Shown: positions 1 through 64,000 of the stretch, piece by piece
How positions within the stretch are numbered: the stretch's first letter is position 1
Layout: each line of letters starts with the position of its first letter
IMG/VR virus record: IMGVR_UViG_3300031576_000001
Location: 186,001-250,000 of that record
Length of the DNA: 64,000 bases
Strand: one strand, 5' to 3'
The notes under the pieces: generated by a model
Told to the model about the DNA's origin: nothing
Databases searched by the model: none
What the model saw: only the letters and a program-made list of their open reading frames with translations
Program-made: the position numbers and the translations under genes

Positions 1-66
1 TTCAGACTCAGAAAGTACACCGAGGTAGCCTCTTCGCCTGAGAGGGGGTAGCCTTAGCCTTTAGCC

Positions 67-663
67 ATGAGATACCGAGTCCTCCTTGCTGTTACCCTCT
101 TCGCCCCCACCGTGCTCGCCCAAGACCCTGTGCAAACCGAGAACCCCGCGGCTTGTACGTCGGACAGTGTTTGCATACCCAGGGAGGATCTAGCTGTTTT
201 CGTTCAACTTTTGAAAGAGCGGCAGTGCTTGGTACGCACCAAGCCTGAGATTACCCTCTCGCCCATCCCGCTGGTCATTGACCGACAGGGTAGAGTCTAC
301 GGAGAGACAAAGACCACCCTACTCATACAATGGTGTAACTTTGAGATTACAGGGGGTGGGCCCGTCAAGATTGACGTGGCGGTACAGGATGAGCCCGTGC
401 CCCCACCACCCAAGCCGTCCCTCTGGCAGCCCGCGCTAAGGCTAGGCGTGGGCTACACAGTGCAAGCCTCTTGGGATGCTTTCTTGCTAGTCTCCCCTCT
501 GGCGTACCGGGGCGTGAGTCTCAACGGTCACGCTGGGGTGCGCTCCATAGGTGGCGGTTTGGGCTACGGTGTAACCTCTTACGGAGGCTTTTACGCTGGG
601 TACAGCTACAGCTACGAGGGTAAGCACGGGGCTACGCTGGGCGTATACGGCCGGCTCTGGTTA
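67..663 (+). CDS. Secreted / outer-membrane protein with C-terminal beta-strands
   Basis: N-terminal signal peptide MRYRVLLAVTLFAPTVLAQ, Pro-rich linker, Gly/Tyr-rich amphipathic strands. Ends GATLGVYGRLW (beta-signal-like) at in-frame TTA 661-663; the standard-code end is 717. Confidence 0.6.
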
Positions 664-674
664 GTCCACCCCGC

Positions 675-1298
675 TAAGAGGGTGCTACCGACTAGAAAAG
701 CGTCTTCACCAAGGTAGCGCTCGTACAAGGCGCTTAGCTCGTCGCAGGTTTGCTGGACTTGACTCTGGTAACTCTCGTCGATGCGACAACCCCAGAGGTA
801 CAGCGACTTGTAGAGACCGTCCCTTGTCACGTTGTGGAGTGTGTTAGCCAGCGCTCCGTGCCCCAAGGAGTTACCAACCCCACCAAAACCGCGGGTAACC
901 CCCCTACCCAGCGTCAACTCGCAACGGTACACGGCACCCTCTTTGGTGACCGTCACTTTGGAACCCAGCCTGTCCCTATCGCCCTTAGCCCAGAGGGTAG
1001 CCAGACTTATCGCCAGGTGCTCCATCCCAGGCACGTTTCTCTTTTTGTCCAAGAGAACCCGTCGCAGTCTGTTCCATTGGCTTTCACTGATACGGTCGGA
1101 CCAGAAGTTGTCTGCATAAAACCTGTCCCCCAGGTGCTCAAGGAACGCCTCTCGGTAGGACGCCCCGTTGGTTTTCCGCACCGGACCCTCTGCAAACCGA
1201 GCCGTGAGCGAGAAAAGCCCGTTTCGTTCCTGGCAGGTTAGCTGCCAGTCCCTCTTGACGTTGTTTATCACGATGGCTGTGCTCAAGTAATCCAGCAT
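675..1298 (-). CDS. Hypothetical protein
   Basis: ORF 612..1316. ATG at 1298; the first in-frame TTA (675-677) removes the overlap with the convergent gene. Confidence 0.6.
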
Positions 1299-1339
1299 GG
1301 CGTGTGGGGTCTCCAAAAGGGGTTCTGCACGGCTTTGCC

Positions 1340-1657
1340 ATGGTGGTACACCTTTTCCCGGCAGCTAGGGCTGTGCAACGCCGTATCGTAGCAAGATGGG
1401 TAGACAAGGGCACGCGAAAGCTGTCACGAGAGGTATACCGTCGCATCGGGGAAGACCCGCAAAGCGCTCAGTACCTCTCCGGGCTTCTACGGCGTCAAGC
1501 TGGTGACGTAGTGTCACTCCCCCCCTACGACCCCGCCCCGTTCAAGGAGATCGTAGACACTTGCCTCATGGTGACTGACCGTGACCCGGCGCGACTAAGA
1601 GACCTTGGATCAGCCTTGGACAGCCTGGCGCAAGCTGGGGCTAAAGCTACCGGGTGA
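1340..1657 (+). CDS. Hypothetical protein with RIVARW leader-like motif
   Basis: ORF fills the gap between two minus-strand genes; N-terminal QRRIVARW resembles the RVAxRY motif. Confidence 0.5.
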   Translation: MVVHLFPAARAVQRRIVARWVDKGTRKLSREVYRRIGEDPQSAQYLSGLLRRQAGDVVSLPPYDPAPFKEIVDTCLMVTDRDPARLRDLGSALDSLAQAGAKATG

Positions 1658-1702
1658 CAGCGGTGACGGGTGACAGCACGGTTTGCGGTATCTGCCGCGA
1701 GC

Positions 1703-2911
1703 TAAGCTCCAGATGTAGCTGAGGAGCCGGAAGAACATGCGCGAGACAAAGCCCTCTTCCTCGACGGGGCTTGGCGTCACGGGCGAGGGGGCGTCGTACA
1801 CGACCGGGGGTTCCTCTTCGGGTTCAGTCTGGACGCTGGGTTCCGTGGTCGTCACGCTCGGGGCAACCAAGGTGACGTGGCTCACGTAGAGTTTGCCGTC
1901 CCTACGGACCTCTTTGTTGGACACGGCGGCACCGAGGCGGGTACCGATGATGTGCGGGTGCGTACCGAAATGTGACGCCATACCCTCGACCGTGCTACCC
2001 TTCTCGCCCAGCGTGGAGAGGTAGGCAACGAGGTCATTCTTGGTGGGCGTGGGGAGTACGACGCCCGGGAGGTGACAGACGCCCGACGTGACCACGATGG
2101 TGCCCTTTTCGGTCAACGATTGTACCGCCGAGAGGTAATCGTTGCCGCACACGCCGAGGACAGCGACCGAGGAAGGCTGCTTGGTGATGAGGTTAAGCAC
2201 GTTGCACTCCGTCTTGGTCATGACCGGCTCACCCTTCGGGTCCCTCGTCGGGCTGGCGACGGTGAGGGACCACAGTTTGCCCTCGACGGTGACCTGACCT
2301 TCACGCTGCATGGCTCGCAGTTCCGTGAGGACGACGGCGCGGGCGCGGTGGACGCACTTGTTGATCTGGATCACGGAGAGGGCGTATGGCTGCGCCATGG
2401 TCAGCGCTTCCGTGATCTTGGTACGGAGCCACGCTGGTTTGGTGGCCGCCTTGGGCGCAGAAGTCTTTGGGCTCACGGAAGGCGCCGGCTTCTTGGGTGC
2501 TTCGGGCTTCCAGCCGATCCGACCGTTCCGCACGAGGAGACCCTTCAAGACCAGCAGCGTGGTGGCGACATACCGCTGGCTCTGGGTCGCCAGGGGTGCC
2601 TTGTTGAGGACGCGCACCTTGCCACCCACCCAAGCCAGCACGGTCAGCTCGTTGGGGGTGAGGTAGGGGGCGGGTACCCGGTCACCCTTGCTGCGGTAGT
2701 ACTCGGCAAGTTGGTCCAGGGTACACTCTCCCTTCTCCCGCCTGCGGTGCGACACCCCGTCATAGGTGCAGGGGATGCCCTCCTTGTGGAGGTTGTAGAC
2801 GAGGGTGAGCAGCGGGGCGCTGTCCGCGATCAAGGTTACCGGCCTCTCCTGGGGGGGCGCCTCGGTCCCTGGGGTGATGTCGTGGATGATGTGTGTGCGG
2901 GGGTTGTCCAT
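1703..2911 (-). CDS. Hypothetical protein, probable tandem winged-helix DNA-binding domains
   Basis: Repeated wHTH-like units (e.g. LSVIQINKCVHRARAVVLTELRAMQREGQVTVEGKLW). ATG 2911 lies 11 nt from GGTGTA; ends at TTA 1703-1705 (standard end 1610). Confidence 0.55.
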
Positions 2912-2922
2912 GCCTTGTTCTG

Positions 2923-2949
2923 TACACCATCGCTCCATTAAAAGGTGTA
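2923..2949. promoter_or_regulatory. Back-to-back divergent GGTGTA promoter elements
   Basis: TACACC 2923-2928 is 11 nt from the minus-strand ATG 2911; GGTGTA 2944-2949 is 12 nt from ATG 2962. Confidence 0.6.
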
Positions 2950-2961
2950 GGTTACCCTGGC

Positions 2962-5900
2962 ATGACTGAGAAACCGTCCGTGTACGACAGGCTCAAGCTA
3001 GCCAGGCAAAACCCGCAGTTCAGCCTGAAACCTACCCCCACCCTCACTGTTGCTGTCACCCCTACTTGTGAGCAGAAAGCCGCCGTTACCCTTCGTCCGT
3101 ACCAAGCCGTGGGCGCCTATCACCTCTTGGTGCAACCACGGATGGTCCTCGGGGATTGCTGCGGCTCCGGCAAGTGCGTCACGGAGGACACCCTTCTCCG
3201 TACCGACCGGGGCTGGCTACCCATAGGGGCACTGGCACCCCCCCAAGAGGTAGACGAGGGATTTGCCTCGTTTACCCAGGTACCCCCCGCAGTCTTGGAC
3301 GGCATGAACCTGACCCCACCTAAGAGGTTCTACCACGGGGGACTACAGGCGTGCCTCACGGTCACGACCGCTTACGGTTACCGTGTCACTGGAACCAAGG
3401 CTCACCCCGTTCTGGTCTGGCGGGACGGCTCCCACCAGTTCGTACCCCTTGGGGAACTAGAGCCTACAACGGACTACCTCTGCGTGGATCGTACCCCCGT
3501 ACCCTTTCCCCCCGACCCGGCGCTACCTGCCCCGGTACAGAAGCACCTCCAGGCGCCGACGCACCTTGACCCGGATCTTGCCTCTCTCCTGGGTTTTTGC
3601 GTGGCAGAGGGACACCTGAACGGTACCAGTTTGCGCCTGCGCGTCTCCTCTCCTTTTAAGAGGGGTGTGGTAGCCAGGCTCATGGACCGCCTCTTTGGGT
3701 GGCGTGAGCCTGGCTACCACCCCCAAGAGATCCGAATCTGTCGCAGGGGCGTGGTCCGTTTCCTAGAGGCTTGTGGGTTGGATTTGACCTGTAATCAAGA
3801 CCGAGTGGTCCCCTGGTCTGTCTTGCAGGGGAGCCAGGCGTCGGTGTCTGCCTTCCTCGCTGCTATTTTCGAGGGTAAGGCCAGTATCAGCCCCGAGGGG
3901 AGGATTGAGCTACGTACCTCTTCGCGCCCGCTAGCTCAGACGTTGCAAGTGATGCTGCTAGGGTATGGCATTGTGTCGAGTCTGCGTGAGAAGACCGCCA
4001 TACACGCCAGCAAGTACAGCTTGAAGATCGGCGGACCCTCGTCGCGCATTTTCCGAGATGAAATTGGGTTTTTGTCCTTTGAGAAGCAAGACTACCTCCG
4101 GGCAAAGACCAACCGAGGGGAGCATTGCAACCGCGACCTTGTGCCTGGCTGCGAGGGGCGCCTCCCTGAGTTGGTCGCCCTTCTACGCGAGAGAGACCCC
4201 CAGTGGCTCAACAAGAACGTGGTACTCAGAACCCGTGTTCAAACGATAAAGACCGGGAAGAGTCACCCCTCTTATGCCTTCCTCGACCGATTCTTGGCTG
4301 AGTGCCGGGCTCATGGGTTGCAGGACACGGAAAGCTACATCGAGCTAGAGAGTCGGGTGGAGGCTCACTACTTCTACGACCGGATCGAGACGGTAACGCC
4401 GGGGACCGCGGACGTGGTGGACCTGGAAATGCCCGACCCGTGTCACTCCTTCGTGGGTAACGGGCTGGTGTGTCACAACACGGTGCAAACGGTGGCGGCG
4501 CTGTCTTACCTGTGGGACCGCCTAGAGCCCACCCACAAGGTCATCGTGGTCTGCCCCAAGTCCGCCCTCTACCAGTGGCAAAGTGAAGTCGCCAGGTTCA
4601 CAGCGGGCGTTACCGTGTACGTAGCCTCCGGTCCAAACCGCAAGAAAGCCTACGAGGCGTTCTTCTCTGCGGACCCTACCAAGAGCAAGTCTCTTTTGCT
4701 GGTAGGGTACGCCTCGCTAGCTCGGGACTGGCACCAAGGCGCAGGCTCCGTCAAGGTCAACGGTAAGCTCACGGTCACGCAGGGCTACCTGGAGGGTCTG
4801 GTCACCAAAGCCGTTACGGCTTACCCCCTCTCTTTGGTGCTTGATGAGTGTTTTGAGTACCACACCCCCGTCTTGCTCGCTGATGGCACAAAGCAGCTTA
4901 TTGGGCAGATCGCAACCAATAAGTTGGCTGTGCGTGTGCTGTCGTGGGACTTCAGTACAGGGCAAGTCGTACAAAAGAATGTGATCGGCTGGTACCGGCG
5001 TCCTCTGCACTCTAAAGGTTCACTGTTGCGTGTGGACTTTCGGTTTGCAGGTACAGTCAATGTTACAAAGAATCATAACTTCTACCGCACCAACGGAGAG
5101 AAAGTACCAGCGGTTAAACTTAAGGTGGGAACCAAAACCGCCGCCTATCTGTGCAACACCCCTTCCGACGTGCAAGCGCAAGTGGTGTACGGTGGACTCC
5201 TTGGGGATGCTTCAGTAGCAGGGCGAAAGACCCTGCTATGGGGGATCGTGTTTGGGCACAGCTCAAAACAAAAGGAGTACCTCCAGTTCAAGAAGACAGT
5301 TTTGCAAAGTCTGGGTGTGTCAGAGGACACGCACCACCAAACAGAGTACCAAACCGGAGAACAGCAAATGGTGCATTTCCGTTTGAACGGAAATGCCGCG
5401 ATAACCTCAAAGCTATGTGACGCAGGAATTTGGTCTCAGGATTGCAAAACCATAACTGCGTCATTCCTTGACATGGTGAACCCCTGGGGACTCGCTATCT
5501 GGTATGGGGACGACGGTAGCCTGTCCACATTTACTAGGTCGGATGGGAGTAAGCGCTACAACATAACCCTCCATACAGAGGGTTATCACCGGTTTGAGGT
5601 GGAATTGCTTGCAGGTTGGCTCCGGTGGCGATGGGGGGTGTCAGCGTTGGTGAAGATTAGAAAGAACAAGAGGTCTGCTTGCAAACCGTATTACGTGCTA
5701 TACTTGCCTCACGAAGCGGCTCAGAACTTTCTGAACTTGCTTCCTGGTGCCTTGCCTGGGGTAGCTTACAAGTTTCCTGGTAAGAAGGTCATCGATCCTG
5801 CAATTCTTGACTTGACCCCTAAAGCGTCAATTGTGGTGGATGAAGTGATTTCCGTCTCAACGTGCCTCCCCCCTGTTAACCCCAAGCTGAAGACACAGTT

Positions 5901-7050
5901 TGTTTACGACCTGGAGGTGGAGGGTACTCACAATTACTTTGCCAACGGCGCGCTTGTTTCCAACTGCACCGCTGTGAAGAACCCTCAGACCAAAACCCAT
6001 GAGGTCTGCAAGCAGCTAGCCGGACAAGCCAAGAGGGCTTACGGGTTGACGGCCACCCTCTTGCGCAACTCACTCATGGATGGGTACGGGATCTACAAGG
6101 TCATTCTCCCTGACCTCTTTCGCAACAAAACCCGGTTCATGGAGGACTATTGTGTAACCCGCACCATGTTTCTGGGGCGTAAGCAGGTGCCCCTCATCGT
6201 GGGGTACAAGAACCTCTCCGTATTTCGCAGCACGATTGACCCGTACTTTCTGGGGCGTCGCAAGGAGGACATATCCAAAGACCTACCCGTGCTCACCTCA
6301 CGCGATGTCGAGGTCACCCTGTCCAGCGAAGAGGCTACCAAGTACGACGAGGCGTTGACGGGCGTACTGGACTTGATGAGCGGGGAGCGCAGGGATTACA
6401 CGGAAACCGTGGCCATGACCTCTTTGCTTTACTGCCAGCAAATTGCTAACAGCCTGGCTCTCATTGACGCTGACCCTACAGGTTGCACGCTAGCGGTTTC
6501 CTCCAAAGAGGAGGCTCTCATTGACCTCTTGACCGAAGGGCTCGACGGAGAGAAGGTCATTGTGTACACCCGCTTTGAGAAGGGTATCGAGCGTCTACGC
6601 GCTCTCCTCCAGAAAGCCGGAGTCAAGACCACGCGCATCACGGGCAAGGAGAAAGACCACGAGAGGCAGAAGAACCGGCTAGCCTTCCAAGAGGGGGACA
6701 CGTCGGTCATTGTCATCACGGACGCCGCCAGCGAGGCACTTAACCTCCAAGCCGCTGCCGCCATGGTCTTCTTTGACTCCCCGTGGTCCTGGGGGCATCT
6801 CGTGCAGCTTATTGGCCGGATGGTGCGTATCGGTTCCCCTCACCGGGGGGTTGTGGTGTATCACCTCCTGGCTACGCTGCCTGGCAAGAAAAAGAAGACG
6901 ATTGACCATTACGTGGTAGACACGCTACGCCGCAAGAAAGGACTGATTGACCAAGTGATCGGGGAAGCTGCCGTGGGCGCCTTGGTTTTCGAGGGTGACA
7001 TGGGGGTCGTGCATGACCTCATGGGGAAGATCCGTGACGACAGCCTGTGA
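2962..7050 (+). CDS. SNF2-family helicase with two inteins
   Basis: LRPYQ, Walker A GDCCGSGK|T, VVCPKS, Walker B LVLDE|CT, LTATLLRN, C-terminal EALNLQAA and QLIGRMVRIG. Confidence 0.9.
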   Translation: MTEKPSVYDRLKLARQNPQFSLKPTPTLTVAVTPTCEQKAAVTLRPYQAVGAYHLLVQPRMVLGDCCGSGKCVTEDTLLRTDRGWLPIGALAPPQEVDEGFASFTQVPPAVLDGMNLTPPKRFYHGGLQACLTVTTAYGYRVTGTKAHPVLVWRDGSHQFVPLGELEPTTDYLCVDRTPVPFPPDPALPAPVQKHLQAPTHLDPDLASLLGFCVAEGHLNGTSLRLRVSSPFKRGVVARLMDRLFGWREPGYHPQEIRICRRGVVRFLEACGLDLTCNQDRVVPWSVLQGSQASVSAFLAAIFEGKASISPEGRIELRTSSRPLAQTLQVMLLGYGIVSSLREKTAIHASKYSLKIGGPSSRIFRDEIGFLSFEKQDYLRAKTNRGEHCNRDLVPGCEGRLPELVALLRERDPQWLNKNVVLRTRVQTIKTGKSHPSYAFLDRFLAECRAHGLQDTESYIELESRVEAHYFYDRIETVTPGTADVVDLEMPDPCHSFVGNGLVCHNTVQTVAALSYLWDRLEPTHKVIVVCPKSALYQWQSEVARFTAGVTVYVASGPNRKKAYEAFFSADPTKSKSLLLVGYASLARDWHQGAGSVKVNGKLTVTQGYLEGLVTKAVTAYPLSLVLDECFEYHTPVLLADGTKQLIGQIATNKLAVRVLSWDFSTGQVVQKNVIGWYRRPLHSKGSLLRVDFRFAGTVNVTKNHNFYRTNGEKVPAVKLKVGTKTAAYLCNTPSDVQAQVVYGGLLGDASVAGRKTLLWGIVFGHSSKQKEYLQFKKTVLQSLGVSEDTHHQTEYQTGEQQMVHFRLNGNAAITSKLCDAGIWSQDCKTITASFLDMVNPWGLAIWYGDDGSLSTFTRSDGSKRYNITLHTEGYHRFEVELLAGWLRWRWGVSALVKIRKNKRSACKPYYVLYLPHEAAQNFLNLLPGALPGVAYKFPGKKVIDPAILDLTPKASIVVDEVISVSTCLPPVNPKLKTQFVYDLEVEGTHNYFANGALVSNCTAVKNPQTKTHEVCKQLAGQAKRAYGLTATLLRNSLMDGYGIYKVILPDLFRNKTRFMEDYCVTRTMFLGRKQVPLIVGYKNLSVFRSTIDPYFLGRRKEDISKDLPVLTSRDVEVTLSSEEATKYDEALTGVLDLMSGERRDYTETVAMTSLLYCQQIANSLALIDADPTGCTLAVSSKEEALIDLLTEGLDGEKVIVYTRFEKGIERLRALLQKAGVKTTRITGKEKDHERQKNRLAFQEGDTSVIVITDAASEALNLQAAAAMVFFDSPWSWGHLVQLIGRMVRIGSPHRGVVVYHLLATLPGKKKKTIDHYVVDTLRRKKGLIDQVIGEAAVGALVFEGDMGVVHDLMGKIRDDSL
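3175..4479 (+). mobile_element. Intein 1 in helicase Walker A, LAGLIDADG-type endonuclease
   Basis: Starts CVTEDT after GSGK and ends VCHN before T; TKAHP block; LLGFCVAEGH and FLAAIFEGKA motifs. Confidence 0.9.
4849..5964 (+). mobile_element. Intein 2 in helicase Walker B, LAGLIDADG-type endonuclease
   Basis: Starts CFEYHT after LDE and ends LVSN before C; VYDLEVEGTHNYFANG, GGLLGDAS and LAIWYGDDGS; lower GC than flanks. Confidence 0.9.
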
Positions 7051-7822
7051 GCGTTGTAAAGGCACGGGTTTCATACCGGTCACCCCTGACCTGAGCAAGG
7101 AGTGCATTTGCGCGTACTCTCGCAGGGTAGAGAAGCACCTTGGGCTAGAGCTTGCCTCAGCCGCAAACCACCCCAACGGTCCCCTTTATCAGTACGAGGC
7201 GGGCGTAGTGACGGTGGACCGGACCCGGGACAACCTCATGCTCTCTGGGGCGTGGGAGGCTATTCTGCCGCACTTGAAGTGGTGCTTTCTGTGCAAGGGG
7301 CTGGGTTTTCGCTTCCTTGAGGTCACGGACGAGCGGATCAAGTCGGTATGGTTGGGCAGCGAGGCATACCACAAGAAACAAGCCAAGAAGCGGGAGGACG
7401 GGGACACCTATAACGGGCTAAGAGACCTCTTGGAGCCTCCCGACTTGGTGCTCTTGCGTTTGGGCTTTCTGGGTTATGCCAACGTGGCGATGCCGGGCGT
7501 GCTCAAGGAGTCCTTGCTTCTCCGGTACGCTCAGAAGAAGCCTACGTGGCTTGTAGAAGACCCCACGATAGCCCCCTTTGCGCCAGGGCACCACGCCTAC
7601 AGTGATGACGTGGGTACGTACATCGCACAGCACTTTCAGACGGTGACGTTCAAGGCTGCACGTACAACGCCCACGGAGATAACCCTCTCCGAGGCTAGCG
7701 CCAAGGTGTTTGACCGTCCTCTCCCACAGAGCCCACAACGCAAGCCCAAGGCACAGCCCACGGAAGACCTGGCGGATATGTCTCAGTTTGGTGGTGGCAG
7801 CAAGAAGAGGAAGTGGAAATGA
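7034..7822 (+). CDS. Zn-finger plus degenerate DnaC/IstB-like protein (putative helicase loader)
   Basis: CERCKGTG...ECIC N-terminus; NLMLSG and PDLVLLRLG fall at P-loop and Walker B positions without the catalytic residues; directly upstream of DnaB. Confidence 0.5.
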   Translation: MTTACERCKGTGFIPVTPDLSKECICAYSRRVEKHLGLELASAANHPNGPLYQYEAGVVTVDRTRDNLMLSGAWEAILPHLKWCFLCKGLGFRFLEVTDERIKSVWLGSEAYHKKQAKKREDGDTYNGLRDLLEPPDLVLLRLGFLGYANVAMPGVLKESLLLRYAQKKPTWLVEDPTIAPFAPGHHAYSDDVGTYIAQHFQTVTFKAARTTPTEITLSEASAKVFDRPLPQSPQRKPKAQPTEDLADMSQFGGGSKKRKWK

Positions 7823-9273
7823 AACGTCTTCTTCGTGGTGTGATCCGTTGGACGGCTGAAGAGACCTCCGCCGTAGTGACCCGGAACTACCGGGCGCTCA
7901 TGGAGTCGCGTATCAAGTGGGAGAGGCATGACGACGCGGCGCTCCTGGCCTATGTGACGCAGTATTACCGCTCACACCTTGAGGTTCCGGGGCTGCAATC
8001 GGTCACGGACTACTTTACCGCGTCCAACGACGTGGAAGTCATCGAGCGCCTCAAAGACCTTGGGTCCGCAGAGGTTTACCAGGGGAGCGCCTTTGATGAA
8101 TTGATTGCCCGTGTGCAAGAGGCTCAGATCAAGCAAGCCTCTCTGGCGCTGGTGGACACCACGCGAGCCATCATCACCAAGGGGGTCAAGATTGACAAGG
8201 AGGAGCTTCTTGGACCCACGGACGGTATCCGTTACTTTACCAGGGAGGCGCCTAACGTCATCATTGCCAGTCACGGTGCCAAGGTCAGGGGCAGCGTCAA
8301 GCAAGACGCACAAGAGGAGATCGACCGGTACTACCGTGCCAAGTATGACCCTAATGGCGCGTATGGCGCTCTCACCGGGCTTGTTGAAATGGACAAGATC
8401 ATCCACGGGGGCAAGAAGGGTGAGCTTTGGATACACGCGGCTTTTGTGGGGGGGCTCAAGTCTACTTTCGCTCGTAACTGGTGCTACCACCTGGCTACGC
8501 GGGCTGGTGCGAACAGCCTGTACTACTCGCTGGAAATGCCCTTTGAGCAGGTACAGACCCTCTTTTGTGTACTTCACACAACGCACGTCAAGTGGACCTC
8601 TCAGGGGCGCACCCCGCTTGCCTACGATAGCGTGAAGTACGGGTTGCTGACCCCAGAGGAGGAAGCCTTTTACGAAGAGGTTTGCCTTGACTGGAAAAAC
8701 AACCCGGAATACGGCGACGTTTTCATAGAGAGCCCAGATGAGATCGACGTTACCATAGAGGAGGTCAAGGCTACCGCGGAAGTCAGGCACCACGAGAACA
8801 AGCTAGCCATGTTGGTTCTTGACCACGGGGGGCTTATCAAGCCAAGGGTGCGCAACAAGGACTACGTGATCGAGTTCAACAGCGTGGTCAGGGACGCCAA
8901 GAAGCTAGCCCTCTCGTTCAACAAGGGCGAAAAGATATTCGTGCTTCTCCTGGCGCAGATAAACCGGGACGGTTACGACACGGCGGTAAAGAACGCCGGG
9001 CGCTATCAGCTACGGGCGCTAGGCTACGCCAACGAGCTAGAGCGCAGCGCCGACGAGGTAACCACCTCCTTCCTGGACGATGAGCACCGGAAGAACGGTA
9101 CGGCTTTCTTTGATCACTTGAAGCGCCGGGACGGTCAACTTTACCAACCGTTTACCGCACGGATCGACTTTGCCTCTCAGCGGCTCTACAACATGGAGCG
9201 CTTCGGTGGCGAGGATGGTCCCTCTTACGACGATAACCGTAGCGTGCTGGACCTCGTACTGGGGGGCGTGTTA
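7819..9273 (+). CDS. dnaB: Replicative DNA helicase, DnaB family
   Basis: GELWIHAAFVGGLKST (Walker A variant), YSLEM, LVLDH, LLAQINR, ELERSAD. First in-frame TTA at 9271-9273 (standard end 9378). Confidence 0.85.
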
Positions 9274-9323
9274 GTTCAGATGGGCAGGCCAGAGACACTC
9301 CCAATCAAGAGGACACTACCTTT

Positions 9324-9869
9324 ATGCCCATGCCCCCCTGGATTACAGCCCGCGTTGAACGTGCCAGAGAGGTCGTAACCGCCTTTGACCTCCTCTCCCG
9401 GTACGGTGTCACACTGCCTAGAGGGTATGATTCCACCCAGCAGATACCGTGTCCGTTTCACGGGGACAAGAGGCCATCCTGTAGGGTGTATGACAGCACG
9501 GCGGGGCAACCGTCGCATGTTTGGTGCTACGTGTGCAATGAGCGCTGGGATGTTATCCGCCTGTTCAGCAAGTTTGAGAACATAGAGAGCGACAAGTTTA
9601 CCCGGGTGCTCACCCTCTTGGAGAAGGCATTTGACTTGCCCCCCTTGCCGGAGGGCGCAGGGGTCAAGCCCGAGAAGGAGCTAACCCCTTACGAGAAGCT
9701 ACTGCCCAAGGTGGAGCTAAGGCTGTCTTTCTTCCGGGGGGAGGTAGACGCTGCCCAGTTTATGGGGCTTGTTGACGCCTTGGACGAGGCAATCCACGTC
9801 GGGGAGACCGCGGGTCACCAAGAGGGGGAGGTACAGCTACAGCACGTCCTAGACCTCTTGAGGGTCTTA
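9324..9869 (+). CDS. CHC2 zinc-finger protein (primase Zn-binding domain only)
   Basis: CPFHGDKRPS...WCYVC, no TOPRIM domain. Ends at TTA 9867-9869, 2 nt before the next GTG. Confidence 0.75.
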
Positions 9870-9871
9870 CC

Positions 9872-10246
9872 GTGCGCGCAGTCACGCTACCTGTAAAGGA
9901 GAGGGGTGGCGACGTGAAGTTTGCCTTGCTGCCCTGTGCCACCACCCTGCCGCCCTCTTGGCTAGCGCTGGTGACCCTTGTGCCCGAAGAGGTCTGGAAT
10001 CATGCGCTGTATGGGTACACGGAGCCCTTGAACAAGCTGCTAGGGCGGGCTCCGCTGGTTTGCTTGCGCAAGGTACCCGAGCAAAGGTGCGACAAGAGGG
10101 GGGCTTGCGCAATGCACGACCCTAATGTGTGCCTAGCCCGGCACGATGCTCGTCCTTGGTGCTTTGAGGTCTCCGCCTACCCTGGGGCTACTGAGGTTTT
10201 GAAGGCGTGGTCAGAGGGGGTGTATGTGCTACTGCTCACCCCATGA
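9872..10246 (+). CDS. Cys-rich hypothetical protein
   Basis: ORF in the replication operon; ATGA overlap with the polymerase start. Confidence 0.6.
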   Translation: MRAVTLPVKERGGDVKFALLPCATTLPPSWLALVTLVPEEVWNHALYGYTEPLNKLLGRAPLVCLRKVPEQRCDKRGACAMHDPNVCLARHDARPWCFEVSAYPGATEVLKAWSEGVYVLLLTP

Positions 10247-12948
10247 TCCATGACGACGTAGACGCCGCAGACTTCCTTGCGACTTCAGGGATAAAGCAGC
10301 AAATCCCAGCCTGCAACACCCCGCGAGCGTGGATGCTCAACGGTCACAGGTTCCGAGTCGTTGACTCCCTCTCAGAGGTTGCAGCCATCGTTGACGGCGC
10401 CATTGCACAAGGGGAGGTCGCACTTGACCTGGAGTGTGAGGGTCTCGACAACCGGATCTACTACAAGAAGGGCAAGCCGTACACGGTTCACAAGATCGTA
10501 GGCTACTGCCTCTCAATAGACGGGGTGACAGGGTACTACATCCCCGTGGGGCATGGGGGGGACGGGTGGGAGAGCAACCTCCCTGCGGAAGAGGTAGCCA
10601 AAGAGATAGCCCGTTTGTGTTTTGAGGCTCAGCCTGTCATCAAAGAGGGTGAGGCTTTTCCGCTAACAAGCCGGAACTACACCCCTGGCGTAGTTAAGAT
10701 ATATTTCTGGAACGCCAAGTATGACCAGGAAATGCTGTTCCCTGTCATCGGGCTTGATTGGTGGCACCCCGACTCCTTTGAGGACGGGATGCTCAAGTAC
10801 TTCGCCGTCCACGCTGGCGGTGAGCTAGGGCTAAAACCCAGGGCGCACGAGGACTTGAAGTACGAGGGTCCAGAGATTGTAGACTCCTCTCAGCTAAGGC
10901 TGGATTACGAGTCGGACCCTGGCTTTATTCGCGTCAAGTACACGGGCGAAGTGACCGGACGGACGGTCAAGCACCCCTATGCGATGCTTGAGCTTACGGA
11001 CATTTTCAAGGGAAGAGAGATCCGGTTCTCTACTCTCATTCCTAAAGACGCTGCTCTTTACGCCGCCTCCGACGCTATTTGCACGCTGAGGTTGTGTTCC
11101 GCCAAGTACAACCGTGATCTGTGCGAAGAAGTGCGGTATCGAGGCGCCGAGTGGACGTACCGTCTAGAGCGCAGCACGGTTCAAGTAGTCAGAAGGATGG
11201 AGCGTAACCGAGTCTACCTGGACCGTAAGGTCATCGAAGAGGTCTCTCAGCAAGCCGACGATGAGGCGAACCAGCTAGCGCAGAAGATCAAGGACATTGC
11301 CAGCGCCGCCGGGTTTGGAGCGATTGACCCTAACTCCGCAAAGCAAATAGGCGACTTCCTCTTTGACGAAAAGCCAGGGTGTTTGCACCTCACGCCCAGT
11401 CCCGGGAAGAATGAGGCTTCCGGTCAGTGGAAGACCGGGGGTGACGAGCTAGAAGCTCTCTCCGAAGAGCTAGGCGAGGCTGCCCCAGAGATCCTGACCC
11501 TGATCGTCAAGTACCGCAGCGCCGCCAAGGTCAAGGGCACCTACATCGACAACATGCTCAAAGGCATGGACCCCAACGGCGAGATACGGATCAACTTCAA
11601 GCAGGTGGGCGCTGCTACGGCTCGGTTTGCAACCCCCAAGGGTAAGCACAGCCAGGGCTTCTGCGGGTTTACCACCCACGGAATCCCCAAGTCGGACAAG
11701 AAAGACGCCCCCGAAACGGCAAAGGCGCTCAGGAAGACGTTCAAGGCTCGACCTGGCTACGTCATGGTCAAGATTGACTATGCCGGCGAGGAGCTACGTA
11801 TCGCGGCTAACCTCTCCGGCGAGCCGTTGTGGGTCAACGAGTTTCTCCATGGTACAGGGGACTTGCACACCATTACGGCGATTGCTTTCTTTGGCGATAA
11901 GCGAGATAGCCCTGACTGGCCGACCTTGAGGGGTATGGCGAAAGCCGGGAATTTCGCGATGCTTTTCGGTGGTGGTGCGGGTGCCATCATGCGCGCCACG
12001 GGTTGCAGCAAAGAGGAGGGTATACGTAAGAAGAAGTCCTTTGACGCTACGGTTACAGCCTGGGCAAAGTGGGTCAAGATGCAGCACGCCAAGGTCAAAG
12101 CGGACGGGGGCGTGCGTAACGCCTTTGACCGCTGGATAGAGATCCCCAACGCTAACGCAGAGGAAAACTTTCTCAAGGCGGAAGCAGAGCGCCGGAGTCT
12201 CAACTTCGCAATCCAGGGCAGCGGGGCGGACATTATTCGCATTTCAAAGGTCATTTGCCACCAAGAGGCACAGCGTAGGGGGTGGCTCCGTGACTGGATG
12301 CTACCAGAGAGCGAAGCCAACCGAGACCTCTTGCGTATTTTGCTGACGGTACACGACGAGCTAGTTTTTGAGGTCCACGAGAGCATTGCCTTTGAGGCTA
12401 CCACGCTAATGAAGGAGGTCATGGAGCGTCCTACGCATCTAACCCGCTTTGGTCCCAAGTGGCGCGTGCCCCTCGTTGCTGAGGCACTCATCGGAGAGTC
12501 CTGGGATGCAAAGTACGGGTGGGAGGAGCTAACCCACGGCAAGCCTTACAAAGAGGGTACGCCTGTCAGCCCGAAGCATTACGTGCATGAGGGGCGCCTC
12601 TACCGCGTACCTCCCTCTGGGCTCATCGGTAAGCCTGGGTTCATTTTCGACCCAGCGGTACACCAACCCGGGGTGGTGGTAGGTGTCTCCGACGCGCCCG
12701 CCTCTGCGCCGGAGGCTGCCCTTCCTCCCTCAGTTAACAAGGGGCCAGAGCCGGTGACGCTCACGCTGGGGGAGGCGTCTGAGTTTTCAGCGTGGGTTAT
12801 GGGGGCGATAGTCCAGGTTGCGCACGACCCCGAGGGTACGCCCTTGGTAGTTACGGGACCGGGGGGCGAGGTACTTCTTAGCCAAGAGGAGGGGTTTCGT
12901 GTGGACCCTGCCAAGGTGAGATTTTTCCACATGCTTTTCAAGCTATGA
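10243..12948 (+). CDS. polA: DNA polymerase, family A, with 3'-5' exonuclease
   Basis: ExoI ALDLECEG, ExoII NAKYD, ExoIII YAASDA, motif A KIDYAGEELR, motif B RGMAKAGNFAMLFGG, NFAIQGSGAD, motif C TVHDELVFE. Confidence 0.92.
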   Translation: MIHDDVDAADFLATSGIKQQIPACNTPRAWMLNGHRFRVVDSLSEVAAIVDGAIAQGEVALDLECEGLDNRIYYKKGKPYTVHKIVGYCLSIDGVTGYYIPVGHGGDGWESNLPAEEVAKEIARLCFEAQPVIKEGEAFPLTSRNYTPGVVKIYFWNAKYDQEMLFPVIGLDWWHPDSFEDGMLKYFAVHAGGELGLKPRAHEDLKYEGPEIVDSSQLRLDYESDPGFIRVKYTGEVTGRTVKHPYAMLELTDIFKGREIRFSTLIPKDAALYAASDAICTLRLCSAKYNRDLCEEVRYRGAEWTYRLERSTVQVVRRMERNRVYLDRKVIEEVSQQADDEANQLAQKIKDIASAAGFGAIDPNSAKQIGDFLFDEKPGCLHLTPSPGKNEASGQWKTGGDELEALSEELGEAAPEILTLIVKYRSAAKVKGTYIDNMLKGMDPNGEIRINFKQVGAATARFATPKGKHSQGFCGFTTHGIPKSDKKDAPETAKALRKTFKARPGYVMVKIDYAGEELRIAANLSGEPLWVNEFLHGTGDLHTITAIAFFGDKRDSPDWPTLRGMAKAGNFAMLFGGGAGAIMRATGCSKEEGIRKKKSFDATVTAWAKWVKMQHAKVKADGGVRNAFDRWIEIPNANAEENFLKAEAERRSLNFAIQGSGADIIRISKVICHQEAQRRGWLRDWMLPESEANRDLLRILLTVHDELVFEVHESIAFEATTLMKEVMERPTHLTRFGPKWRVPLVAEALIGESWDAKYGWEELTHGKPYKEGTPVSPKHYVHEGRLYRVPPSGLIGKPGFIFDPAVHQPGVVVGVSDAPASAPEAALPPSVNKGPEPVTLTLGEASEFSAWVMGAIVQVAHDPEGTPLVVTGPGGEVLLSQEEGFRVDPAKVRFFHMLFKL

Positions 12949-13412
12949 CTGAGCGAACCCAAGACTACCTCTCAGAGTGTAACGACCCCTCGCTGGGACC
13001 GCCCCTTACGGAGGAGGAGTTCAAGCTGGCGTTTTGTGACCGGTGCGTCAACGCTGAGTGTAAGCGAGCCATCCGGGGTGACCCTTACCAGGCTCGTACC
13101 TCTACGTGGGAGAAGAGACTGTTTTTGGAGGTACCTCGACTGAAGCCTACGGACCCACGGTACGAGGGGATACGTCACCAGCGGTTTGAGAAGGTCAACC
13201 CCCCCTTGGGCAACGTGACTCTCAACCCCAAGCCGCCCCAAGAGGCAGGGGCACCCCCAGGGAGACCCCCCCTCCTCTTGGCGAACACGGTGTATACAGG
13301 ACCGGTGACGCTAGCGGGCGCTACAGAGAAAGCGCCTGTCTGGCGAGAACCTTTGCCAGAGGCTACGGTAGTCCAACCTGGCGCCAAGGTGCGCCTCGGA
13401 AAGAAGGGTTGA
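12945..13412 (+). CDS. Hypothetical protein
   Basis: ATGA-coupled ORF with CxxCxNxxC. Confidence 0.6.
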   Translation: MTERTQDYLSECNDPSLGPPLTEEEFKLAFCDRCVNAECKRAIRGDPYQARTSTWEKRLFLEVPRLKPTDPRYEGIRHQRFEKVNPPLGNVTLNPKPPQEAGAPPGRPPLLLANTVYTGPVTLAGATEKAPVWREPLPEATVVQPGAKVRLGKKG

Positions 13413-13415
13413 TAA

Positions 13416-13604
13416 ATGCGAGTCAAAGCCAGAATCTTGCAGGATGGTACGGTGGTAACAGAGGTTCTCGACCGTGGGGAGCACCTTTGCGACGCGATCT
13501 ACCAGATCACAAACAAGATGGGCACCCAAGTCTCCGACGAGGAGCTACCTGATTGCCCAGGTAACCAGGCTCAAGAGTACCAGGGGACCGGAGGCAGTCA
13601 GTGA
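13416..13604 (+). CDS. DUF2997-like small protein
   Basis: I-x-x-DG-x-V...C pattern, size and position upstream of DUF1257-like and AAA genes. Confidence 0.5.
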   Translation: MRVKARILQDGTVVTEVLDRGEHLCDAIYQITNKMGTQVSDEELPDCPGNQAQEYQGTGGSQ

Positions 13605-13930
13605 GTCACCGGGTAACCACACAGGTCAACATCACGGACAGCGCGCTAGCGATAGCCACGCTACGCGAGCTAGGGCTACCGTTCACGCAAACGGGGGACG
13701 TGATTGAGATCACGGGGGGCTCAGGCTATAAGCACGCCCGGATCAACCTGAAAAAGGGCACCATCACGGGTGATAGTGACCACGGGCACAACTCCAAGAA
13801 GTTTGGGCTTCTCCGTCAGGCGTACTCCCGCACCAAGTACCGCGCTACGCTAGCCGCCGAGGGTGCTATCATAGAGTCCGAGGAGGTCATGCGGGACGGT
13901 GTGGTCGAGTTCATTTACACGAAGGCGTGA
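13601..13930 (+). CDS. DUF1257-like protein
   Basis: MSH...I-x-D-x-x-L-x-x-x-x-L-x-E-LG N-terminus, L-x-Q-x-Y and EG..I..EE...DG C-terminus. Confidence 0.55.
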   Translation: MSHRVTTQVNITDSALAIATLRELGLPFTQTGDVIEITGGSGYKHARINLKKGTITGDSDHGHNSKKFGLLRQAYSRTKYRATLAAEGAIIESEEVMRDGVVEFIYTKA

Positions 13931-13943
13931 CTCTCTAGCCCAA

Positions 13944-15512
13944 ATGGAATCGGTCTTTCAGCACATTCGCAGCCACAAGTCCGCCATCCTTTACGTGACG
14001 GATGCGGAAGACCGCTTTCTTTTGCGCTTTCTCGCTGAGGCGACCCTACCCGAGACCAAAGCCAACACCTTCGTCTACAACGCCAGCCTTGGGCTAAGAG
14101 GTATCGTGGAGTACCTCCGTGACTGGGAAAGCCGGGAGTACAAGGCGGACCCTGCAACCCTTAGCCTCGCTGACACCCTGACCCACATTTACAAGGCGGA
14201 AAACGACAAGCCATCGTATTACATCATCACCGACGCGCACCGTATCTTCACGGAGCACGTTTTGATGCGCCGCCTCTTGAACATCCTGCTTCAAGTGCAG
14301 AACAACAAGGCGAGCCGAAAAACACTTGTGCTCCTGACGACGAGCGCAGGCGTGCCAGACGCGCTAGCGCGCCATGTTGACGTGGTGGTGGACCCTGGCC
14401 CCGAGGAGGCTGAGCTTACCCAAGAGGTAAAGACCCTGGCTTCCAAGACGGGGCTAACGTGTTCCGCCAAGAGGGCTAGCTTTCGAGGGTTGTCCCTTGT
14501 CGAGATAACCAACCTCTTCAAGGAAGCCAGAGTTACCGGAGACAGGGACATCACAGACAGCGCGCTTTTCAAGTACAAGCTACGGCGCATCAAGACTAGC
14601 GGGATCGTGGAGCACGTAGACACGTCGGGCTTTGACTTCTCGCTGGTGGGCGGTCTGGACCGTTTCAAGCTCTGGGCTGAGAAGACACGGCACGCCTGGA
14701 CCCCAGCCGGTCAAGCGTTTGGTCTCGTACCCCCCCGAGGTGTGCTCAATGTGGGAATATATGGATGTGGGAAATCACTCTCCGTAAAAGCCTTGGGTAA
14801 GACCTGGGGTTTGCCCGTCTTGCAAATGGAGTTTGGTAAGCTGCGCTCGTCCCTGGTAGGTGACTCAGAGCGTAACCTGTACCGACTGACACGCACCCTT
14901 GAGGGCATAGGCTCCTGCATCCTTTATTGTGACGAGGCTGAGAAGGGATTCTCTGGCTTGGGCTCGTCCGACAAGAGCGATAGTGGTACGCAGGCCAGAC
15001 TGATCGGCATACTGTCCACCTGGCTACAGGAAACCAAGTCACACGTTTGCCTGGCGCTCACGGCTAACTCCCTGAGAGGGCTCCCACCTGAGTTTGTCAA
15101 CAGGATGGACGCCCGCTTCTTCTTTGACCTCCCTACCGAAGAGGAGCGTACCGCAATAATCAAGATTCACCTGGCCAAGCTGAAGCTAGACCCCGAGAAG
15201 TACCCCTTGTATCACTGCGCGCTCGCCTCGGAGGGCATGGTGGGACGCGAGATAGAGCAAGCCCTCCGCTGGGCGATGGTGGAGTCCTTTGCCGCTGGCA
15301 AGGCTACGCTGGACAGCGCTGACTTGATAAACGCCCTGAAGAACAAGCCCAGGATCTCTCACACCCTCAAAGACGAAATAGCTGAGATTACCTCTTGGGT
15401 GGGTTATGACCCTGACCGGGATGATGGGGTACGCGCGTTGCTGGCGTCCTCTCGCCGCCCGCCCGCAGCGCCGAAGGCAACAGCCTCTATCCCACAGGGA
15501 GGGAAGCCGTGA
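13944..15512 (+). CDS. AAA+ ATPase, Ycf46-like
   Basis: VGGLDRFKLW, Walker A GIYGCGKS, VGDSE, Walker B LYCDEAEK, TAN, FFFDLP. Confidence 0.85.
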   Translation: MESVFQHIRSHKSAILYVTDAEDRFLLRFLAEATLPETKANTFVYNASLGLRGIVEYLRDWESREYKADPATLSLADTLTHIYKAENDKPSYYIITDAHRIFTEHVLMRRLLNILLQVQNNKASRKTLVLLTTSAGVPDALARHVDVVVDPGPEEAELTQEVKTLASKTGLTCSAKRASFRGLSLVEITNLFKEARVTGDRDITDSALFKYKLRRIKTSGIVEHVDTSGFDFSLVGGLDRFKLWAEKTRHAWTPAGQAFGLVPPRGVLNVGIYGCGKSLSVKALGKTWGLPVLQMEFGKLRSSLVGDSERNLYRLTRTLEGIGSCILYCDEAEKGFSGLGSSDKSDSGTQARLIGILSTWLQETKSHVCLALTANSLRGLPPEFVNRMDARFFFDLPTEEERTAIIKIHLAKLKLDPEKYPLYHCALASEGMVGREIEQALRWAMVESFAAGKATLDSADLINALKNKPRISHTLKDEIAEITSWVGYDPDRDDGVRALLASSRRPPAAPKATASIPQGGKP

Positions 15513-16468
15513 CAGACCTAGCTAACGTAGAAGCACTCCAGGGGTTTCTGGCGACGAGACGCTCGCCCCCCCGCCTTGAAAACCAGCCGTTTGTCAGGCT
15601 GGTACGCCTCTTGGTTGAAGAAGACGCTGGTTTTCGTGAGGCTTTTCTTGCAAACGACACGGGCGAGCTAGCCTCCTTGATAACCCAACGCTGGCCAGAG
15701 GCGCCTACCGAGCAAGCGCAAGAGGTCTCTGCGTACCTCTTGGAGGAGAAGGCTTGGCTGGTTACGCAGCCTGCGGGGCTGACGGTCACGGCGCCTGATG
15801 GGTCCGTGCTGGGGATACTCCCCCCGGAGGCCATCACCAAGCTACCCGCGGTTTACCGTGAGGACGGAACGCTGGTAGAGAGGGGCTACGGTGTGCGCCC
15901 TTCGGTGGAGGCGGCTCTGGGGTACGCTTGGTACCAGCGCCAGCGAGAAGAGGCTCAGCTAACCAGGGTGCCCGAAAGCGCGAAGTTTTTGGCTACCGAG
16001 GGGCAGCGCGCCCAGTTCCTCGGGGGTTTGGCTAGCCTTGAGGCTCTTTTCAAGGCTAGCAAGCTGGTCATGTTCAAGCCTGGACCCCTGGCTCAGTACG
16101 GGGAGAGCTACTCCGTCAAACACAAAGCCCCCATTGAGAACCTACAGTCTTTCTCTGGGCGGTATGATTTTCAGGGGGACGTGGCGCGTGCTGTGACCCG
16201 TGAGCTTGTGGACGGAGCGCTACAAAGAGGCATGTGGTCCGTGCCTACCTCTCGGTGGTGCGACGTACTGTATGACGCGAACGCCTGGGTACTCAAGGAC
16301 GGAACCCGGGTAGCGTACACGGGCGACGTACTTCTACGGTACAACCCCAACGCAAGCCTGAAGTGGACCACGGCGACCTACGGGGGGTCGTGGCTACTGC
16401 ATCTCTCCGTAGAGGGCTTGACTGTCGCGTACAATCCCTCTCTGGTCCGGGTGGTGGACGGAACATGA
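15509..16468 (+). CDS. Hypothetical protein
   Basis: 319-aa ORF with GTGA coupling to the upstream gene. Confidence 0.65.
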   Translation: MTDLANVEALQGFLATRRSPPRLENQPFVRLVRLLVEEDAGFREAFLANDTGELASLITQRWPEAPTEQAQEVSAYLLEEKAWLVTQPAGLTVTAPDGSVLGILPPEAITKLPAVYREDGTLVERGYGVRPSVEAALGYAWYQRQREEAQLTRVPESAKFLATEGQRAQFLGGLASLEALFKASKLVMFKPGPLAQYGESYSVKHKAPIENLQSFSGRYDFQGDVARAVTRELVDGALQRGMWSVPTSRWCDVLYDANAWVLKDGTRVAYTGDVLLRYNPNASLKWTTATYGGSWLLHLSVEGLTVAYNPSLVRVVDGT

Positions 16469-16716
16469 ACCTGTGGGCCATACGCACCCGGCAAGCAGAG
16501 ACCGCCCCGCCCCTGGCACTGTTTGGTGTCGTGGTGGGCTCAGGTGCGGACTGCTTGACTTACGACGGGGACCAGATCGAGGGGCTACTAGAGGCTCTTC
16601 GCAAAGAGGGTGTGGCGTACCGTGCAGAGTCCTTGGTGGACCCCAGGGTGAATGGTGTACCCCTTCTGGAAAATCAACAATTTTACACCCCACCGGGAGC
16701 CAACCATGGTGCGTAA
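16465..16716 (+). CDS. Hypothetical protein
   Basis: ATGA-coupled ORF starting MNLWAIR. Confidence 0.5.
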   Translation: MNLWAIRTRQAETAPPLALFGVVVGSGADCLTYDGDQIEGLLEALRKEGVAYRAESLVDPRVNGVPLLENQQFYTPPGANHGA

Positions 16717-17089
16717 CACGTTTGCTTGCCAGATTCTCCGTGGGGAGACCATGCACGACGTTGTAGCCGCGGTTTACCAGGAAGCCTCTGCGTGCTCTTG
16801 TGCCTTCCCGGCACTCACTATACTAGGTAGGCTCCCTCTGGGTAAGGCGTGTTACGTCAGGCTCACCTTGGACTGTCACCCTGAGAGCTTCTCGGCGCTG
16901 GTCAACGCCCTTCTCACCAAGAGGGGGGTTGTAGCCTCTGAGCCTGGGAAGGGCTACGTGAGACGTGAGGGGGGCGAGGAAAGGGGCACGTTGCGTGTTG
17001 GTTTGATGCACGCGACACCCTTGGAATCTGACCACCGTGTCTATGTGGGCACGACACACCCCCACTGGCAACGACAGTTCCAAAGGTAA
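16706..17089 (+). CDS. Hypothetical protein
   Basis: ORF starting MVRNTF within the operon. Confidence 0.5.
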   Translation: MVRNTFACQILRGETMHDVVAAVYQEASACSCAFPALTILGRLPLGKACYVRLTLDCHPESFSALVNALLTKRGVVASEPGKGYVRREGGEERGTLRVGLMHATPLESDHRVYVGTTHPHWQRQFQR

Positions 17090-17091
17090 CC

Positions 17092-17817
17092 ATGCTTCGC
17101 GTAGCCGCTGTCCAAATGGCCCCCGTGTTCCTCAACAAGGAGGCTAACCTGATGAGCATGGACCGCCTGATGCGCCAAGCCAAGGGCAAGGCAGACCTGA
17201 TCGCCTTCCCCGAACTTTGTACCACTGGCTATAGCCTCATGAGTGACAAAGAGGCTCGCAGCGTGGCGGAACCTGTCGAGGGTCTAACTTTTCAAGCCAT
17301 GCTCAGGCTAGCCCGTGCCTACGACATGACCGTGGTGTGGGGCATGGTCATCGAAGAGAAGGGCAAGCTGTACAATGGTCAAGTCTATATTGAGCCCAAC
17401 GGCAAGTGGGAGAAGGTCTACAAAATTAACCGATTCGGGCAGGACTGGATCTGGGCTACTGCCGGCGACGAAAGCCCCCCGATCATTACCCTCGATGACG
17501 GTACCAAGGTAGGCTTGCTTATCTGCCGCGACGTGCGTGACAAGTGGGGCAGATCCGAGAAGACGCTCTACAGCAAGGGGGATGCTGATATAGTTGTGCT
17601 GTCAACGGCCTGGGGTGACGGTGGCTTCCCAGCGGTAGCCTGGATGGACTTTGCAGAGCAAAACAAGACGGCGCTCGTCGTTTCAAACCGTTACGGCAGA
17701 GAGCGCAACAACAACTTCGGGGAGGGTGGTGTATGCGTGATCTCAAAGGACGGCAAAGTCTCCTGTGAGGGGCTACGGTGGAACATGGACTGCATTGTGT
17801 ACGCCACCATTGACTAA
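17092..17817 (+). CDS. Carbon-nitrogen hydrolase (nitrilase superfamily)
   Basis: RVAAVQM; Glu-Lys-Cys triad in FPEL, YKIN and LICRD; VSNRYG. Confidence 0.88.
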   Translation: MLRVAAVQMAPVFLNKEANLMSMDRLMRQAKGKADLIAFPELCTTGYSLMSDKEARSVAEPVEGLTFQAMLRLARAYDMTVVWGMVIEEKGKLYNGQVYIEPNGKWEKVYKINRFGQDWIWATAGDESPPIITLDDGTKVGLLICRDVRDKWGRSEKTLYSKGDADIVVLSTAWGDGGFPAVAWMDFAEQNKTALVVSNRYGRERNNNFGEGGVCVISKDGKVSCEGLRWNMDCIVYATID

Positions 17818-17840
17818 GACCCTCTTTGCCGTGAGACTTC

Positions 17841-18317
17841 ATGGACTTTCGAGATTGGCTACCTGGCCCTGGCGAGTACCTTCACGACACGGGCGCCAAG
17901 AATCGGTATGAGGAGCGCAGGAAGCTGTGGGCGTGGTCGTATTACGGGCGATACAAGCACGACCTACACTGGTTGCTTCACAATTGCGTGGTGCATCCCA
18001 AGCTAGGCGCCGCTGCTGTGCTTGATTGGTACATTGTTATCGCGCCGGGCAAGCTGAACGTGAGTAGGACGGACAACCGGATGACCAGGGCGGTACGTGA
18101 GCATGGTATCTCTTCGGCGTGGCTCCATAACCGGGACACCAGCCGAGAGACGGATGAGGACGTGGAGAAGCCCAAGGTCAAGGGCGTGGCCCGCACGGCG
18201 TGGTGGGTTCTGCACAACTGCGTAGCTCACCCTCTCATCGGATTGTTTCCGAAAGACTGGGCGTTTGCGCTACACGACCGGACAGCAGCCAAGATGGACG
18301 TGGACGGGTGGGTCTAG
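17841..18317 (+). CDS. Hypothetical protein with duplicated WxLHNCVxHP motif
   Basis: HWLLHNCVVHPKLG and WWVLHNCVAHPLIG. Confidence 0.6.
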   Translation: MDFRDWLPGPGEYLHDTGAKNRYEERRKLWAWSYYGRYKHDLHWLLHNCVVHPKLGAAAVLDWYIVIAPGKLNVSRTDNRMTRAVREHGISSAWLHNRDTSRETDEDVEKPKVKGVARTAWWVLHNCVAHPLIGLFPKDWAFALHDRTAAKMDVDGWV

Positions 18318-18354
18318 GAGACTCGACCCACTACGCCCTCTCTGCTAAGAGGGC

Positions 18355-18912
18355 ATGGCCATGTGGGACTGTTCAATACCCAAGCCTACAAACCAGACGT
18401 TCTCTGACGCACACTCTTGCTTCTCCGTTCAAGAGCTTATCGACCTGAACCAGGACAACCCTGTCGAGGAACGCCCCATAACGGACTTCAACGGGGAGCT
18501 AGAGTGTAGCCCCTGGGGCAGCCTGTCTACCCTCCGCAAGTTCTTGCACCACGCCAACCGGGTCAACTGCGCGGACACGAGCCACCCCATCCTTGTCAAC
18601 CAAGAGGGCCTAGTGCTGGACGGGTTGCACCGACTGGCTTACGCCTTCTTGAAGGGGTACCAGACCGTGAGGGTCCGTGTGGTCACAAAGTACCCACCAA
18701 ATCTCTGGGAAGAGAAAGACCTGGCAAGGCTGGCAGCTTTTGGGCTGATTACCCTGTCTCAGATAGAGGCACGCATAGTGCCGCCCGTTCCGGTGACACA
18801 ACAGGGTAATCTTTGCCCCACCCTGTCTACGGTGTGCGCCTCTTTGCTCTGTGCGGTTACCAACCCCTCCGTTAAGAGGGACGCGCCCCAGGACGAGCCA
18901 GAGCCAGCGTTA
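18355..18912 (+). CDS. ParB/Srx-like domain protein
   Basis: HPILV...VLDGLHRL motif. In-frame TTA at 18910-18912 (standard end 18981 runs over the next promoter). Confidence 0.6.
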
Positions 18913-18985
18913 TGGGAGGTCAAGAGTGACCCCGTCGTCTCGGTTTCCTTTAGCCTTAATCGGCTTGGTGGTGTAGGCTAGGGGT

Positions 18986-20089
18986 ATGACCTACCCGAAC
19001 CTGGACGATAGATTTCAGCCGATCTACACCAAGCCCCTCACGGGGATTCCCACGGCAAAGCGTGCGCGAGCGGACGCTTCTAGCGCGGGGCTAGCGGGTC
19101 CAGCGCTAGACAGGGTGGTGAGGTTGGAGGGTGCAGAGAGGCACTGGGCGAGAACGACCGCTACCCTGGAAATGGCATTGTGGGCTGCTTTCTCGGTACG
19201 CCACCGGGACTGGCAAGAGGACACGGAGCACCGCAAGGGGTTTGCACGAGACGCGGCGAGCCTGGTCAGCGGGGGAGCCTCTGAGTTGCACTTCCTCACG
19301 GACGTGCTGGCGCTAGCCTGGGCGCACCTCACGTTGGACATCAACTACCACGGCGGCGGGAACGAGGACCAACCCGCCGTGCGCCTGCCCCCGTTCCGCT
19401 CTCTTGGGCTGGGCAAGTGGAACAAGATCGACACGGAGAGCTACGCCAGTGCCGGCAAGTCAGCCCTGGTCATCCTGGGCGAAGAGCTTGACGCTGAAGC
19501 CGAGAGGTACGCCCAAGAGGCGAGCGGGGCGACCGTTACTCAGTTTCAAGCCAGGGACGGTGAGTTGTACGTAGAGGTACGGGTAGGCTCCGTGCTTGCC
19601 GTGTCCACGCACGTTCCCCTGGCGTGGTACAGGGGGAGCGACCTCTGGGGGATTGACCCCTGGGTTGACCGTCTTTGCCTCGCCAAGCTGTCAGCCTGTC
19701 TCAAGTCTGGTTTCAAAGAGGGGATGTTGCCCTGGGCTACGTTGTACAACCGGCTGCAAGCCAGGCGCCGTGTCTTCCGGGCTGCACATTTCTGGTATGA
19801 CTTGCTGCAAAAGTTCCCCGAGTACATGGAGCCCGCCCGTACTGCTGAGCCTGGTTCGCCCCTTCACGCGGTGTGGCAGCTAGCGTGTTTGCCTTACGAG
19901 AGTGACCTCCTGGCGGCGGACCTGTGGCTCAAGAGTGTAGCCGAGGAGGGCGCTTCCATGTCACAAGCGCTAGCCTGGCTAGAGTCCCTCCACCACCTAG
20001 AGGGGGCTCTTGTCCCCCCGGACAGGGTAACCGACCATGACCTCAGTTTCCTCTCCAGCGCGTCTCCCTGCGAGGGTAGCCCAGCGTTA
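18986..20089 (+). CDS. Hypothetical protein
   Basis: GGTGTA-N10-ATG; first in-frame TTA at 20087-20089 (standard end 20146). Confidence 0.6.
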
Positions 20090-20798
20090 CGCTGCAAAGA
20101 CGAAAGCCAAAGCGCCGCCGTCAGCCCCGGAGCCCACGGGGATTGAGAAGGCAATCAAGGACGCCTTTGCTTCTCTGGGGGGCGAGTTGGGCTCTACGCT
20201 GGCTAGTGAGTTCGTCTCTGTTCTTGACAGCAAGCTAGAGAGCGCCCGTGAGCGTGTGCTCAACTTGTCTGCGAAGTCCTGGGCGGTGGCACGCAAGGGG
20301 ACAGAGACCTCCTCTTGGGAATCTGACGAGACAGGATACCACTACTCGGTCGAGCTAGACTACCCAGAGGTTGTAACGGCTACCGTGAAGGCGCCGTTGT
20401 CGTGGGACACACTAGTCACTGAGGTTGCCCAAGGGGTAGACACAAAGCACCGTGGTCTCGCCGTAGAAGTTATGCGTACCCCGGCAGTAAAAGCAGCTTG
20501 CCTCAAGGTGGCGGAAGAGCGGGTGGCGCTACAGACCATTGAAGCAGGAGAGCTACGGACCTCACCTCTGGGTGCGTCCGCGGTAGAGTTCGCTGAGGAC
20601 AAGTCACAAAGGTCCATCGACTCCGACGACGACCCCAACTACGAGATACCCTGGGGTAAGCACGAGATTACGGTACACGGGGGCAGCGTGACCGCAAAGC
20701 TAACCTCCTCTGGCGCGCTGGACGTACTCTTTACCGCGAGCGTCGGGCTAGAGGTTGAGTTTTTCTGGCCCGGTGACCGTGGGTACAACGATTGGTTA
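20037..20798 (+). CDS. RVAxRY-leader protein (putative virion internal protein)
   Basis: N-terminal LPARVAQRYAAK; ends at TTA 20796-20798. Confidence 0.6.
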
Positions 20799-20843
20799 CT
20801 TAGAGGCTCCCTGGCTTCTATCCCTCACAAACAGGGAGAAGCC

Positions 20844-21998
20844 ATGCCCAAAGACGTTGACCGCTACCACGACGAAGTATTGAAAAGCAACCCTGACTAC
20901 TCAGAGGCTCAAGCATGGGCTACGGCGTGGTCAATTTTCTGCCGGAATAAAGACCCTGGGTCGGAGCACTGCAAGAAGCCCACGTCGGAGTACCTCTCAG
21001 GCAAAAATGCGGGGCTACTGGTCAGGGTCGCCTCTGCCTACCTCGACAAGCACGCAGCGCAAGACCCTGAGTATACCTCGCACCTCAAGCACTTCCTGGT
21101 AGCCCTGGACAAGGAGGTCAACAAGCTGGCGGGTCACCGAAGCGAGCCTTTGACGGTGACGACCAAGGACTTTGGTGGTGCGAGGGGTCTGCCGCGCGTC
21201 ATTGTCCAGGGACCGAAGGCACAGCACTACCTCTTCGTGGTCGAGAAAGGTAACCCCAAGAAAGCCTACGGGTGGCAAATTTCGCTGTGCGACGCAGAGA
21301 GCGGCGCCCCTCTGAAGGGTAAGAAGCCTGTGGGTACGCTGAACCCTCGCCCTGAGAAGCGCTGGGCAAAAGACCCCATTGGGTGGCACGACGCCTTTGC
21401 TAGCCTGCGGTCACTTGACCTTGACGCACTCTACGGCAAAGAGGACTTGACCGAGGAGGAGCTAGCCCCTGGGTCTACACGGTGGGACGCCCTTGAGGAG
21501 CTACCTCCCATGGAGACTGAGATTCCTGGGGACGACGCTAGCTGGTCTGACCTGGAACAAGTCAAGAATGCAGCAAAAGCTAAACCGTCTAGCAAGTGGA
21601 AAGACCTTGGCAGCTACAGTCGCGAGGCCACAGCGGTTGAAGAGGCTATTGCTAGTCTGGACGCGGTAGAGAAGGAAGTGAGCCAGGGTATCGAAGAGGC
21701 TACCTCCAAGCTCAGACCTACGTGGGTTGGGGACGCAAAGAAAGTGGTGGGTGAGGTTTACAACAAGCTCCAAGCTGCCTTGAGGAGTGCGGACTTGACG
21801 TTGGGGGCTATGGGTCCAGCACTCCGAAAGTTGCCCCTACACTCCAAGCTAACCCAAGAGGCTGTCGCCATGGTGTCTACTCTGGAGAGCGCGGTTACGC
21901 GGCTCACCGCAGTGCGAGCGGCTTTGAGTCGTGCCACGGTTGGGGACACCCCGGCGGTAGAAGCTGCTTTGGCAAAGACAAAAGCACTTCTAGGTTAG
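20844..21998 (+). CDS. Putative virion protein with ChaB-like N-terminal motif
   Basis: Has its own GGGAGAAGCC-ATG start; SEAQAWATAWS, LLVRVASAY, KNA/KHA sites. Confidence 0.55.
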   Translation: MPKDVDRYHDEVLKSNPDYSEAQAWATAWSIFCRNKDPGSEHCKKPTSEYLSGKNAGLLVRVASAYLDKHAAQDPEYTSHLKHFLVALDKEVNKLAGHRSEPLTVTTKDFGGARGLPRVIVQGPKAQHYLFVVEKGNPKKAYGWQISLCDAESGAPLKGKKPVGTLNPRPEKRWAKDPIGWHDAFASLRSLDLDALYGKEDLTEEELAPGSTRWDALEELPPMETEIPGDDASWSDLEQVKNAAKAKPSSKWKDLGSYSREATAVEEAIASLDAVEKEVSQGIEEATSKLRPTWVGDAKKVVGEVYNKLQAALRSADLTLGAMGPALRKLPLHSKLTQEAVAMVSTLESAVTRLTAVRAALSRATVGDTPAVEAALAKTKALLG

Positions 21999-22006
21999 AA
22001 CACGCC

Positions 22007-23440
22007 ATGCTTTCCGAGAGAGTCGCGACCCGTTACCGTTGTGCGCAGCTAGCCAAGACGGCGGGCAGTGACCTTTGGGCGTCCGTGGTAGCCGCCCTGA
22101 CCCAAGCGGCTAGCGAGGCTAGTGCTTTGAAGGGCGCCGAGCCTGACACTGAGGAGGGTAAGCGTACTCTGCTCAACATGGTTCTACTGGGGACCGGGAA
22201 GCCCCTAGCCTCCTTGGCGGAAAACCCTACCTTCGTAAAGTGGGTCACGCTAGGTTTCCCTTCGGGTCAGGGTGCGGCTACGCTTGAGCAACTCACCGCC
22301 CTTTACGAGAACGCTAGGGAGGAAGCCAAAGCGGTACGCAATGGCGACCCAGTGTTTGAGTTCCGGCAAGCCGTGACCGCCTTTGAGCGCGTGGTCAATG
22401 ACCTCTTGGCAGAGCTAGCGCCTGAGCGTTTGACCTACCAAGGCTTTACGGTCACCAACTATGACCACATGAGCGATGCCGTGGTCCGTGGGCTCCTAGA
22501 GGGTGTGGATTACGTGGTAGCCCTGTTCAAGCGCAGAGGGCTAGAGAAGCTGTTGCACTCTGGGGTAACCGAGATTCACCTGGATATTGAGAACTACATT
22601 AGCGACAAACCTAGCACTCTAGGGCACTACCGTCCTTCTCAGAGGGCGATCCATATGTACCCTAATGGGCTCAGAATAGCCAACACCCCCAGAATGCTGA
22701 GCAAGTGGGTCAACGAGATATTCCTGCATGAGTTTGGGCATTACATTCACCTGGCGTACCTGCCCAAAGAAGCCATGGAGGCGTGGAACGCTACGTGGGA
22801 CGATTTCAAGGTCAAGTGTGAGGTTTTTACACAGGCGACCACAAACATTAGCGTGGAGGAACGTGCGCTATTCTGGTCATTGTTGCAGAAGAATGGCTAT
22901 CAACCGTCCAAGGTAGCACCCAAACTGAAGCCTTTCCTCAGATTGAAATTTGGTGCGTGGCTACGCCAGTACTACTCTGGTCCCCTCATTACAGCGGGGC
23001 AGTTCAAGCTGACCGAGAAGGGTAAGAACTTCTTTGCCCTCTTTGTGGACCCTGAGAAGTACATGCTGGAAGAGCGCGGTTACTATGTGGACGAGCCAGG
23101 GTACGCCAAGGAGTATCAGAAGCTAGAGCGTACCAGACTGACGGACATAGGACTCGTTAGCCCTTCGACCTTCCCGATCCCCAACGAAACGGTAGAAGAG
23201 ATCAAGAAGGCCAACCCTGAGCTAAAGGCTGAGGTTTCAGCGGAGCTAGACAAGTTGCAACCCGTATCGACCTACGGGCGCACCGACGAGATGGAGGACT
23301 TTGCAGAAGCCTTCGTGGCTTTCGTAGGGGCGCCTGAGAAGCTAACCCACATGGCGAAGTTCCGTATGCAGCGGGCGCTCTCTCTTGCTGGGCTGTACGG
23401 CAAAGAGGTCATGAAGCTAGCCCAGCACCCTGAGCAGTGA
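22007..23440 (+). CDS. Zincin-like metallopeptidase (HExxH) with RVAxRY leader
   Basis: MLSERVATRY; FLHEFGH; VSTYGRTDEMEDFAEAF. Confidence 0.75.
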   Translation: MLSERVATRYRCAQLAKTAGSDLWASVVAALTQAASEASALKGAEPDTEEGKRTLLNMVLLGTGKPLASLAENPTFVKWVTLGFPSGQGAATLEQLTALYENAREEAKAVRNGDPVFEFRQAVTAFERVVNDLLAELAPERLTYQGFTVTNYDHMSDAVVRGLLEGVDYVVALFKRRGLEKLLHSGVTEIHLDIENYISDKPSTLGHYRPSQRAIHMYPNGLRIANTPRMLSKWVNEIFLHEFGHYIHLAYLPKEAMEAWNATWDDFKVKCEVFTQATTNISVEERALFWSLLQKNGYQPSKVAPKLKPFLRLKFGAWLRQYYSGPLITAGQFKLTEKGKNFFALFVDPEKYMLEERGYYVDEPGYAKEYQKLERTRLTDIGLVSPSTFPIPNETVEEIKKANPELKAEVSAELDKLQPVSTYGRTDEMEDFAEAFVAFVGAPEKLTHMAKFRMQRALSLAGLYGKEVMKLAQHPEQ

Positions 23441-25126
23441 GGGATTCTCATCAGGCGCGAGGCTGGACAGCACGGACCTGAAACTCTCTAGCTGGTCTCT
23501 GTTGAGGCTCTCCTCCATGACGTAACGCTCAAAGACTTCTGCAAAGGCTTCCTCGATTGAGCCTGCCCCGTAATCAGACACGGCACTGACGGGCTTGATC
23601 TCACCTTGCGTGTCGGATACCTTGTCAAGATACTGGGTAACGAGAAGGTAAGCGTCCCAATGGTCCTTGCTCCAATCCAGGTACCACCTCGTTACACTCA
23701 AAGAGGCGAGTTCCTCCTTGCTGTAGAGCGCTATACCCTCCAGTGTGGCGAGGGTGCTGTAGATTGCGGTCTCAGCCTCCGAGAAGTCTACCCCGGGTAC
23801 GGTGGGTAGTATAGCTCTCAGGCTTCTCTCAAAGGCGTCCCTCAGTCCGTCTAGCTGCGAAACCAATGCTTTCAACAAGTCATCGCCCTCTTGGAAGAGC
23901 AGCTTGTAAATCTGAGTCTGAAAACTGTCAAATGCCTGTTGGGCTTCTTTCTTGACCTTACCTATATTGACAAGGGGAGCCTCTGGGTTGTACCTAACGC
24001 GGTATGGTCCAGAGGGGTACTCCCTGGTTTTCTCAGAGGTATTGGTGCGTACTAGGTCATTGAACCGAGCGCGTTGGTCTGACCGCATAAACTTGTACCA
24101 ATAACGGTGCCCCATTTCGTGAACAATGGTGTCCACCACCGATTGTCGAGGGGGTATGGTGAGCTTTACCGTGTCATCACCATCGTGGTACGTGCCTGCT
24201 GTACTCTCCAAAGAAGTGTAACCGTATTGCTGGTACGCCTCTTGAGCCGCGGGGCTCAGCTTGTCGTAGGACGTGCTACCTAGAAAGAACACCCCATACC
24301 ACAACTTGCCAAAACCCTTACGCTCCAAGAGAGACTTGGCTTCCATGAAGTATTGTGCGTAGGCTTCAGCGTTCGCTATCAGCTCAACCCCATAGCCCTC
24401 TTTGACGATGACTCTCAGTTTGCCAATGCTGAAGTCACGGTACCAGAGTAGGTCACCCTCCTCTTTGGCCTTCTCCGTATATTTAGCTGCCAGGATCTTG
24501 TAAATAAAATCAATCCTGGCGGGCACGTCCACCACGCGAGGGTGCTTCACCTTGACCCAGAGGCGCGGTATGGCGTTCTCGACCATGGCACGAGCCTTGG
24601 CGTTCAGGTTGTACAACCAAGGCTCGTCCTCCTTGACAAGCGCGTCCTTGTCCTCTTGGGGCATTCTGTTGGCTAGCCGGCTGGCCGTCGCCAGCAAAGC
24701 CGGTATGTCTACGTCAGGGTAGCTCTTTAGTTGAGCCGGTACGTTTCGACCGTAGACCTTCCAAGAGGCGTCTTCGATCAGGCGCCGGAACAGGCTGGCT
24801 AGCTTGGCGCTGGGCGAGTTATCGCCCTTGTACGGGATGGTCGCTAGCTTGGCGTCAAAGGCTAGCTGTCGTTTGTTAGCCTCCTCTAGGTCGTCGCGTA
24901 TGTCCTTGACGTACTCCTTGACAGCTTGCGCGGCTACCGGGTGGAGCCCCATCGCCTTTAGCTCGCGCTCAAAGGTCTCTAGCCAGTAGTAAAGGTCATG
25001 GATGTAGCTGAACGTATTCTTGTTCTTCAAGCCCTCGACAAGCTCTTTCTTCTTGGCTTGGAAGAACTTGATCGGCACAAAGCCGGCGTGTTTGGCGCGA
25101 TACCTGGCGACAAGACGGTCAATCAT
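23417..25126 (-). CDS. Zincin-like metallopeptidase (HExxH) with RLVARY leader
   Basis: MIDRLVARYRAKHA; IVHEMGH; VSDYGAGSIEEAFAEVF. Confidence 0.75.
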   Translation of the reverse strand: MIDRLVARYRAKHAGFVPIKFFQAKKKELVEGLKNKNTFSYIHDLYYWLETFERELKAMGLHPVAAQAVKEYVKDIRDDLEEANKRQLAFDAKLATIPYKGDNSPSAKLASLFRRLIEDASWKVYGRNVPAQLKSYPDVDIPALLATASRLANRMPQEDKDALVKEDEPWLYNLNAKARAMVENAIPRLWVKVKHPRVVDVPARIDFIYKILAAKYTEKAKEEGDLLWYRDFSIGKLRVIVKEGYGVELIANAEAYAQYFMEAKSLLERKGFGKLWYGVFFLGSTSYDKLSPAAQEAYQQYGYTSLESTAGTYHDGDDTVKLTIPPRQSVVDTIVHEMGHRYWYKFMRSDQRARFNDLVRTNTSEKTREYPSGPYRVRYNPEAPLVNIGKVKKEAQQAFDSFQTQIYKLLFQEGDDLLKALVSQLDGLRDAFERSLRAILPTVPGVDFSEAETAIYSTLATLEGIALYSKEELASLSVTRWYLDWSKDHWDAYLLVTQYLDKVSDTQGEIKPVSAVSDYGAGSIEEAFAEVFERYVMEESLNRDQLESFRSVLSSLAPDENPSLLRVLG

Positions 25127-25188
25127 GGTGGTAGCCCGGTGTATAAGGCGGGTAGACTAAGAGCCCTCTTTTCCACAGGTTCTTCTGT

Positions 25189-26355
25189 ATGACCGTCAAG
25201 CAAGCCGCCTCTATGGGTGACCCCGCGGTACTTCTATCGCAACTTTCCAGTCTTAGCTTCGACCTGGACCGCAACGTGGCGGATCTCAAGGAGTACCACG
25301 CCAAGCTAGAGCGCCGCGACCCAGACCGTTACCGTAACAGTTCTATCGTAGATGCTGCTTGGAAGCAATTCGGAGACATTCTCGGGTCACGTAAGGTGCG
25401 CGACCTTGGTTTTGCGCTCCTACAGGATTACGATATGACGGTAGCCCACCGAAAGGCTGTCGAGGTGGGGGTACACTTGCTCAGTCACGGCGCCCGTCCC
25501 AAGGCGCCAAGGACGGGTGACCGCGCGTTGGCAATGGCTAGCTTCGTCTTGGACCGGTGCATCACGGTGCAGAACCTTCTCAGCTCCGCAAAGGTGGTCA
25601 TTGAGTCAGGCAAGAAGCACAGCACAGAGGGTGTGGGTGCTACAGCCAACGCAACGAAGTTTCCCGCAGGCAGCTTCACAGTAGTCAACTCTGGCGGGTT
25701 CCCTGAGAAGACCATCAGAACGGTCGTGGACCTTGTAAAGAAGGCGGACCAGGCTCTAAAGCGCAGTGGATTCCCGCAGGTTTGCTATGGCCCCGTGTTC
25801 ATCACGAAGACAGTGGGTCGCTCGTCCAGTGTGCTGGCGTTCTACGATCTGAAGACGGATGATATGTACGTCCGCGCTAACCTGAAAGGCTCGGGCAACA
25901 GCATCCTCCTGAACTTCTTGCATGAGGTAGGGCACCGCTTTGACTTCAAGTTTCTAAAGGATAACCAGGGTAAGCAACGCCTCTACAATGAGGTTTCCAG
26001 GCAAGAGGGTCAACGTGAATTTATCGCACCCATCGTGGGTACACAGTTCAAAGACCACAAAGGTCTGAACTGGGAGGTTCTACGTGTAAGCGGCTCTTCC
26101 CTCTATGTGCAAGACGCAGAGGGGCGCACGGGGACAATGAGTGTGCGTGGGTACTATGAGCAGACCGGCAAACTAAGGGACACGGCTAACCCTAAGCACC
26201 TTGGGTTTGTGTCTGCTTATGCCAAGACTGACCCCGATGAGAACTTCGCTGAAATGTTCTCTCTGTACTGTGATGATACGCTCCCCGTCATGCAAAGCCT
26301 CTCCTTTGAGGAAGTGTGCTTTGGTAAGCAGGACACGTCACGCAAGACCGCGTTA
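25189..26355 (+). CDS. Zincin-like metallopeptidase (HExxH)
   Basis: FLHEVGH; VSAYAKTDPDENFAEMF. TTA at 26353-26355 (standard end 26367). Confidence 0.75.
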
Positions 26356-26364
26356 GCTCAGAGC

Positions 26365-26841
26365 TAAGGCGCCCATTAGCTCGCCCCAGTCCGAGGCTAG
26401 TAGGAAGTCGGCACAGAGGTGTACACCCTCAGTCAGCCTCGGGAGCTTGCGGTAGGCACACCCAAGAGGCGCTGTCCCTGCAAGGCAGGGGGGCTCAGGC
26501 GTGTCCTCCTCGCGCAGCCGCGGACCTTCGTAGCACTGGCTACCCAGGCGAGACCCGTAGGTGTACGCCTCGCTGTAGTACGGGCAGTGGTTAGCGGAGA
26601 CCTCTTCGGGGGTAAACTCGACCGTGATCCGCCAGTGTCCCCTTATAGGCTTCTGACCTGACCAGTTCTTGGGGAGGGGCAACAGGGTGCTCAGGTAGGC
26701 TCGCCCCTGTGCCTGACTGCAACGGTAGTTAGGGCAGTCAAGGTAAGCGTCCGGGTGGCGGTCAAAGAAGCTTGTGTCGCCGTCGCCTGTAAAGTAGCGG
26801 TCAACGAGCACGGTCTCTTTACGGAGGGGGGGTGACGGCAT
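26365..26841 (-). CDS. Cys-rich hypothetical protein
   Basis: GGTGTA-N12-ATG; TTA at 26365-26367 (standard end 26353). Confidence 0.5.
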
Positions 26842-26880
26842 GGGGGCTCATGGTACACCTCTTTTCCTCGCACGTCTACC

Positions 26881-27960
26881 ATGACGAGCACGCTAACCGA
26901 GCGAGTGGTAGCCAGACACCTCTCAGCCTACGTAGAGGTGCCGGACTACGACGAGCCCGAGGAAAACGACTTTGAGGCTGCCAAGAGGGAAGACCTTGCC
27001 TATTGGGACAAGGTGGAGGCGGTCTTCTTCAAGTTCGCCAAGACCTACGTGAAGCCTCTGGTAGCCAACCCCAGCTTTGAGCCGGAGTTTCGCTCTGCGG
27101 TGTCTGACTGCTTCTTCAAGGCGAAGGGCTCTCACACACAGTTCAACATTGCATTGGCTTTGCACACCCGCTCCCCCCGAGGGTGCTATCAGTCGCCCTT
27201 GGAGCACTCGTGGAACTACCGTAACAAAGAGGCCATTGCCTACGCTAATAAGCTGCGCACCGGGAAGAAGCTAGACCGGGCACACCGGCAGATTGAGTCT
27301 GTCGAGGGTTGGTTCCGTAGCCTGGCAGAGTTCAAGGCGTACAGTGAGGGCACCGAGATCATGGAGGCGCTAGAGGCTACGGCTGACGTTTCCGGGTGGT
27401 CTCAAAAGTGCCTGGACGTAGCTAACGCCCTCTCCGACCACGTACACAAACTCAAGTACGCCTCGTCCATGTGGGGTAGCCCTACCATTCTCAAGAACTT
27501 CCAAGAGGCATGGGACGTGGCGCGTCAGGGCTACAAGACGATAAAGCCCATCTTTGAGAAGGCGTGGCTACAGTTTTGTGGGGCTGACCGGCAGCTAGAC
27601 AAGTTCACAGACGCTTGGTGGAAGGTACGCCAGATTACCCTAAAGGCTTACGAGGATTTCCGAGTGGGGGACAAGTCCGCCGTCGTAAAGCTCTACGCTG
27701 TCCGTGTCGAGACGTGCCTCCGTCAGTACCACGAGGTCATGGACCGGGGGCGAGAGGCTTTCGACCGTGACCTCTTCGTCAAGGCGACCAAGTGGAGCGA
27801 CATGCAGTCCGAGTACCAAAACGCTCAGAGGAAATTCTTGATAGACTTGATAGACTGGGATCTGCCATGGCCTTGGACGGAGCACCACCCAAAATCCTGC
27901 ATACTCAAGGCGGTCACTCAGCTTGAAGCCTTGGACCGCAAGCGTGGCACACTGTTCTGA
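26881..27960 (+). CDS. RVVARH-leader hypothetical protein
   Basis: MTSTLTERVVARHLSA; 359-aa helical ORF. Confidence 0.65.
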   Translation: MTSTLTERVVARHLSAYVEVPDYDEPEENDFEAAKREDLAYWDKVEAVFFKFAKTYVKPLVANPSFEPEFRSAVSDCFFKAKGSHTQFNIALALHTRSPRGCYQSPLEHSWNYRNKEAIAYANKLRTGKKLDRAHRQIESVEGWFRSLAEFKAYSEGTEIMEALEATADVSGWSQKCLDVANALSDHVHKLKYASSMWGSPTILKNFQEAWDVARQGYKTIKPIFEKAWLQFCGADRQLDKFTDAWWKVRQITLKAYEDFRVGDKSAVVKLYAVRVETCLRQYHEVMDRGREAFDRDLFVKATKWSDMQSEYQNAQRKFLIDLIDWDLPWPWTEHHPKSCILKAVTQLEALDRKRGTLF

Positions 27961-27986
27961 ACGTCTCCCCGGTGTAGAACCACCCC

Positions 27987-28328
27987 ATGCGTCGAGAAGC
28001 CAAGAAAACCACGGGGAGTGTAGCAAAGCAGCGCAGTAAGCACCTACTTGCCCAGCGCCAGCGCGACGCCATGCAAGCACTACACGAGGGTAAGGAAACC
28101 CGCCTCTTGGTGGTACCCTACTTCGGCGGCAAAAGGCAGTGGATGGTAGTCACTCCCATTTCTAGTGACACCGCGCCCCAGAGTGGAGTGACAGTAGTGG
28201 CTCTAGCCGGGGGCGTTATCCAAGAGGGTGTAGTCATCGACAAGGACGGGCGCACCTTTGCTACCAACAGGCGAGACTATTACGACAGCACAGTCAAAGT
28301 GCTAGGCTCCGTCAAGTTGACCACGTAG
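27987..28328 (+). CDS. Hypothetical protein
   Basis: GGTGTA-N10-ATG. Confidence 0.55.
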   Translation: MRREAKKTTGSVAKQRSKHLLAQRQRDAMQALHEGKETRLLVVPYFGGKRQWMVVTPISSDTAPQSGVTVVALAGGVIQEGVVIDKDGRTFATNRRDYYDSTVKVLGSVKLTT

Positions 28329-28352
28329 CCCCCCAAAGCTACACTCCCTACC

Positions 28353-28703
28353 ATGGACGTTTGCAGCGTTGTCCCTGCCAACCTGAGTGAAGCCCTCGTC
28401 TACATAGACGACACCTGGCCCGACATGCGCGAAGAGCTAATCGAGCATGGTCCTGTGGCGTATCACAGCACCATGGGGATGCACCTTCGGAACATCTTTG
28501 GGCTGTGGTACAAGAGCCCCCTCGCTCAACACCTAGAGAAGCACTGGGGCGTTTCCCACCCAGACGACATGAGCGGGCTTCTCTTGGAGCAATGGGTCAC
28601 CTGGCTCAAGAAAGCCAAGCCCGCCCTCCCATGGGAGCCTGGTTACGTACCGCCCTGGGTCGAGCCTCCCACCTGTTTGACTCTGGCGACCGAGATTGCT
28701 TTA
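28353..28703 (+). CDS. DUF6794-like protein
   Basis: H...GMHLRNIFGLW...HPDDMS signature. TTA at 28701-28703, two codons before TAG. Confidence 0.6.
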
Positions 28704-29029
28704 TCGTAGAGGCTAAGCACGTCCTCTTTGGTGCGCTTCGGGTCGTCATTCCATTCACCCATGTGAAGCTCAGTGGGGTCGATGTTCAGCACACACGCAA
28801 AAAGGGCGTGTATGTGGTAGGCGGTACGCTTCTTATCGCTCTTGGGGATGTACCGGTACACTGCACCCATACTGCAAAAGCACACGGCGTACTCGTCGTC
28901 GGGGGTGACCTGGCTATGGCTGGCGTCCCTAGCGTAGAGCCCTTGCGTCCACCCTTTCCGTACCAGGGCCTCCCGCGCCCTGGTGAGTATACTTAGAATG
29001 AGCACCCAATCCGAGGCGTAGTCGGTCAC
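28643..29029 (-). CDS. DUF6197-like protein (paralogue 1)
   Basis: GWTQG..FCSMGA..WNDDPKRTKEDVL; GTGA-coupled start. Confidence 0.6.
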   Translation of the reverse strand: MTDYASDWVLILSILTRAREALVRKGWTQGLYARDASHSQVTPDDEYAVCFCSMGAVYRYIPKSDKKRTAYHIHALFACVLNIDPTELHMGEWNDDPKRTKEDVLSLYDKAISVARVKQVGGSTQGGT

Positions 29030-29373
29030 GACCCCACCCAGTCTGTCTGAGAGATAGCTCGGTCGTACAACGCCAAGACTTCCTCTTTGGTTGTGCTCGC
29101 CCGGTCGTTCCACATCGAAATGCGCATATTTGTCAGCCTTTCCAAGCTGTGGATGCAATCGCCGCGAAGGTTGATGGCTTCACCCGTGACCCGCATGATT
29201 GCCCCCAGCGCACAAAAGCCCACAGCCGTCTCGTCCGCAGGGTGTACCGGAACCCCAGAGGGTGACAGGGCATAGGCCCCCTGGACCCAACCTGAGCGAG
29301 CCAGCAAGTCACGCGCATCTTGCAGGGCTGCTTTGATCTCTTCCTTGGTGGGTTCTTCCTCGTCGTCGTGCAT
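29026..29373 (-). CDS. DUF6197-like protein (paralogue 2)
   Basis: GWVQG..FCALGA..WNDRASTTKEEVL; GGTGTA-N10-ATG. Confidence 0.6.
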   Translation of the reverse strand: MHDDEEEPTKEEIKAALQDARDLLARSGWVQGAYALSPSGVPVHPADETAVGFCALGAIMRVTGEAINLRGDCIHSLERLTNMRISMWNDRASTTKEEVLALYDRAISQTDWVGS

Positions 29374-29415
29374 AGCGTGCCTTTACACCAAGAGGCGGGT
29401 AGACTCCCCGCTACC

Positions 29416-30420
29416 GTGATCAAGTACCTCGGGTCAAAGCGTACCCTGTTGCCTACCATCCTCAACGCCCTCTCGGGGTGTGACTCAGTGCTCGACCTGT
29501 TCTCGGGTACCTCTCGGGTGAGCGTGGCGTGCAAAGCAGCCGGCAAGAGGGTGGTCTCTGCGGACTACGCCAATTACGCTCACACGCTGGCGACCTGTTA
29601 CGTTCAGACAGACAGTGACCGCGCAGAGGAGGCTGGTAGAATTATCACGGAGCTAAACCAGCTTCCCGGTCGGGCGGGCTACTTTACCGAGACATTCTGC
29701 CGGAAGTCACGGTTTTTGCAGCCGTTCAACGGAGAGCGCGTTGACGCCATCCGAGAGGCTATTGAGCAGAAGGGGCTCGACCCGGAGCTAAAGGCCGTCG
29801 CGCTCACCAGCCTCTTGGAAGCCGCGGACAAGGTAGACTCCACGGTGGGTCTACAAATGGCGTACCTCAAGGAGTGGGCGAAGAGGTCGTACAATCCGTT
29901 GACCCTCGCGCTCCCGGCGCTCTTGCCAGTGAGCCCTCACGGTAAGGGTCTCGCGCTACAAGGGGACGCTAGAGCGCTAGCGGGGGAAGTTGAGGTTGAC
30001 GGGGTATACCTAGACCCCCCCTACAACCAGCACTCCTACCTTGGAAACTACCACGTTTGGGAGTCTTTGGTCCTCTGGGACGCGCCCGAAGTGTACGGGG
30101 TGGCGTGTAAGAGGGTGGACACCCGAGAGAAACGGAGCCCGTTCAACTCCCGGCGGTGGGCACGGCAAGCCTTCTCAGAGGTAGTCCAGCGGTGCCGCGC
30201 CAGGAAGAGGATCGTGGTCTCATTCAGCGACGAGGCTTTCCTGGTCAGACAGGACGTAGAAGCCATTCTACGGGAGAGGGGCACTGTGTCCGTGGTCACG
30301 CTCCCCCACAAGCGGCACGTCGGTAGCCAGCTTGGGGTCTTCAACCCCGATGGGTTGCGTGTGGGTACCCCCGGTAAGACAGAGTGCCGTGAGTATCTCT
30401 TCGTTACTGAGGTTGGGTAG
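29416..30420 (+). CDS. DNA adenine methyltransferase (D12 / FokI-like class)
   Basis: KYLGSK, DLFSGT, YLDPPYN. Confidence 0.85.
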   Translation: MIKYLGSKRTLLPTILNALSGCDSVLDLFSGTSRVSVACKAAGKRVVSADYANYAHTLATCYVQTDSDRAEEAGRIITELNQLPGRAGYFTETFCRKSRFLQPFNGERVDAIREAIEQKGLDPELKAVALTSLLEAADKVDSTVGLQMAYLKEWAKRSYNPLTLALPALLPVSPHGKGLALQGDARALAGEVEVDGVYLDPPYNQHSYLGNYHVWESLVLWDAPEVYGVACKRVDTREKRSPFNSRRWARQAFSEVVQRCRARKRIVVSFSDEAFLVRQDVEAILRERGTVSVVTLPHKRHVGSQLGVFNPDGLRVGTPGKTECREYLFVTEVG

Positions 30421-30918
30421 GGCAACGTGACGCTGCTTTTGGCTAGGTGCCAGCCTGAGCGTTACGGATTCCACGACACGGTTGAGGTCGTCAACGTAGC
30501 GGTAAGGGTTCTGGCTGCCCCAGGAGTGAAGGCTAGCCAGAGCATCTTTACCCTTGGCTAGCGCCCGGTAGTCCTTGGCTCGCTCCCGGGCAGCGATCCG
30601 CACGCTGGCAAACCGAGTGTAGAATTGCTTGGCGGTGGCGTCTATCACGGTACGGGGGGAGCCGGGTAGCTCTAGCCAGCAATGCCCTGTGGGGGTACTC
30701 CTACAGAACATCCCGGTTGCCAGGTCAACCTCCGTGTAGCCCTTGGCGTAGAGGACTTGACCCAGGGCGAAGGATACCACGGCGCAGAGTCCCCCGAAGG
30801 TCGTGTAGTTCGGTGGTCCCCCTTGGTAGATCACAGGGAGCCGGAGGGCAGCGACCTCTTCGCGAACCAAGAGGGCAGCCCGGATGACAAACTGACGGTC
30901 AAGCCCCGTCACGGACAC
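30268..30918 (-). CDS. Putative transglutaminase/papain-like fold protein
   Basis: GLC...GHCWLE...VIDATAKQF Cys-His-Asp pattern. The 3' end overlaps the MTase and is uncertain. Confidence 0.45.
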   Translation of the reverse strand: MSVTGLDRQFVIRAALLVREEVAALRLPVIYQGGPPNYTTFGGLCAVVSFALGQVLYAKGYTEVDLATGMFCRSTPTGHCWLELPGSPRTVIDATAKQFYTRFASVRIAARERAKDYRALAKGKDALASLHSWGSQNPYRYVDDLNRVVESVTLRLAPSQKQRHVALPNLSNEEILTALCLTGGTHTQPIGVEDPKLATDVPLVGERDHGHSAPLP

Positions 30919-31288
30919 GGCTGACCTCGGTAGCCACCCAGAGGGGGTCGTCGGTACGGTACGGCTTGGGAGGCGCCACGATGCCAGCCTCTTGGTAGAG
31001 GAGGGAGAGCACTTCCTCTTGGGTCCGCTGGGGGTTGTCGTTCCAAACCGAGGGTGCGGTCCTCAGCACACTGTCAAGGTGTCCCCTGACCGCCAGGAAA
31101 CCGTCCAGGGAGGGTAGCGCCTTTATCACGGCGCCCATGAGGCAGAAGGCGTAAGCGTCCGGGCGGTCGGGTTGGCTCACCTTAGTCCCCTCTTGGGTGC
31201 GGGCGTAGCTCCCCTGGCACCATGGGTTTTGTAGGAGGACCAAGAGTGTGCCCCGTAGGGTCTCTTTGACTTCGGGTGTGGGTGGCAT
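30899..31288 (-). CDS. DUF6197-like protein (paralogue 3)
   Basis: PWCQG..FCLMGA..WNDNPQRTQEEVL; GGTGTA-N12-ATG. The longer upstream extension contains two TTA codons. Confidence 0.6.
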   Translation of the reverse strand: MPPTPEVKETLRGTLLVLLQNPWCQGSYARTQEGTKVSQPDRPDAYAFCLMGAVIKALPSLDGFLAVRGHLDSVLRTAPSVWNDNPQRTQEEVLSLLYQEAGIVAPPKPYRTDDPLWVATEVSRVRDGA

Positions 31289-31386
31289 CGTTTCTGTGGG
31301 TACACCAGCGCCAGGGGGGTTTAAGGCTAAGCGGGGGTGTAAACTAACCCTCATGTTCGGAGAGCCTCTTTGGTGTAGGCTAGGGT

Positions 31387-33942
31387 ATGACCGTGCCACC
31401 CCCCGTGAACACCGTGCTCCTTGGCGACTGCCTCTCACACCTACGCACCCTGGACAGTGATTCCGTTGACGCTGTAGTGACCGACCCCCCTTACGGGTTG
31501 GGTACCAAGGAACCCACGGGTCAAGAAATTGTAGACTACATACAGGGTAAAGCGCTCGACACAGGCGGCGACTTCATGGGGCGCGAGTGGGCCATACCCT
31601 CTGTGGAAACGTGGAAAGAGGTCTACAGGGTGCTCAAACCAGGGGCACATTGTTTGGTATTTGCTGGGACTAGAGCCTGGGATTTGATGGCTCTCGGGCT
31701 AAGGGTAGCTGGCTTTGAGTTTCGAGACACCATAGCTGATTTGCACCCAGCGCTTGTTTGGCTACAAGGGAGCGGGTTTCCCAAGGGGCTGGACGTGGGA
31801 AAAGCCATTAATAAGAAGAAGGGTGCAGAGAGAGCAGTGGTTGGGATTGATCCCAACCACCGAAGCGTTTCAGGTGTAAGTTATCAGGGAGCTTACGCGG
31901 GTGGAAACACAGGAGCGCCTGTACTCACAGCACCAGCAACACCCGAAGCTAAGCAATGGGATGGCTGGAATGTAGCTCTAAAACCCTCTTGGGAGCCCAT
32001 CCTTGTTTGCCGCAAGCCCCTCTCTGAAAAGACCGTAGCGGCTAACGTCTTGAAGCACGGTACAGGGGCGATTCACATAAACGCCTGCCGTGTAGGTACA
32101 GCTAAAAATGTACCGACCTCCGCGGGTCGGAGCACCCACAGCAACGCTTGGGGAGGTGATAGTCTAAGGCACGAGACAGGCGAAGAGGGTGGGCACAACC
32201 CTAACCTTGGACGCTGGCCACCTAACGCTACCTTTACGCATAGCGAGGAGTGCCAGCCTATCGGTACCAAGAGAGTCAAACTTGTGGGCGCTACGGCACA
32301 CAGAACGGGTCAGGGTAGTGGTGGGACGTTTGTGCCCCAAGGCTCCCCTCATGCAGGCTACAAAGACGACGACGGCACGGAAACAGTAGAGGCGTGGGTT
32401 TGTACTGAGAACTGCCCTGTGTGTTTGCTGGATGCACAGAGCGAGGCTTTGGGTATACACCCTGCGGGCAACACAGCCGTTTCAGAGTGCCACCACAATG
32501 GAAGTGTAGCCTTTGGTAATATAGGGTCGATAGCACACAACCCTAACACCTACAAGGACGAGGGTGGTGCTTCCAGGTTCTTCCCTCAATTTGAGCCGTT
32601 CAAGTACGTTCCTAAAGTACATACCAAGGAACGCACCCAAGATGGCAGGCTGACCAACCCTCACCCTTGTTTGCACCCGGATGCTCTGGTTTTGACGGAG
32701 GATGGGTACAGACAGATTTCTGCGATTGAGGTAGGTAACCGTGTTTACGCTGCTGACGGGCGGTTTCATCTCGTCTCACACACCACCCGCCACACGTACA
32801 CTAAAGAGCATCTTTACAGGATACACGTAAAAGGACTTTCTGACGATACCCTTGTCACCAACAACCACCCATTTCTAGTTTGGCGCCCTACTCGCCAAGG
32901 CGCCAGGGTAGTATCAGGTCAAGTCGCCTGGGTTAGAGCTGAGGATCTTAGGGTGGGGGACTATACCATGACCCCACGATTGGCTGAATCGGTCGAGACC
33001 CCGATTGACCTCCCTACTGATCCTGAGCTTTGGTTTCTGTTCGGTTTGTACCTTGCCGAAGGCAGCCTAGATACGAAGGGTTACCTTGTTTTTTCGCTAC
33101 ACCAAAAAGAAACGTACTTTGTGGATAAAATGAGACAATGTTACGGTGCTAGTACCGTTAGGACGTACCCCTCCAAACAATCACTAAGTATGAACGTGTT
33201 TGTGTTTAGTAAACAAGCTGGTGCCTGTTTCAAGGCTTGGGGGGGCTCTGGGGCTTCTAAAAAAAGGTTGGCTCCTGTCATCTGGAGTTTGCCTCAGCCC
33301 CTTCGACGCATGATATTTCAAGGCTGGATGGCTGGCGACGGTGGGTTGATTCGCAACCACTGGCAAGCAAAAACAGTGTCACCGGACCTGGCTGTACACA
33401 TGATGCTGCTAGGCGAGTCCTGCGGTTACAAGGCGCGGGTCTACCGTTCCATGGGTACAACCAAGGGTATCGGTACCAGGCTCTTCAAGAAAACACTACC
33501 CGTGTACCAACTAGACTTCAGTAAGTCAGATCGACTAGCGGGGCCCGTAGCCGTGAGGTACGAGGATACGGATTACACACTTCGGTATGTGGATAGCGTC
33601 GGTAAGGAATCGTATTGTGGAGAGGTCGTCAACCTCTCCGTTGAGGGTAGCCCTACGTTTATGACTGCCATAGGTATGAGCCATAACACCCTCAAGCCAC
33701 TCGCACTTCTCCGTTGGCTCGTAACGCTCGTGACCCCCCCTAACGGGCTCGTACTGGACCCCTTCTGTGGCTCTGGTACAACGTTGCAAGCGGCTATCGA
33801 GCTAGGCTTCTCTGCCTTGGGTTGCGAGAAAGACCCTGAGTTTCACAAGCTGAGCCAGGACCGCTTGGCACTGGTTCTCCAAGCACAGCAAGACAAAACG
33901 GACGCCCGTAGAGGGTTGTCTATGCTGGACGACATGGAGTAA
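31387..33942 (+). CDS. DNA methyltransferase (N4/N6, beta class) with intein
   Basis: GDCL, VTDPPYG, HP|intein|TLKP, LDPFCGSGTT. Confidence 0.9.
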   Translation: MTVPPPVNTVLLGDCLSHLRTLDSDSVDAVVTDPPYGLGTKEPTGQEIVDYIQGKALDTGGDFMGREWAIPSVETWKEVYRVLKPGAHCLVFAGTRAWDLMALGLRVAGFEFRDTIADLHPALVWLQGSGFPKGLDVGKAINKKKGAERAVVGIDPNHRSVSGVSYQGAYAGGNTGAPVLTAPATPEAKQWDGWNVALKPSWEPILVCRKPLSEKTVAANVLKHGTGAIHINACRVGTAKNVPTSAGRSTHSNAWGGDSLRHETGEEGGHNPNLGRWPPNATFTHSEECQPIGTKRVKLVGATAHRTGQGSGGTFVPQGSPHAGYKDDDGTETVEAWVCTENCPVCLLDAQSEALGIHPAGNTAVSECHHNGSVAFGNIGSIAHNPNTYKDEGGASRFFPQFEPFKYVPKVHTKERTQDGRLTNPHPCLHPDALVLTEDGYRQISAIEVGNRVYAADGRFHLVSHTTRHTYTKEHLYRIHVKGLSDDTLVTNNHPFLVWRPTRQGARVVSGQVAWVRAEDLRVGDYTMTPRLAESVETPIDLPTDPELWFLFGLYLAEGSLDTKGYLVFSLHQKETYFVDKMRQCYGASTVRTYPSKQSLSMNVFVFSKQAGACFKAWGGSGASKKRLAPVIWSLPQPLRRMIFQGWMAGDGGLIRNHWQAKTVSPDLAVHMMLLGESCGYKARVYRSMGTTKGIGTRLFKKTLPVYQLDFSKSDRLAGPVAVRYEDTDYTLRYVDSVGKESYCGEVVNLSVEGSPTFMTAIGMSHNTLKPLALLRWLVTLVTPPNGLVLDPFCGSGTTLQAAIELGFSALGCEKDPEFHKLSQDRLALVLQAQQDKTDARRGLSMLDDME
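32668..33687 (+). mobile_element. Intein in the MTase HPTxKP motif, LAGLIDADG-type endonuclease
   Basis: CLHPDALV...TNNHPF...LFGLYLAEGS...FQGWMAGDGG...MSHN|T. Confidence 0.9.
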
Positions 33943-34230
33943 GTCCCCACGCCACACCTCACGCCAAGAGCCTACGTCCGTGTCACTGAACCCGTAATCC
34001 GAGGGGTCTTTGTGGCGCGGACACCTCACGTCGAGAACACTATCAGCGCCCCCTCTTCCCTTGAGGGGTCTCCCGTAGAGGTGACCATTAAGCCAGCCCT
34101 CGCCTCTAGGTGGCTCCTTGGGTTGGACTACAGCGGTGCCGCAGAGGGAGCACACCCCGGGGCGTCGGTAAGGGTGGTTATGTGTAGGCAAGACACACCC
34201 TGTATCGTACTGGCAGACCCTTGTGGTCAT
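33940..34230 (-). CDS. Small Cys/His hypothetical protein
   Basis: Its in-frame TTA coincides with the TAA of the convergent MTase (standard end 33802). Confidence 0.45.
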
Positions 34231-34540
34231 CCTTGGCTCTCCACTAAGAGGTCATACACAGTAACGGGCCACCCTCGGTCTACAAGCTCTTGCTGCACAA
34301 GGGGCTCGACTCTGAACCACTGCCCGCCCCCGTGGTTTACGATGAGCCTGACTGTTTCGAGCTTCTCGCGGGGACAGCCGGTGGTCGCGGGGCATTACGA
34401 GGTCAAACGGGGCGTGGGGGGCTTTGACGTTCTCATGGGGGGGTCAGGTCGTACCTCTCCGTGACAGGTCAGCCTTTGGCGCTGCCCTGTACCTCGTTGA
34501 GAGGGTACCCCTGGCTATGGCGTCTAGCCCCTGGAATGTT

Positions 34541-34888
34541 TTAGTGGGGGGTGAGTGTGTGGGCTGGCGTGGGTTCCGGCTCGACAAGGATTTCGCAGCC
34601 CTTGAGCAAGGCGCCCCCACCCAAAGCCACGAGGAAGGCAAGGGGCACCCAGAACACCCACGGTTTGCTTTTTGCTTGTGCCCCTACCTGTGTCCCTAGT
34701 CCCCATGCCGGCGAGGTCAAGGAAAGGCGACCCCCCTCTACGTTGATCACGTAAGGGAGGGAGGCAATCTTGAGCCCCTCTACGCTGGCCCCGTTGTCCG
34801 CGACGATACTGATTGTCTCGCCCCCATTCTTGATTTCCACAATGAGCGCGGGGGCAGGGGCTTCTTGGTAGTTTTCGTGCGTAGTCAT
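34541..34888 (-). CDS. Membrane protein
   Basis: ATG with upstream GGTGTA; C-terminal hydrophobic helix WVFWVPLAFLVALGGGALL. Confidence 0.55.
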   Translation of the reverse strand: MTTHENYQEAPAPALIVEIKNGGETISIVADNGASVEGLKIASLPYVINVEGGRLSLTSPAWGLGTQVGAQAKSKPWVFWVPLAFLVALGGGALLKGCEILVEPEPTPAHTLTPH

Positions 34889-35083
34889 GCTTCGTCCGTA
34901 CGCTACACCAATTAAAGGAGCGATGCTGTGCTGTGCCACCACGCGGCAAGGTAGTAACCAACTGTGAACGCGAAGAGGCACCACCCTGACCAGAGGCGCC
35001 AGCGGGACAGCCTCTTTACCTCGCGGGGCTGAAGGGACCACCCTTGGGTGTCTTGGTCCATGCCGGTGTAGGCAGAACAAGAC

Positions 35084-35926
35084 ATGCCCCCTCCCCCCTC
35101 AGAGAACCTACGCAGTGGTCAACGTGAGCGGTTGCCCTACAGCCTCTCACGCTACACGGACATTCCAGCCTCACTGGACAAGTGGCAGTGGTGGTGTAAC
35201 GCCTTGCACCAGGGCTACATGCAAGGCTTTGACCCAAGGACCGCTACGCCCTCTTGGTGGTCCCTGGCGCCGGAGGACACACTGTCCCTGGAGTTCTGGA
35301 CCAAGAACCCGGAGCGGCTCATTCAGACCGAAGAGTCTCTACGCCCTTACTCTTCTCTGCACGTCCACGTTACCCTTACCGGGTGGGCTGAGGTTGAGCA
35401 TGGCGCCCCTTGCCTAGAGGAGGGCATCGCTTTGCTCAGGCGCACGATAGCTACCTTTGGGGAGTGTGCCGTGTCGTGGCGGTTCTCGCCCGTCCCCCTC
35501 TTGGAAGAGGGGGTGGTCACCGAGCGTTTTGCCCAGATCCTTGACGGTTTGATGCCCCATGTGCCACGGGTGGTCTACGTGGGTTTCCTGCAAGAGAACC
35601 TCTCTACGCTCAAGGAAACCCGCACCGTCGAGGAGCGCGCTCGTTTGCTGTGGGGGCTAGCTAGGCTAGGTCGGGTAGCGGGGTGCAAGGTGCTGGTTTG
35701 CAGCGACCTGGCTACGTGGACACCCCTGCTCAACCCCCACCCCAACCTGACCCACGGGGTTTGCGTCCCCACTACGCGCTACCCTTTCTCTGTGGAAACC
35801 GAGGAGTGTGGGTGTGCTTTGATGGCGGACCCTTTCACAATGAATGAAAGTTGCCAGCTAGCTTGTGTATTTTGTTACGTAGTTACAACCCGCAAACACA
35901 ACACAACGAGGCTCCCCCTCCTATGA
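35084..35926 (+). CDS. DUF1848-like (radical SAM-related) protein
   Basis: SLSRYTDIPA, FWTKNP, WRFSP, CGC and CxxxCxxCY. Confidence 0.7.
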   Translation: MPPPPSENLRSGQRERLPYSLSRYTDIPASLDKWQWWCNALHQGYMQGFDPRTATPSWWSLAPEDTLSLEFWTKNPERLIQTEESLRPYSSLHVHVTLTGWAEVEHGAPCLEEGIALLRRTIATFGECAVSWRFSPVPLLEEGVVTERFAQILDGLMPHVPRVVYVGFLQENLSTLKETRTVEERARLLWGLARLGRVAGCKVLVCSDLATWTPLLNPHPNLTHGVCVPTTRYPFSVETEECGCALMADPFTMNESCQLACVFCYVVTTRKHNTTRLPLL

Positions 35927-36210
35927 ATCCCTTTCAGCCCCTCGCCCACCCCGAAGAAGACTCCCCCGACCTCTACGAAGAGGAAGTAGCTGGCGCTATC
36001 CATCGGTCACCCGTAGCGGACGACATGGTAGCCTGCCCCGTCTGTGAGACGCGCCACCAGAAGACAAACCATCGCTTGCTCACCAAAGAGGGTAGGCACT
36101 TCTGGCGCATAACGTGGGCGTGCTGCCCTAGCGCCAGGAAGACCTTCGTTTACAACACGACGCCCCCTAACAAGCCAGGCAGAACACCTCTTAGTTGTCC
36201 CCCGGCGTAA
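35923..36210 (+). CDS. Small Zn-ribbon protein
   Basis: ATGA-coupled start; CPVC. Confidence 0.45.
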   Translation: MNPFQPLAHPEEDSPDLYEEEVAGAIHRSPVADDMVACPVCETRHQKTNHRLLTKEGRHFWRITWACCPSARKTFVYNTTPPNKPGRTPLSCPPA

Positions 36211-36214
36211 GAAC

Positions 36215-36562
36215 ATGACGTGCCCCGCCGTAGATCCTTGCGCTCCCTCGACCCGGTGTGACCGCGATACCGCTAACAATGTGTGGGTCGAGCACGGGGT
36301 CGGACCCGGAGACTGCCTGACCCCCGGCGTTTGCCTCTTGGACAGCATGAATGATTGCGACATCATTTACGTCCTGGAACGCAATGAGCGCGCCCGCGCA
36401 GACCTCCTACGGGTCACCTCAGACCCTCACCTGATTGACCTGGCAAACCAAGTGCAGAGACTACCTCTTGGCGAAGAGGAGGACGCCTTGATGAATATGC
36501 TCAATAATGAACCCCTGCCCCTCTACACGCACTTTCACGGACAACCCCCATGGAACCAGTAA
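36215..36562 (+). CDS. Hypothetical protein
   Basis: ORF within the operon. Confidence 0.45.
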   Translation: MTCPAVDPCAPSTRCDRDTANNVWVEHGVGPGDCLTPGVCLLDSMNDCDIIYVLERNERARADLLRVTSDPHLIDLANQVQRLPLGEEEDALMNMLNNEPLPLYTHFHGQPPWNQ

Positions 36563-36759
36563 TCAAGCTGCCCCGTTCGCCCCGCGAGTGGGACGCTCTA
36601 GCCAGGAAAGCCATTGCCAGAGCCACCCTCCTAGACGACCGCAGGCTGCACGGACTAAAGGCTGCCATCGTAGCCGGGAAGACCGCAGAGCACCTACGCA
36701 AGATGAGCATTGTGAGCGAGGCTGACGTACTGAGAGAGTTCCCTAGCAAGGCTACCTGA
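36550..36759 (+). CDS. Hypothetical protein
   Basis: Short ORF within the operon. Confidence 0.4.
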   Translation: MEPVIKLPRSPREWDALARKAIARATLLDDRRLHGLKAAIVAGKTAEHLRKMSIVSEADVLREFPSKAT

Positions 36760-36935
36760 CAGTCCCTCCCTGCGCGACTTCTACTCAGGAGTTGCGCCTC
36801 ACTGTCGAATGGGTTAGAGTTACAAAGTTCTTGCAGGCTTGAGGTCCGAAAGGAAAACGGTGGGAACCCCCACTTAGCTCGCCGGAGAAGTTCTCAAACT
36901 CGCACCCCTCTCTTTGGGTGTGCGTGGAGGGTCTC

Positions 36936-37235
36936 ATGTACGGCGACTGTATGAAATGGTGCCCTGTCTGCGACAAGTACTACGAGGACTTGTCCCCTCG
37001 CAGTTACTCGCGTGCCCCCGAGTGTCCTGTATGCCCTAAGAAGTCCACCAATGCTCAAACCCCGCGCACGTCGCGGTGCAATTGGCATGGTGGGTCGGGA
37101 CCGAAGAGTGACGAGTGCCCCGACTGCGTGGAGTTTGAGCGTTGGCGGGACGAGAAGATCCGGGAGGAGCGCAGGAACCCCCCGGAGCGCCCCCCGTACA
37201 GCGAGGAGCAGGACAGGCAATGGTGGCGGTGGTAA
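36936..37235 (+). CDS. Cys-rich Zn-finger protein
   Basis: GGAGG before the ATG; three CPxC motifs. Confidence 0.5.
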   Translation: MYGDCMKWCPVCDKYYEDLSPRSYSRAPECPVCPKKSTNAQTPRTSRCNWHGGSGPKSDECPDCVEFERWRDEKIREERRNPPERPPYSEEQDRQWWRW

Positions 37236-37314
37236 GTGTGCGCGTTTGAGGTACGCACAGGGAAACCCCGTAGGACGCACAGGCCCTTTGACTACACGCT
37301 AGGGTTGGGGTGCT

Positions 37315-37364
37315 TAGTCTTAGGTGGTGTGAAGCACAGGAGCCTCCAAGCCCACCTAAGACTA
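37315..37364. repeat. 13-bp perfect inverted repeat (hairpin)
   Basis: TAGTCTTAGGTGG 37315-37327 pairs with CCACCTAAGACTA 37352-37364. Confidence 0.8.
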
Positions 37365-37375
37365 GACACCTCAGT

Positions 37376-37431
37376 CTGTCATGACAGGCGCATTTTCTTA
37401 CCTTGACAGTATTCCGGGGCTGGTGTACGCT
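37376..37431 (+). promoter_or_regulatory. Sigma70-type promoter with upstream palindrome
   Basis: CTGTCATGACAG palindrome 37376-37387; TTGACA 37403-37408, 17-nt spacer, TACGCT 37426-37431. Confidence 0.7.
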
Positions 37432-37445
37432 GGCACCCAGACCCG

Positions 37446-38069
37446 ATGAATACAATACAAGTAAAGAAAGCCCTACAAAAGGGCGTCGAGCAAGCCAAGC
37501 AAGACCTTCAACGGTGGGAGGAGAGCGTAGCGGCTTTCGAGAAGATCGAGCGCACCTTCTCGAACACCCCAGCGAAGAAGACGCCCCGTAAGCCCGCGAA
37601 ACCCGCGAAGCGCAAGCCGGCGGCGTACCGGACGGCTCGCAACACGAAGATCAAGACGACAACGCCTCGTCAGCACACGCGCAAGCCCGCGCCCTCTACC
37701 GCCCTGACCCAGGCGAGCAAAGGCAAGGGGGGGCGTAAGCCTCGTCAAGAGACGGTCGAGTTGGTGGACGCTATCCGTGGCACCCTGGGTAGCCAGTCGA
37801 TGAACTGCAAAGAGGTTTTCGACGCTCTCAAGGCAGGCGGGCGCAAGATCAACAGCAATGACCCTTCGGGCTTCATTCGCTACTTGCTCTCGACCAACAA
37901 GGCGTTCACTCAGGACGCCAGCAAGGGTCGGGGGTACTACAAGACCAGCACCCCCGGGGTGGTACCTGCGCAGGCGAGCACGGCGAGCACAGCCAAGCCA
38001 ACCGCGAGGAAGAAGCTGAGCAACGGGCTCAACCACCCCACGGTGGGCGCCGCGAACCCCTTCTCCTGA
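37446..38069 (+). CDS. Basic DNA-binding protein (Lys/Arg-rich with wHTH-like domain)
   Basis: Coiled-coil N-terminus, histone-like KxP repeats, LVDAIRGTL...GRGYY winged helix. Confidence 0.6.
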   Translation: MNTIQVKKALQKGVEQAKQDLQRWEESVAAFEKIERTFSNTPAKKTPRKPAKPAKRKPAAYRTARNTKIKTTTPRQHTRKPAPSTALTQASKGKGGRKPRQETVELVDAIRGTLGSQSMNCKEVFDALKAGGRKINSNDPSGFIRYLLSTNKAFTQDASKGRGYYKTSTPGVVPAQASTASTAKPTARKKLSNGLNHPTVGAANPFS

Positions 38070-38142
38070 AACGCACCCTCCTCCCCTGACCTGGCCCCGA
38101 GTGTACAACCTCTCGGGGCTTCGGTGTTTAATAGCCCTGACC

Positions 38143-38664
38143 ATGCCCAACTTGCGAGACGAGCAACACCGAAAGATAGGGTGGGTCGTGATCCTCCCTG
38201 ACGGGGCTTACGGGGAGGTAGTCTCCTGGGACAGGACTCTCCGGCTCGCCAAGGTGAAGACCCTCTCTGGGGTAACGGAGCACCCAGAGGAGGATTGCGT
38301 GACCTACGCTTACCCAGCGGAGGAGTACGCTGCTCTCAGCCTGCCCCCGGTAGCTACCGCCAAGAGGGGTACGGTGGTGAATGTCGAGGTACGGCGGTCG
38401 CCCCGGGTGGGCGTGGTTCAGCGTGACACACTCGCGCCTTACCAGGGGTGGGTCTATCGTGCGCCCCGAGGGTTGTACCTTCACCCCAACGTGAGGGTGC
38501 GTTTTGGTGAGACAGTGTGCGTGGTGTGGACCGATGGTTCGCTCACGTCCATGCTGGTACCCAAGAATTACGGAACTGTGGCGAGCAAGCGAGCGCTACG
38601 CGAGACAGCGGAAGCTACTGCCAGGAACGCCTCTTGGTGGGACGACAAGAAAGGTGAGTTTTAG
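38143..38664 (+). CDS. Hypothetical protein
   Basis: ATG 38143; an in-frame TTA lies just upstream of this start. Confidence 0.55.
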   Translation: MPNLRDEQHRKIGWVVILPDGAYGEVVSWDRTLRLAKVKTLSGVTEHPEEDCVTYAYPAEEYAALSLPPVATAKRGTVVNVEVRRSPRVGVVQRDTLAPYQGWVYRAPRGLYLHPNVRVRFGETVCVVWTDGSLTSMLVPKNYGTVASKRALRETAEATARNASWWDDKKGEF

Positions 38665-39551
38665 TGCAACCACAAGCCAAGGTCATCCTCGATAGCGTCA
38701 CTCCGGGGGGTTATCGCCTCACCACGTTGGAGGTCACCTACCACCGATTCGTGCTCGCAGAATTGAATACCCACAGAACCCTGTCGCGTAACTCGGGTAG
38801 CTCGCGGGCTATCCCTCTCAGTAAGACGCTGGACTTTGTGCGTAACAACACGGCGTTGCCGGTTCACTGGGGTAAGAACCAGAAGGGGATGGTAGCCGAA
38901 GAGGAGATTAGCCCAGAGGATCAACGCCAGGCGGCTACCGTGTGGATGCGAACCATGAGCGCGGCGGCTAGTGGGTCAGAACAGCTAGCGGCTCTTGGGG
39001 TACACAAGCAGCTAACTAACCGACTCATCGAGCCCTACTCCTGGCAACGCAGCATTTTCACGGCGACCGAGTGGGATAACTTCCTGGGGCTACGGGTGGA
39101 CAAGGACGCTCAGCCCGAGTTTTACGCTCTGGCGCTAGCTATACAGCAAGCCCTGGTTACCAGCACCCCTACGCTTCTCTCAGAAGGTCAGTGGCACCTT
39201 CCCTACGTGGACGGAGCTACCCGCGCCGCCTTCTCTGAGGCGGACTGCATCAAGGTCAGCGCCGGACGGTGCGCCAAGGTCTCGTACCTCACCCACGAGA
39301 CCAGTGCCGACCCTTGCGATGACATCGACCGGTGCAACCGTATTCTTGAGGCTGGACACTTCTCGCCCGCCGAGCACCAAGCCATGAGCTTGACCAAAGA
39401 GGGTTGGGTAGAGTACGCCACCGAAGCGTTCTGCCGGTTTCTCTCTGACCGTATACCGCTGGGTAACCTGCAAGGGTGGGTTCAGTACCGCAAGCTACTC
39501 ACGGACGAGCACGACTTCTCACGGGTCAAAGCCAAGAGGCGGGTTGGCTTA
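38664..39551 (+). CDS. thyX: FAD-dependent thymidylate synthase
   Basis: RFVLAELNTHRTLSRNSGSSRAIP, HKQLTNR, AQPEF, HFSPAEH. Ends at TTA 39549-39551. Confidence 0.85.
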
Positions 39552-40136
39552 GTGCCTGTATCCTTGCCCCTCTTGGAACGTGAGGAAGCCCGGCTCGTCG
39601 CCAGCCGGAGCTTGCTTGGTAAGCCTAGCCCGGGTGTGTCGTGTCGCCGGGGGTGCTCCTCTTGCTGCTACCGCCCCGTGTACGCCACCGTCCTAGAGGG
39701 CGCCGCCGTGTACCGCTCTCTTAAAAGGAGGGGCATGGGTGACCTTGTACCCCCCCTCAAAGCCCACGGGGAGAACCTACGTAGCCAAGACCCCCTAGTA
39801 TGGTTCTTGTCGCGGCAATCCTGTCCCCTCCTCACGAGCACCCGGGAGTGCTCTGTGTACGACGGGCGCCCCATGGCGTGCCGCGCACATGAGGTCACTT
39901 CTGACCCGTACCTGTGTGACCCGCACCAGCTATCAAAAGGATTGTCTGTTGTTGACCGAGAGGCGGATCTACAGGGGTTTGCCAAGCAGGCGCGCAGCGG
40001 GGAGCTAAGGCTAGGATGGCGTCTACCCACGCTCCCTCTTGGGTTGGCGGTCTGGCTAGCCGGCGAGGTTATCGAGGGTCGTGTCCCTACGGAAGAGGTG
40101 CCCCAGAGGGTGTTCCTCTTGCTGGCTAGGGGCTGA
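39552..40136 (+). CDS. YkgJ/FliB-like Cys-cluster protein
   Basis: CRRGCSSCC...CPLL....CSVYDGRPMACR; GTG immediately after the TTA. Confidence 0.75.
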   Translation: MPVSLPLLEREEARLVASRSLLGKPSPGVSCRRGCSSCCYRPVYATVLEGAAVYRSLKRRGMGDLVPPLKAHGENLRSQDPLVWFLSRQSCPLLTSTRECSVYDGRPMACRAHEVTSDPYLCDPHQLSKGLSVVDREADLQGFAKQARSGELRLGWRLPTLPLGLAVWLAGEVIEGRVPTEEVPQRVFLLLARG

Positions 40137-40261
40137 GGGTTGGGTGGTGTCCTGATTAGGGCAATTTGGCTCAAACTCGGGTGCCACTAAGGGTTGTCCC
40201 TGACCGGGGTGTTGCGCGTGGTGTGCAACACGGTGCAATCAGGCAACACGTAGGTAAAGCT

Positions 40262-40588
40262 ATGGCAAAGTGTGCTGTGTGCGAGCGTAACTGGGAAAAG
40301 GGGGTCACCTTGACCCTCTCCGAAGCAGAGCGAGCCGTCTTCCGAAAAGTGGGACTCGACCCGGTAACCACGCTCTTCTACTGCAACCCGTGTTACCGCC
40401 TCCTCTCAGAGAACCAAGCGCAAGCGGCGTCCTTCATGAAGGGGGTCTATCAGGTGGGGGCGCGGGCTCAGGGCGTAGCTCCGGCGTTGGTAGCCCAGAG
40501 GGGAGACGCCTTGTACACCAAGCTACTCCCCGGCGCTGCTTTGCCAGGCGGGCTCCGTGGGCGCAAAGACAAGCTCAAACCAAGCTAG
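40262..40588 (+). CDS. Zn-finger protein
   Basis: CAVC...YCNPC. Confidence 0.5.
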   Translation: MAKCAVCERNWEKGVTLTLSEAERAVFRKVGLDPVTTLFYCNPCYRLLSENQAQAASFMKGVYQVGARAQGVAPALVAQRGDALYTKLLPGAALPGGLRGRKDKLKPS

Positions 40589-40708
40589 CCCCAGGATGAG
40601 CGCAAAGAGCGCCAAGATTCGCAAAGCGCCGTAAGCCTTCCGGGTAAAGCGTCGCATCTTGCTCGGCATGGTGTAGGGTACACCACGCTTTCTGACACGG
40701 CGCCACCC

Positions 40709-41251
40709 ATGAGAAAGATCCTGTTTCTTGACATAGACGGCGTGGTCAACAGCCACGCTTACAGGAAAGAGCCCAAGCACTCCAGGGGTGCCTACGGAAC
40801 GATGTGCTCCTGCGGTGAGATTGACCCCCTCTTGGTGGAGAAGCTGAACGCCATCCTACAGGGGCACCCTGACACGGAGGTTGTGCTGTCGTCAGCGTGG
40901 AGGTACGACGAGACCCCCCCGAGCATGACCATGACGTTGCAGCACCGGGGGTTTCGGTACGTGGTCACGGACAGCACCCCCAGAACCTCGGACGAGCGCC
41001 TGACCGAGATTGCCCTGTGGTGGGCAACGCCTTTCTACCCAAGCGAACCTGTTGCCTTCGTGGTGTTGGACGACTTGATACCCACGGTAGACGCCCCGTG
41101 GTGTGTCTGTACGAGTGCCTGGGTAGGGCTCACGGACGAGGATGTGGTGAAAGCCAAAGCCGCCCTGGGTACGCCCGTGACTCAAGAGGACTGGGCGCTG
41201 TTTATTGCCGCTGCCTTCCCTGAGAAGGATGAGGAAGACCCTGATGCGTAA
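40709..41251 (+). CDS. HAD-superfamily protein (Swiss Army Knife RNA-repair-like HAD)
   Basis: ILFLDIDGV, VLSSAWR, FVVLDD, GLT. Confidence 0.8.
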   Translation: MRKILFLDIDGVVNSHAYRKEPKHSRGAYGTMCSCGEIDPLLVEKLNAILQGHPDTEVVLSSAWRYDETPPSMTMTLQHRGFRYVVTDSTPRTSDERLTEIALWWATPFYPSEPVAFVVLDDLIPTVDAPWCVCTSAWVGLTDEDVVKAKAALGTPVTQEDWALFIAAAFPEKDEEDPDA

Positions 41252-41272
41252 GCCGGAAATAAGGAGAGATCC

Positions 41273-41878
41273 GTGTCAATACCGCTGATAACACCCCTGT
41301 CCCCTGAAGACCGTATCCAGGTGAGGAACCAGCTAGAGAGGCTCCCTGTGGAGCTACGGCTAACGGTTCTCAGTCACGAGTTTTACAACTCCCCGCCAGA
41401 GGACCGCATGTTCTGGCTTGAGGCTGCCGGAGATTACGGTTTCAACCACGCTGACCTTGAAAGGGCTACCACGACGAGGGAAGGCATGGTTGCCTCTCTG
41501 CAAGACCTTGTACCGTCCTGCAAGACCGAGGCTCAGCAACGGGCGCTCCTCAAGGTGTTTGCTGGCGTGATCCTGGTAGCCGAGGGGGTTTGCAAGGGCG
41601 ACCCCAACTTTGAGCTAGCCGGGAGGGATGTTTACGCTGCGGCGCTCACGGCTCTTCGTGACGCCTCTCCTCAGAGGGAAACCCAGCCTGTCATCACCGG
41701 AGAGGTACTCGACGCTTTGACTGCTGAGCTTACCAAGGTGACCACCCGCGAGGATTTGCTAGCCTGGTACGTCCAGGTAGGCGCGGACGTGGACAGCCTC
41801 TCCGTTGTCGAGCGTAATCACCTGTTTGCAGCGATCCGCGCAAAGAAGGCTAGCCTCACAGGGGGTAGACAACCGTGA
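41273..41878 (+). CDS. Hypothetical protein
   Basis: AAGGAG ribosome-binding site before the GTG. Confidence 0.6.
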   Translation: MSIPLITPLSPEDRIQVRNQLERLPVELRLTVLSHEFYNSPPEDRMFWLEAAGDYGFNHADLERATTTREGMVASLQDLVPSCKTEAQQRALLKVFAGVILVAEGVCKGDPNFELAGRDVYAAALTALRDASPQRETQPVITGEVLDALTAELTKVTTREDLLAWYVQVGADVDSLSVVERNHLFAAIRAKKASLTGGRQP

Positions 41879-42411
41879 AGATCCTGGTCACGGGCTCGCG
41901 AAAGTGGACCCGCCGAGAGGTCATCCTGTCCGCCCTGACTGGGTTTCCCGCAGGGTCCACGGTCATCCACGGAGCCGCCACGGGGGCAGACACCCTTGCC
42001 GGGGAGGTCGCCGTGTCTCTGGGCTACTGGGTCAGGGAGTACCCCGCTGACTGGTCCCTACACGGCAAAGCAGCGGGACCGATGCGTAACACCTTCATGT
42101 TGGAGAGGGAGAGCCCCTTTGACATTTGCCTGGCTTTTCCCCTACCAGGCAGCAAGGGGACGCTGGACATGATGCGAAAGGTGCAGAGAGCCCGTGTTCC
42201 CCTTGTCGTTGCGGACGAGGCAACAGGGGTGCCCGTGTTCCGCAGGCTGTACACGGTAGCCTCCCTCACGGAGCCTGCCCGTGAGTACGACACCCACGAA
42301 GAGGCTCTAGCGGCGTGGCGCCTGGACGAGGGGTGTTGTGCGCTGTACTCCCCCGGCATGGATGACGCTACCCTGACCCGAGGCATGAATGTCAACTACT
42401 CCAGGCGCTAG
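41875..42411 (+). CDS. SLOG / YspA-like (DUF2493) protein
   Basis: ILVTGSR, IHGAATGADTLA, ADW..HGKAAGPMRN, AFP...SKGT. Confidence 0.85.
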   Translation: MKILVTGSRKWTRREVILSALTGFPAGSTVIHGAATGADTLAGEVAVSLGYWVREYPADWSLHGKAAGPMRNTFMLERESPFDICLAFPLPGSKGTLDMMRKVQRARVPLVVADEATGVPVFRRLYTVASLTEPAREYDTHEEALAAWRLDEGCCALYSPGMDDATLTRGMNVNYSRR

Positions 42412-42471
42412 CCCCAGGGAACCTACAGACATCAACAGAGGACTACTCACCTTGGAAAGGATGCCTGCCGA

Positions 42472-42681
42472 ATGAGCCGCGAAGATGCAATGAATCGGTA
42501 CTGGACAGAGCAGGCTGCTGTCAGCGCGAGCACTCGTGACGCAGCTCAGAAAGAGCGCACTCGTTTGCTCGCTGCAATACGGGAGCATTTGGTAGAACGC
42601 AAGGCTTACCTGGCGAAGGACGAGACGGAGCGCAAGGCAGAGCTAGACGGTGTGCTTCTCTATCTAGACACGCTCAAATGA
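42472..42681 (+). CDS. Hypothetical protein
   Basis: Short helical ORF. Confidence 0.45.
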   Translation: MSREDAMNRYWTEQAAVSASTRDAAQKERTRLLAAIREHLVERKAYLAKDETERKAELDGVLLYLDTLK

Positions 42682-42866
42682 CAGCCCTCAGCACAAAACT
42701 GCTCACCTTGGAAGAGGCGATTGAGCACTGCCAGGAGAACGCTGTCGGAGACACCCCCTGTGCCAGGAACCACCGCCAGCTAGCCGAATGGCTTCTTGAG
42801 CTACAAGCTAGGCGCTACAACAAGGCCCCCACCGTCGCGTGGGGTCAGGGTCAGGGTCAGGTATTA
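42678..42866 (+). CDS. Hypothetical protein
   Basis: TLEEAIEHC...HRQLAEWL. TTA 42864-42866 is shared with the TAA of the convergent gene. Confidence 0.55.
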
Positions 42867-43307
42867 GAGGGTACCGTAGGCTTCCTCTTCGCTCACTTCC
42901 CGACCAAGCTCGCGGAAACACGCCTTGAGCCGGGCGTTTAGAGCGCTCGCCCGCCGCCGCACCTGAGCGTAGGAAAGCTCACCGTCACAAGAAAGATTTT
43001 CAGGGCTTAGCTGGCAGTACAACCCCAGGATCTCCCGCTTGACCTCAGCCTCGCTCCGGGGCGCCTTCGGAGCAGAAGGCTCCGTGGCGGGAGGGGGCGC
43101 TGTGGTGGCACCCTGCGGGGCGAGAGTCACCAGCGAGCGCGCCACGTTCCACACGGACCCCACGGCGTAAGCCTTGAACGTGCCGCGAGACTCCAACTGC
43201 CTGACCTTGATGGTCTTGCTGTTGACCTTGACGAACACCCCGAGGGTCTTCTCCCCGTTGGCGCGTCCGAAGAAAACCTTGTCACCAGCCTTGATATTCT
43301 GTTCCAT
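42864..43307 (-). CDS. Hypothetical protein
   Basis: GGAGG site then ATG (MEQNIK); LSPENLSCDGE motif. Confidence 0.65.
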   Translation of the reverse strand: MEQNIKAGDKVFFGRANGEKTLGVFVKVNSKTIKVRQLESRGTFKAYAVGSVWNVARSLVTLAPQGATTAPPPATEPSAPKAPRSEAEVKREILGLYCQLSPENLSCDGELSYAQVRRRASALNARLKACFRELGREVSEEEAYGTL

Positions 43308-43355
43308 GGTCACTTGCCTCCGTGTCGTGCGTCGTTGTTGAAAAGGCAGCCTGCC

Positions 43356-43763
43356 TAACGTCCAGTAGGGGGGTTTAGCGTTACCCTTACGTGTGCCCGT
43401 GATCTCGACGAATTTCACGGTTTTCTCGACGCGGGCGCCGTTCTTCCGAGAGAACTGAACCACCACCCCCGTGCCGGTGACACGCTGCACCGTGCCGTTG
43501 TACGTGCCGCACCCCCCGGGGCAGGGGTAAGCCCACGACACCACCGCACCGGGGTAGAGGTAGACGCCGCGGGACCAGCAAAACTCGACCCACTGGTCCA
43601 GGGCGTCCTTGTGTGAGCCGTGGGCGGGCATCACGGGGACCGCAAACAAGCCTTCCTTGTCGCGGCTGTCCACGCAGAGACCTTCCACCACGGAGAGGGT
43701 GAATTCCTTATGGGTGCCGCGGTTACCGACGATGACGAGGTTTTTGAGGTTGAGGGGGCGCAT
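43356..43763 (-). CDS. Hypothetical protein
   Basis: Starts at a CGTA-class promoter; ends at in-frame TTA 43356-43358. Confidence 0.6.
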
Positions 43764-43772
43764 AACCCCTCT

Positions 43773-43797
43773 TACGCTCAGAGGCTACCGCGATTCA
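43773..43797 (-). promoter_or_regulatory. ECF-type promoter TGAATC-N15-CGTA
   Basis: Followed by AGAGGGGTT-ATG. Confidence 0.7.
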
Positions 43798-43805
43798 CGA
43801 GAAAG

Positions 43806-44369
43806 TTAGGGCTCGGACGTGAGGCAGTTTAGACCTACAGGGTCAAGGGGACACGCCAGGAGGCGATGGTTCGTGCGTAGGTTCATCCACAAGTGCCCCA
43901 GCACGTTTCTACCTCTCAGGTAGCCGTTTCCTGAGTCTACAGCGCCCCAGAACGTGTCCTTGTGACTCTTCTCGACAATGTACTGAGAGGTCGCACGCAG
44001 AACCACCCCAAGGCGGTCGTAATGGTCAAAGAACTTGTGAGCCAAGCACCAAGCCATGACCTCGACCTTGACCTGTTCCCAGTCAGGGCGGGTCGATGCA
44101 GTGTGTTGCTTGCTCAACATCTTGGCTTGCATGGGGTTCTTTTGCGAACGGATAGCCTCTTGGACGTGGGGTAGGTGGGGGTAGCGGCACGCCTGATAGA
44201 GGCCCTCTGTGTGATACCAGAGCTTACCAGTCTCGCGTTCTAGCGCCAAGAGGGGGAAGTCTGCCGCCATGTTGCTTAGCTCGCCCCAGGGCTCGCGTGT
44301 CTTGCAGAAGAACACGCTTTCGCTGGGGTACCACCGACACTCCCGCATACTGTCAAGGTCGAGAGGCAT
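43806..44369 (-). CDS. NADAR family protein
   Basis: LSNM, TEGLYQA, RPDWEQVKVEVM, IVEKSHKDTFWG, GRNVLGHLWM. Confidence 0.85.
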   Translation of the reverse strand: MPLDLDSMRECRWYPSESVFFCKTREPWGELSNMAADFPLLALERETGKLWYHTEGLYQACRYPHLPHVQEAIRSQKNPMQAKMLSKQHTASTRPDWEQVKVEVMAWCLAHKFFDHYDRLGVVLRATSQYIVEKSHKDTFWGAVDSGNGYLRGRNVLGHLWMNLRTNHRLLACPLDPVGLNCLTSEP

Positions 44370-44373
44370 GGGG

Positions 44374-44694
44374 TCAGTCCTGCCCCGTACCGGAGTACCC
44401 AGGAGCCCCTTTAGCTACGGAGTACCCGAAGTAGGTCTTGGGCGGGTTCCACGACTCCCAAGCCTTATCGTCGAGCTGTACGGGGTCATCGTCCCGGTTA
44501 GGGTAACCTCGGGGCCCCTGGTAGGTCGGGTTGGTGGCGCAATGCGAGCAAAGATACTGCGGGCTGGTGTTCTTCCAGGCTTCCTTTCCCTTGGTGATGA
44601 CAACAGAGCCGGGGGAGAGCACCAGCCCCTCCGTGAAGCACTGCTTGCACCGGTCGCACCGGAAGACTTCTGTGACTTGGGTTTCTTTAGCCAT
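44374..44694 (-). CDS. Zn-finger protein
   Basis: CDRC...LCSHC; GGTGTA-N10-ATG. Confidence 0.5.
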   Translation of the reverse strand: MAKETQVTEVFRCDRCKQCFTEGLVLSPGSVVITKGKEAWKNTSPQYLCSHCATNPTYQGPRGYPNRDDDPVQLDDKAWESWNPPKTYFGYSVAKGAPGYSGTGQD

Positions 44695-44739
44695 GTGCGG
44701 GCTATACACCGGGGGCTTTTCTCCCCGGGGGCTTTGGTT

Positions 44740-46524
44740 ATGACGCTATGTGACCGGGTAGCCGCGAAGTACAAAGAGAAGAAGAAGGTCAAGACCCAGA
44801 AGGGCGAGTCTACGGTCTACCTCTACTCGGAACGCCAGGTCAAGAACCGCAACAAGGAAAAGGCCAAGAGGCTAGAGTCTCTTCGCAAGAACATTGGTGA
44901 CCTTATGGGTCGCGTCAAGCGTGACCTAAAGTCTGAGGACGTGGACACCAAGCTAACCGCGCTCGCCGTTGCGCTTGTTGACTCTACGTATGAACGAATT
45001 GGAAATGAGGAATCTGCGGACGAGCGTGGGCACTACGGGGTTACCGGGTGGCTCAAAAGTCACGTCAAGTTCAGCAAGAGCAAGGCGGTTATCAAGTACA
45101 CGGGCAAGGCTGGCGTCGAGCACACCAAGGAAGTAAAAGACAAAGCCATTCTCTCCGCGCTACGTGACGCTTGCGAGGCGGTTGAGAAAGACGACCCGAT
45201 CTTTGAGTACGACGGGGGCACCGTGACCCCTGAGAAGGTCAATGCTTACCTGAAACCGTCCAAGATAACAGCCAAGGACTTGAGGGGCTATCATGCTAAC
45301 GATACGATCAAGGCCATTCTGAGGACTCTACGCGGTAAGGGCGGCAAGCTCCCCAAAGACAAGGAGGAGCGCAAAGCTAAGCTCAAAGAGGAATGGAAAC
45401 AAGCCCTCGCAGAGACGGCTGAGATTATTGGGCATGAGTCCATTACATTGAAAAAAAGCTACCTTGTGCCCGGGCTTGAGGCAGACTTCATGAAAAACGG
45501 CACGGTAAACGATAAGATGGCTTCCCTACAAAGCTCCCGGTACTCTTCTATTGCTCAGCGAGTAAGCCAGCGATGGGCGCACCTTCACGATTGCGTGATC
45601 CACGCGGGCTGCCCTGTGTGTGGCTTCACGGTGGACGAGGCTACCGGAGAGGTATACGACCCTGGCTACCCCTGTCCTGTGTGTGGCGTGGGTGGCGCCG
45701 TTGTGCTTTCCGCTGAGGACTCCCTGGGTCGACAGAAGATAGCCTCTGAGGCGGACTCTGAGGTTACGCTAGCGGCTCGCGTGATGGTAGCGGCTTATCA
45801 AGGCTCCCCGGGGATAGACAAGACTGCCAACATGGCGGGTCGTGTCAAAGACCTACTTGCCCTTTGGAAGCGGGCACCCTCCGTGTGGGAGAAGATCAAA
45901 GAGGCTATTGGTTTGCCCGACGACTTCGACAGCCTCTCGATGCTGGGCAAGGCGCACGCCCTCATGGGAGCCTTCAAGGAGTTTGCGGCGCAGGGGAAGA
46001 AGGCAGTCGCCCACATTTTCCACCAGCTACCGACGACCTTCCCTCTCAGCATGTTCTTCGTGCCGCGTAAGAAGGTGCCAGGCATCACGGACCTTTTGGC
46101 AAGACTGGTTGACGAGGTACCCTGGCTCAAGTCCGCGCTAGGCAAGGCGAGCGCTCACCTGGGGAAGCTGGACGACTTGCTCGACAAGTACGTGCCCATA
46201 ACCAGCAAGGTCATCAAGGCTGCCGCCTTTATCTGGGTCTGGTTTGCGGCAGCCGAGCTATCGTGGGACATACCGTTTCTGGTCAGGGGTTTTACGGGGC
46301 TCATCGGGCTAGGGGAGCTTTTCGGCTCCATGCCAGAGAGCGCCCTGGGTCTGATAGCCAGCATGTTTGGGCTAGGGTACGGCGCCCTCCCGGTTACCTT
46401 GGTTATCCGGCTTGTCTGGCTTGTCGCAGAGGATTACCTCTCTTGGGTACCCGGCAAGGGGCTCAAGGTTCACTGGGACAAGCTAGGCATACAACGCCAC
46501 GATGAGCTAGTGGTGACTGCGTTA
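44740..46524 (+). CDS. DNA topoisomerase IB fused to a Zn ribbon and a hydrophobic C-terminal domain
   Basis: RIGNE, YTGKAGVEH, TAKDLRGYHAN, IGH...KKSYL give the R-K-R-H-Y pentad; CPVC twice; TM-like tail. Ends at TTA 46522-46524. Confidence 0.8.
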
Positions 46525-46525
46525 G

Positions 46526-46753
46526 TCACCCCACCCCGGGCACGTTCTCTTTAGCGAGCGCGATGACGAGACGGAAGAGCGGAGCACCATCCTTGTTATA
46601 GACGGCGCTGTGGTTGTAACCACCGGGCTCCCCGGTGAGTGCCGCAAGAAGCTCGCTCATGATCCGGTACGCCTCTCCCCTGGTCAGAAGGAGGATCTTG
46701 GTGTCGGCGTCCCCGGAGACAGGGGTTTCTGCACTGAGAGTGATCAGTTTCAT
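46526..46753 (-). CDS. Hypothetical protein
   Basis: Preceded by a CGTA-class promoter. Confidence 0.5.
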   Translation of the reverse strand: MKLITLSAETPVSGDADTKILLLTRGEAYRIMSELLAALTGEPGGYNHSAVYNKDGAPLFRLVIALAKENVPGVG

Positions 46754-46764
46754 GGTGGTTCTCT

Positions 46765-46789
46765 TACGTCGAGCCCTGTTTACCGTTCA
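46765..46789 (-). promoter_or_regulatory. ECF-type promoter TGAACG-N15-CGTA
   Basis: 11 nt upstream of ATG 46753. Confidence 0.65.
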
Positions 46790-46832
46790 CGAGGAAAGAA
46801 ACGGGTCTTTTCAGACCTTGCCCTGAGACCCC

Positions 46833-47354
46833 TAACCGGGCGCTCTCAAACTGGTTCAGCTTTTGGGTGACCTCCTCTTCGGTGAGGGGGAGGGTGACGT
46901 TGAACGTGTCCGTCTTGGCGCTGTACTTGACGGCGAGCCCGTACTGGCGGCACTTCCTGGCTAGACCGAGCGCCTGGCTCGTCTTGCTGGTAGCCTGTCG
47001 GAGGTTCGCCTTGTGGGTAGCGACCCCCTCCTTGTAGGAGGTGGTGAGGTCGCGGGCTACGGTGTGGGCGTTGAGGGGAGAGAGCCCCATTCCGTAGTAC
47101 CGGCTCTCAGGTTTGGTGCCTGGGTAGATGACTTGCGCCAAGAGGTTGTCCTTGGTGGGCTTGGCGGTCCACGACACCACGAGTGAGGGCAACAAGGACG
47201 CCGGAGTGTGCCTGTTGCCCGTGGGGGTCAAGGTGACCTTCTTAACCCCGTCAAAGACCGTGATGGAGGAGAGGGTGAAGTTGAGCCCTTCGAGAAGAAG
47301 CTCGGCTTGCACTGAGGCGAGAAACCACCGTACAGGGAGGGGGTAGCGTGCCAT
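46833..47354 (-). CDS. Hypothetical protein
   Basis: GGTGTA upstream; TTA at 46833-46835 (standard end 46764 runs over the next promoter). Confidence 0.55.
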
Positions 47355-47393
47355 GTTCCTTTGACCGGTACACCGTTCCCCGCCTCTTGGCGT

Positions 47394-47663
47394 ATGGGTA
47401 TGACGGATTACATCCAGCCTGGGGAAACCGTTCTCTACGGAAAATTCAAGAACCGCCCCGCTCTGGTGGTGCGCTTCTTCCGAGATGACCGTGGGGTACC
47501 CATGGTCGAGCTAGAGCCCGTCCCCAAGGGTCGCAAGTCAAACCGGATTATGTCCCTCTTTACCGTGTGGAAGCTACCCGCCAACCGTGCTGAGGCTACC
47601 GCGACCAAGATTGCAGGGCGCTATGTGGGTAGGTATGAGGTATCACCCGATAGCGACGACTTA
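47394..47663 (+). CDS. Small SH3-like hypothetical protein with KIAGRY motif
   Basis: GETVLYGKFKN; TTA at 47661-47663. Confidence 0.5.
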
Positions 47664-48289
47664 GCTTTCCTGGGTCTGCGGCAAATGTAGGAGCCCCCCG
47701 GTGGCGCCGGGCGCCAACGCAACCAAGAGGCTATCTCCGGGTGCGCGTGTTCTAGCCAGGTCATGGTGCGTTCTTTTCGTTTCCACAACGCCTCTAGGCT
47801 AAGAAATGTGGTGCGACCGATGTCCGCATAGCTCTCCCCTTTACCTAGACGGTAAAGAAGAAGGGCGTCTACGCCCGGAGGTTGGTTGACCACGATAACC
47901 GCTAGCTGAGGGAGTACCTCATCGTAAAACGTATTCTCCCGGGCTAGCTCTTCGCGTTGCTCTTTCTCTAGCTGGCGTTGTTTCTGGTCACGTCTGCCCA
48001 TGACCGCCATTTTGCGGCTGTGGTCAATGGCACGGTTTTTTCCGCAGCACGCGGCGTAGTTGAGGGCTGACCAACCCGTCAAACCCTTGGCTAGAACCAG
48101 GGCGACCACCTTGTCAGCGCCCTCTGCCCACTTGGGAAACAAGACCCTCAAAGCGGGAAAGTCTTGCGACGTGCGAAAACCTCTCTCAAAGCCCTCTCGC
48201 ACCCTTACCTCTAGCTCTGGGGGTAGTTTAGCCTCGCCCTGAGAGGGTTCTGAGGTGGCTACGGGCGGCAGCGTCGAGGGCGTTTCCAT
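47621..48289 (-). CDS. ECF-like RNA polymerase sigma factor
   Basis: Region 2-like KNRAIDHSRK and region 4-like HTH GESYADIGRTTFLSLEALWKRKER. Confidence 0.7.
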   Translation of the reverse strand: METPSTLPPVATSEPSQGEAKLPPELEVRVREGFERGFRTSQDFPALRVLFPKWAEGADKVVALVLAKGLTGWSALNYAACCGKNRAIDHSRKMAVMGRRDQKQRQLEKEQREELARENTFYDEVLPQLAVIVVNQPPGVDALLLYRLGKGESYADIGRTTFLSLEALWKRKERTMTWLEHAHPEIASWLRWRPAPPGGSYICRRPRKAKSSLSGDTSYLPT

Positions 48290-48408
48290 TGGGCTCTGTA
48301 CTCAAGTTAGGTGTGAGTAGTCCTGTGTACAATAGTTGACTCGCGCCCGCCAGCCACAAGCACAACGAGCTAGTTGGCACTCAGTAAGGGCACCACTGTT
48401 GGACACAC

Positions 48409-48741
48409 TTACTGAGTGTACCGCTCGAAAACCACGGAGTACCCCGTCTCAGGGGGGTACGTGTGCGACACCCAAGAGGCCGTGTTGCCGTCCAGCGTGA
48501 CGTACCCACACTCGTGAGGGTACGCCGCTCCAGGCTTCGTATCCACGAAGAGACTGACGCCGCCCACAGGGCACGGGTCAACAGGCACCCTCTTTCCCAG
48601 GGTGTCGGTCACTGGCTCTTCATGGTGCTCCGCAGCACGCAGCGAGACGGCGAAGAGGGGGTGGCGTTTCCGTTTCTTGAGGGTAGAGAGGCGCCCCCCA
48701 AAGTTACGGAGAACCGATTCGCGAATTTGGTCGTGGTTCAT
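48409..48741 (-). CDS. Hypothetical protein
   Basis: GGTGTA-N12-ATG; FVD..P.A.Y.H.C.Y motif. Confidence 0.55.
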   Translation of the reverse strand: MNHDQIRESVLRNFGGRLSTLKKRKRHPLFAVSLRAAEHHEEPVTDTLGKRVPVDPCPVGGVSLFVDTKPGAAYPHECGYVTLDGNTASWVSHTYPPETGYSVVFERYTQ

Positions 48742-48768
48742 GCAGTGTGCCCTTACACCAATGGTGAC

Positions 48769-49644
48769 TCAAGAGACCACACCCTCTTGGCTGAAAAGGA
48801 GAAGCTCATCCACCGGACCCCGTGCCGCGCCATCCCGGTTGACGCGACGTGACGCTTGGACCACCACGCCCGCAAAACCCTTGTAGACCCGCCGAGTCTC
48901 TTCGGTGTCCGACTGGCTAAGAAGAGCAGGTATGCCGCGGTGCGTCAACTCTCGGAGGAGTCCTGCCAGTGCGTCGTGGCCAAGCTTGTTTGCCGTGTAC
49001 CCCTCGAACGTACCCAGGTAGGGGGGGTCCAGGTATACAAAGTCAGACTCCCCCAAGAGGGGCATCGTCTCGGCTAGGAGCCTCAAGGCGTCCCCGCACC
49101 GGAGCACGGCGGGCGCAAGGGCTCTTGAGGCTTCCGTCAAGGCGTCCTCCGCAGGTACCAAGAGGGTGTCTTCTTTACCCCAGGACACGTTGTACCTCCC
49201 TCTCTGGTTGACGCGCCAGAGTCCATTGAAGCCACAACGGTTCAGCCCGTAGAAAAAGCTAGCCTGACTTACGCCCTCTCCTCGGGTAGAGTTCAGCATG
49301 GACGCCCAGTGAGCGTAGGTCTCTTGGGGTGCCCCTTGGTAGAGCCGGCGTTGCTCCTTTAGCTCCAAGAGGAGACAGGTGGGGTTAGCCCTCACCTGTT
49401 GGTAGAAGTTGACCAGGGCGGGGTTGGCGTCGGAGAGAAAGGATACCAGCGGGGGTTGCCGCCTCTTGGACAGGGCGAAGAAGACAGCGCCGCCCCCCAT
49501 GAAGGGTTCCACGTAGACCCTCACCCTCTCAGGGGCACGGGGTAGGATCTTACCCAGGAGTTGACCTTTGCCGCCGACCCACTTTAGCAAGGGTTCTGAG
49601 GCTACGGGAGCAGGGTCGGGGTACTCCTCGTCGTCATCTATCAT
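48769..49644 (-). CDS. dam: Dam-like DNA adenine methyltransferase
   Basis: LKWVGGK, YVEPFMGGGAV, NRCGFNGLWRVN, FVYLDPPY. Confidence 0.88.
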   Translation of the reverse strand: MIDDDEEYPDPAPVASEPLLKWVGGKGQLLGKILPRAPERVRVYVEPFMGGGAVFFALSKRRQPPLVSFLSDANPALVNFYQQVRANPTCLLLELKEQRRLYQGAPQETYAHWASMLNSTRGEGVSQASFFYGLNRCGFNGLWRVNQRGRYNVSWGKEDTLLVPAEDALTEASRALAPAVLRCGDALRLLAETMPLLGESDFVYLDPPYLGTFEGYTANKLGHDALAGLLRELTHRGIPALLSQSDTEETRRVYKGFAGVVVQASRRVNRDGAARGPVDELLLFSQEGVVS

Positions 49645-49648
49645 GGGC

Positions 49649-50047
49649 TCAGCACTCGCGTATGAAGGCACTCAGCCCGTGAGAGACCAGTCGGTGCCTC
49701 TCAGCCTGAACCGCGTCCAAGAGGGGCGACGTGAAAACTGGACAAGGCGTTTTGTGATCCAGGGTGTCTACACCCTCTTCGGTCAGGTAGTAGAACGCGT
49801 TCTTGATGCAGGCGCGGTACGCCCGGTAAGCGTCTGCGGTAGGCGTACCAGCGCAAAGCAATACGACTTCCCACGTTTTCTCTTTTGGCTTTAGCGAAGC
49901 CGTAGCGGCTGTGGTTTGCTTGGTGGACTCCAGCGTGACGGCGAGACGTAGCAAGGTGATGCACGCGGCGTCCACGTCGGAGGGCTCGGTTACGCCCTCG
50001 ACCACGGAGAGGAGGTGTTGCAGCTTGGCTTTGATGTCGTTGTTCAC
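49649..50047 (-). CDS. Hypothetical protein
   Basis: GTGA-coupled ORF. Confidence 0.5.
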   Translation of the reverse strand: MNNDIKAKLQHLLSVVEGVTEPSDVDAACITLLRLAVTLESTKQTTAATASLKPKEKTWEVVLLCAGTPTADAYRAYRACIKNAFYYLTEEGVDTLDHKTPCPVFTSPLLDAVQAERHRLVSHGLSAFIREC

Positions 50048-51024
50048 GGGGAGCCTTTCTTGGTGGGGTTGTGTACGTTACCGATCCAGACCACGCCGTC
50101 ACGCTCTTCGGCTTGCAGACCGAAATCAGGGTGGAGGCGCAGCTTGTTCTGAAGGGCTTGATCCAGGGCAGCCGCCACACGCGGGACAGAGACACCCCCG
50201 AGGCGGGTCACGTTCAGCTTGGAGACTTCCTGGGCGATGGTCATGAGAGCCCTGGGCTCCGTGTAGCCGTGCATCGCCAGCTTGAGGATGCCGGGTAGCG
50301 TGTCGCGTTGAACGTCCACATGACGGAGGGTCATGGAACAGGGCGACCGCCGGTCGTAGTGTACGATGCCGTACATTCCCAACTTGAGTTCTTCCTGCGG
50401 CTGGGTTTCGTTGGTCTCGACGTAGCCCGGATTGACTTGGTAGAGCCTCTCGGGTCTGCCAGGGAGGCTCGTGGGTTTCAGCCCGGGGTGCCCCTGTAGC
50501 ACATCCTCCACCGCGTCCTTCTTGAGGGTCTTACCGTGTGACGCCAACAACTGTAGAATCTCTGGGACACTCAGGGGCTTTCCAGCCTCCGTGAGAATGC
50601 GCAGTACCGCTTGGCGCGTGAGGGAGACCGGGTTGCCCTTGTTCTTGAGCTTCTTGAACACGTCGGTCTCGTCCACATCAGACCCTTGGGGTGGCACGGT
50701 ACCTGGAACAATGGGCTCTGCCGCTGGGGGGTCTACCGGGAGCGTGGTGTCCGCTGCAACAGGAGAGGGGGTGGGGGTGGGGTCTTTGGTTTCAACAGGG
50801 GTTGCACCGCTCGCAGGCGTGGTAGAGTCAGGCTGTTGGGTTGCACGACCCAACAAGGGGTCGATGTCAAAGGTTCGCCCCCAGAGCGTCCCCAAGAGGG
50901 TTTGAAAACCTTGAAGAAACTCCTTGTCCCGCCTGGTTACGACAACCACGCCCTCCGCAAGCGCCCAGAGGCGCAGTACATGACGACGAAACTCGTTTTG
51001 CTTCATGACGGTCTTTTTGCTCAT
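50044..51024 (-). CDS. wHTH-containing DNA-binding protein
   Basis: RQAVLRILTEAGKPLSVPEILQLL winged helix after a Pro/Thr linker. Confidence 0.55.
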   Translation of the reverse strand: MSKKTVMKQNEFRRHVLRLWALAEGVVVVTRRDKEFLQGFQTLLGTLWGRTFDIDPLLGRATQQPDSTTPASGATPVETKDPTPTPSPVAADTTLPVDPPAAEPIVPGTVPPQGSDVDETDVFKKLKNKGNPVSLTRQAVLRILTEAGKPLSVPEILQLLASHGKTLKKDAVEDVLQGHPGLKPTSLPGRPERLYQVNPGYVETNETQPQEELKLGMYGIVHYDRRSPCSMTLRHVDVQRDTLPGILKLAMHGYTEPRALMTIAQEVSKLNVTRLGGVSVPRVAAALDQALQNKLRLHPDFGLQAEERDGVVWIGNVHNPTKKGSP

Positions 51025-51301
51025 GGCGTCTAGATGGCACATACACCAGAAACGCAGGGCTCTGCGCGAAAGAGCCGTTGCCTACAAGGGGGGTGCGTGT
51101 GTGCTCTGTGGGTACAACCACTGTCACGCTGCCCTTGATTTCCACCACCCCGACGCCTTGACCAAGGACTTCAACGTGTCGTCACGCACGGCGTGGACCC
51201 CGGCGCTAAAGCGGGAGCTAGACAAGGTGGTCTTGCTTTGCGCCCGCTGCCACCGAGAGGTTCACGATGGTCTCCACCCCTCTTTGCTAGAGCTTCACTG
51301 A
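51023..51301 (+). CDS. HNH endonuclease-like protein
   Basis: GGACVLCGY..ALDFHH...LLCARCHREVH. Start is uncertain. Confidence 0.75.
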   Translation: MASRWHIHQKRRALRERAVAYKGGACVLCGYNHCHAALDFHHPDALTKDFNVSSRTAWTPALKRELDKVVLLCARCHREVHDGLHPSLLELH

Positions 51302-51383
51302 ACCCAGCGGCAGGTTCGCTAACTCAGGCTCAAGCTAGCCCGCCGACAGACACCCCCATTGCAAACCCTAGCCCAAGACGCAC

Positions 51384-51686
51384 CTAGATTTCCTGCAAGA
51401 CGCGGGCTGCTTCGCCCATGCTGCGCAGGATGTTGACAAGCGGTTGGCAGACGAAGTACGGGTCTGCCACGTCAAGGCGTATATACTCCGACGTGATGGT
51501 ACCCCGAATAGCCCCCATCCGGTCCCCTGCGACCTTGGAAACCAGGAAGGTGCCCTCCTCCCCGGTGACCAAGTTCCCAGCCGCTCCGTCTACCTCGTAC
51601 CCCCCGGAGACCAAGAGGGAGGTGAGCGCTCCCCACACGGACTCGCGAAAGTCCTGTGTATTTGGCAGTACGATCAGGTTTTTCAC
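51384..51686 (-). CDS. Hypothetical protein
   Basis: GTGA-coupled start (MKNLIV). Confidence 0.5.
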   Translation of the reverse strand: MKNLIVLPNTQDFRESVWGALTSLLVSGGYEVDGAAGNLVTGEEGTFLVSKVAGDRMGAIRGTITSEYIRLDVADPYFVCQPLVNILRSMGEAARVLQEI

Positions 51687-52276
51687 CGGGTGGTCTCGTC
51701 GGTCTCGACCGTGTTTTCGAGGTTGGTGCGGAAAGCACGCCCCGCGTTGAACCATTCCAGGGAGTCTCCCCAGTGCGCCTCTGGGTAGAGCTTGGGATCG
51801 TCGTACCCACGGGCAAACGCCCCGATGCACGCCGGCATCGCGGTACCAAGGTCTTCGTAGTACGGCACCTTGAAGGCTTTGCTGATAACCGCCTCGTAGC
51901 CATAAGGGCTCTCCCCCATGACGCTCTTGTAGTCAGGCTGGTTTTGCAAGAGCCAGGCGCCCAACGGGTCTACGCCCTCCCGTGATGTATCCCTGAGAAA
52001 CTTATCGTCGCTGTAGCTGTACAGCACCCCAAAGTGCCCCTGGCTAAGAGGAATGTTCTCCCTCTTAGCCCACGCTACCGCGGCTGTCATGGCGTCGAGA
52101 AACGGAGCCGGGCTGGGTACCCCATCGGTTTTCCACTTGAATGTGTCGAGCTGCGCTTGCTTTTTCTTGGCTTTCTGTCGGTTCTTGAGCAAGTCAAAAA
52201 CGCTCATAATACCGTAACCGTAGGCACACAACGCAGCGATGAAAGCCGCACTTTTCAGGATGTAGGGGGTATCCAT
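51683..52276 (-). CDS. Membrane-anchored hypothetical protein
   Basis: GGTGTA-N11-ATG; N-terminal TM helix. Confidence 0.6.
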   Translation of the reverse strand: MDTPYILKSAAFIAALCAYGYGIMSVFDLLKNRQKAKKKQAQLDTFKWKTDGVPSPAPFLDAMTAAVAWAKRENIPLSQGHFGVLYSYSDDKFLRDTSREGVDPLGAWLLQNQPDYKSVMGESPYGYEAVISKAFKVPYYEDLGTAMPACIGAFARGYDDPKLYPEAHWGDSLEWFNAGRAFRTNLENTVETDETTR

Positions 52277-52326
52277 GAGAGGTAGCGTACACCGCCGCCC
52301 CCTGACCCGCACCCATTAAACGCCAA

Positions 52327-52358
52327 GAGGCTCCCCTGTAGTCACACAAGGGAGCCTC
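52327..52358 (-). terminator. Stem-loop downstream of the vWA gene
   Basis: GAGGCTCCC 52327-52335 pairs with GGGAGCCTC 52350-52358, 24 nt after the TTA. Confidence 0.55.
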
Positions 52359-52382
52359 CCCGGTCGCGGTACCGGCAAGGGG

Positions 52383-54665
52383 TAAGATGGCGATCTTGAC
52401 CTCGGAGAGGGCGAACGTGGCTTGTACGTCCCCCAGCTTGGCGGTCTTCAACGTCAGCTTGCAGTTGTCCAGGGAGGTAAACTCCGAGAACCATACCTGC
52501 CCAAGCACGGTGGCGAGCTTGATCTGTGCGATTTCCCTGAGAAGCTCCCTCGTCTCACGGGTCGCCTCCTCGGCGCGGGCGCGTAGCCAGGTCAACCCTT
52601 CCTCGGGGTACTGGAGGGCAACGTCCTTGATGGCAGGCTCCATCAGCAAGGCGCCAGCGTTACCCTTACCCTTGGCCAGCTTCTCCACAGCCTCTTTGAG
52701 GGAGGGCAACGCTGAGAGCCCCTTGAGACTCACGGTAAGCTCGCTTCCGATGTAATGGTCCGTGGACTCCTTGGTCAGCGCCTTGGGTGCGAACCCGCCG
52801 TAATCCGTGATCCCTTGCTCTTTCAACCAAGATGAAACCTCTTCGCCGTGGATAGCGCTGTACCCCAGGCTGGTCTTGCCCCCACCGTAGTCCTTGAGGT
52901 ACCCCTGGTAGACCTTCTGCCGGGCGCGAGCCTCGGTAAGCTGCATGACCTTCTCGCCCAACGTCTTGGCTGAGAGGGTCTTGGTCATGGAGCGGTTGAC
53001 CACGGCAAGGGAACCCAGGTCAAGAACCGCCTCGACCTCAAAGTCCAGCTTGGTCTCGGAGAGAACCGGTACCCCTTTGGCTTTCAGGTTGGCTAGCGTC
53101 TCGTGCGAGACCTTGACCGGCAAGCTCTTGACATTGACCAGACCGTCACGGATGATGCTGTAGTTCCGGTGAATGTAAGTAGGGAACTTCTCGGGGAGGT
53201 TGCCCACCATGGACGGGGGGAGCCGCTTGGAAAGGTCCACGGTCCCCCACACCTTGACCTGTAGGCTCACGTTCGGGCGATCCTCGTTGTAAACGAGGTT
53301 TTCGATGGTCGAGCCCGCTTCCTTCTCAGCCTCATCGGGCACGAACGTGAGAGGCTCTGGCTTGCTGGCGACAATGCTTGCAATCTTCTCTTGCAAGGTT
53401 TTGACAGCGGCTACCGTGATCTTGGGCTTGCTCATCTGAGCTTGCAACGAGGCGATCTCAGCCGTCTCCTCGTCCGTGAACCGCGAAGAGGCATCCTCCC
53501 GTGCGCGCCCGATCCGGGTGTACTTCCACTCGGGGTGGTACGGCAGAACCCGGTTGGTGCTGTCCGAGGCGAGGATACTGAGCACGTCCAGCACGGTCAC
53601 GGCGTTGTCGTCGGGTACCTTGGTGGGGTCGTAACCCTCTTGGTAGCGAGCGCCCGCGTCAAAGGCTGCCTTGGTCACGTCCGCCTGAAACTCGCTGTAC
53701 TTCTGCTTTCCGAAGCACTTGGCAAACCGGGTAATGAAGCGCACGTCACCCGTGAACTTCAACAAGGGGAGCACCACGTCGGGCTGCATCCGGCTTGAGA
53801 ACAGGCTAATCGCCGCGTACACGGGGGGCAGTACCGCCTCGTCAGGCTTCCCCGTGGTCGGCGCACCCCCCTTGCTCGCAGAGAGGTAGTACACGGTGGT
53901 CACGTCGGGGGGTACCGTGACGGAGCCCCCCTCTACGCCAAACGTCAGCACGTCACCCTGAGAGAGGGCAAAGGCCACGTTACCTACCGCGTCCCCGGAG
54001 AGGGTCAGCGTCTTCTTGGGGGTCGCCGCGACCTTGCGCCCGAAAACCTTGGTGATTTGTGGCTCGTAAGCCGAGAAGTCCTCCGTGAAGAGGAGGGCAC
54101 CCCCCAGCTTGGCTGCCATCGCAGAGAGGAGGGAGCGGTCAGCGTAAAACCCCCACTCGACCACGGCGGCACTATCCGCCTCAATCTTGCCCAGGGTAGC
54201 CAGGATCTTCTCTCGGCTCCCCTGGTTGTCGTAACCGTCGCTGAGGAACAGGAGGGCTACTGCCTCCCCGGGGTGCGCCTTCCTTAGCCTGGCGATCACG
54301 CGCGCCGCTTCCTCCAAGGGGTCTTGGAAGCCTGTGAGCCCTACCGGCTTGAGCCAGCGGTCCACCGCAGCGTTGACCTTGGCCAGGTCTTTGAGGTTAC
54401 GTAGCGCCACGTCCTCGAAGATGACCCCACACTCCCCCCTGCCGGAGAACCAGATCAGGCTCACGGTGTCCTTCTCGCCCACCAGCGAGGGAAACTTGCC
54501 CTTGATCTGCGCTCGCATGTCGGGCAGCGCACCGCTCATTGAGCCGCTGCAATCGACAACCAGCAAGTGATTCGTCGGGGGCGCTTTCGCTGGGGTGCTG
54601 TCTTTGCCCGCGCTAAAGGCTACCAGCGCGAGTCCGTTACCAAGAGGCGTTGTTGTCGGTTTCAT
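52383..54665 (-). CDS. vWA-domain protein
   Basis: MIDAS VVDCSGSM, GLT, FLSDGYDN. The only in-frame TTA follows EVKIAI (standard end 52194). Confidence 0.85.
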
Positions 54666-54726
54666 CGTTGGGCTAAGGTACACCCCAAACGGTAGGACCG
54701 TAGACCCAAACTATGTCCTACCCTCG

Positions 54727-55053
54727 TCAGTCGTTGTTGAGGGCGTCTGGCACGCACCCCAGCTTCTTGTACACTCTGGCAAAGAAGGCTTCCACCTCTT
54801 CGATGGTGTTGCCCTCCTGGGTTGCCAGGCGAAACGACATCGGGTTTCCCGCGTCAGACGGGAGGTAGAACGTGACCTCCCACGCGAAAGAGGTAGACAT
54901 CCCAAAAAACTGCCATTGCTGGCACTGTAGGAAGTAGAGCTTCTTGTCGTCACCCCACACAGTCTTCAGAAACAGAGCGACCTTGAAGGCATCCCGGTCA
55001 TAGTATACCCGGTAGCCCGTGGCTTTGAGGTTTTCTGGCGTAATAGGGGTCAT
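54727..55053 (-). CDS. Hypothetical protein
   Basis: GGAG then ATG (MTPITPEN). Confidence 0.55.
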   Translation of the reverse strand: MTPITPENLKATGYRVYYDRDAFKVALFLKTVWGDDKKLYFLQCQQWQFFGMSTSFAWEVTFYLPSDAGNPMSFRLATQEGNTIEEVEAFFARVYKKLGCVPDALNND

Positions 55054-55087
55054 GTGTGTCTCCGTAGGTGCCACTCTTGGCGAGGCG

Positions 55088-55390
55088 TCAGGGTACAACG
55101 CAGAAGTTGTCTGGCTCAGAGGGGCACGTCTCTAGGACCAAGGTGTGAAAGACCCCTACCTTGTCTTGGTAGGTCAGGGTCGCCGCAGTCTTGCTGACGG
55201 GGGTGACCTGTGGCTTGTCGATACCATTGGTTGCCGCCCAAACCAGCACCCGCTCTTTGGTGACGGAGAGTACCTCTGGGGTCCGGATAGCCTCCCAATC
55301 TCGGTTTGTTCGCGAGATTTTGCGCACCGCTAGCCCGGTAACCAACAGGGTGCCTGCGCAAACGAGCAGCAGGACTGCACGATCTATCAT
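55088..55390 (-). CDS. Membrane-anchored hypothetical protein
   Basis: GGTGTA-N10-ATG; N-terminal TM helix. Confidence 0.55.
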   Translation of the reverse strand: MIDRAVLLLVCAGTLLVTGLAVRKISRTNRDWEAIRTPEVLSVTKERVLVWAATNGIDKPQVTPVSKTAATLTYQDKVGVFHTLVLETCPSEPDNFCVVP

Positions 55391-55420
55391 GCCCGGAGCT
55401 TACACCCTCTTGGTCTTCTG

Positions 55421-55639
55421 TCAGGGCTTAGGGGGAAGGCGCCGCACGACCCTGCGAAGCGCCTCTACCGTGGCGCTAGCGGGATTGTTGGGGTCAAAGC
55501 CGCTCTCGGTTTTCATCCAGGGGTAGGGTCGCCCGTTCTCTTCGTGGTACCCGAAGGTCAAAGTGACGCTGTTCAAGGCGGACAGCCCGAGGCTCTCGCG
55601 AGCCTCTTCAATCAACTCGCGCATTTGCAGGGGAGTCAT
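55421..55639 (-). CDS. Hypothetical protein
   Basis: AGGAG ribosome-binding site. Confidence 0.5.
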   Translation of the reverse strand: MTPLQMRELIEEARESLGLSALNSVTLTFGYHEENGRPYPWMKTESGFDPNNPASATVEALRRVVRRLPPKP

Positions 55640-55657
55640 GGTTATCTTCTCCTAGGC

Positions 55658-56011
55658 TCAGGGGAACTGGGCGACGCCCTTGAAGGTGTAGATCGGACCC
55701 TCGACGGCGCCCACCGTCACGGTCGCGGGCTTGCTCAGCTTGCGCAACACGACCCGGTTGAGGGGGTCGCCCGTGTTGAGGCTCACCTTGTCGCCGCTCA
55801 GGCGAGCCGAGGACATCGCCCACATGACGTGGGCGGGGGTGCCGAAGACCTTGAAGGTCACCCGGTAACCCATGCCAGGCTCGAAGGTGGCGCCCTTGAT
55901 GGTGCCTCGCATACCCTTGCGGGTCGAGACGGCTTCGCAGCCCTTTTCCACGATGAAAAGGGTGCCGACGAGGCGCGCGGGGTCAAACTTGGGGGTTTTG
56001 GAGGTGGTCAT
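55658..56011 (-). CDS. Hypothetical protein
   Basis: Starts at a CGTA-class promoter. Confidence 0.6.
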   Translation of the reverse strand: MTTSKTPKFDPARLVGTLFIVEKGCEAVSTRKGMRGTIKGATFEPGMGYRVTFKVFGTPAHVMWAMSSARLSGDKVSLNTGDPLNRVVLRKLSKPATVTVGAVEGPIYTFKGVAQFP

Positions 56012-56020
56012 AACCCCTCT

Positions 56021-56045
56021 TACGCTCACCCTGGCGGGCGACTCA
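56021..56045 (-). promoter_or_regulatory. ECF-type promoter TGAGTC-N15-CGTA
   Basis: Followed by AGAGGGGTT-ATG; 3' half identical to the 43773 copy. Confidence 0.7.
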
Positions 56046-56116
56046 CGGAAAAGATGTCGGGAGGGGACACCTTTTAATAGAAAGGACTCGACGATGGGAG
56101 TCACCCTTTACCCTTG

Positions 56117-57709
56117 TAACCGAGAGGAGGCTAGGTGAACGATGTCCCACGCGGGCTCGCCTGTGTAGACCTCAGCCTCTAGGGGTGTGAAGTGCCCCAG
56201 TAGGAGCCTTGCCTTCTTGCTGGCAGAAACCTCCAAAGACTCGATGGCTGCCATGAGGTTCAGCAAGACCTCTGACGACTCGTTCTTGAGGGGACCGTCA
56301 ACAAGGTGGTTCAGCAAGTCCAGCGCCTTGGGGTTGAGGGAATAATGCGACCGCCCCCCTTTGAGCGCCGTGAGGTTGATCTTTACCCCGAGAGGCTTGC
56401 TGGTGATGGGGGTCAGTCGCCAGTCGTCGCGCAGGGCGACAACGGATTCTGGTTTGAGGGCTACCGCCTTACCGTTGAAAAACATGGTTGCCGTGTACTG
56501 TGTGGGTCTCACGCCCTGAGCCACGTCAAACATGATTTCCACCTGGATCTTGCGACCCGCACCTTCAGCCTCAGCAAGGAAGCCCGCGCCAGCCAGGGCG
56601 TCTTTCAAAGAGAGGGTCTCTTTCTCGGTCCTCACGTCCTTTGCGGTGAGCGTAGTCTTGGTGGGGCTAAGGACGGCAAACTTCTTAGGTACCTCGAAGT
56701 CCCCAGGTAGACTCTTGGCGAGCGCCAGCATGACTTTCGGAATCGCTGAGAGGTTCTTGGCTACCCCGGAGACTGCGAGAAAGGACTCCTCGGCTACGGT
56801 CTTTAGCCCCGTGGCGCTAACACTGGGGGTTTCATTGTATCGCACCCCACAGAGCACGCCGTACTGTTCGCCCTTCTTACCCACCGCTACGAAGATTTGC
56901 GCGGTTTGGTCCACGGTTGAGCCCTCCCTTCTCAGCGTTTTCCAGCCGTGGTCGGCTACCACGCCCCATTCCACCCCGGAGGGGGGGTTGTAGAAGGGCA
57001 CCCCTGGAATGGTGGTGGGTGGCTTCTTACTGTTGCGATAGTGGTTGACGGGTACCGCAAAGAGAGCCACTGTATCCTGCAACGCGTCAACCACACCCTC
57101 TTTGGTTGTAAAAGTGCGGACTACCTGTGGGACTGACGACAATTTACCTGAGCCTTGGAGGGAGTAAGCCCATTTGGACAGATCCCCTCTTGGCTGAAAC
57201 ACTTTGAGGAATAGATTCCCGTCGTAGGTATTACCAGCGATGCGACAGGCTACACCTTCGTTGATCAGTTCGATCTTGAAAAGCGACCACGGCACAAGGT
57301 CTGGCATTTGTGCCGTAAGATAGCGTAGCCAGTGGGGGGAAGCCTCTTGGCATACCCTTAGAAGATCCGTAGCTGGGGGCGGTTGCTGGGGTCGCGGTGC
57401 GGGGCGCGTGTACGGTGACTGTGGACGGGGAGCGTAACCACCCCCACCCCCGCTGTACTCGGGCGTAGCGCGCTGTACCCCCGTTAGTACGTCCTTGGCC
57501 ACGTTGACCTGGACCATCTTGCTTGGGTCACCACCCCGGTCAGGGTGGTTCTCAATCGCCTTGCGCTTGTACGCCTTCTTGATGTCCTCTTCGGTGGGTG
57601 TACCCGTCAAACCTAGCAAAGCCAGCGCTTCGCTACGCTTCATGGCTTGGACCAGGCGAGCATAGAGGGTTCTCTTGTAACGGCGAACAAGTTCGTTTGG
57701 GTCAAGCAT
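56117..57709 (-). CDS. J-domain (DnaJ N-terminal) protein, long
   Basis: IKKAYKRKAIENHPDRGG...VNVAKDVL. TTA three codons before the TAA at 56108. Confidence 0.8.
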
Positions 57710-57814
57710 GGCTTCTCATCACAGAGGGGGATAAAAACTACCTTTTTCCCCGAGAGTCTAAAGTAAGATGCCGCGCTACCTCTTGGCTATCGGCGTGCTA
57801 CACTCCTGCACACC

Positions 57815-58114
57815 ATGAAAGCTCTATTGATCCTGTTGGTTCTGCTCACGGCGTCGAGCACGGCTTACGCTGACATTATGCCAGGGAGGTTCCCCCGCTA
57901 CAACCCGCCACCCCGTTATATACTGTGGCAGGAGCCCCCGGCGTGGGATGACCACTCGCCGGTCCCTAGTGCGCCTCTACCTGGCACGCCTCAACCCTGG
58001 GAAGTACCGGTACCTGCAACGCCCCCTGCCCCTGCGGGGGCGCTGGCGCTGGTCATGCTGGCTCTAGGTGCTACCGCCCTCTTGGTTACCAGGCGCAACG
58101 CAAAAGCAGCCTGA
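57815..58114 (+). CDS. Small secreted Pro-rich protein with C-terminal TM anchor
   Basis: Signal peptide ending AYA-D, Pro-rich body, TM helix followed by RR. Confidence 0.65.
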   Translation: MKALLILLVLLTASSTAYADIMPGRFPRYNPPPRYILWQEPPAWDDHSPVPSAPLPGTPQPWEVPVPATPPAPAGALALVMLALGATALLVTRRNAKAA

Positions 58115-58150
58115 CACAGAGGGTGTCCTTCTATTCCCTACCTGACAGGT

Positions 58151-58531
58151 ATGCACCATCGGGTTGTCGCACAGTACGTTCGCAAGCTCTACGCCCGCCT
58201 CGTCCTGGCAATGACCACCCAGGAAGCCAAGAGGCTCTTGGGGTTGACCTCAGCCTACCCGACCCAAGAGGAGGTAAGCAAAGCCTGGAAACAGAAGGCG
58301 CGTGAGAACCACCCCGACCTGGGGGGTAGTGACGCGGTGATGGCTCAGATCAACGCAGCCAAGGACGTACTTCTCGGGCTAAACCAGCGATTCACCCCGG
58401 ACCCTACGTGGTCTACTGGGGGTCCGCAACAGGCTCAAGCCACGCCAGCGCAGGGGTGGTCATGCAGAACCGCCCTCCAGCACGACCCACAGGGGATAGC
58501 CAGAGAGAACAGTTTCAATACCTCCGGGTTA
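58151..58531 (+). CDS. J-domain protein, short
   Basis: VSKAWKQKARENHPDLGG...INAAKDVL. TTA at 58529-58531; 3' end uncertain. Confidence 0.7.
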
Positions 58532-58887
58532 GAGAGCGCCGCAACCTCTTCCTCTGAGAGGTTAGCCAGGGGCAGCGCCATCGCGGAGCCCCACGGAGCC
58601 GTCACGACAAGGTTGGCACCCTCCAGCGTCACGGTAGGGTCAGGTTGGCTTGTGTCGTAATTGTAAGCGTCGTGGCAGTAGTCTCGGGCGAGGTCGTCCA
58701 GCGAAGTGTACCCCCCGGCGCCCGCACACTTCTCGACCCACCACCCCAGGTCCGTCGCGTGCAGCCGGAAAGCCGTACCGTTGCCCAGCGTCAACTTGAC
58801 CATCGCCTCCCTCGCGTTAGGTGGGTCTACAGAGACCACCACCTGACCCACCAAGAGACCCCTTAGCTCCTCTAGCGCGTTGCTCAT
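58435..58887 (-). CDS. Hypothetical protein
   Basis: GGTGTA-N11-ATG. Confidence 0.55.
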   Translation of the reverse strand: MSNALEELRGLLVGQVVVSVDPPNAREAMVKLTLGNGTAFRLHATDLGWWVEKCAGAGGYTSLDDLARDYCHDAYNYDTSQPDPTVTLEGANLVVTAPWGSAMALPLANLSEEEVAALSNPEVLKLFSLAIPCGSCWRAVLHDHPCAGVA

Positions 58888-59108
58888 GCCGCCTGCCTTA
58901 CACCAACCACCCCCGAAGAACCACCACGTACCCTCTTGGTTTCCATACAGACCCATATGGAACTTCCGGGTAGGTCTAAGATGACCCTGCCACTTTTTAC
59001 GATGTTTTTATCACTGAGCCCCGAGGGGAGGACTCCAGTGTGCATCGACAGAATTTCTCCATACACTTGTAGGTCGAGGTGGGTGCAAGGAGACCCGGAA
59101 GAAAGTTG

Positions 59109-59133
59109 TGAATCGTGAGGCTAGCCAAGCGTA
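59109..59133 (+). promoter_or_regulatory. ECF-type promoter TGAATC-N15-CGTA
   Basis: Followed by GGAGGGGTT-ATG 59143. Confidence 0.7.
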
Positions 59134-59142
59134 GGAGGGGTT

Positions 59143-59442
59143 ATGAACGCCACCGAAACCTGCCGCTGCCCCCTCTGCTGTACCCCCTTTGACAACCACG
59201 ACGGGTTGTTTGACCTTTGCGAGGGTTGCTCCGGGGTGGTGACCTCCGACCTGGACAGCATCGCCCTCTTCGCGGCTGAGGGGGTCTCCGATTACCTCTA
59301 CGAAGAGGTTCCCGCCCTGTGCCCCTGCCTCTCGGTGTGCCCGGAGTGCGCGGAGCCTACCGCTCCCGACGAGTGGTCCCCGCACAGCGTGGCGCCGCTG
59401 TGCATCAACTGCGACCACTACCCTTTCGCGGCGGACGCCTGA
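59143..59442 (+). CDS. Cys-rich Zn-finger protein
   Basis: Multiple CxxC pairs. Confidence 0.55.
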   Translation: MNATETCRCPLCCTPFDNHDGLFDLCEGCSGVVTSDLDSIALFAAEGVSDYLYEEVPALCPCLSVCPECAEPTAPDEWSPHSVAPLCINCDHYPFAADA

Positions 59443-59469
59443 CCGCTCCGCTCAGCGAGGAGAACCCCC

Positions 59470-59682
59470 ATGGACATCACGATTCGCGTTTCCACGCTGG
59501 ACGGGTCTAATCGCACCCGCAAGTTCAAGACCCTCGCGGGGGCTCGCAAGTTCGCACAGAACCGGGTTGGGGAGCACCCCGAGGTCAGCGAGTTCTTTCG
59601 GTACGCGGTAGGCGCCTGGGGTGACGTGAAGGTGAGCGTGACGGGTTGCACGCTCGCTGACCTCTTTCCGCCCAAGCCCTGA
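59470..59682 (+). CDS. Hypothetical protein
   Basis: GAGGAG site; RKFKTLAGARKFA. Confidence 0.6.
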   Translation: MDITIRVSTLDGSNRTRKFKTLAGARKFAQNRVGEHPEVSEFFRYAVGAWGDVKVSVTGCTLADLFPPKP

Positions 59683-59706
59683 GCCGGGCGGGTGTATCTA
59701 CGCCCC

Positions 59707-60072
59707 ATGCCCGAATTCGTAACCAAAACGTGGACCCCCGTGGACCACAGTTGCCGCCAGGGGCGTTCCCTGGCTGGCCACTGGGAGGTCCACACCACGG
59801 ACAGTCCAGAGAAGGTCCATCTGGACCAAGACGCCTCGTTTCCCTGGCAGGGGTTCCGTGAGCCTGTGGTGCGCTCCTACAGCATACAGATCCCCGAGAA
59901 GCTCGCCTATGCCTTCGAGGAGGCAATCAACAAGCACTTTCCAGGGACACTGGACGTGCTCTACGTTTGCCCGATTTACACCAAAGAGGAGGTCCGGTAC
60001 GATTACGACCCCTCCAACGTGAGGCTAGCTTGGTTTTGCCAGGGTTTTGGAGCAGCGGTATCGAGCTACTGA
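59707..60072 (+). CDS. Hypothetical protein
   Basis: GGTGTA-N10-ATG. Confidence 0.55.
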   Translation: MPEFVTKTWTPVDHSCRQGRSLAGHWEVHTTDSPEKVHLDQDASFPWQGFREPVVRSYSIQIPEKLAYAFEEAINKHFPGTLDVLYVCPIYTKEEVRYDYDPSNVRLAWFCQGFGAAVSSY

Positions 60073-60075
60073 TAC

Positions 60076-60097
60076 CGCTATCGCGTTTTCGATAGCG
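60076..60097. terminator. Stem-loop between convergent genes
   Basis: CGCTATCG-N6-CGATAGCG. Confidence 0.55.
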
Positions 60098-60114
60098 TGT
60101 CACCTAACCTGGCG

Positions 60115-60564
60115 TAAGCCCTTGACAATCAAGGTAAAAGAGCCAAGCGGAGAGGTAACCTGCATGGTGCGCTCTCCTGGGGGGGTGTAGACATCGAGGG
60201 GGTAAGCACCCTTGGGTAGGAGGTTACCCAGGTGGTAGTGAAGCTCACCCCACACCCAAGAGGCAAGGCTAATCTCGGGGGGCTTCTCGGTCTTGGTACT
60301 GTCCTCTTCCCAGACTTGCACCGTGGGCTCAGGGTTGAAGGTGGGTGGGGGGTTTATGGTGACCTGGAACCGGTAGAGGTGGGAGCCCTCTGGGTAGCCC
60401 TGTGGGCTAAGGGGGAGGTCACGCTCCAAGTAGAGGTTCTTCTCCGTGGTTGCCCAGTTGTAGGCGAGCCAGGCGGTCATCACGCGGGGAGTGTACTTCT
60501 CTGGGTCTTCTCCGGGTTGGGCGACTCTCATGCGGTGTGGGTGCTGTGTGCTCGTATCGGTCAA
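60115..60564 (-). CDS. Hypothetical protein
   Basis: TTA at 60115-60117, five codons before the TGA at 60100. Confidence 0.5.
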
Positions 60565-60593
60565 GGTGGGCTTTCTTTACCCTCAAATTCTTG

Positions 60594-60618
60594 TGAAGGG
60601 TAGCCCCACCTTAACGTA
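60594..60618 (+). promoter_or_regulatory. ECF-type promoter TGAAGG-N15-CGTA
   Basis: 9 nt upstream of ATG 60628. Confidence 0.6.
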
Positions 60619-60627
60619 ATATTGGGT

Positions 60628-60948
60628 ATGTCCCCTAATCGCCCCACCCCACCCTCTCGTAATACCGCCGCCCGCCTGGCTCGGAAATGGGCGCTTGCTA
60701 TGCCCTCCGCGGGCGACCGTCTGTCCCGCGCCGTGCCCCTCATCGATGGGGTCAACACCTGGGACGGCGAGAAGTTCACCATCGTCGGCAGCAAGGGTAC
60801 GGTCTACAGCATCGTGGTGGACCGTACCAAGCAGGGCGGTTCCCGCTGTACCTGCCCGGACCACACCGAGAAGGGCAACCGCTGCAAGCACTTGTGGGCT
60901 TGCGCGCTCTGGGAAGTTGGGCGTAAGGTGGACTACCTCGACTTCTGA
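60628..60948 (+). CDS. SWIM zinc-finger protein
   Basis: CTCPD......CKH. Confidence 0.75.
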   Translation: MSPNRPTPPSRNTAARLARKWALAMPSAGDRLSRAVPLIDGVNTWDGEKFTIVGSKGTVYSIVVDRTKQGGSRCTCPDHTEKGNRCKHLWACALWEVGRKVDYLDF

Positions 60949-61031
60949 GCCTGGAGGCTATGACGGTGCCACACGACTAGAGGTCAGTGCAAGCCCTCCC
61001 GTGGTACCAGACCCGTGCTAGGCTCGCCACC

Positions 61032-61271
61032 ATGAGTGACCTCTCAGTGTGCATGGGGTGCGGGGACGACGGCACCCGGTACGACCCCGAATGGGGAGGG
61101 TATCTTTGTACCGTGTGCAAGGTCGTGCCCCCGGACAACCTTGAGAAGCCCGCGGGGCTTTGTGAGGGGTGCGCTCAGCCATTTAGCCGGGAGAGACCGC
61201 TTGTGTACTCCCCCGGGTGGTCCATCCCTTACCACGGGGAGTGCCTCTCGGGTGCGGGGCTAACGACCTGA
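61032..61271 (+). CDS. Zn-finger protein
   Basis: CxxC repeats. Confidence 0.45.
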   Translation: MSDLSVCMGCGDDGTRYDPEWGGYLCTVCKVVPPDNLEKPAGLCEGCAQPFSRERPLVYSPGWSIPYHGECLSGAGLTT

Positions 61272-61310
61272 AATTTCCACCCTCCTTCTCTCTGGTGTAT
61301 CCTAGACACC

Positions 61311-61721
61311 ATGTCAGACGACGCTGTACTGTACGGGCTTCTTGGGTTGTGCGCTGTGCTGGTGGTTCTTGAAGCCTGGCGTAACCACCAGATACTCAAG
61401 AACATTGCCAAGCTCAACGACGACTTGAGCGCCAGGCTCAACGCTATAGGGACGCACAAGCCACCGGAGAGGGTTGTTGAGCCGGCGCCCTCGACGACAA
61501 CCGAGGCTAAAGGTGTTGAGCGCCCGTCGTGGGAGTTTCCGTTGTCCCCCTCACAGTACACCCACGTCAGCGTCAAGGGTAACCCGGCTGACGTGCAGAA
61601 GGTTCTCGACGAAGTGGTGGCGCTAACACAGGCCGTTCAAAAGGTGGGCTCTGTGTCCCACCAAGGGTCAGCCGGCGAGGCGTCCTCTACCAAAGAGGGC
61701 TCTACTAGCCGCAATGAGTTA
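61311..61721 (+). CDS. Membrane-anchored protein
   Basis: GGTGTA-N11-ATG; N-terminal TM helix; TTA three codons before TGA. Confidence 0.55.
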
Positions 61722-62035
61722 ACAGGTTGAGGGGGTGTGTCGGTAGGCTCCCATTCGTCTACCTCGTCGCTGACCCCCGTGGTGCGAAGCGTGCGCGGGA
61801 TAATGGCGGGTAGTCCCCTGGACAGGGACCGGCTTGCTGCGTGAAGTTGACGCCTGGTTTCCGCCACGCGAGCCGTAGAAGCCTCGGTACTGCGCAGACC
61901 CGACTTGATCCCCTTGGGCGTGACCAGCGTGCGGGTAGCCTCTCGGTTTCTGGCGATAACGTCTCGGATCTCAGCCTCGGAGAGCCCTGCGGCGTTACCG
62001 AGTCGCCGGATCTGTTCTTCCACGGGTAGTGGCAT
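61637..62035 (-). CDS. Hypothetical protein
   Basis: ORF filling the gap; 3' end overlaps the convergent gene. Confidence 0.4.
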   Translation of the reverse strand: MPLPVEEQIRRLGNAAGLSEAEIRDVIARNREATRTLVTPKGIKSGLRSTEASTARVAETRRQLHAASRSLSRGLPAIIPRTLRTTGVSDEVDEWEPTDTPPQPVNSLRLVEPSLVEDASPADPWWDTEPTF

Positions 62036-62077
62036 GGTGAGCCTATCCTACCCTAAGAGGAAAGGAGCGTCTACAGC

Positions 62078-63154
62078 ATGGCTACCCTCGCAGAAGTCAA
62101 AAAAGGCACCTATAAAAGCTATTGTGGTCCCGTTTTCTGGGGTTCGGTCAAGGTTTCCGACCCAGGGGTCACTGAGGGCGGCAAGTTCTTGGTTGTCACT
62201 TCCACAACCGAAGGGGGGCGCTGGGACTCGGGGCAAGCCTACGATTCTTGCCGTTTTACCGCGGGCGGTATTCAATACTGCGAGCGCTTCTTCCTGGTCT
62301 CAGGCTTGCTAAACGCCATCGGTAACCGTAGCCAGGCACTTCTCACCCCGTTGCAAGACACCCTGGCTAACTTTGGGGCTGAGTTCAAGAAGGGTAGGTT
62401 TCACCTGAACGGCAAAGAGGTAAAGACCGACAAGGACCAGTGTAACCTGTTCTTCAAGGGGGGCACAGGGCTACAAGGCTCTTGGACGGACGACGCTTGG
62501 CAACAAGGATCTGAAATCGTGGTCGCCGTGGCTAACGTGCTGGCACAGCCCGAAGCGATTGACGTTCAGAAGGCGTACACACTCCCCAGGCTCAAGGGTT
62601 TTGCGATCAAAGAGGCTGCCAAGGTGCTCTTTGGGGGTGGCGAGCCTAGCGTAGGTTGGGTAGGGGCTATCAGGGCAGCCTACATTAGCTTTGCAGCCAA
62701 CAACCCCACGCTCGCCTACAACGCATTTACCAGGGTTTTTCAGGAGTCAGGCGAAGAGGTATTCAGCGAGGCGTGGTGCGTGAGGCTGCTAGAGGCGCTT
62801 ACCTTTAGCTCCGGGGTGGTCATCTACCCCGAGCGGTACAACAAGATACGCCCCGTCATTGAGCGCCTCTTCGGGGTGGACCTCCCCGACCACGCAAGCC
62901 AGTTGAAGACCTGGGAAGAGGGGATGGGCTCTACGCGCACCCTGACGACGCCCGTCGAACTACAAGAAGCCCTTATCACTCTAGGTTACGACCTTGGACC
63001 CGCAGGCGCTGACGGTAAGGTGGGCAAGAAGACCACGGAAGCAGTCAAGGCGTTTCAGAGTCAGCGTGGCTTGGTGTCGGACGGTCTTGTGGGACCGCAG
63101 ACACGGACAGCTCTGCTACAGGCTCTTGAGGCTGTGCAACCCCCGTCGCAGTGA
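62078..63154 (+). CDS. Endolysin-like protein with C-terminal peptidoglycan-binding domain
   Basis: LQEALITLGY...DGKVGKKTTEAVKAFQ...DGLVGPQT; N-terminal TEGG.WD...AYD...AGGIQ is lysozyme-like. Confidence 0.75.
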   Translation: MATLAEVKKGTYKSYCGPVFWGSVKVSDPGVTEGGKFLVVTSTTEGGRWDSGQAYDSCRFTAGGIQYCERFFLVSGLLNAIGNRSQALLTPLQDTLANFGAEFKKGRFHLNGKEVKTDKDQCNLFFKGGTGLQGSWTDDAWQQGSEIVVAVANVLAQPEAIDVQKAYTLPRLKGFAIKEAAKVLFGGGEPSVGWVGAIRAAYISFAANNPTLAYNAFTRVFQESGEEVFSEAWCVRLLEALTFSSGVVIYPERYNKIRPVIERLFGVDLPDHASQLKTWEEGMGSTRTLTTPVELQEALITLGYDLGPAGADGKVGKKTTEAVKAFQSQRGLVSDGLVGPQTRTALLQALEAVQPPSQ

Positions 63155-63566
63155 GGGTGACCTCTGGCAAGGGCGCAGGCTCAGGGGGCGCTTGTACCGC
63201 GGGGGCAGGCGTAGGGGGCAACGCTACCGGCGCGGGCTCTGGGGTGTTAGCCGCTTGCAGCACCTTACGAAGAGCCTCTTTGGAGGCTTTCTTGGTAGGC
63301 GTAGCTTTGACCGGAGCGGGCGGCGGGGTCTCCGCTACGGGCGTGGTCGCTGGCCCAGACTCTTCAGGGGGAGCGTGGTCCAAGACGCCCAGCGCCAGGT
63401 TACAAAGGTCGTACAGGTCAGCCGCCTTGTTACCCGCGTAACGCATAGCGTTAGGGAGCGTGACTAGGAGGCGGGCTCGGTAGTGTTGACTATGTGCCAC
63501 GTCCGCCCCGATGAGCTTTGCGGAGAGGCAGCGGTCGCGAAGGTCGAGAATCTCTTGTCTCTTCAT
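63045..63566 (-). CDS. Pro/Ala-rich hypothetical protein
   Basis: ATG (MKRQEIL); 3' end overlaps the endolysin. Confidence 0.45.
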   Translation of the reverse strand: MKRQEILDLRDRCLSAKLIGADVAHSQHYRARLLVTLPNAMRYAGNKAADLYDLCNLALGVLDHAPPEESGPATTPVAETPPPAPVKATPTKKASKEALRKVLQAANTPEPAPVALPPTPAPAVQAPPEPAPLPEVTLTATGVAQPQEPVAELSVSAVPQDRPTPSHADSETP

Positions 63567-63636
63567 GGTGCGGGGTAACTTAGCACACCACAAGGGCTCC
63601 GCACGCTTTGGCGCTAGAAGGGCGTACCGAGAGGGT

Positions 63637-63867
63637 TAAGGGGTACTGGCTACGCTTCAGGTACCAGACCCACCTTGCGTCAAAGGGGCCAGACTGAGGG
63701 GGTACGACCACGGCGGGCTTTGCGGGTGGCTTGTTGCAAGCGCAGTCATTGTTCTGGTGGAGCCCAAAGAGCTTGACCTTGACGATGCCCACCGTGTACA
63801 GCGGTACCGTGAGGGCGAGCACACGCCCGACGTGCAAAGCTCCCATCACGTTTTGCGCGAGACCCAT
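63637..63867 (-). CDS. Small hypothetical protein
   Basis: ATG 3 nt after the upstream in-frame TTA (63871-63873); ends at TTA 63637-63639. Confidence 0.45.
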
Positions 63868-64000
63868 GGCTAAGCCATTAGCCTCTTTGCGGAGACTCCG
63901 CTCACTGGCGCCAAGGTAGGCGATCTGAGAGTGGTCCACCGTGCCAGCCTTGCCTGCCTCAAGGCTCGTTGCCCGAGGGACTACCCTCATGCTCACGTCC

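What the first reader, a model, noticed from the sequence alone, without database searches (positions are those of the whole stretch)
20037..58200. Shared RVAxRY leader and K-x-A sites on unrelated proteins: candidate capsid-targeting and processing signal
The motif R-[VIL]-[AV]-x-[RK]-[YWH] recurs in unrelated proteins: PARVAQRY (20037), VRVASAY (20844 gene), SERVATRY (22007), DRLVARY (25126-), TERVVARH (26881), CDRVAAKY plus internal AQRVSQRW and AARVMVAAY (44740), TKIAGRY (47394), ELVRRY (57709-), HRVVAQY (58151), RRIVARW (1340). It is often near KTA/KHA/KNA/KIA/KQA. By analogy with the T4 internal-protein capsid targeting sequence and jumbo-phage prohead protease processing, it may load enzymes (zincins, TopoIB, J-domains) into the head for ejection (inference).
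Basis: partly seen in the sequence, partly recalled or inferred. Interest (0 to 1): 0.75.

Follow-up and report, generated by a model that had tools for sequence, protein, structure and literature searches.

The report
Shared terminal peptide tag on phage enzymes
An uncultured soil huge phage and its relatives attach the same ~12-residue peptide (core R-V-A-x-R-Y) to the ends of a dozen unrelated enzymes, most likely as an address label that loads them into the virus head for injection, though this is not yet shown.

Summary
The motif is real and far beyond chance. The window is part of a 322.6-kb IMG/VR huge-phage contig whose capsid protein resembles that of phage G. A profile built only from tags in other genomes scores at least 12 bits at 8 of about 310 N-termini here, against 4 of 72,605 internal positions (0.4 expected). 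Five strong N-terminal tags lie in the window, at 20037, 22007, 25126(-), 26881 and 44740.

The tag is modular. Zincin homologues carry it at the N-terminus, the C-terminus, both ends or in tandem. It recurs on 1-8 proteins in nine of ten related huge-phage records, and is absent from Tunturi_5 and phage G.

Cargo includes zincin peptidases, topoisomerase IB, a 2H/Acb1-like phosphoesterase, DRAT-like ADP-ribosyltransferases and J-domain proteins. These are the domain types of injected "polyvalent proteins".

In one relative, five such modules are fused into one 1,712-aa ORF between portal and prohead protease, with tag-like peptides at the junctions. Each module maps to a separate gene here that carries a tag or tag-like peptide.

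This supports a head-targeting peptide analogous to the T4 capsid targeting sequence, but only indirectly. No receptor, cleavage or virion data exist. The K-x-A "processing site" is not supported.

The parts
20037..21998 (+). 653-aa protein of unknown function. N-terminal tag core RVAQRY at aa 13-18 (nt 20073-20090). Second, internal tag-like VRVASAY at aa 329-335 (nt 21021-21041).
   Evidence: 15.3 bits N-terminal. Residues 264-335 are homologous to a G003 protein stretch that ends in LLIRRVASRYKSA. No Pfam or PHROG hit.
22007..23440 (+). 477-aa zincin metallopeptidase (HEFGH at aa 241-245). N-terminal tag MLSERVATRY (nt 22013-22036).
   Evidence: The 27-sequence family alignment has an invariant HExxH. 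Homologues carry the tag at the N-terminus, the C-terminus, both ends or in tandem. In the AF2 model residues 20-466 are confident, while the tag is a low-confidence helix (aa 2-18, pLDDT ~44).
23417..25126 (-). 569-aa second zincin-like protein (HEMGH at aa 336). N-terminal tag MIDRLVARY (nt 25120-25100).
   Evidence: 14.7 bits. Homologous to a tagged 425-aa protein of G003.
25189..26367 (+). 392-aa zincin paralogue (HEVGH; weak Peptidase_Mx1/Mx match below Pfam's cut-off) with no tag at either end. It is context and an internal control.
26881..27960 (+). 359-aa protein of unknown function. N-terminal tag MTSTLTERVVARH (nt 26896-26919), followed by a conserved DYDEP segment.
   Evidence: 19.3 bits; 19.1 bits. 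G001 has tagged proteins with the same tag-then-DYDEP start.
44740..46554 (+). 604-aa type IB topoisomerase (PF01028, aa 36-236). N-terminal tag MTLCDRVAAKY (nt 44749-44772). Second tag-like AQRVSQRW after the catalytic domain (aa 272-279, nt 45553-45576), followed by a ~330-aa extension.
   Evidence: TopoIB orthologues in G001 and G003 have the N-terminal tag and lie between TerL and portal. The LR745208 orthologue ends in ..ATVASRWQDRFLD.
47394..47690 (+). 98-aa KOW/SH3-like protein with a weak tag-like TKIAGRY near its C-terminus (nt 47604-47624).
   Evidence: It is homologous to the module that directly precedes the TopoIB tag in the fused G004 ORF.
56108..57709 (-). 533-aa J-domain protein. 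Its N-terminus MLDPNELVRRYK is a degenerate tag.
   Evidence: does not score. Orthologues in G001 and G003 begin with canonical RVASK[FW] tags.
58151..58660 (+). 169-aa J-domain paralogue. Its N-terminus MHHRVVAQY is a degenerate tag.
1340..1657 (+). Doubtful 105-aa ORF with RRIVARW at aa 15-21. Probably not part of the system.
   Evidence: 6.3 bits, low coding score.

Best explanation
The peptide is a modular address tag. Its consensus is (D-P)-[LI]-x-x-R-V-A-x-R-[YF]-[KL]-x-A, about 12-15 residues. It lies directly after the initiator Met, at the extreme C-terminus, or at module boundaries.

Proposed mechanism (inferred): the conserved residues sit at i, i+1, i+4, i+5 (R, V, R, Y/F) plus a hydrophobic residue at i-3, which would line one face of a short helix. 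That face would dock on a component of the assembling prohead, such as the scaffold core, the post-portal protein, the portal or the inner capsid surface. A changeable set of enzymes would thereby be enclosed in the head and delivered to the host with the DNA. The enzymes include zincin peptidases, TopoIB, a 2H/Acb1-like phosphoesterase, ADP-ribosyltransferases and J-domain proteins.

Shown: the tag exists, is under peptide-level selection, is portable between unrelated proteins and between termini, and marks a gene set linked by synteny and gene fusion to the head module.

Inferred: the helical form, binding to a prohead component, packaging and injection.
For: 1. Enrichment at termini. 8 of ~310 N-termini score >=12 bits against 0.38 expected, using a profile trained only on other genomes.
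2. Modularity. Zincin homologues lacking the N-terminal tag carry it at the C-terminus. Some have both, and some have tandem copies. Tandem or double copies fit a binding motif (avidity).
3. Clade-wide use. 1-8 tagged ORFs occur in nine of ten related 100-510-kb records. None occurs in the distant Tunturi_5 or phage G.
4. Cargo types. Zincins, TopoIB, DRAT-like ART and a 2H/Acb1-like phosphoesterase are the domain types of polyvalent and MuF-fused effectors, described as packaged and injected (PMC5512222).
5. Head-module linkage. In this genome the order is big1177, tagged 129-aa, TerL, portal, post-portal protein (with a tag-like peptide), protease, scaffold-like protein, MCP, then C-tagged and N-tagged small proteins. 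TopoIB lies between TerL and portal, or between portal and protease, in G001, G003, LR745208 and G004.
6. Gene fusion. The G004 1,712-aa ORF between portal and protease joins 2H, zincin, zincin, KOW, TopoIB and the post-portal protein N-terminus, with tag-like peptides at the junctions. All five mappable modules correspond to separate tag-bearing genes here.
7. The AF2 model leaves the tag as a low-confidence helix outside the confident fold.
8. Precedent. [quoted passage not shown]
Against: - There are no virion proteomics, no cultured relative with the tag and no receptor.
- The one complex prediction (MCP x2 plus tag) gave no answer.
- The five window genes lie among replication and nucleotide-metabolism genes, not in the head module.
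- The scaffold-like protein has its own, different conserved C-terminal motif.
- Linkers between tag and domain are very short (3-6 aa in the zincins), unlike many encapsulation peptides.
- The helical hydrophobic moment of the tags is no higher than that of shuffled sequences.
- Tags at internal junctions fit a processing site equally well.
Confidence: 0.5

Rival explanations
1. The peptide is a recognition or cleavage site for a protease, either the prohead protease or the tagged zincins themselves. It would mark the boundaries where multi-module precursors are cut. Stand-alone genes would keep it as the remnant or substrate end of such junctions. This does not exclude targeting, since the T4 CTS does both.
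For: - Tag-like peptides lie exactly at module junctions in the G004 1,712-aa ORF, and inside the TopoIB and 20037 proteins.
- Zincin peptidases are proposed processors of polyvalent proteins (PMC5512222).
- In this genome 6 of 12 tags have [LI]-[STA]-E directly before RVA. From my own knowledge, this resembles the phi-x-E cut sites of T4-type prohead proteases.
Against: - A cut site gives no reason to conserve the peptide right after Met, or at the extreme C-terminus, of single-domain proteins across many genomes.
- It gives no reason to duplicate the peptide in tandem.
- The acidic residue at -1 is not conserved in relatives.
- The protease family could not be assigned.
Confidence: 0.2
2. 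The peptide is a terminal recognition tag for an ATP-dependent machine or chaperone encoded by the phage or host. Candidates are the Cdc48-like AAA+ ATPase, the J-domain/Hsp70 system and Cpn60. It would act as a degron that times effector activity, or as a handle for unfolding or refolding.
For: - From my own knowledge, AAA+ unfoldases classically read short peptides at either terminus.
- The genome encodes a classic AAA+ ATPase at 290706-292328, Cpn60 and two J-domain proteins.
- In G001 the AAA+ gene lies ~3.4 kb from the tagged zincin.
Against: - The AAA+ family is very large (6,592 relatives at E<=0.001). It is also present in the tag-free Tunturi_5, so it does not track the tag.
- This reading does not explain the head-module synteny or the fusion to the post-portal protein.
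- J-domain proteins are themselves tagged in relatives.
Confidence: 0.1
3. The peptide assembles or localises the enzymes somewhere other than the capsid. Examples are a cytoplasmic multi-enzyme complex, a replication compartment or the membrane. A host secretion signal is another version of this idea.
For: - It is a portable motif on functionally diverse enzymes.
- The genome encodes cytoskeletal (Volactin-like actin) and chaperone genes.
- RVARRFL variants superficially recall the twin-arginine motif.
Against: - No hydrophobic h-region or AxA site follows the motif. The following sequence is polar or the folded domain begins at once.
- C-terminal and tandem copies do not fit Sec or Tat signals.
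- The zincin family is essentially absent from 185,579 bacterial and archaeal genomes: one hit, on a 4-kb MAG contig.
- The synteny and fusion evidence points to the head module.
Confidence: 0.1
4. There is no dedicated function. The similarity would come from chance, composition or shared ancestry of paralogous N-termini.
For: - The two J-domain proteins are paralogues with similar N-termini.
- Two zincins are distant paralogues.
- R, V and A are common in a 59% GC genome.
Against: - Observed 8-10 strong N-terminal copies against 0.38 expected, with an independently trained profile.
- The carriers share no detectable similarity outside the tag.
- The same peptide switches termini within one family.
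- It recurs in nine other genomes.
Confidence: 0.02

Closest known systems
Capsid targeting sequence (CTS) of phage T4 internal proteins (IPI-III, Alt)
   Same: A short conserved leader is the only shared feature of otherwise diverse proteins (PMC3012670). Among the tagged proteins of relatives is an ADP-ribosyltransferase, the same enzyme type as T4 Alt.
   Different: - No sequence similarity.
- This tag also works from the C-terminus, in tandem and at module junctions.
- Neither removal by the prohead protease nor packaging has been shown here.
- The phage lineage has a phage G-like HK97-fold MCP, not a T4-like one.
Polyvalent proteins and MuF/portal-fused effectors of phages and conjugative elements (Iyer et al. 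2017, PMC5512222)
   Same: The domain repertoire matches: zincin-like peptidases, ART, 2H phosphoesterase. [quoted passage not shown] The G004 1,712-aa ORF is such a protein, placed between portal and protease.
   Different: In the window's genome the modules are separate genes scattered over the genome, each carrying the short tag instead of a covalent link. No MuF domain was detected in the post-portal protein. The tag is not mentioned in the passages of that work I searched.
Encapsulin cargo-loading peptides and bacterial-microcompartment encapsulation peptides
   Same: These are short portable peptides at either terminus that load unrelated enzymes into a protein shell. For encapsulins the shell has an HK97 fold. 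This comparison rests on my own knowledge.
   Different: - The consensus sequences differ.
- Here the shell would be a DNA-filled virus head.
- Linkers here are much shorter.
- No shell-binding evidence was obtained.
Shared C-terminal capsid-binding peptides of scaffold-type proteins (herpesvirus scaffold and protease; 80-alpha scaffold and SaPI1 CpmB)
   Same: The same short terminal peptide is shared by different proteins so that they enter the same procapsid. This comparison rests on my own knowledge.
   Different: Those peptides belong to scaffold or size-determination proteins. Here the scaffold-like protein has a different conserved C-terminal motif, LSSLWxSAPDVxxAFG.

Membership tests
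T4-type capsid targeting sequence | Short leader at the extreme N-terminus shared by otherwise unrelated proteins | tested here: met
   The carriers show no similarity outside the tag.
T4-type capsid targeting sequence | Leader ends in a prohead-protease site and is removed on maturation | not testable with these tools
   No proteomic data exist. The proposed K-x-A site is not enriched convincingly. A phi-x-E precedes the core in 6 of 12 local tags but is not conserved in relatives.
T4-type capsid targeting sequence | Directs the protein into the prohead scaffolding core and virion | not testable with these tools
   Only indirect evidence is available: head-module synteny and gene fusion. The complex prediction gave no answer.
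T4-type capsid targeting sequence | Strictly N-terminal position | tested here: not met
   C-terminal, double, tandem and junction copies occur.
Polyvalent proteins (PMC5512222) | Many effector domains, including a zincin-like peptidase, in one polypeptide encoded next to virion or transfer genes | tested here: not met
   It is met by the relative's G004 ORF. In the window's genome the modules are separate genes.
Twin-arginine (Tat) signal peptide | S/T-R-R-x-F-L-K followed by a hydrophobic h-region and an AxA cleavage site | tested here: not met
   Most copies have a single Arg before Y/F. No hydrophobic stretch follows, and C-terminal copies exist.
Encapsulin cargo-loading peptide | Family-specific consensus (for example the G-S-L type) binding the luminal face of the shell protein | tested here: inconclusive
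   The consensus differs. Binding to the MCP could not be assessed (no answer).
Zincin metallopeptidase (cargo at 22007 and 25126-) | HExxH zinc-binding motif conserved across the family | tested here: met
   H241, E242 and H245 are invariant in 27 sequences. HEMGH is present in the second protein. The fold search gave only non-significant zincin resemblances.
Type IB topoisomerase (cargo at 44740) | Topoisom_I catalytic core | tested here: met
   PF01028 at E=4e-26, 92 bits against a cut-off of 23.7.

The most novel reading that the evidence does not exclude
An abundant clade of uncultured soil huge phages uses one position-independent peptide 'zip code' to load an exchangeable arsenal into the capsid for co-injection. 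The arsenal includes proteases, TopoIB, ADP-ribosyltransferase, an anti-CBASS-like 2H phosphoesterase and J-proteins. The same modules are alternatively delivered as one fused polyprotein. This would be a non-covalent counterpart of polyvalent proteins and a ready handle for packaging foreign proteins.
Probability: 0.45. Interest if true: 0.8.

Novelty: new variant of a known kind. Interest (0 to 1): 0.7.

Why it matters
If the tag is a head-loading signal, one short motif would let us read from sequence alone which proteins a large group of uncultured soil huge phages injects into their hosts. The group is large: the capsid gene has more than 2,000 protein clusters (90% identity) at E<=1e-10. 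That would be a catalogue of early counter-defence and takeover enzymes that is otherwise invisible.

It would also link two known delivery strategies, fused polyvalent proteins and T4-like leader-tagged internal proteins. The same modules appear fused in one genome and tagged in another.

Finally, it would offer a 12-residue portable tag for protein packaging. Even if the function turns out to be different (processing site or degron), a conserved terminal signal on about 4% of the proteome is a defined, testable feature of these phages.

Tried and rejected
- **Complex prediction.** MCP x2 (alignment A6) plus residues 1-35 of the tagged zincin gave no answer: score 0.00, controls not run. It is evidence neither for nor against binding. 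The submission passed once I removed a phage G row taken from the fetch of an annotated region, which I take to be an unpermitted source.
- **Wrong MCP.** I first took 290706-292328 for the MCP, because it matches the Tunturi_5 gene annotated 'major head protein'. Alignment, Pfam and a PDB profile show it is a classic AAA+ ATPase. The true MCP is 82638-83534. The apparent 'zincin next to MCP' synteny in G001 is therefore zincin next to AAA+.
- **Scaffold test.** I asked whether the scaffold-position protein shares the tag at its C-terminus. It does not: 1 of 120 homologues scored >=8 bits, and that one was the query itself. The family has its own motif.
- **Empty annotation searches.** Pfam, PHROGs and PADLOC gave nothing useful for the unknown tagged proteins. 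The atlas gave nothing usable. The PDB profile and fold searches of the zincin had no significant match. The prohead protease family is unassigned.
- **Amphipathic helix.** The hydrophobic moment is not above that of shuffles. Only the i, i+1, i+4, i+5 spacing remains as an argument for a helix.
- **K-x-A site.** 3 of 11 tags against 7% background.
- **Shared promoter.** Tagged genes share no upstream motif. Two upstream motifs exist in the genome but are not tied to tagged genes.
- **Cultured relatives.** Tunturi_5 and phage G have no tag. The phage collection holds no homologue of the tagged zincin.
- **Literature.** I found no paper on this motif.
Full report
**What the window is.** The window is bases 186001-250000 of a single 322,633-bp contig (58.6% GC). 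It is held as an IMG/VR virus record, classed linear, with CheckV completeness 68%.

It is a huge phage. It encodes:
- a large terminase (66835-68844) and a portal (71107-72930);
- a prohead protease interrupted by an intein (77631-80567);
- a Q-rich scaffold-like protein (80570-81883);
- a 298-aa HK97-fold capsid protein (82638-83534). It matches the solved phage G capsid protein gp27 (6WKK) at E=2e-59. It is 82% identical to uncultured phage LR745208, 50% to Tunturiibacter phage Tunturi_5 and 38% to phage G.

The window itself holds replication and nucleotide genes: a helicase with a LAGLIDADG insert, DNA polymerase, ThyX and methyltransferases. It also holds the genes of the finding. Gene calls outside ORF listing come from my own simple codon-usage caller and are approximate.

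**Is the motif there, and is it more than chance?** Yes. The five strongest claims are exactly where stated, and all lie 3-13 residues after the start codon:
- MTSVSSPARLPARVAQRY (20037)
- MLSERVATRY (22007)
- MIDRLVARY (25126-)
- MTSTLTERVVARH (26881)
- MTLCDRVAAKY (44740, the real start of the TopoIB gene)

The strict regex has only 29 six-frame matches in the genome, and seven of them are N-terminal in long ORFs.

To avoid circularity I built two profiles from tags found only in other genomes. One came from the zincin family. The other came from 22 tags on non-zincin proteins. With the second profile, 8 of about 310 N-termini score at least 12 bits. The TopoIB gene and an ORF cut by the contig end add two more. 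Only 4 of 72,605 internal positions reach that score, so about 0.38 N-terminal hits are expected by chance.

Codons within the tags differ freely (AGG/CGA/CGC/CGT for Arg, GTA/GTC/GTG/GTT for Val). The constraint is therefore on the peptide, not on the RNA or DNA.

Further copies lie outside the window:
- N-terminal: 14935, 65904, 93216, 185062 and 322547.
- C-terminal: 89637-90062 (..NASLTERVARRYLSRLPVLRSR*) and 263368-263928 (..LLLAKRVASNYLRRG..).

**The weaker claims.**
- The two J-domain proteins (57709-, 58151) do not score by themselves. Their orthologues in two related genomes begin MVADPKRVASKF and ..LIQRVASKW. The local N-termini therefore look like degenerate tags.
- TKIAGRY (47604) is weak. 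It sits at the end of a KOW-like module that, in a fused relative, is followed directly by the TopoIB tag.
- VRVASAY (21021) and AQRVSQRW (45553) are internal. Both are conserved in orthologues at what look like module boundaries.
- AARVMVAAY does not match the profile, and RRIVARW (1379) is weak and lies in a doubtful ORF.
- K-x-A occurs within 15 residues after 3 of 11 tags, against a 7% background. In relatives the tag simply continues R-Y-K-x-A, so this is the tail of the tag. I found no evidence for a separate processing site.

**The tag is modular and position-independent.** The protein at 22007 belongs to a zincin family: HExxH is invariant in 27 aligned sequences. It has 63 relatives, on contigs of up to 490 kb.
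- Many relatives start with the same peptide (MDPLAHRVARRF, MTDPIALRVAARYK).
- Some begin directly at the first conserved helix and carry the peptide at the extreme C-terminus instead (..VLQRYLYDRN, ..QVVNRYLHARNQ, ..VLERFLTG).
- Some have it at both ends.
- Some have two copies in tandem (MDPLASRVVRRFLTLRDPLTLRVARRFL..KVAARYRVARKVADRYQRS).

An AlphaFold2 model of the local zincin is confident for residues 20-466 (mean pLDDT 86). It leaves the tag as a low-confidence helix (residues 2-18, pLDDT about 44). The tag is therefore not a confidently packed part of the fold.

The conserved positions (hydrophobic at -3, R0, V1, R4, Y/F5) follow an i, i+1, i+4, i+5 spacing. This would place them on one face of a helix. 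A simple hydrophobic-moment test is not significant.

**The tag is a feature of the clade.** A 17-column profile of the tag (A2) finds 9 places in the window's own genome. In related records it finds:
- 6, 6, 8 and 3 places in G001 (435 kb), G002 (497 kb), G003 (513 kb) and LR745208 at E<=0.05;
- 8, 2, 1, 8 and 3 places in five further partial records at E<=0.01;
- none in G004 (which has only degenerate, internal copies), Tunturi_5 or phage G.

In these genomes the tag again follows the start codon directly in most cases. A few copies are C-terminal or tandem. The zincin family is essentially confined to phage contigs: one hit, on a 4-kb MAG contig, among 185,579 prokaryote genomes.

**What carries the tag.**
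- In this genome: two zincin-type peptidases, a type IB topoisomerase, a 2H phosphoesterase and several small or unknown proteins. The 2H protein matches the 2'-5' RNA ligase superfamily and also Pfam's anti-CBASS Acb1 model just above its cut-off.
- In relatives: also DRAT-like ADP-ribosyltransferases, SprT-like peptidases and J-domain proteins.
- The identifiable replication and nucleotide-metabolism enzymes are not among the hits.

Iyer et al. described this domain list for 'polyvalent proteins' and MuF/portal-fused effectors. They argue that these are packaged and injected with the DNA and processed by zincin-like peptidases (PMC5512222).

**Link to the head module.** In the window's genome three tagged small proteins lie inside the head module. 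One of them sits directly upstream of the terminase gene. The large protein between portal and protease has a tag-like peptide after a charged leader: GSSVAQRVLARLLQ here, and TMAERVASAFLV in its G001 orthologue.

In G001 and G003 the order is large protein, tagged 129-aa protein, TerL, tagged TopoIB, portal. In LR745208 and G004 the TopoIB lies between portal and protease.

The most telling case is G004, where one 1,712-aa ORF fills the space between portal and protease. It consists of, in order:
1. a 2H phosphoesterase;
2. a zincin C-terminal part;
3. FRVAQAY;
4. a second zincin (HEITH);
5. LRIAKTF;
6. a KOW-like module;
7. LRVSAKYQKKK and the TopoIB;
8. GRVASAYLY;
9. the N-terminus of the post-portal protein.

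Its five mappable modules hit five separate genes of the window's genome, and every one of these carries the tag or a tag-like peptide: 263368 (C-terminal), 208007, 233394 (window 47394), 230740 and 72970. Three of the five are strict terminal tags. With about 3-4% of genes tagged, that alone is improbable, of the order of 4e-4.

Proteins fused in one genome and separate in another often work together. Here the partner is a head-module protein.

**Most likely mechanism.** I read the peptide as an address tag that docks cargo enzymes onto a component of the assembling prohead, so that they are enclosed and later ejected.

The closest known system is the T4 capsid targeting sequence. [quoted passage not shown] T4 Alt, an ADP-ribosyltransferase packaged into the head and injected (PMC5512222), is a close parallel to the tagged DRAT-like proteins.

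- Shown: the tag, its selection, its portability, its cargo spectrum, and its synteny and fusion link to head genes.
- Inferred: binding, packaging, injection and any cleavage.

I put this reading at about 0.5.

**Rival explanations.**
- *Protease site (about 0.2).* The junction copies fit a protease recognition site equally well. Half of the local tags have [LI]-[STA]-E just before RVA, which resembles T4-type cut sites (my own knowledge). That residue is not conserved in relatives. A cut site also explains neither conservation right after Met or at the extreme C-terminus nor tandem duplication. This reading is not exclusive of targeting.
- *Recognition tag for an AAA+ unfoldase or chaperone (about 0.1).* This is suggested by the either-terminus placement and by the phage's Cdc48-like AAA+, Cpn60 and J-proteins. 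The AAA+ family is huge and also present in the tag-free Tunturi_5.
- *Localisation elsewhere, or secretion (about 0.1).* This lacks support. There is no hydrophobic region or AxA site after the motif.
- *Chance or paralogy (about 0.02).* This is excluded.

**Novelty and limits.** I found no paper describing this motif. It is best filed as a new variant of a known kind: a capsid-targeting or encapsulation peptide, here in the phage G-related soil huge phages, position-independent, and interchangeable with covalent fusion.

The limits are plain:
- the genome is a metagenomic contig, 68% complete;
- no cultured relative has the tag;
- the receptor is unknown;
- the single complex prediction allowed (capsid protein plus tag) returned no answer.

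Noticed in passing
Whole genome, for example upstream of window 42864-43763(-), 55658-56011(-), 37446-38069 and 52194-54665(-): Two conserved upstream elements lie at fixed distances from start codons. AGCGTAAGAGGGGTT starts 13 nt upstream (16 genes). GGTGTA[AC] lies within 100 nt upstream of 44 genes, mostly 16-19 nt from the start. Many other genes have no Shine-Dalgarno sequence, and a 'CC ATG' context is common. This suggests phage-specific promoters with very short leaders.
   Followed up: partly
Genome 290706-292328 (outside the window); Tunturi_5 gp90 (PP885688.1 68759-69988): A classic AAA+ ATPase (Walker A/B, Cdc48/p97-like by PDB profile) has a ~150-aa C-terminal extension. Its Tunturi_5 homologue is annotated 'major head protein', which looks like a mis-annotation. 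The real Tunturi_5 MCP is at 281096-281971.
   Followed up: yes
Window 2893-7050 (+); genome 77631-80567 and 83670-86387: Intein or LAGLIDADG homing-endonuclease insertions occur in the helicase (aa ~759-963), the prohead protease (Hint/intein, aa ~198-679) and a DNA methyltransferase-like protein.
   Followed up: partly
Genome 109429-110430 (outside the window): A 333-aa actin-fold protein matches Pfam Volactin (PF25216) at E=5e-61. This is an unusual cytoskeletal gene for a phage.
   Followed up: no
Genome 34708-36306; window 56108-57709(-) and 58151-58660: The phage encodes its own Cpn60/GroEL-type chaperonin and two J-domain proteins.
   Followed up: partly
Genome 80570-81883 and 120 homologues: The gene after the protease is scaffold-like. 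It has a strongly conserved N-terminal domain (MRERTTWNR..ADPYLMNQDHV), a Q-rich middle, an acidic stretch and a conserved C-terminal motif LSSLWxSAPDVxxAFG. The C-terminal motif is probably the capsid-binding end.
   Followed up: partly
Genome 82638-83534 (MCP), aa 181-190: The capsid protein contains an invariant HDLRVAR[IY] segment that resembles the tag core (9.4 bits). This may be coincidence, or the tag may imitate a capsid segment.
   Followed up: no
Window 52194-54665 (-): An 823-aa protein matches PHROG 2426 (unknown function) at E=1e-152 over its full length. This is a widely conserved phage protein of unknown role.
   Followed up: no
Genome 322490-322633 and 1-300: A tagged ORF (MTPLSVRVTQRYRLA..) runs off the contig end. 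The contig is therefore cut inside a gene, in line with the 68% completeness estimate.
   Followed up: no
L021 (LR745208.1) around 26,000-27,600 of the locus: The TopoIB of LR745208 appears fused to an N-terminal HAD-like phosphatase domain (DFDGTLF motif). It ends with a C-terminal tag-like ATVASRWQDRFLD.
   Followed up: no

What the first reader, a model, noticed from the sequence alone, without database searches (positions are those of the whole stretch)
39549..39554. TTA sits exactly at the junctions of four apparent fusion ORFs
ThyX|YkgJ reads GGC TTA GTG, so the Cys-cluster gene starts in the next codon. ORF 20037..21998 has TTA at 20796 and then GGGAGAAGCC-ATG at 20844. ORF 42864..43763(-) has TTA at 43356 and then GGAGG..ATG at 43307. 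ORF 63580..63996(-) reads TTA GCC ATG. In each case the downstream gene is in frame, so any UUA decoding would produce a fusion. This suggests a possible conditional, bldA-like or stage-specific read-through switch (inference).
Basis: partly seen in the sequence, partly recalled or inferred. Interest (0 to 1): 0.75.

Follow-up and report, generated by a model that had tools for sequence, protein, structure and literature searches.

The report
TTA is a fourth stop codon
In this 322-kb jumbo phage from a cave metagenome the leucine codon TTA never occurs inside conserved genes but ends about a quarter of all genes exactly where relatives have TGA/TAA/TAG; this sense-to-stop code change was previously known only from organelles.

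Summary
In detail: all four TTAs sit exactly at gene junctions. But they are four of about 100 such sites. Genome-wide (322,633 bp, GC 58.6%), in-frame TTA is 37-fold enriched in the last 40 codons of standard-code ORFs; no other codon exceeds 1.6-fold. None of 183 in-frame TTAs lies inside a conserved region. Base composition predicts about 393 in-frame TTAs. Where orthologues exist, their TGA/TAA/TAG aligns on our TTA (79 of 79 loci for the vWA gene; codon-exact for the major head protein). Sequence after TTA looks non-coding. TTATG stop-start overlaps occur. All 60 other sense codons keep their standard meaning.

With TTA as a stop, usage is TGA 150, TTA 102, TAG 74, TAA 68. The phage's 39 tRNAs lack tRNA-Leu(UAA), which two relatives carry. 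No relative shares the pattern. An independent assembly of the reads is identical, so this is not an assembly error.

The bldA-like conditional fusion switch is not supported: 14 of 62 downstream genes are in frame, no excess. Replication and structural genes both end in TTA.

The mechanism is inferred, and the release factor and host are unknown.

The parts
38664..39548 (+). ThyX (flavin-dependent thymidylate synthase) coding region, 295 aa
   Evidence: PF02511 and phrog_85 cover residues 4-290. 80 homologues end at about this length.
39549..39551 (+). TTA acting as the stop codon of thyX (the flagged site)
   Evidence: Sequence GGC TTA GTG. Homologues stop here and none is fused to YkgJ.
39552..40136 (+). 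YkgJ-like CxxCxxCC protein, 194 aa, GTG start in the codon after TTA
   Evidence: PF03692. Stand-alone homologues of 209-214 aa in relatives L117 and L109 align from their N-terminus.
20037..20795 (+). Upstream gene of junction 2 (253 aa, function unknown)
   Evidence: Positive coding score before TTA. No family match.
20796..20798 (+). TTA stop of junction 2
20844..21998 (+). Downstream gene of junction 2 (384 aa), ATG preceded by GGGAGAAGCC
   Evidence: Homologue P0126 begins at its residue 1 with MPKDVDRY, aligned to this ATG at 69% identity.
43359..43763 (-). Upstream gene of junction 3 (135 aa)
43356..43358 (-). TTA stop of junction 3
42864..43307 (-). Downstream gene of junction 3 (147 aa), GGAGG then ATG at 43307, TAA stop
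   Evidence: Positive in-frame coding score.
63871..63873 (-). TTA stop of junction 4. The upstream gene of 202 aa starts beyond the window end.
63640..63867 (-). Downstream gene of junction 4 (76 aa), ATG three bases after TTA. It ends at a further TTA (63637-63639).
52383..52385 (-). TTA stop of the vWA-domain protein gene (52386-54683, 766 aa)
   Evidence: The phrog_2426 profile ends at residue 764. In 79 of 79 related loci the canonical stop maps to this codon, at offset 0 to -2. Codon alignment.
9271..9273 (+). TTA stop of the DnaB-like helicase gene (7813-9270, 486 aa)
   Evidence: phrog_19. Orthologue stops lie at +2, -1 and +1 codons. The 35-codon tail scores as non-coding.
661..663 (+). 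TTA stop of a 198-aa gene (67-660)
   Evidence: Orthologue stops at offsets 0, 0 and +19.
46522..46524 (+). TTA stop of a 751-aa gene (44269-46521)
26353..26367 (.). Convergent gene ends TTAGCTCAGAGCTAA. Each gene's TTA is the reverse complement of the other's TAA, so either codon could be the end here.
18910..18912 (+). TTA stop of a 185-aa gene. Further TTA stops of genes of at least 100 aa lie at 675(-), 1703(-), 9867(+), 20087(+), 46833(-), 47661(+), 56117(-), 60115(-) and 61719(+).

Best explanation
In this phage the triplet TTA (UUA) is a termination codon used alongside TGA, TAG and TAA. The codon table is the same as NCBI table 23.

Shown: TTA is excluded from conserved coding sequence, sits at the positions of orthologous stop codons, and ends about 26% of genes of all functional classes. 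The four 'fusion ORFs' are adjacent genes that happen to be in frame with no canonical stop between them.

Inferred mechanism: UUA had already become very rare as a leucine codon in this phage clade. tRNA-Leu(UAA) was then lost from the phage's own tRNA set, and a UUG-only tRNA-Leu(CAA) is present instead. UUA is now recognised by a class-I release factor with relaxed reading of the second base. By analogy with UUA-terminating organelles, this would be an RF2 altered at the Ser of the SPF motif. The factor would be encoded by the unknown host or by the unassembled third of the phage genome. Because early-type and late genes both end in TTA, termination at UUA must work throughout infection. 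That favours a host whose own translation system already terminates at UUA, or at least does not decode it.
For: Position: TTA runs at 0.27 per 1000 codons in ORF middles and 10.16 per 1000 in the last 40 codons. No other codon exceeds 1.6-fold.

Frame: no in-frame TTA lies inside the four-stop gene bodies, against about 393 expected from position-specific base composition. There are 701 and 476 in the two other frames, the same behaviour as TAA.

ORF structure: adding TTA as a stop leaves ORF coverage at 0.887 to 0.878 and N50 at 400 to 385 aa. Any other rare codon drops coverage to 0.75-0.82 and N50 to 215-271 aa.

Homology: 0 of 183 in-frame TTAs is crossed by a homologue alignment without a stop in the subject at that column. 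The vWA orthologue stop falls on our TTA in 79 of 79 loci. 44 TTA-terminated genes have orthologues in three fully fetched relatives, and the orthologue stop lies within 3 codons in 54% of 107 comparisons, against 61-69% for canonical-stop genes. In codon alignments TTA lies under TGA/TAA/TAG for the major head protein, the vWA protein and three other genes. At the 2363|206-aa junction, two relatives have an in-frame canonical stop where we have TTA.

Sequence after TTA: tails score -0.27 on the codon-usage measure, against +0.33 before TTA and -0.56 after canonical stops. Five TTATG stop-start overlaps occur. The distance to the next in-frame stop is the same as after canonical stops.

Rest of the code: the other 60 sense codons align to their standard amino acid. 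TAG behaves as a stop.

tRNAs: the 39 tRNAs include Leu GAG, UAG, CAG and CAA but not UAA. Relatives G001 and G003 carry Leu(UAA).

Lineage: relatives of the same GC content use in-frame TTA rarely (0.44-0.75 per 1000) and evenly. That fits codon disappearance followed by capture.

Sequence quality: Logan contigs of run X1 (word depth 11.8) are identical over 5,901 bases. A 151-nt contig of run X2 covers the TTA at 43356.

Precedent for the mechanism: UUA stops in Labyrinthulea mitochondria and peDinoflagellate plastids go with substitution of RF2 Ser204. Those organelle genomes also lack tRNA(UAA) (PMC12574857).
Against: All of this rests on one metagenome-assembled contig, rated about 68% complete by CheckV, and on one sample. 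There are no protein or RNA data, so termination is inferred from sequence statistics.

No release-factor domain (PF00472, PF03462) is encoded in the 322 kb, and the host is unknown. The release-factor step is therefore analogy only.

The only bacterial lineage found with RF2 GPF in place of SPF (four Armatimonadia MAGs) still uses TTA as Leu inside SecA and other Pfam domains, and it shows no link to the phage. That substitution alone does not imply UUA termination.

None of the 79 related loci shares the code.

About a quarter of TTA stops are followed by a canonical stop within 5 codons. For those genes alone, the two readings differ by only a few residues.
Confidence: 0.82

Rival explanations
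1. UUA is an unassigned ('hungry') codon rather than a true stop. No tRNA reads it and no release factor recognises it. Ribosomes stall there and are released by rescue factors or peptidyl-tRNA drop-off, or occasionally read through by near-cognate tRNA. TTA then works as a leaky gene end.
For: No tRNA-Leu(UAA) is present among the 39 phage tRNAs, and no release-factor gene is found. TTA stops show an unusual context: TGG is the preceding codon in 11 of 102 cases against 5 of 292 for canonical stops, and A at +4 occurs in 3 of 102 against 55 of 292. That would fit a context-dependent, non-standard release. Unassigned codons are known in bacteria, for example CGG in Mycoplasma capricolum (cited in PMC8629427).
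Against: A codon that only stalls ribosomes should be avoided everywhere. It should not be recruited to end 26% of genes, including the major head protein. In bacteria, rescue by tmRNA tags the product for degradation (established knowledge). There is no excess of in-frame back-up stops after TTA relative to canonical stops, as a leaky end would predict.
Confidence: 0.1
2. One reading: a bldA-like conditional switch. UUA is decoded as Leu only when a regulated tRNA-Leu(UAA) is available. This gives stage-specific fusion or extended proteins at in-frame junctions.
For: Eight or more in-frame gene pairs are separated only by TTA. Three share the junction TTA-sCC-ATG-GGy. UUA-dependent regulation exists in Streptomyces and has been proposed for its phages (PMC10732093).
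Against: There is no in-frame excess: 14 of 62 (23%) against 1/3 expected and about 26% after canonical stops. Tails after TTA are non-coding by codon usage and are not conserved. TTA is never used inside conserved coding sequence, unlike bldA targets. Two relatives have the same in-frame arrangement at the 2363|206 junction with an ordinary stop, so being in frame there is inherited and not tied to TTA.
Confidence: 0.04
3. Artefact: the true base is not T. The TAA stops would be misread through assembly error, sequencing error or base modification, or the transcripts would be edited from UUA to UAA.
For: TTA is one transversion from TAA. The phage encodes several DNA methyltransferase domains. 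All data come from a single sample.
Against: An independent assembly of the reads is identical over 5.9 kb that includes three TTA sites, and a read-length contig of a second run covers one of them. The 'error' would have to follow gene orientation on both strands and hit only in-frame positions. General UUA-to-UAA editing would change Tyr and Phe codons in other frames, yet TAC, TAT, TTT and TTC align normally to Tyr and Phe. The missing tRNA-Leu(UAA) and the lack of any internal TTA are not explained by an artefact.
Confidence: 0.02
4. TTA is ordinary leucine, and the long ORFs are real fusion or C-terminally extended proteins, as public standard-code gene calls assume.
For: Public gene calls translate through TTA: P0005 is 823 aa and P0125 is 580 aa.
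Against: Every test above speaks against it: the 37-fold positional bias, orthologue stops aligned on TTA, non-coding tails, separate homologues for both halves of ThyX|YkgJ, and no cognate tRNA in the phage set.
Confidence: 0.01

Closest known systems
NCBI translation table 23: mitochondria of Thraustochytrium and other Labyrinthulea (UUA = stop)
   Same: The codon table is identical: standard code plus UUA as a terminator. No cognate tRNA(UAA) is encoded. UUA sits where homologues have standard stops (PMC12574857).
   Different: That case is an organelle with a few dozen genes and a dedicated mtRF2a mutated at Ser204. This one is a 322-kb bacteriophage that depends on a bacterial translation system. 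No release factor has been identified, and the genome is 58.6% GC.
peDinoflagellate plastids (UUA and UCA = stop) and the mitochondria of Marsupiomonadales and Pseudoscourfieldia (UUA and UUG = stop)
   Same: These are sense-to-stop reassignments of a leucine codon. The new stop ends a large share of genes (over half in two of the three peDinoflagellate plastomes), and cognate tRNAs are absent (PMC12574857).
   Different: In the phage only UUA is affected. UUG aligns to Leu and UCA to Ser. There is no sign of RNA editing, and the setting is not an organelle.
Stop-codon-recoded phages (Lak megaphages, crAss-like phages and others; TAG or TGA read as an amino acid)
   Same: A phage whose code differs from the standard bacterial code. 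It is a large genome with its own tRNA array, which even includes a suppressor-type tRNA(CUA) (PMC7886860 and PMC8346664).
   Different: The direction is opposite: a sense codon becomes a stop rather than a stop becoming sense. TAG, TGA and TAA all still behave as stops here. The new stop is used in early-type and late genes alike, not concentrated in late genes.
Streptomyces bldA / rare UUA regulation
   Same: UUA is very rare in a GC-rich system, and its reading depends on a single tRNA (PMC10732093).
   Different: bldA targets carry UUA inside coding regions and it is read as Leu. Here no UUA lies inside a conserved coding region, and it coincides with orthologous stops.
Unassigned codons in bacteria (CGG in Mycoplasma capricolum; AGA and AUA in Micrococcus luteus)
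   Same: A codon driven to near-absence by composition, with loss of its tRNA. This is the presumed intermediate stage here (Osawa-Jukes codon capture; cited in PMC8629427; M. luteus from my own knowledge).
   Different: Unassigned codons are simply avoided. Here the codon has been taken up again in large numbers (102 gene ends) with a new meaning.

Membership tests
UUA-as-stop genetic code (NCBI table 23 type) | UUA absent from conserved sense positions | tested here: met
   0 of 183 in-frame TTAs is spanned by a homologue alignment lacking a stop at that column. About 393 in-frame TTAs are expected from composition.
UUA-as-stop genetic code (NCBI table 23 type) | UUA occupies positions where homologues have standard stop codons | tested here: met
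   79 of 79 loci for the vWA gene. 44 genes compared against three whole relatives. Codon-level alignments. Junction with an in-frame stop in relatives.
UUA-as-stop genetic code (NCBI table 23 type) | All other codons keep their standard meaning | tested here: met
   In the codon-to-aligned-residue table, the top residue is the standard one for all 60 other sense codons. TAG, TAA and TGA behave as stops.
UUA-as-stop genetic code (NCBI table 23 type) | No tRNA with anticodon UAA | tested here: inconclusive
   It is absent from the phage's 39 tRNAs, while relatives G001 and G003 have it. However, the contig is about 68% complete, and the host tRNA set is unknown.
UUA-as-stop genetic code (NCBI table 23 type) | Release factor altered in its codon-reading region (RF2 Ser204 of SPF, or a modified RF1) | not testable with these tools
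   No RF-1 or PCRF domain is found in the contig and the host is unknown. A scan of 185,579 species genomes for RF2 with [A/G]PF found only four Armatimonadia MAGs and one Pseudomonas. The three Armatimonadia genomes sampled show no TTA enrichment at gene ends, and in G007 TTA lies inside Pfam domains such as SecA.
UUA-as-stop genetic code (NCBI table 23 type) | Peptide release at UUA shown biochemically or by proteomics | not testable with these tools
   Only DNA runs of one cave metagenome hold the sequence.
bldA-type UUA-dependent regulation | UUA inside coding regions of regulated genes, decoded as Leu | tested here: not met
   No internal TTA lies in conserved sequence.
bldA-type UUA-dependent regulation | Selection for productive read-through (in-frame downstream genes, conserved extensions) | tested here: not met
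   14 of 62 downstream genes are in frame, no excess. Tails are non-coding and not conserved.
Stop-to-sense recoded phage (code 4 or 15 type) | In-frame TAG or TGA inside conserved genes | tested here: not met
   Alignments crossing TAG or TGA either carry a stop in the subject or are spurious. ORF coverage is 92% with the standard stops.
Stop-to-sense recoded phage (code 4 or 15 type) | Phage-encoded suppressor tRNA | tested here: met
   A tRNA with anticodon CUA lies at genome 307803-307877 on the minus strand. It is present without detectable TAG recoding.

The most novel reading that the evidence does not exclude
The four-stop code is imposed by the phage and not inherited from the host. 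The phage would bring a near-complete tRNA set that deliberately omits tRNA-Leu(UAA). It would remove or outcompete the host's UUA reader, and it would supply or exploit a release factor that accepts UUA, possibly encoded in the unassembled third of the genome. Host mRNAs and those of competing phages that contain UUA would then be truncated, while the phage's own genes are read correctly. This would be host shut-off and superinfection exclusion through code incompatibility. The evidence does not exclude this. It also does not exclude the alternative that the host itself is the first known free-living cell with a sense-to-stop reassignment, which I consider somewhat more likely.
Probability: 0.2. 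Interest if true: 0.95.

Novelty: new variant of a known kind. Interest (0 to 1): 0.9.

Why it matters
All variant codes described so far in bacteria and phages turn a stop into a sense codon or swap one amino acid for another. Sense-to-stop changes are known only from organelles with tiny gene sets. Full-text searches found no phage or bacterial case.

A 322-kb phage with about 400 genes that ends a quarter of them in UUA would show that a bacterial-type translation system can gain a fourth stop codon. This has three consequences:

- **A testable target.** It points to an unknown host, and either an RF2 variant or a new release mechanism, that can be looked for and tested.
- **An annotation error.** Standard-code gene calling of such genomes gives fused and over-extended proteins, as the public calls for this contig already do. 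Screens based on profile alignment do not report new stops.
- **A natural model.** It offers a natural counterpart to the engineered sense-codon recoding that is used for virus resistance and biocontainment.

Tried and rejected
- **Close relatives.** Megablast of 6 kb against 50,697 phage records gave nothing. A single-protein locus search gave nothing. The best protein relatives are 46-48% identical, so no sister genome was available to date the change.
- **Shared code in relatives.** None of the 79 loci around the vWA gene and none of the 80 ThyX loci shows TTA enrichment at gene ends.
- **Phage-encoded release factor.** PF00472 and PF03462 gave no match at E up to 1.
- **Host search through RF2.** I scanned genome contigs for HRLVRx[A/G]PFD...RRHT. 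This found four Armatimonadia MAGs with GPF and one Pseudomonas. In about 345 kb of the three Armatimonadia genomes sampled, TTA shows no enrichment at gene ends. In G007 it lies inside Pfam domains, including the conserved FDVQL of SecA. Only generic tRNA similarity to the phage was found. The lead is rejected as a host link. The Cys variant of the motif was not scanned.
- **+1 frameshift onto TAG or TAA after a hungry UUA.** Rejected. A at +4 is depleted (3 of 102), and C or T follows in 49% of cases.
- **Leaky stop with selected back-up stops.** No excess was found.
- **TAG recoding by the tRNA(CUA).** Not seen.
- **Composition or motif effect at 3' ends.** Rejected, because only the in-frame TTA is affected and no other AT-rich codon is enriched.
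- **RNA evidence.** No RNA run is listed as holding the sequence (that search was not RNA-specific), and the one read-laying run gave contigs only.
Full report
**What the window is.** The window is bases 186,001-250,000 of a single 322,633-bp contig with GC 58.6%. The contig is an IMG/VR virus record, linear, and rated about 68% complete by CheckV. It was assembled from a cave metagenome. It is a jumbo phage. It encodes a DNA polymerase, helicases, ThyX, a major head protein (phrog_2522), a tail protein and an array of 38 tRNAs. Its nearest relatives are uncultivated phages of 300-500 kb that share only 46-48% identity in a conserved vWA-domain protein.

**The observation.**
- Site 1: GGC TTA GTG at 39546-39554.
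- Site 2: TTA at 20796, then GGGAGAAGCC-ATG at 20844.
- Site 3: TTA at 43358-43356 on the minus strand, then GGAGG and ATG at 43307.
- Site 4: TTA GCC ATG at 63873-63865 on the minus strand.

ThyX families cover residues 4-290 of the 295 residues before the first TTA. The CxxCxxCC domain lies after it.

**The four sites are part of a genome-wide rule.** I built a simple non-overlapping ORF set with table 11 and listed every in-frame TTA. There are 183 among 99,231 codons. In long ORFs nearly all lie within a few codons of the canonical stop or near an over-extended start.

- In ORFs of at least 200 aa, TTA runs at 1.56, 0.27 and 10.16 per 1000 codons in the first 40, middle and last 40 codons. 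The 37-fold enrichment at the end compares with a maximum of 1.6-fold for any other codon.
- The effect is specific to the reading frame. Gene bodies contain 701 and 476 TTAs in the two other frames. About 393 in-frame TTAs are expected from position-specific base composition, and none is present. This is the behaviour of TAA.
- Declaring TTA a stop barely changes the ORF landscape: coverage goes from 0.887 to 0.878 and N50 from 400 to 385 aa. Declaring any other rare codon a stop shatters it: coverage falls to 0.75-0.82 and N50 to 215-271 aa.
- With four stops the gene models end in TGA 150, TTA 102, TAG 74 and TAA 68.

**What follows TTA looks like what follows a stop.** Tails of 12-70 codons between TTA and the next canonical stop have a mean codon-usage score of -0.27. 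The stretch before TTA scores +0.33, and sequence after canonical stops scores -0.56. The next in-frame canonical stop comes within 5 codons in 24% of cases after TTA and 22% after canonical stops, in all three frames alike. Five next genes start in a TTATG overlap, the counterpart of TAATG. Others start a few to some tens of bases downstream.

**Homology.**
- *The vWA protein.* Its PHROG profile ends at residue 764 and TTA is codon 767. In all 79 related loci the relative's canonical stop maps to that codon, at offset 0 to -2.
- *Three whole relatives.* I fetched three relatives in full: G001 (407 kb), G003 (363 kb) and G004 (312 kb). Forty-four TTA-terminated genes have orthologues there. 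The orthologue's stop lies within 3 codons of our TTA in 54% of 107 comparisons, against 61-69% for genes with canonical stops.
- *Codon-level alignments.* TTA lies directly under TGA/TAA/TAG for the major head protein, for the vWA protein, and for three further genes with tails of 20-46 codons.
- *An apparent counter-example.* A 2570-aa table-11 ORF seemed to be continuous in the relatives. In fact two relatives carry an in-frame canonical stop where we have TTA, followed by the same second gene.
- *All in-frame TTAs.* Of all 183, 55 have a homologue within 70 residues, and none is crossed by an alignment that lacks a stop in the subject at that column.
- *The rest of the code.* A codon-by-codon tally of aligned residues gives the standard amino acid for all 60 other sense codons, including TTG = Leu and TCA = Ser. 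TAG, TAA and TGA behave as stops.

**The four junctions.**
- *Junction 1.* ThyX homologues in 80 phage loci end 0-20 residues after the position aligned to residues 282-293, and none carries a YkgJ domain. YkgJ homologues in related jumbo phages are stand-alone genes of 209-214 aa behind a different gene. They align from their N-terminus to the GTG that follows TTA.
- *Junction 2.* A homologue (P0126) starts at its residue 1 with MPKDVDRY, which is our ATG at 20844.
- *Junctions 3 and 4.* No homologues were found. They show a ribosome-binding site plus ATG, or ATG three bases after TTA, and positive coding scores on both sides.

**Is it a switch?** I found no support. Of 62 co-directional downstream genes after TTA, 14 are in frame (23%). 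The expectation is 1/3, and the figure after canonical stops is about 26%. The apparent fusions, eight or more genome-wide, are the in-frame pairs that happen to lack a canonical stop in the spacer. TTA ends replication and nucleotide-metabolism genes (DnaB-like helicase, ThyX) as well as virion genes (major head protein, tail protein). TTA stops are spread evenly over the genome and both strands. This argues against stage-specific use.

**tRNAs and lineage.** The phage's tRNA set covers nearly all codon boxes. It has Leu tRNAs with anticodons GAG, UAG, CAG and CAA but none with UAA. Relatives G001 and G003 carry tRNA-Leu(UAA). Relatives of equal GC content already use TTA rarely (0.44-0.75 per 1000) but evenly along genes. 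None of the 159 related or ThyX-bearing loci shows the end enrichment. This fits the sequence of codon disappearance, loss of the tRNA and capture as a stop. TGA ends 38% of gene models here. Among table-11 ORFs of at least 200 aa it is the stop of 56-65% in G004 and G001, against 54% in this genome, where many such ORFs run through a TTA first. This hints that TTA stops were gained partly at TGA's expense, as expected if an RF2-type factor reads U-(G/A/U)-A. That last step is inference.

**Artefact?** Logan's independent contigs of run X1 (word depth 11.8) are identical over window 39400-45300. A 151-nt contig from a second run of the same sample covers the TTA at 43356. An error or base modification would have to follow gene orientation and reading frame. 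General UUA-to-UAA editing is excluded by the normal Tyr and Phe alignments.

**Mechanism.** The step I could not show is what releases the peptide. No RF-1 or PCRF domain is encoded in the contig. In organelles that terminate at UUA, the cognate tRNA is absent and RF2 is substituted at Ser204 of the SPF motif, or mtRF1a is remodelled (PMC12574857).

I scanned one genome for each of 185,579 species for RF2 with Ala or Gly at that position. I found only four Armatimonadia MAGs (GPF) and one Pseudomonas. The three Armatimonadia genomes I sampled show no end enrichment of TTA, and G007 uses TTA as Leu inside SecA and other domains. They have no specific similarity to the phage. The lead does not identify the host.

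My best account is a release factor with relaxed second-base reading in a host, or a phage-encoded factor, still to be found. Because early-type and late genes both use TTA, a host-level property is somewhat more likely than a phage-imposed one.

Two context biases remain unexplained and may bear on the mechanism. TGG is the last sense codon before 11 of 102 TTA stops, against 5 of 292 canonical stops (p = 3e-4). A at +4 is nearly absent: 3 of 102 against 55 of 292 (p = 3e-5).

**Comparison and novelty.** The codon table equals NCBI table 23. UUA stops are otherwise reported only from Labyrinthulea mitochondria, peDinoflagellate plastids, and the mitochondria of Marsupiomonadales and Pseudoscourfieldia. 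Known phage codes go the other way, from stop to sense. Full-text searches found no phage or bacterial sense-to-stop case. I rate this a new variant of a known kind. Confidence that TTA marks translation ends is high, about 0.9. Confidence in the release-factor mechanism is moderate to low, about 0.4.

Noticed in passing
Genome 307803-307877, minus strand (outside the window; L228/L229): An amber-suppressor-type tRNA with anticodon CUA, which ARAGORN labels 'Pyl'. TAG nevertheless behaves as a normal stop. Relatives also carry suppressor-type tRNAs: G001 has two with CUA, and G004 has one with UUA and one with UCA.
   Followed up: partly
Genome 25159-27942 (L217:5159-7942): The tRNAs with Leu anticodons GAG, CAG and CAA are only 74-77 nt long and lack the long variable arm of bacterial tRNA-Leu. 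The relatives' Leu tRNAs are 83-88 nt. CTC, CTG and TTG still align to Leu.
   Followed up: partly
All 102 TTA stops, for example window 661, 20796 and 46522: There are context biases. TGG (Trp) is the last sense codon before TTA in 11 of 102 genes, against 5 of 292 for canonical stops. A is almost never the base after TTA (3 of 102 against 55 of 292), and C is raised at +5 to +7. These are unexplained.
   Followed up: partly
Window 63865-63873(-); genome 177186-177197 and 63682-63693: Three unrelated in-frame gene pairs share the junction TTA-sCC-ATG-GGy, with the restart three bases after the stop.
   Followed up: no
Window 26353-26367: Convergent genes end in the palindromic sequence TTAGCTCAGAGCTAA, so each gene's TTA is the complement of the other's TAA. 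A similar pair lies at genome 276223-276262.
   Followed up: no
L231, L233, L234, L235 (Armatimonadia MAGs): RF2 in four Armatimonadia species has GPF in place of the otherwise invariant SPF codon-reading motif (HRLVRIGPFDANKRRHT). These are the only such lineage among 185,579 species genomes scanned. TTA is still Leu there (SecA codon 93 in G007). What the change does is unknown.
   Followed up: partly
Window 2893-7050 (+): The 1385-aa helicase ORF (phrog_62) contains a LAGLIDADG homing-endonuclease match at residues 759-963. This may be an intein or an inserted endonuclease.
   Followed up: no
Window 31387-33942 (+): An 851-aa ORF has DNA methyltransferase matches at both ends and a middle region resembling the large subunit of anaerobic ribonucleotide reductase. 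The architecture is odd and may include an insertion.
   Followed up: no
Window 52194-54683(-) and 20037-21998(+): Public gene calls for this contig (P0005 at 823 aa, P0125 at 580 aa) run through TTA. The deposited proteins are therefore over-extended or fused.
   Followed up: yes

What the first reader, a model, noticed from the sequence alone, without database searches (positions are those of the whole stretch)
43773..60618. Five-copy ECF-type promoter with invariant 15-nt spacer, plus a phage ECF-like sigma factor
gTGA(A/G)NN-N15-CGTA occurs at 43773(-), 46765(-), 56021(-), 59109(+) and 60594(+). Each is 9 nt (once 11 nt) before an ATG, and three share the RGAGGGGTT-ATG tail. The layout resembles ECF promoters such as B. 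subtilis SigW (TGAAAC-N16-CGTA). An ECF-like sigma gene lies at 47621-48289. The regulated genes are small hypotheticals, suggesting an early or host-takeover regulon with very short leaders (inference).
Basis: partly seen in the sequence, partly recalled or inferred. Interest (0 to 1): 0.65.

Follow-up and report, generated by a model that had tools for sequence, protein, structure and literature searches.

The report
Phage promoter motif abutting start codons
The five sites are real members of a 24-copy, two-block promoter-like motif in an uncultivated giant cave phage. The motif sits so close to each start codon that the messages should have almost no leader, but the proposed phage sigma factor could not be confirmed.

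Summary
The window lies in a 322,633-bp IMG/VR phage contig from a cave metagenome. Genome-wide there are 24 sites with the consensus A/T-rich patch, GTGAAYC, N15, CGTAAGAGGGGTT, ATG (22 strict matches against 0.2 in shuffles). Five are in the window. The spacer is 15 bp at every site. Seventeen sites have CGTA exactly 9 nt before an ATG. With the A of ATG as +1, the blocks fall at -35..-29 and -13..-10. This is a rigid ECF-style promoter that would give leaderless or at most 4-nt-leader mRNAs. All 24 downstream genes are small, unrelated orphans.

A second, commoner signal, GGTGTA-N10/11-ATG (43 sites at N10/11; 56 with N6-16 and an ORF), has no -35 block. It recurs in a related phage.

The "sigma gene" (47621-48289) is a true orphan. 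It has no Pfam, NCBIfam, PHROG or PDB hit and no homologue among 1.84 billion proteins. Only language-model features and a non-discriminating profile alignment suggest an ECF fold. A different protein outside the window carries definite sigma region-4 domains.

No RNA data exist, so start sites, timing and the reading factor remain inferred.

The parts
43761..43806 (-). Class-1 promoter 1: A/T patch, GTGAATC (43798-43792), 15-bp spacer, CGTA (43776-43773), AGAGGGGTT, ATG (43763-43761)
42864..43763 (-). 299-aa orphan gene starting at the promoter-adjacent ATG
   Evidence: no Pfam or PHROG family
46751..46798 (-). Class-1 promoter 2: GTGAACG, N15, CGTA (46768-46765), 11 nt, ATG (46753-46751). 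A terminator-like hairpin GGTCTgaaaAGACC plus a T-run lies directly upstream.
46526..46753 (-). 75-aa orphan gene
56009..56054 (-). Class-1 promoter 3: GTGAGTC, N15, CGTA (56024-56021), AGAGGGGTT, ATG (56011-56009). It heads the minus-strand gene cluster that also contains P0001.
55658..56011 (-). 117-aa orphan gene
59100..59145 (+). Class-1 promoter 4: GTGAATC (59108-59114), N15, CGTA (59130-59133), GGAGGGGTT, ATG (59143-59145)
59143..59442 (+). 99-aa Cys-rich orphan gene
60585..60630 (+). Class-1 promoter 5 (weakest tail): GTGAAGG, N15, CGTA (60615-60618), ATATTGGGT, ATG (60628-60630)
60628..60948 (+). 106-aa gene with a weak sub-threshold SWIM zinc-finger hit and one paralogue in the genome
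47621..48289 (-). It has neither promoter motif directly upstream. An 11-bp inverted repeat separates it from the upstream gene.
58942..59100 (+). One of six copies of a ~160-nt structured repeat that ends in the hairpin GGGTGCAAGGAGACCC, just upstream of promoter 4
48754..48759 (-). Class-2 element GGTGTA, 12 nt before the ATG of the 110-aa gene just upstream of P0001
47369..47374 (-). Class-2 GGTGTA, 14 nt before the ATG of the 196-aa gene downstream of P0001
54679..54684 (-). Class-2 GGTGTA, 13 nt before the ATG of the VWA-domain protein (phrog_2426)
55401..55406 (-). Class-2 GGTGTA, 10 nt before the ATG of a 100-aa gene
59691..59696 (+). Class-2 GGTGTA, 10 nt before the ATG of a 121-aa gene
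2923..2949 (.). Two divergent class-2 hexamers (TACACC 2923-2928 and GGTGTA 2944-2949) inside a 50-bp region between divergent ATGs at 2911(-) and 2962(+)

Best explanation
The five sites belong to a phage-specific class of about 24 bipartite promoters: an A/T-rich patch at -43..-39, GTGAAYC at -35..-29, a rigid 15-bp spacer, and CGTA at -13..-10 followed by AGAGGGGTT. I infer that they are read by bacterial-type RNA polymerase carrying a specificity factor with ECF-like (group 4) recognition rules.

The -10 block ends 9 nt before the ATG at 17 of 24 sites. Transcription should therefore start at or within about 4 nt of the start codon, giving leaderless or near-leaderless mRNAs for small, unrelated orphan genes. 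These genes are scattered through the non-structural parts of a phage genome of at least 322 kb.

Shown directly: the motif, its copy number, the invariant spacing, and its orientation and distance to start codons. Inferred: promoter function, the start site, and the identity of the factor. The orphan protein P0001 is the only candidate in the contig that could have both a sigma-2-like and a sigma-4-like part, but this is unproven.
For: Copy number and spacing:
- 22 strict matches against 0.2 in shuffles, and 24 curated sites.
- The spacer is exactly 15 whether the -35 block or the -10 block is used as anchor. The CGTA-to-ATG distance is looser (9 nt x17, 10 x2, 11 x1, 12 x3, 16 x1). The two blocks therefore form one DNA-level unit.
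- At genome 254703, CGTA is kept, AGAGG is lost, and a fresh AGGAG appears 7 nt before a more distant ATG.

Placement:
- All 24 sites point into an ATG-started ORF. The products share no family and are not paralogues.
- A 61-bp divergent region (genome 261042/261104) holds a class-1 and a class-2 element back to back, with no room for leaders.

Machinery:
- No phage RNA polymerase was detected, so host polymerase plus a factor is the economical reading.
- ECF rules (-35 TGAAAC, -10 CGTA, spacers 14-17) are documented in PMC5758882.
- -10 elements abutting ORFs are shown to drive leaderless genes in PMC12340547.
- P0001 and the class-1 motif are both absent from two related phages, whereas GGTGTA and the sig2 protein recur in them.
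Against: - No transcript data exist for this uncultivated phage, so no start site is known.
- The tail TAAGAGGGG resembles a Shine-Dalgarno sequence, which a leaderless mRNA would not contain.
- Only 7 of 24 sites have the ECF-typical AAC in the -35 block (14 have AAT).
- P0001 fails every profile search. It is not preceded by the motif and has no recognisable anti-sigma neighbour.
- The contig is estimated at only 68% complete, so the true factor or a phage polymerase may lie in the missing part.
Confidence: 0.6

Rival explanations
1. P0001 (47621-48289) is the cognate phage sigma. It would be an extremely diverged ECF-like protein, made from a class-2 promoter upstream, that then switches on the 24 class-1 promoters as a second temporal wave.
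For: - The nearest ESM-Atlas feature clusters (0.94-0.96) are all sigma-70/ECF families.
- There is a collinear 176-column alignment to an ECF profile. 'NYAACCGKNRAIDHSRK' falls on region 2.4 and 'LYRLGKGESYADIGRTTFLSLEALWKRKER' on the region-4 helix-turn-helix (P 0.012, rank 6 of 186 phage proteins).
- The protein and the motif are both private to this phage.
- The gene lies in a cluster headed by a class-1 site and follows a gene with a class-2 site.
Against: - No Pfam, NCBIfam, PHROG or PDB match even at E<=10, for the whole protein or its halves.
- An NT5C nucleotidase scores higher in the same profile test.
- The single-sequence AlphaFold model is unusable (pLDDT 51) and its fold search is meaningless.
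- The Atlas structure search finds no sigma.
- There is no autoregulatory motif and no anti-sigma partner.
Confidence: 0.3
2. One sigma, from the host or the phage, reads both classes. Both share a -10 core G-Y-G-T-A. GGTGTA(nnnT) would be strong enough to work alone, like an extended -10 promoter. The weaker aGCGTA would need the GTGAAYC -35 block.
For: - Class 1 has A-15 G-14 C-13 G-12 T-11 A-10, and one site has TGTA. Class 2 is yGGTGTAnnnT, with T at 47% against 20% in controls.
- Both classes sit at nearly the same distance from the ATG (9 against 10-11 nt) and are interspersed in the same genome regions.
- In Deinococcus, adding a -35 to an ORF-adjacent -10 boosts transcription (PMC12340547).
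Against: - Class 2 recurs in a relative (G001) while class 1 does not.
- A rigid 15-bp spacer and the conserved tail are unusual for a merely compensatory -35.
- ECF sigmas normally need both blocks.
Confidence: 0.25
3. Transcription starts upstream and the tail is an RNA signal. GTGAAYC would be a single -10-like element, a cousin of GGTGTA. CGUAAGAGGGGUU would be a strong Shine-Dalgarno site or translational operator in a leader of about 20 nt.
For: - TAAGAGGGG is close to the ideal TAAGGAGG.
- Variants with a longer CGTA-ATG distance keep or rebuild a GGAG-like stretch 4-7 nt before the ATG (genome sites 1908, 303454, 254703).
- cGTGAA shares 4 of 6 bases with GGTGTA.
Against: - The invariant part is the GTGAAYC-to-CGTA spacing, not the tail-to-ATG spacing. 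A promoter-to-SD distance has no reason to be fixed.
- The conserved A-15, G-14, C-13 and G-12 are not explained by anti-SD pairing.
- The rest of the genome hardly uses Shine-Dalgarno sequences.
- Site 60593 has no SD-like tail at all.
Confidence: 0.15
4. The sites are read by a host sigma, either an unusual housekeeping sigma or a host ECF sigma triggered by infection. They would be the early promoters of host-takeover genes.
For: - No phage polymerase and no certain complete phage sigma was found.
- The downstream genes are small orphans in variable regions, like T4 early genes behind PeSL cassettes (PMC2839356, PMC4122927).
- The sites carry A/T-rich, UP-like patches.
Against: - The host is unknown, and no host genome carries the motif in the collections that could be scanned.
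- The consensus matches no known housekeeping promoter. There is no enrichment of sigma-70 or Bacteroidetes-type promoters.
- The motif is absent from two related phages.
Confidence: 0.2

Closest known systems
ECF (group 4) sigma promoters, e.g. Bacillus subtilis SigW (TGAAAC-N16-CGTA)
   Same: Two short blocks, a -35 of the type TGAAxC and a -10 of CGTA, with a rigid spacer inside the 14-17 bp ECF range (PMC5758882). Conservation at CGT is near-absolute.
   Different: - The spacer is 15, not 16.
- AAT replaces the hallmark AAC at 14 of 24 sites.
- There are 9 further conserved bases (AGAGGGGTT) between the -10 block and the ATG.
- The start codon sits where the transcript should begin.
- There is no autoregulated sigma / anti-sigma operon.
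-10 elements directly abutting ORFs that drive leaderless genes (Deinococcus-Thermus; Thermus phage phiYS40 middle/late promoters)
   Same: A promoter element lies at a fixed short distance from the ATG, and many genes are organised this way. Class 2 (GGTGTAnnnT, no -35) is the closest analogue. The Deinococcus case is shown experimentally in PMC12340547. The phiYS40 case (Sevostyanova et al. 2007) is cited there, and its details are from my own knowledge.
   Different: The element here is GGTGTA / CGTA rather than plain TANNNT. Class 1 adds a strict -35 block. The host is unknown, and leadered genes here lack the GGAG sites typical of Deinococcus-Thermus.
Phage-encoded sigma factors with private promoter classes (SPO1 gp28 and gp33/34, T4 gp55)
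   Same: A phage-specific consensus unlike host promoters, present in tens of copies and marking a gene class (own knowledge).
   Different: No sigma could be verified here, and the temporal class is unknown. T4 gp55 promoters are -10-only, and SPO1 promoters have different consensus sequences.
PeSL promoter-stem-loop cassettes of T4-type phages
   Same: Conserved promoter units, sometimes preceded by a stem-loop, flank small orphan ORFs in variable regions (PMC2839356, PMC4122927). Here 4-6 sites follow a conserved hairpin or the 160-nt repeat.
   Different: PeSL promoters are host sigma-70 early promoters. Here most sites share only the ~45-bp promoter, not a promoter-terminator composite.

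Membership tests
ECF-sigma-dependent promoter | -10 block with a CGT core | tested here: met
   CGTA at 23 of 24 sites and TGTA at one
ECF-sigma-dependent promoter | -35 block containing the AAC core | tested here: inconclusive
   GTGA is invariant and the next base is A at 23 of 24 sites. The following base gives AAT x14, AAC x7, AAG x2 and AGT x1.
ECF-sigma-dependent promoter | Rigid spacer within 14-17 bp | tested here: met
   The spacer is 15 bp at every real site, with either block as anchor. The range is from PMC5758882.
ECF-sigma-dependent promoter | Transcription start a few nt downstream of the -10 block, dependent on an ECF sigma | not testable with these tools
   The only holders are DNA runs of one cave metagenome, with no RNA.
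Sigma-70 family / ECF sigma factor (P0001) | Sigma region 2 domain detectable by profile | tested here: not met
   PF04542 has no match in the contig. Pfam and NCBIfam give no hit at E<=10 for P0001 or its N-terminal half.
Sigma-70 family / ECF sigma factor (P0001) | Sigma region 4 helix-turn-helix detectable by profile | tested here: not met
   PF08281 and PF04545 hit only genome 58.9 kb (sig2), not P0001. The C-terminal half has no Pfam hit.
Sigma-70 family / ECF sigma factor (P0001) | Remote similarity over both domains | tested here: inconclusive
   hhalign against 14 ECF sequences gives a collinear 176 columns, P 0.012, probability 3.5%, and rank 6 of 186. A nucleotidase scores higher. 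ESM-Atlas feature neighbours are all sigma families at 0.94-0.96.
Sigma-70 family / ECF sigma factor (P0001) | Binds RNA polymerase core | not testable with these tools
Leaderless-gene promoters (-10 adjacent to the ORF) | -10 element at a fixed distance that places +1 on the start codon | tested here: met
   Class 1: CGTA is 9 nt from the ATG at 17 of 24 sites. Class 2: GGTGTA is 10-11 nt from the ATG at 43 sites, 9.1 times the base rate.
Leaderless-gene promoters (-10 adjacent to the ORF) | Mapped 5' ends at the start codon | not testable with these tools
   No RNA runs.
PeSL-type promoter-stem-loop cassette | Conserved stem-loop coupled to the promoter at most copies | tested here: not met
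   Only four sites share upstream sequence beyond the ~45-bp core.

The most novel reading that the evidence does not exclude
A giant phage runs most of its non-structural gene expression as leaderless mRNAs from promoters fused to start codons. It would use a lineage-conserved -10-only class (GGTGTA) plus a private 24-promoter ECF-style regulon. That regulon would be read by an orphan sigma so diverged that no profile method recognises it.
Probability: 0.2. Interest if true: 0.7.

Novelty: new variant of a known kind. Interest (0 to 1): 0.5.

Why it matters
How huge phages without their own RNA polymerase programme host polymerase is largely unknown. This genome offers two sharply defined promoter-like classes, about 24 and about 50 copies, both welded to start codons. 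That implies gene-by-gene leaderless expression in a genome that barely uses Shine-Dalgarno sites.

If confirmed, it would extend the "-10 next to the ORF" mode from Deinococcus-Thermus and phage phiYS40 to an unrelated huge-phage lineage. It would give a compact, orthogonal promoter/factor pair for synthetic biology. It would also show that functional sigma factors can hide among ORFans that are invisible to profile searches.

If the sigma claim fails, the motif still defines a clean regulon of 24 unknown small proteins. These are typical candidates for host-takeover or anti-defence functions.

Tried and rejected
Homology and structure tests on P0001 that gave nothing usable:
- Pfam, PHROG and NCBIfam scans and a PDB sequence search.
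- The 5.8-billion word search. The 1.84-billion HMMER search was then used because the protein stayed open.
- A paralogue search inside the genome.
- A narrow RpoE-orthologue profile: no signal, and low power even for the true sigma-4 protein.
- A single-sequence AlphaFold model (pLDDT 51) and a Foldseek search on it: meaningless.

Searches elsewhere:
- An exact class-1 pattern scan of IMG/VR found no other contig.
- The 160-nt repeat core is likewise absent elsewhere, and there is no Rfam family.
- Host inference failed. A GroEL scan found nothing. Homologues of the thymidylate-synthase-like protein scatter over Actinobacteria, Saccharimonadia and Pseudanabaena genomes or MAGs, among others, at 33-48% identity, which is uninformative.

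Ideas rejected:
- Gene duplication as the source of the repeats: the products are unrelated.
- Chance: shuffles give 0.2.
- GGTGTA as a Shine-Dalgarno site: only GGTG could pair with the anti-SD, the TA is invariant, the spacing is too long, and copies also follow tRNA genes.
- Sigma-70 or Bacteroidetes-type promoters: not enriched.
- A third motif for the structural operons: none found.
- TAG recoding by the suppressor-like tRNA: no sign.

Read laying was not run, because only DNA contigs of the source sample hold the sequence. No alternative genetic code was used.

Full report
**Context.** The window is bases 186001-250000 of a single 322,633-bp IMG/VR viral contig. The contig has 58.6% G+C, is linear, and is about 68% complete by CheckV. 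The only sequencing runs that hold it are DNA runs of one cave metagenome, and no RNA run exists. No transcription start could therefore be observed, and read laying was not used.

The genome is a huge tailed phage. The first 41 kb of the window encode helicases, DnaB, a PolA-type DNA polymerase, methyltransferases and a thymidylate synthase. Terminase, portal, baseplate and tail genes lie in long plus-strand blocks at genome 60-94 kb and 105-182 kb. A 38-tRNA array, a GroEL and intein-bearing RNR and helicase genes are also present. The nearest relatives share only 29-41% identity in the DNA polymerase. No single-subunit or multisubunit RNA polymerase was detected.

**The observation.** All five sites are present as described. 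The loose pattern gives nine window matches against 2.5 expected. The four extra matches lack the flanking features and are chance.

The true motif is much richer. With the A of the ATG as +1, it has four parts:
- an A/T-rich patch at -43..-39;
- GTGAAYC at -35..-29;
- fifteen largely unconserved bases, with a weak nTGAG at the 5' end;
- (a)gCGTA at -15..-10, then AGAGGGGTT, then ATG.

A genome-wide scan finds 24 good copies. A strict regular expression finds 22 against a mean of 0.2 (maximum 2) in shuffled genomes. When either block is used alone as anchor, the other lies at a spacer of exactly 15 bp at every real site. Other spacings occur only as singletons.

The CGTA-to-ATG distance is 9 nt at 17 sites, 10 at two, 11 at one, 12 at three and 16 at one. 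All sites point into an ORF that begins with that ATG. The 24 products (33-299 aa) have no Pfam family and are not paralogues of one another. The repetition is therefore a signal and not a by-product of gene duplication.

**What it is.** Three features mark a promoter contacted by one protein complex: two conserved blocks, an invariant spacer, and a position at -35 and -10 relative to a fixed downstream point. The consensus falls in ECF-sigma sequence space. B. subtilis SigW uses TGAAAC and CGTA, and ECF spacers range from 14 to 17 bp (PMC5758882).

The -10 block ends 9 nt before the ATG, so initiation should fall on the start codon or within about four bases of it. The mRNAs would be leaderless or nearly so.

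Three further observations fit this reading:
- At genome 254703, CGTA is retained and the AGAGG tail is lost. The ATG is 16 nt away, and a new AGGAG appears 7 nt before it, as expected if only that transcript has a leader.
- At genome 261042/261104, a 61-bp region between divergent start codons holds a class-2 hexamer and a complete class-1 promoter back to back, with nothing left over.
- Most other genes of the phage lack Shine-Dalgarno sequences. Their usual context is gaaaACC-ATG. The SD-like look of AAGAGGGG is therefore not typical of this genome.

A precedent exists. In Deinococcus-Thermus, -10 elements directly adjacent to ORFs drive leaderless genes, and an added -35 strengthens them (PMC12340547). 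The middle and late promoters of Thermus phage phiYS40 are reported to behave likewise (Sevostyanova et al. 2007, cited in that paper; the details are from my own knowledge).

The hexamer GGTGTA occurs 268 times in the genome. In 43 cases an ATG follows after 10 or 11 nt. That is 9.1 times the base rate, by far the strongest hexamer-to-ATG coupling in the genome, and control hexamers give about one such case. Widening the window gives 56 such sites, counting distances of 6-16 nt and ORFs of at least 40 aa.

No -35 block accompanies these sites. The refined consensus is yGGTGTAnnnT. TA then falls at -12/-11 if the A of ATG is +1, which is a -10-only promoter geometry.

Class-2 sites precede many larger genes, including helicase, methylases and the VWA protein, and nearly every gene of the minus-strand cluster at window 46.5-57.7 kb. 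Two divergent copies share a 50-bp intergenic region at window 2911-2962. Copies also follow several tRNA genes, which argues against a ribosome-binding role.

The same coupling is the top de novo signal in a related 110-kb contig, G001 (41% DNA polymerase identity), with 11 matches against 3 in the control. A more distant complete 427-kb phage, G002, shows GGTGTA-N7-ATG in 10 of 22 matches. The class-1 motif is absent from both relatives and from all other IMG/VR contigs.

**The sigma claim.** ORF 47621-48289(-) encodes P0001 (222 aa). It has no match in any of the following:
- Pfam, PHROGs or NCBIfam, even at E<=10 and even as separate halves;
- PDB sequences;
- the 5.8-billion word search;
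- a full HMMER scan of 1.84 billion representatives;
- the rest of this genome;
- the two related phages.

The evidence in favour is weak. The nearest ESM-Atlas feature clusters (0.94-0.96) are all sigma-70/ECF families. An alignment to a profile of 11 bacterial ECF sigmas plus three RpoE sequences is collinear over 176 columns and puts plausible region 2.4 and region 4.2 motifs in register (P 0.012). However, P0001 ranks only sixth of 186 phage proteins in that test, and a clear nucleotidase ranks above it. The single-sequence structure model is unusable.

P0001 is not preceded by either motif. An 11-bp inverted repeat separates it from the upstream gene, which has a class-2 site. Its neighbours show no anti-sigma features.

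A different protein, sig2 (genome 58756-59403, outside the window), is the only protein in the contig with profile-supported sigma domains. It has two region-4-like helix-turn-helix domains and no region 2 (TIGR02937 at 49 bits, hhalign 89%). It has a 40%-identical homologue in the complete 427-kb relative.

The phyletic pattern therefore pairs the conserved items (sig2, GGTGTA) and the private items (P0001, class 1). This is suggestive, but it rests on two relatives only.

**Mechanism, as far as it can be stated.**
- Shown: the motifs, their counts, their spacing and their placement.
- Inferred with fair confidence (0.6): class 1 is a bipartite promoter that launches leaderless or near-leaderless mRNAs.
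- Open: which factor reads it (P0001 0.3; a sigma shared with class 2 0.25; a host sigma 0.2), and whether the regulon is early or later.
- The main structural rival (0.15) places the start site after GTGAAYC and treats the tail as a Shine-Dalgarno site or operator. The fixed -35-to-CGTA spacing and the looser tail-to-ATG spacing argue against it.

**Comparison and novelty.** The motif works like an ECF promoter. It passes the CGT-core and rigid-spacer tests, is ambiguous on the AAC core, and cannot be tested for sigma dependence. It also works like the ORF-adjacent -10 promoters of leaderless genes. Its distribution before small orphan genes recalls the PeSL cassettes of T4-type phages (PMC2839356, PMC4122927), but only four copies share sequence beyond the core.

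I file it as a new variant of a known kind: a phage-private, ECF-style promoter fused to start codons. It is accompanied by a lineage-conserved -10-only class, in an uncultivated huge phage with an unknown host.

**Verdict.** Interest is 0.5.

Noticed in passing
window 2923-2949, 47369-47374, 48754-48759, 54679-54684, 55401-55406, 59691-59696, 61294-61299 and about 45 more genome-wide: A second promoter-like class, GGTGTA-N10/11-ATG. It has 43 sites at N10/11 and 56 with N6-16 and an ORF, has no -35 block, and refines to yGGTGTAnnnT. It is also the top hexamer-ATG coupling in a related IMG/VR contig (L022/G001).
   Followed up: yes
window 58942-59100; genome 2145-2303(-), 126030-126187(+), 145856-146014(+), 182764-182922(-), about 163040-163190(-): A ~160-nt repeat in six copies with an invariant core TTTACGATGTTTTTATCACTG and a plausible multi-hairpin fold. 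Four copies end in a class-1 promoter and one in a class-2 site. There is no Rfam family, and it is not found in other viral contigs. Five sequences are too few to show covariation. It may be a small RNA gene.
   Followed up: partly
genome 58756-59403(+) (L001:1363-2010): A 215-aa protein with two sigma-region-4-like helix-turn-helix domains and no region 2. It lies just upstream of the terminase/portal block and has a 40%-identical homologue in a complete 427-kb phage. It is a candidate late or class-2 transcription factor.
   Followed up: partly
genome 19542-31300 (L006:1542-13256): A TROVE/Ro60-like protein lies next to an array of 38 tRNA genes. Ro60 usually works with Y RNAs, so a phage Y-RNA-like partner may exist.
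   Followed up: no
genome 307803-307877(-) (L019:5803-5877): A tRNA with a CUA anticodon (amber-suppressor-like, called 'Pyl' by ARAGORN). TAG still ends 67 of 280 called genes, and reading TAG as sense opens frames no more than reading TGA as sense does. There is therefore no sign of recoding.
   Followed up: partly
window 48350-48410(-): A perfect 11-bp inverted repeat, CACTCAGTAAG-N19-CTTACTGAGTG, lies between the 110-aa gene and P0001. It could be a terminator, a processing site or an operator.
   Followed up: no
genome 33-94 kb and most other genes: Start codons largely lack Shine-Dalgarno sequences. The usual context is purine-rich then ACC-ATG (A at -3 in 43%, C at -1 in 54%), a Kozak-like pattern known from Bacteroidota. 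The host remains unknown.
   Followed up: partly
genome 38973-41855, 119964-124772; window 2893-7050, 31387-33942: Inteins or LAGLIDADG homing-endonuclease insertions in the ribonucleotide reductase, a UvrD-like helicase, a large helicase and apparently a methyltransferase.
   Followed up: no
window 44269-46554(+): A 761-aa protein with a eukaryotic-type topoisomerase IB catalytic core (Pfam PF01028, 7e-26), which is unusual in phages. A class-2 site and a 106-aa ORF lie antisense within its 5' part, so its true start may be further downstream.
   Followed up: no
genome 6266-8319(+) (L005:6266-7192, 7192-8319): Two adjacent proteins (308 and 375 aa) align over about 185 columns to the ECF profile, with scores slightly above P0001 (probability 6-9%). 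Neither has Pfam support. They may be further sigma-like candidates, or they may be noise.
   Followed up: partly
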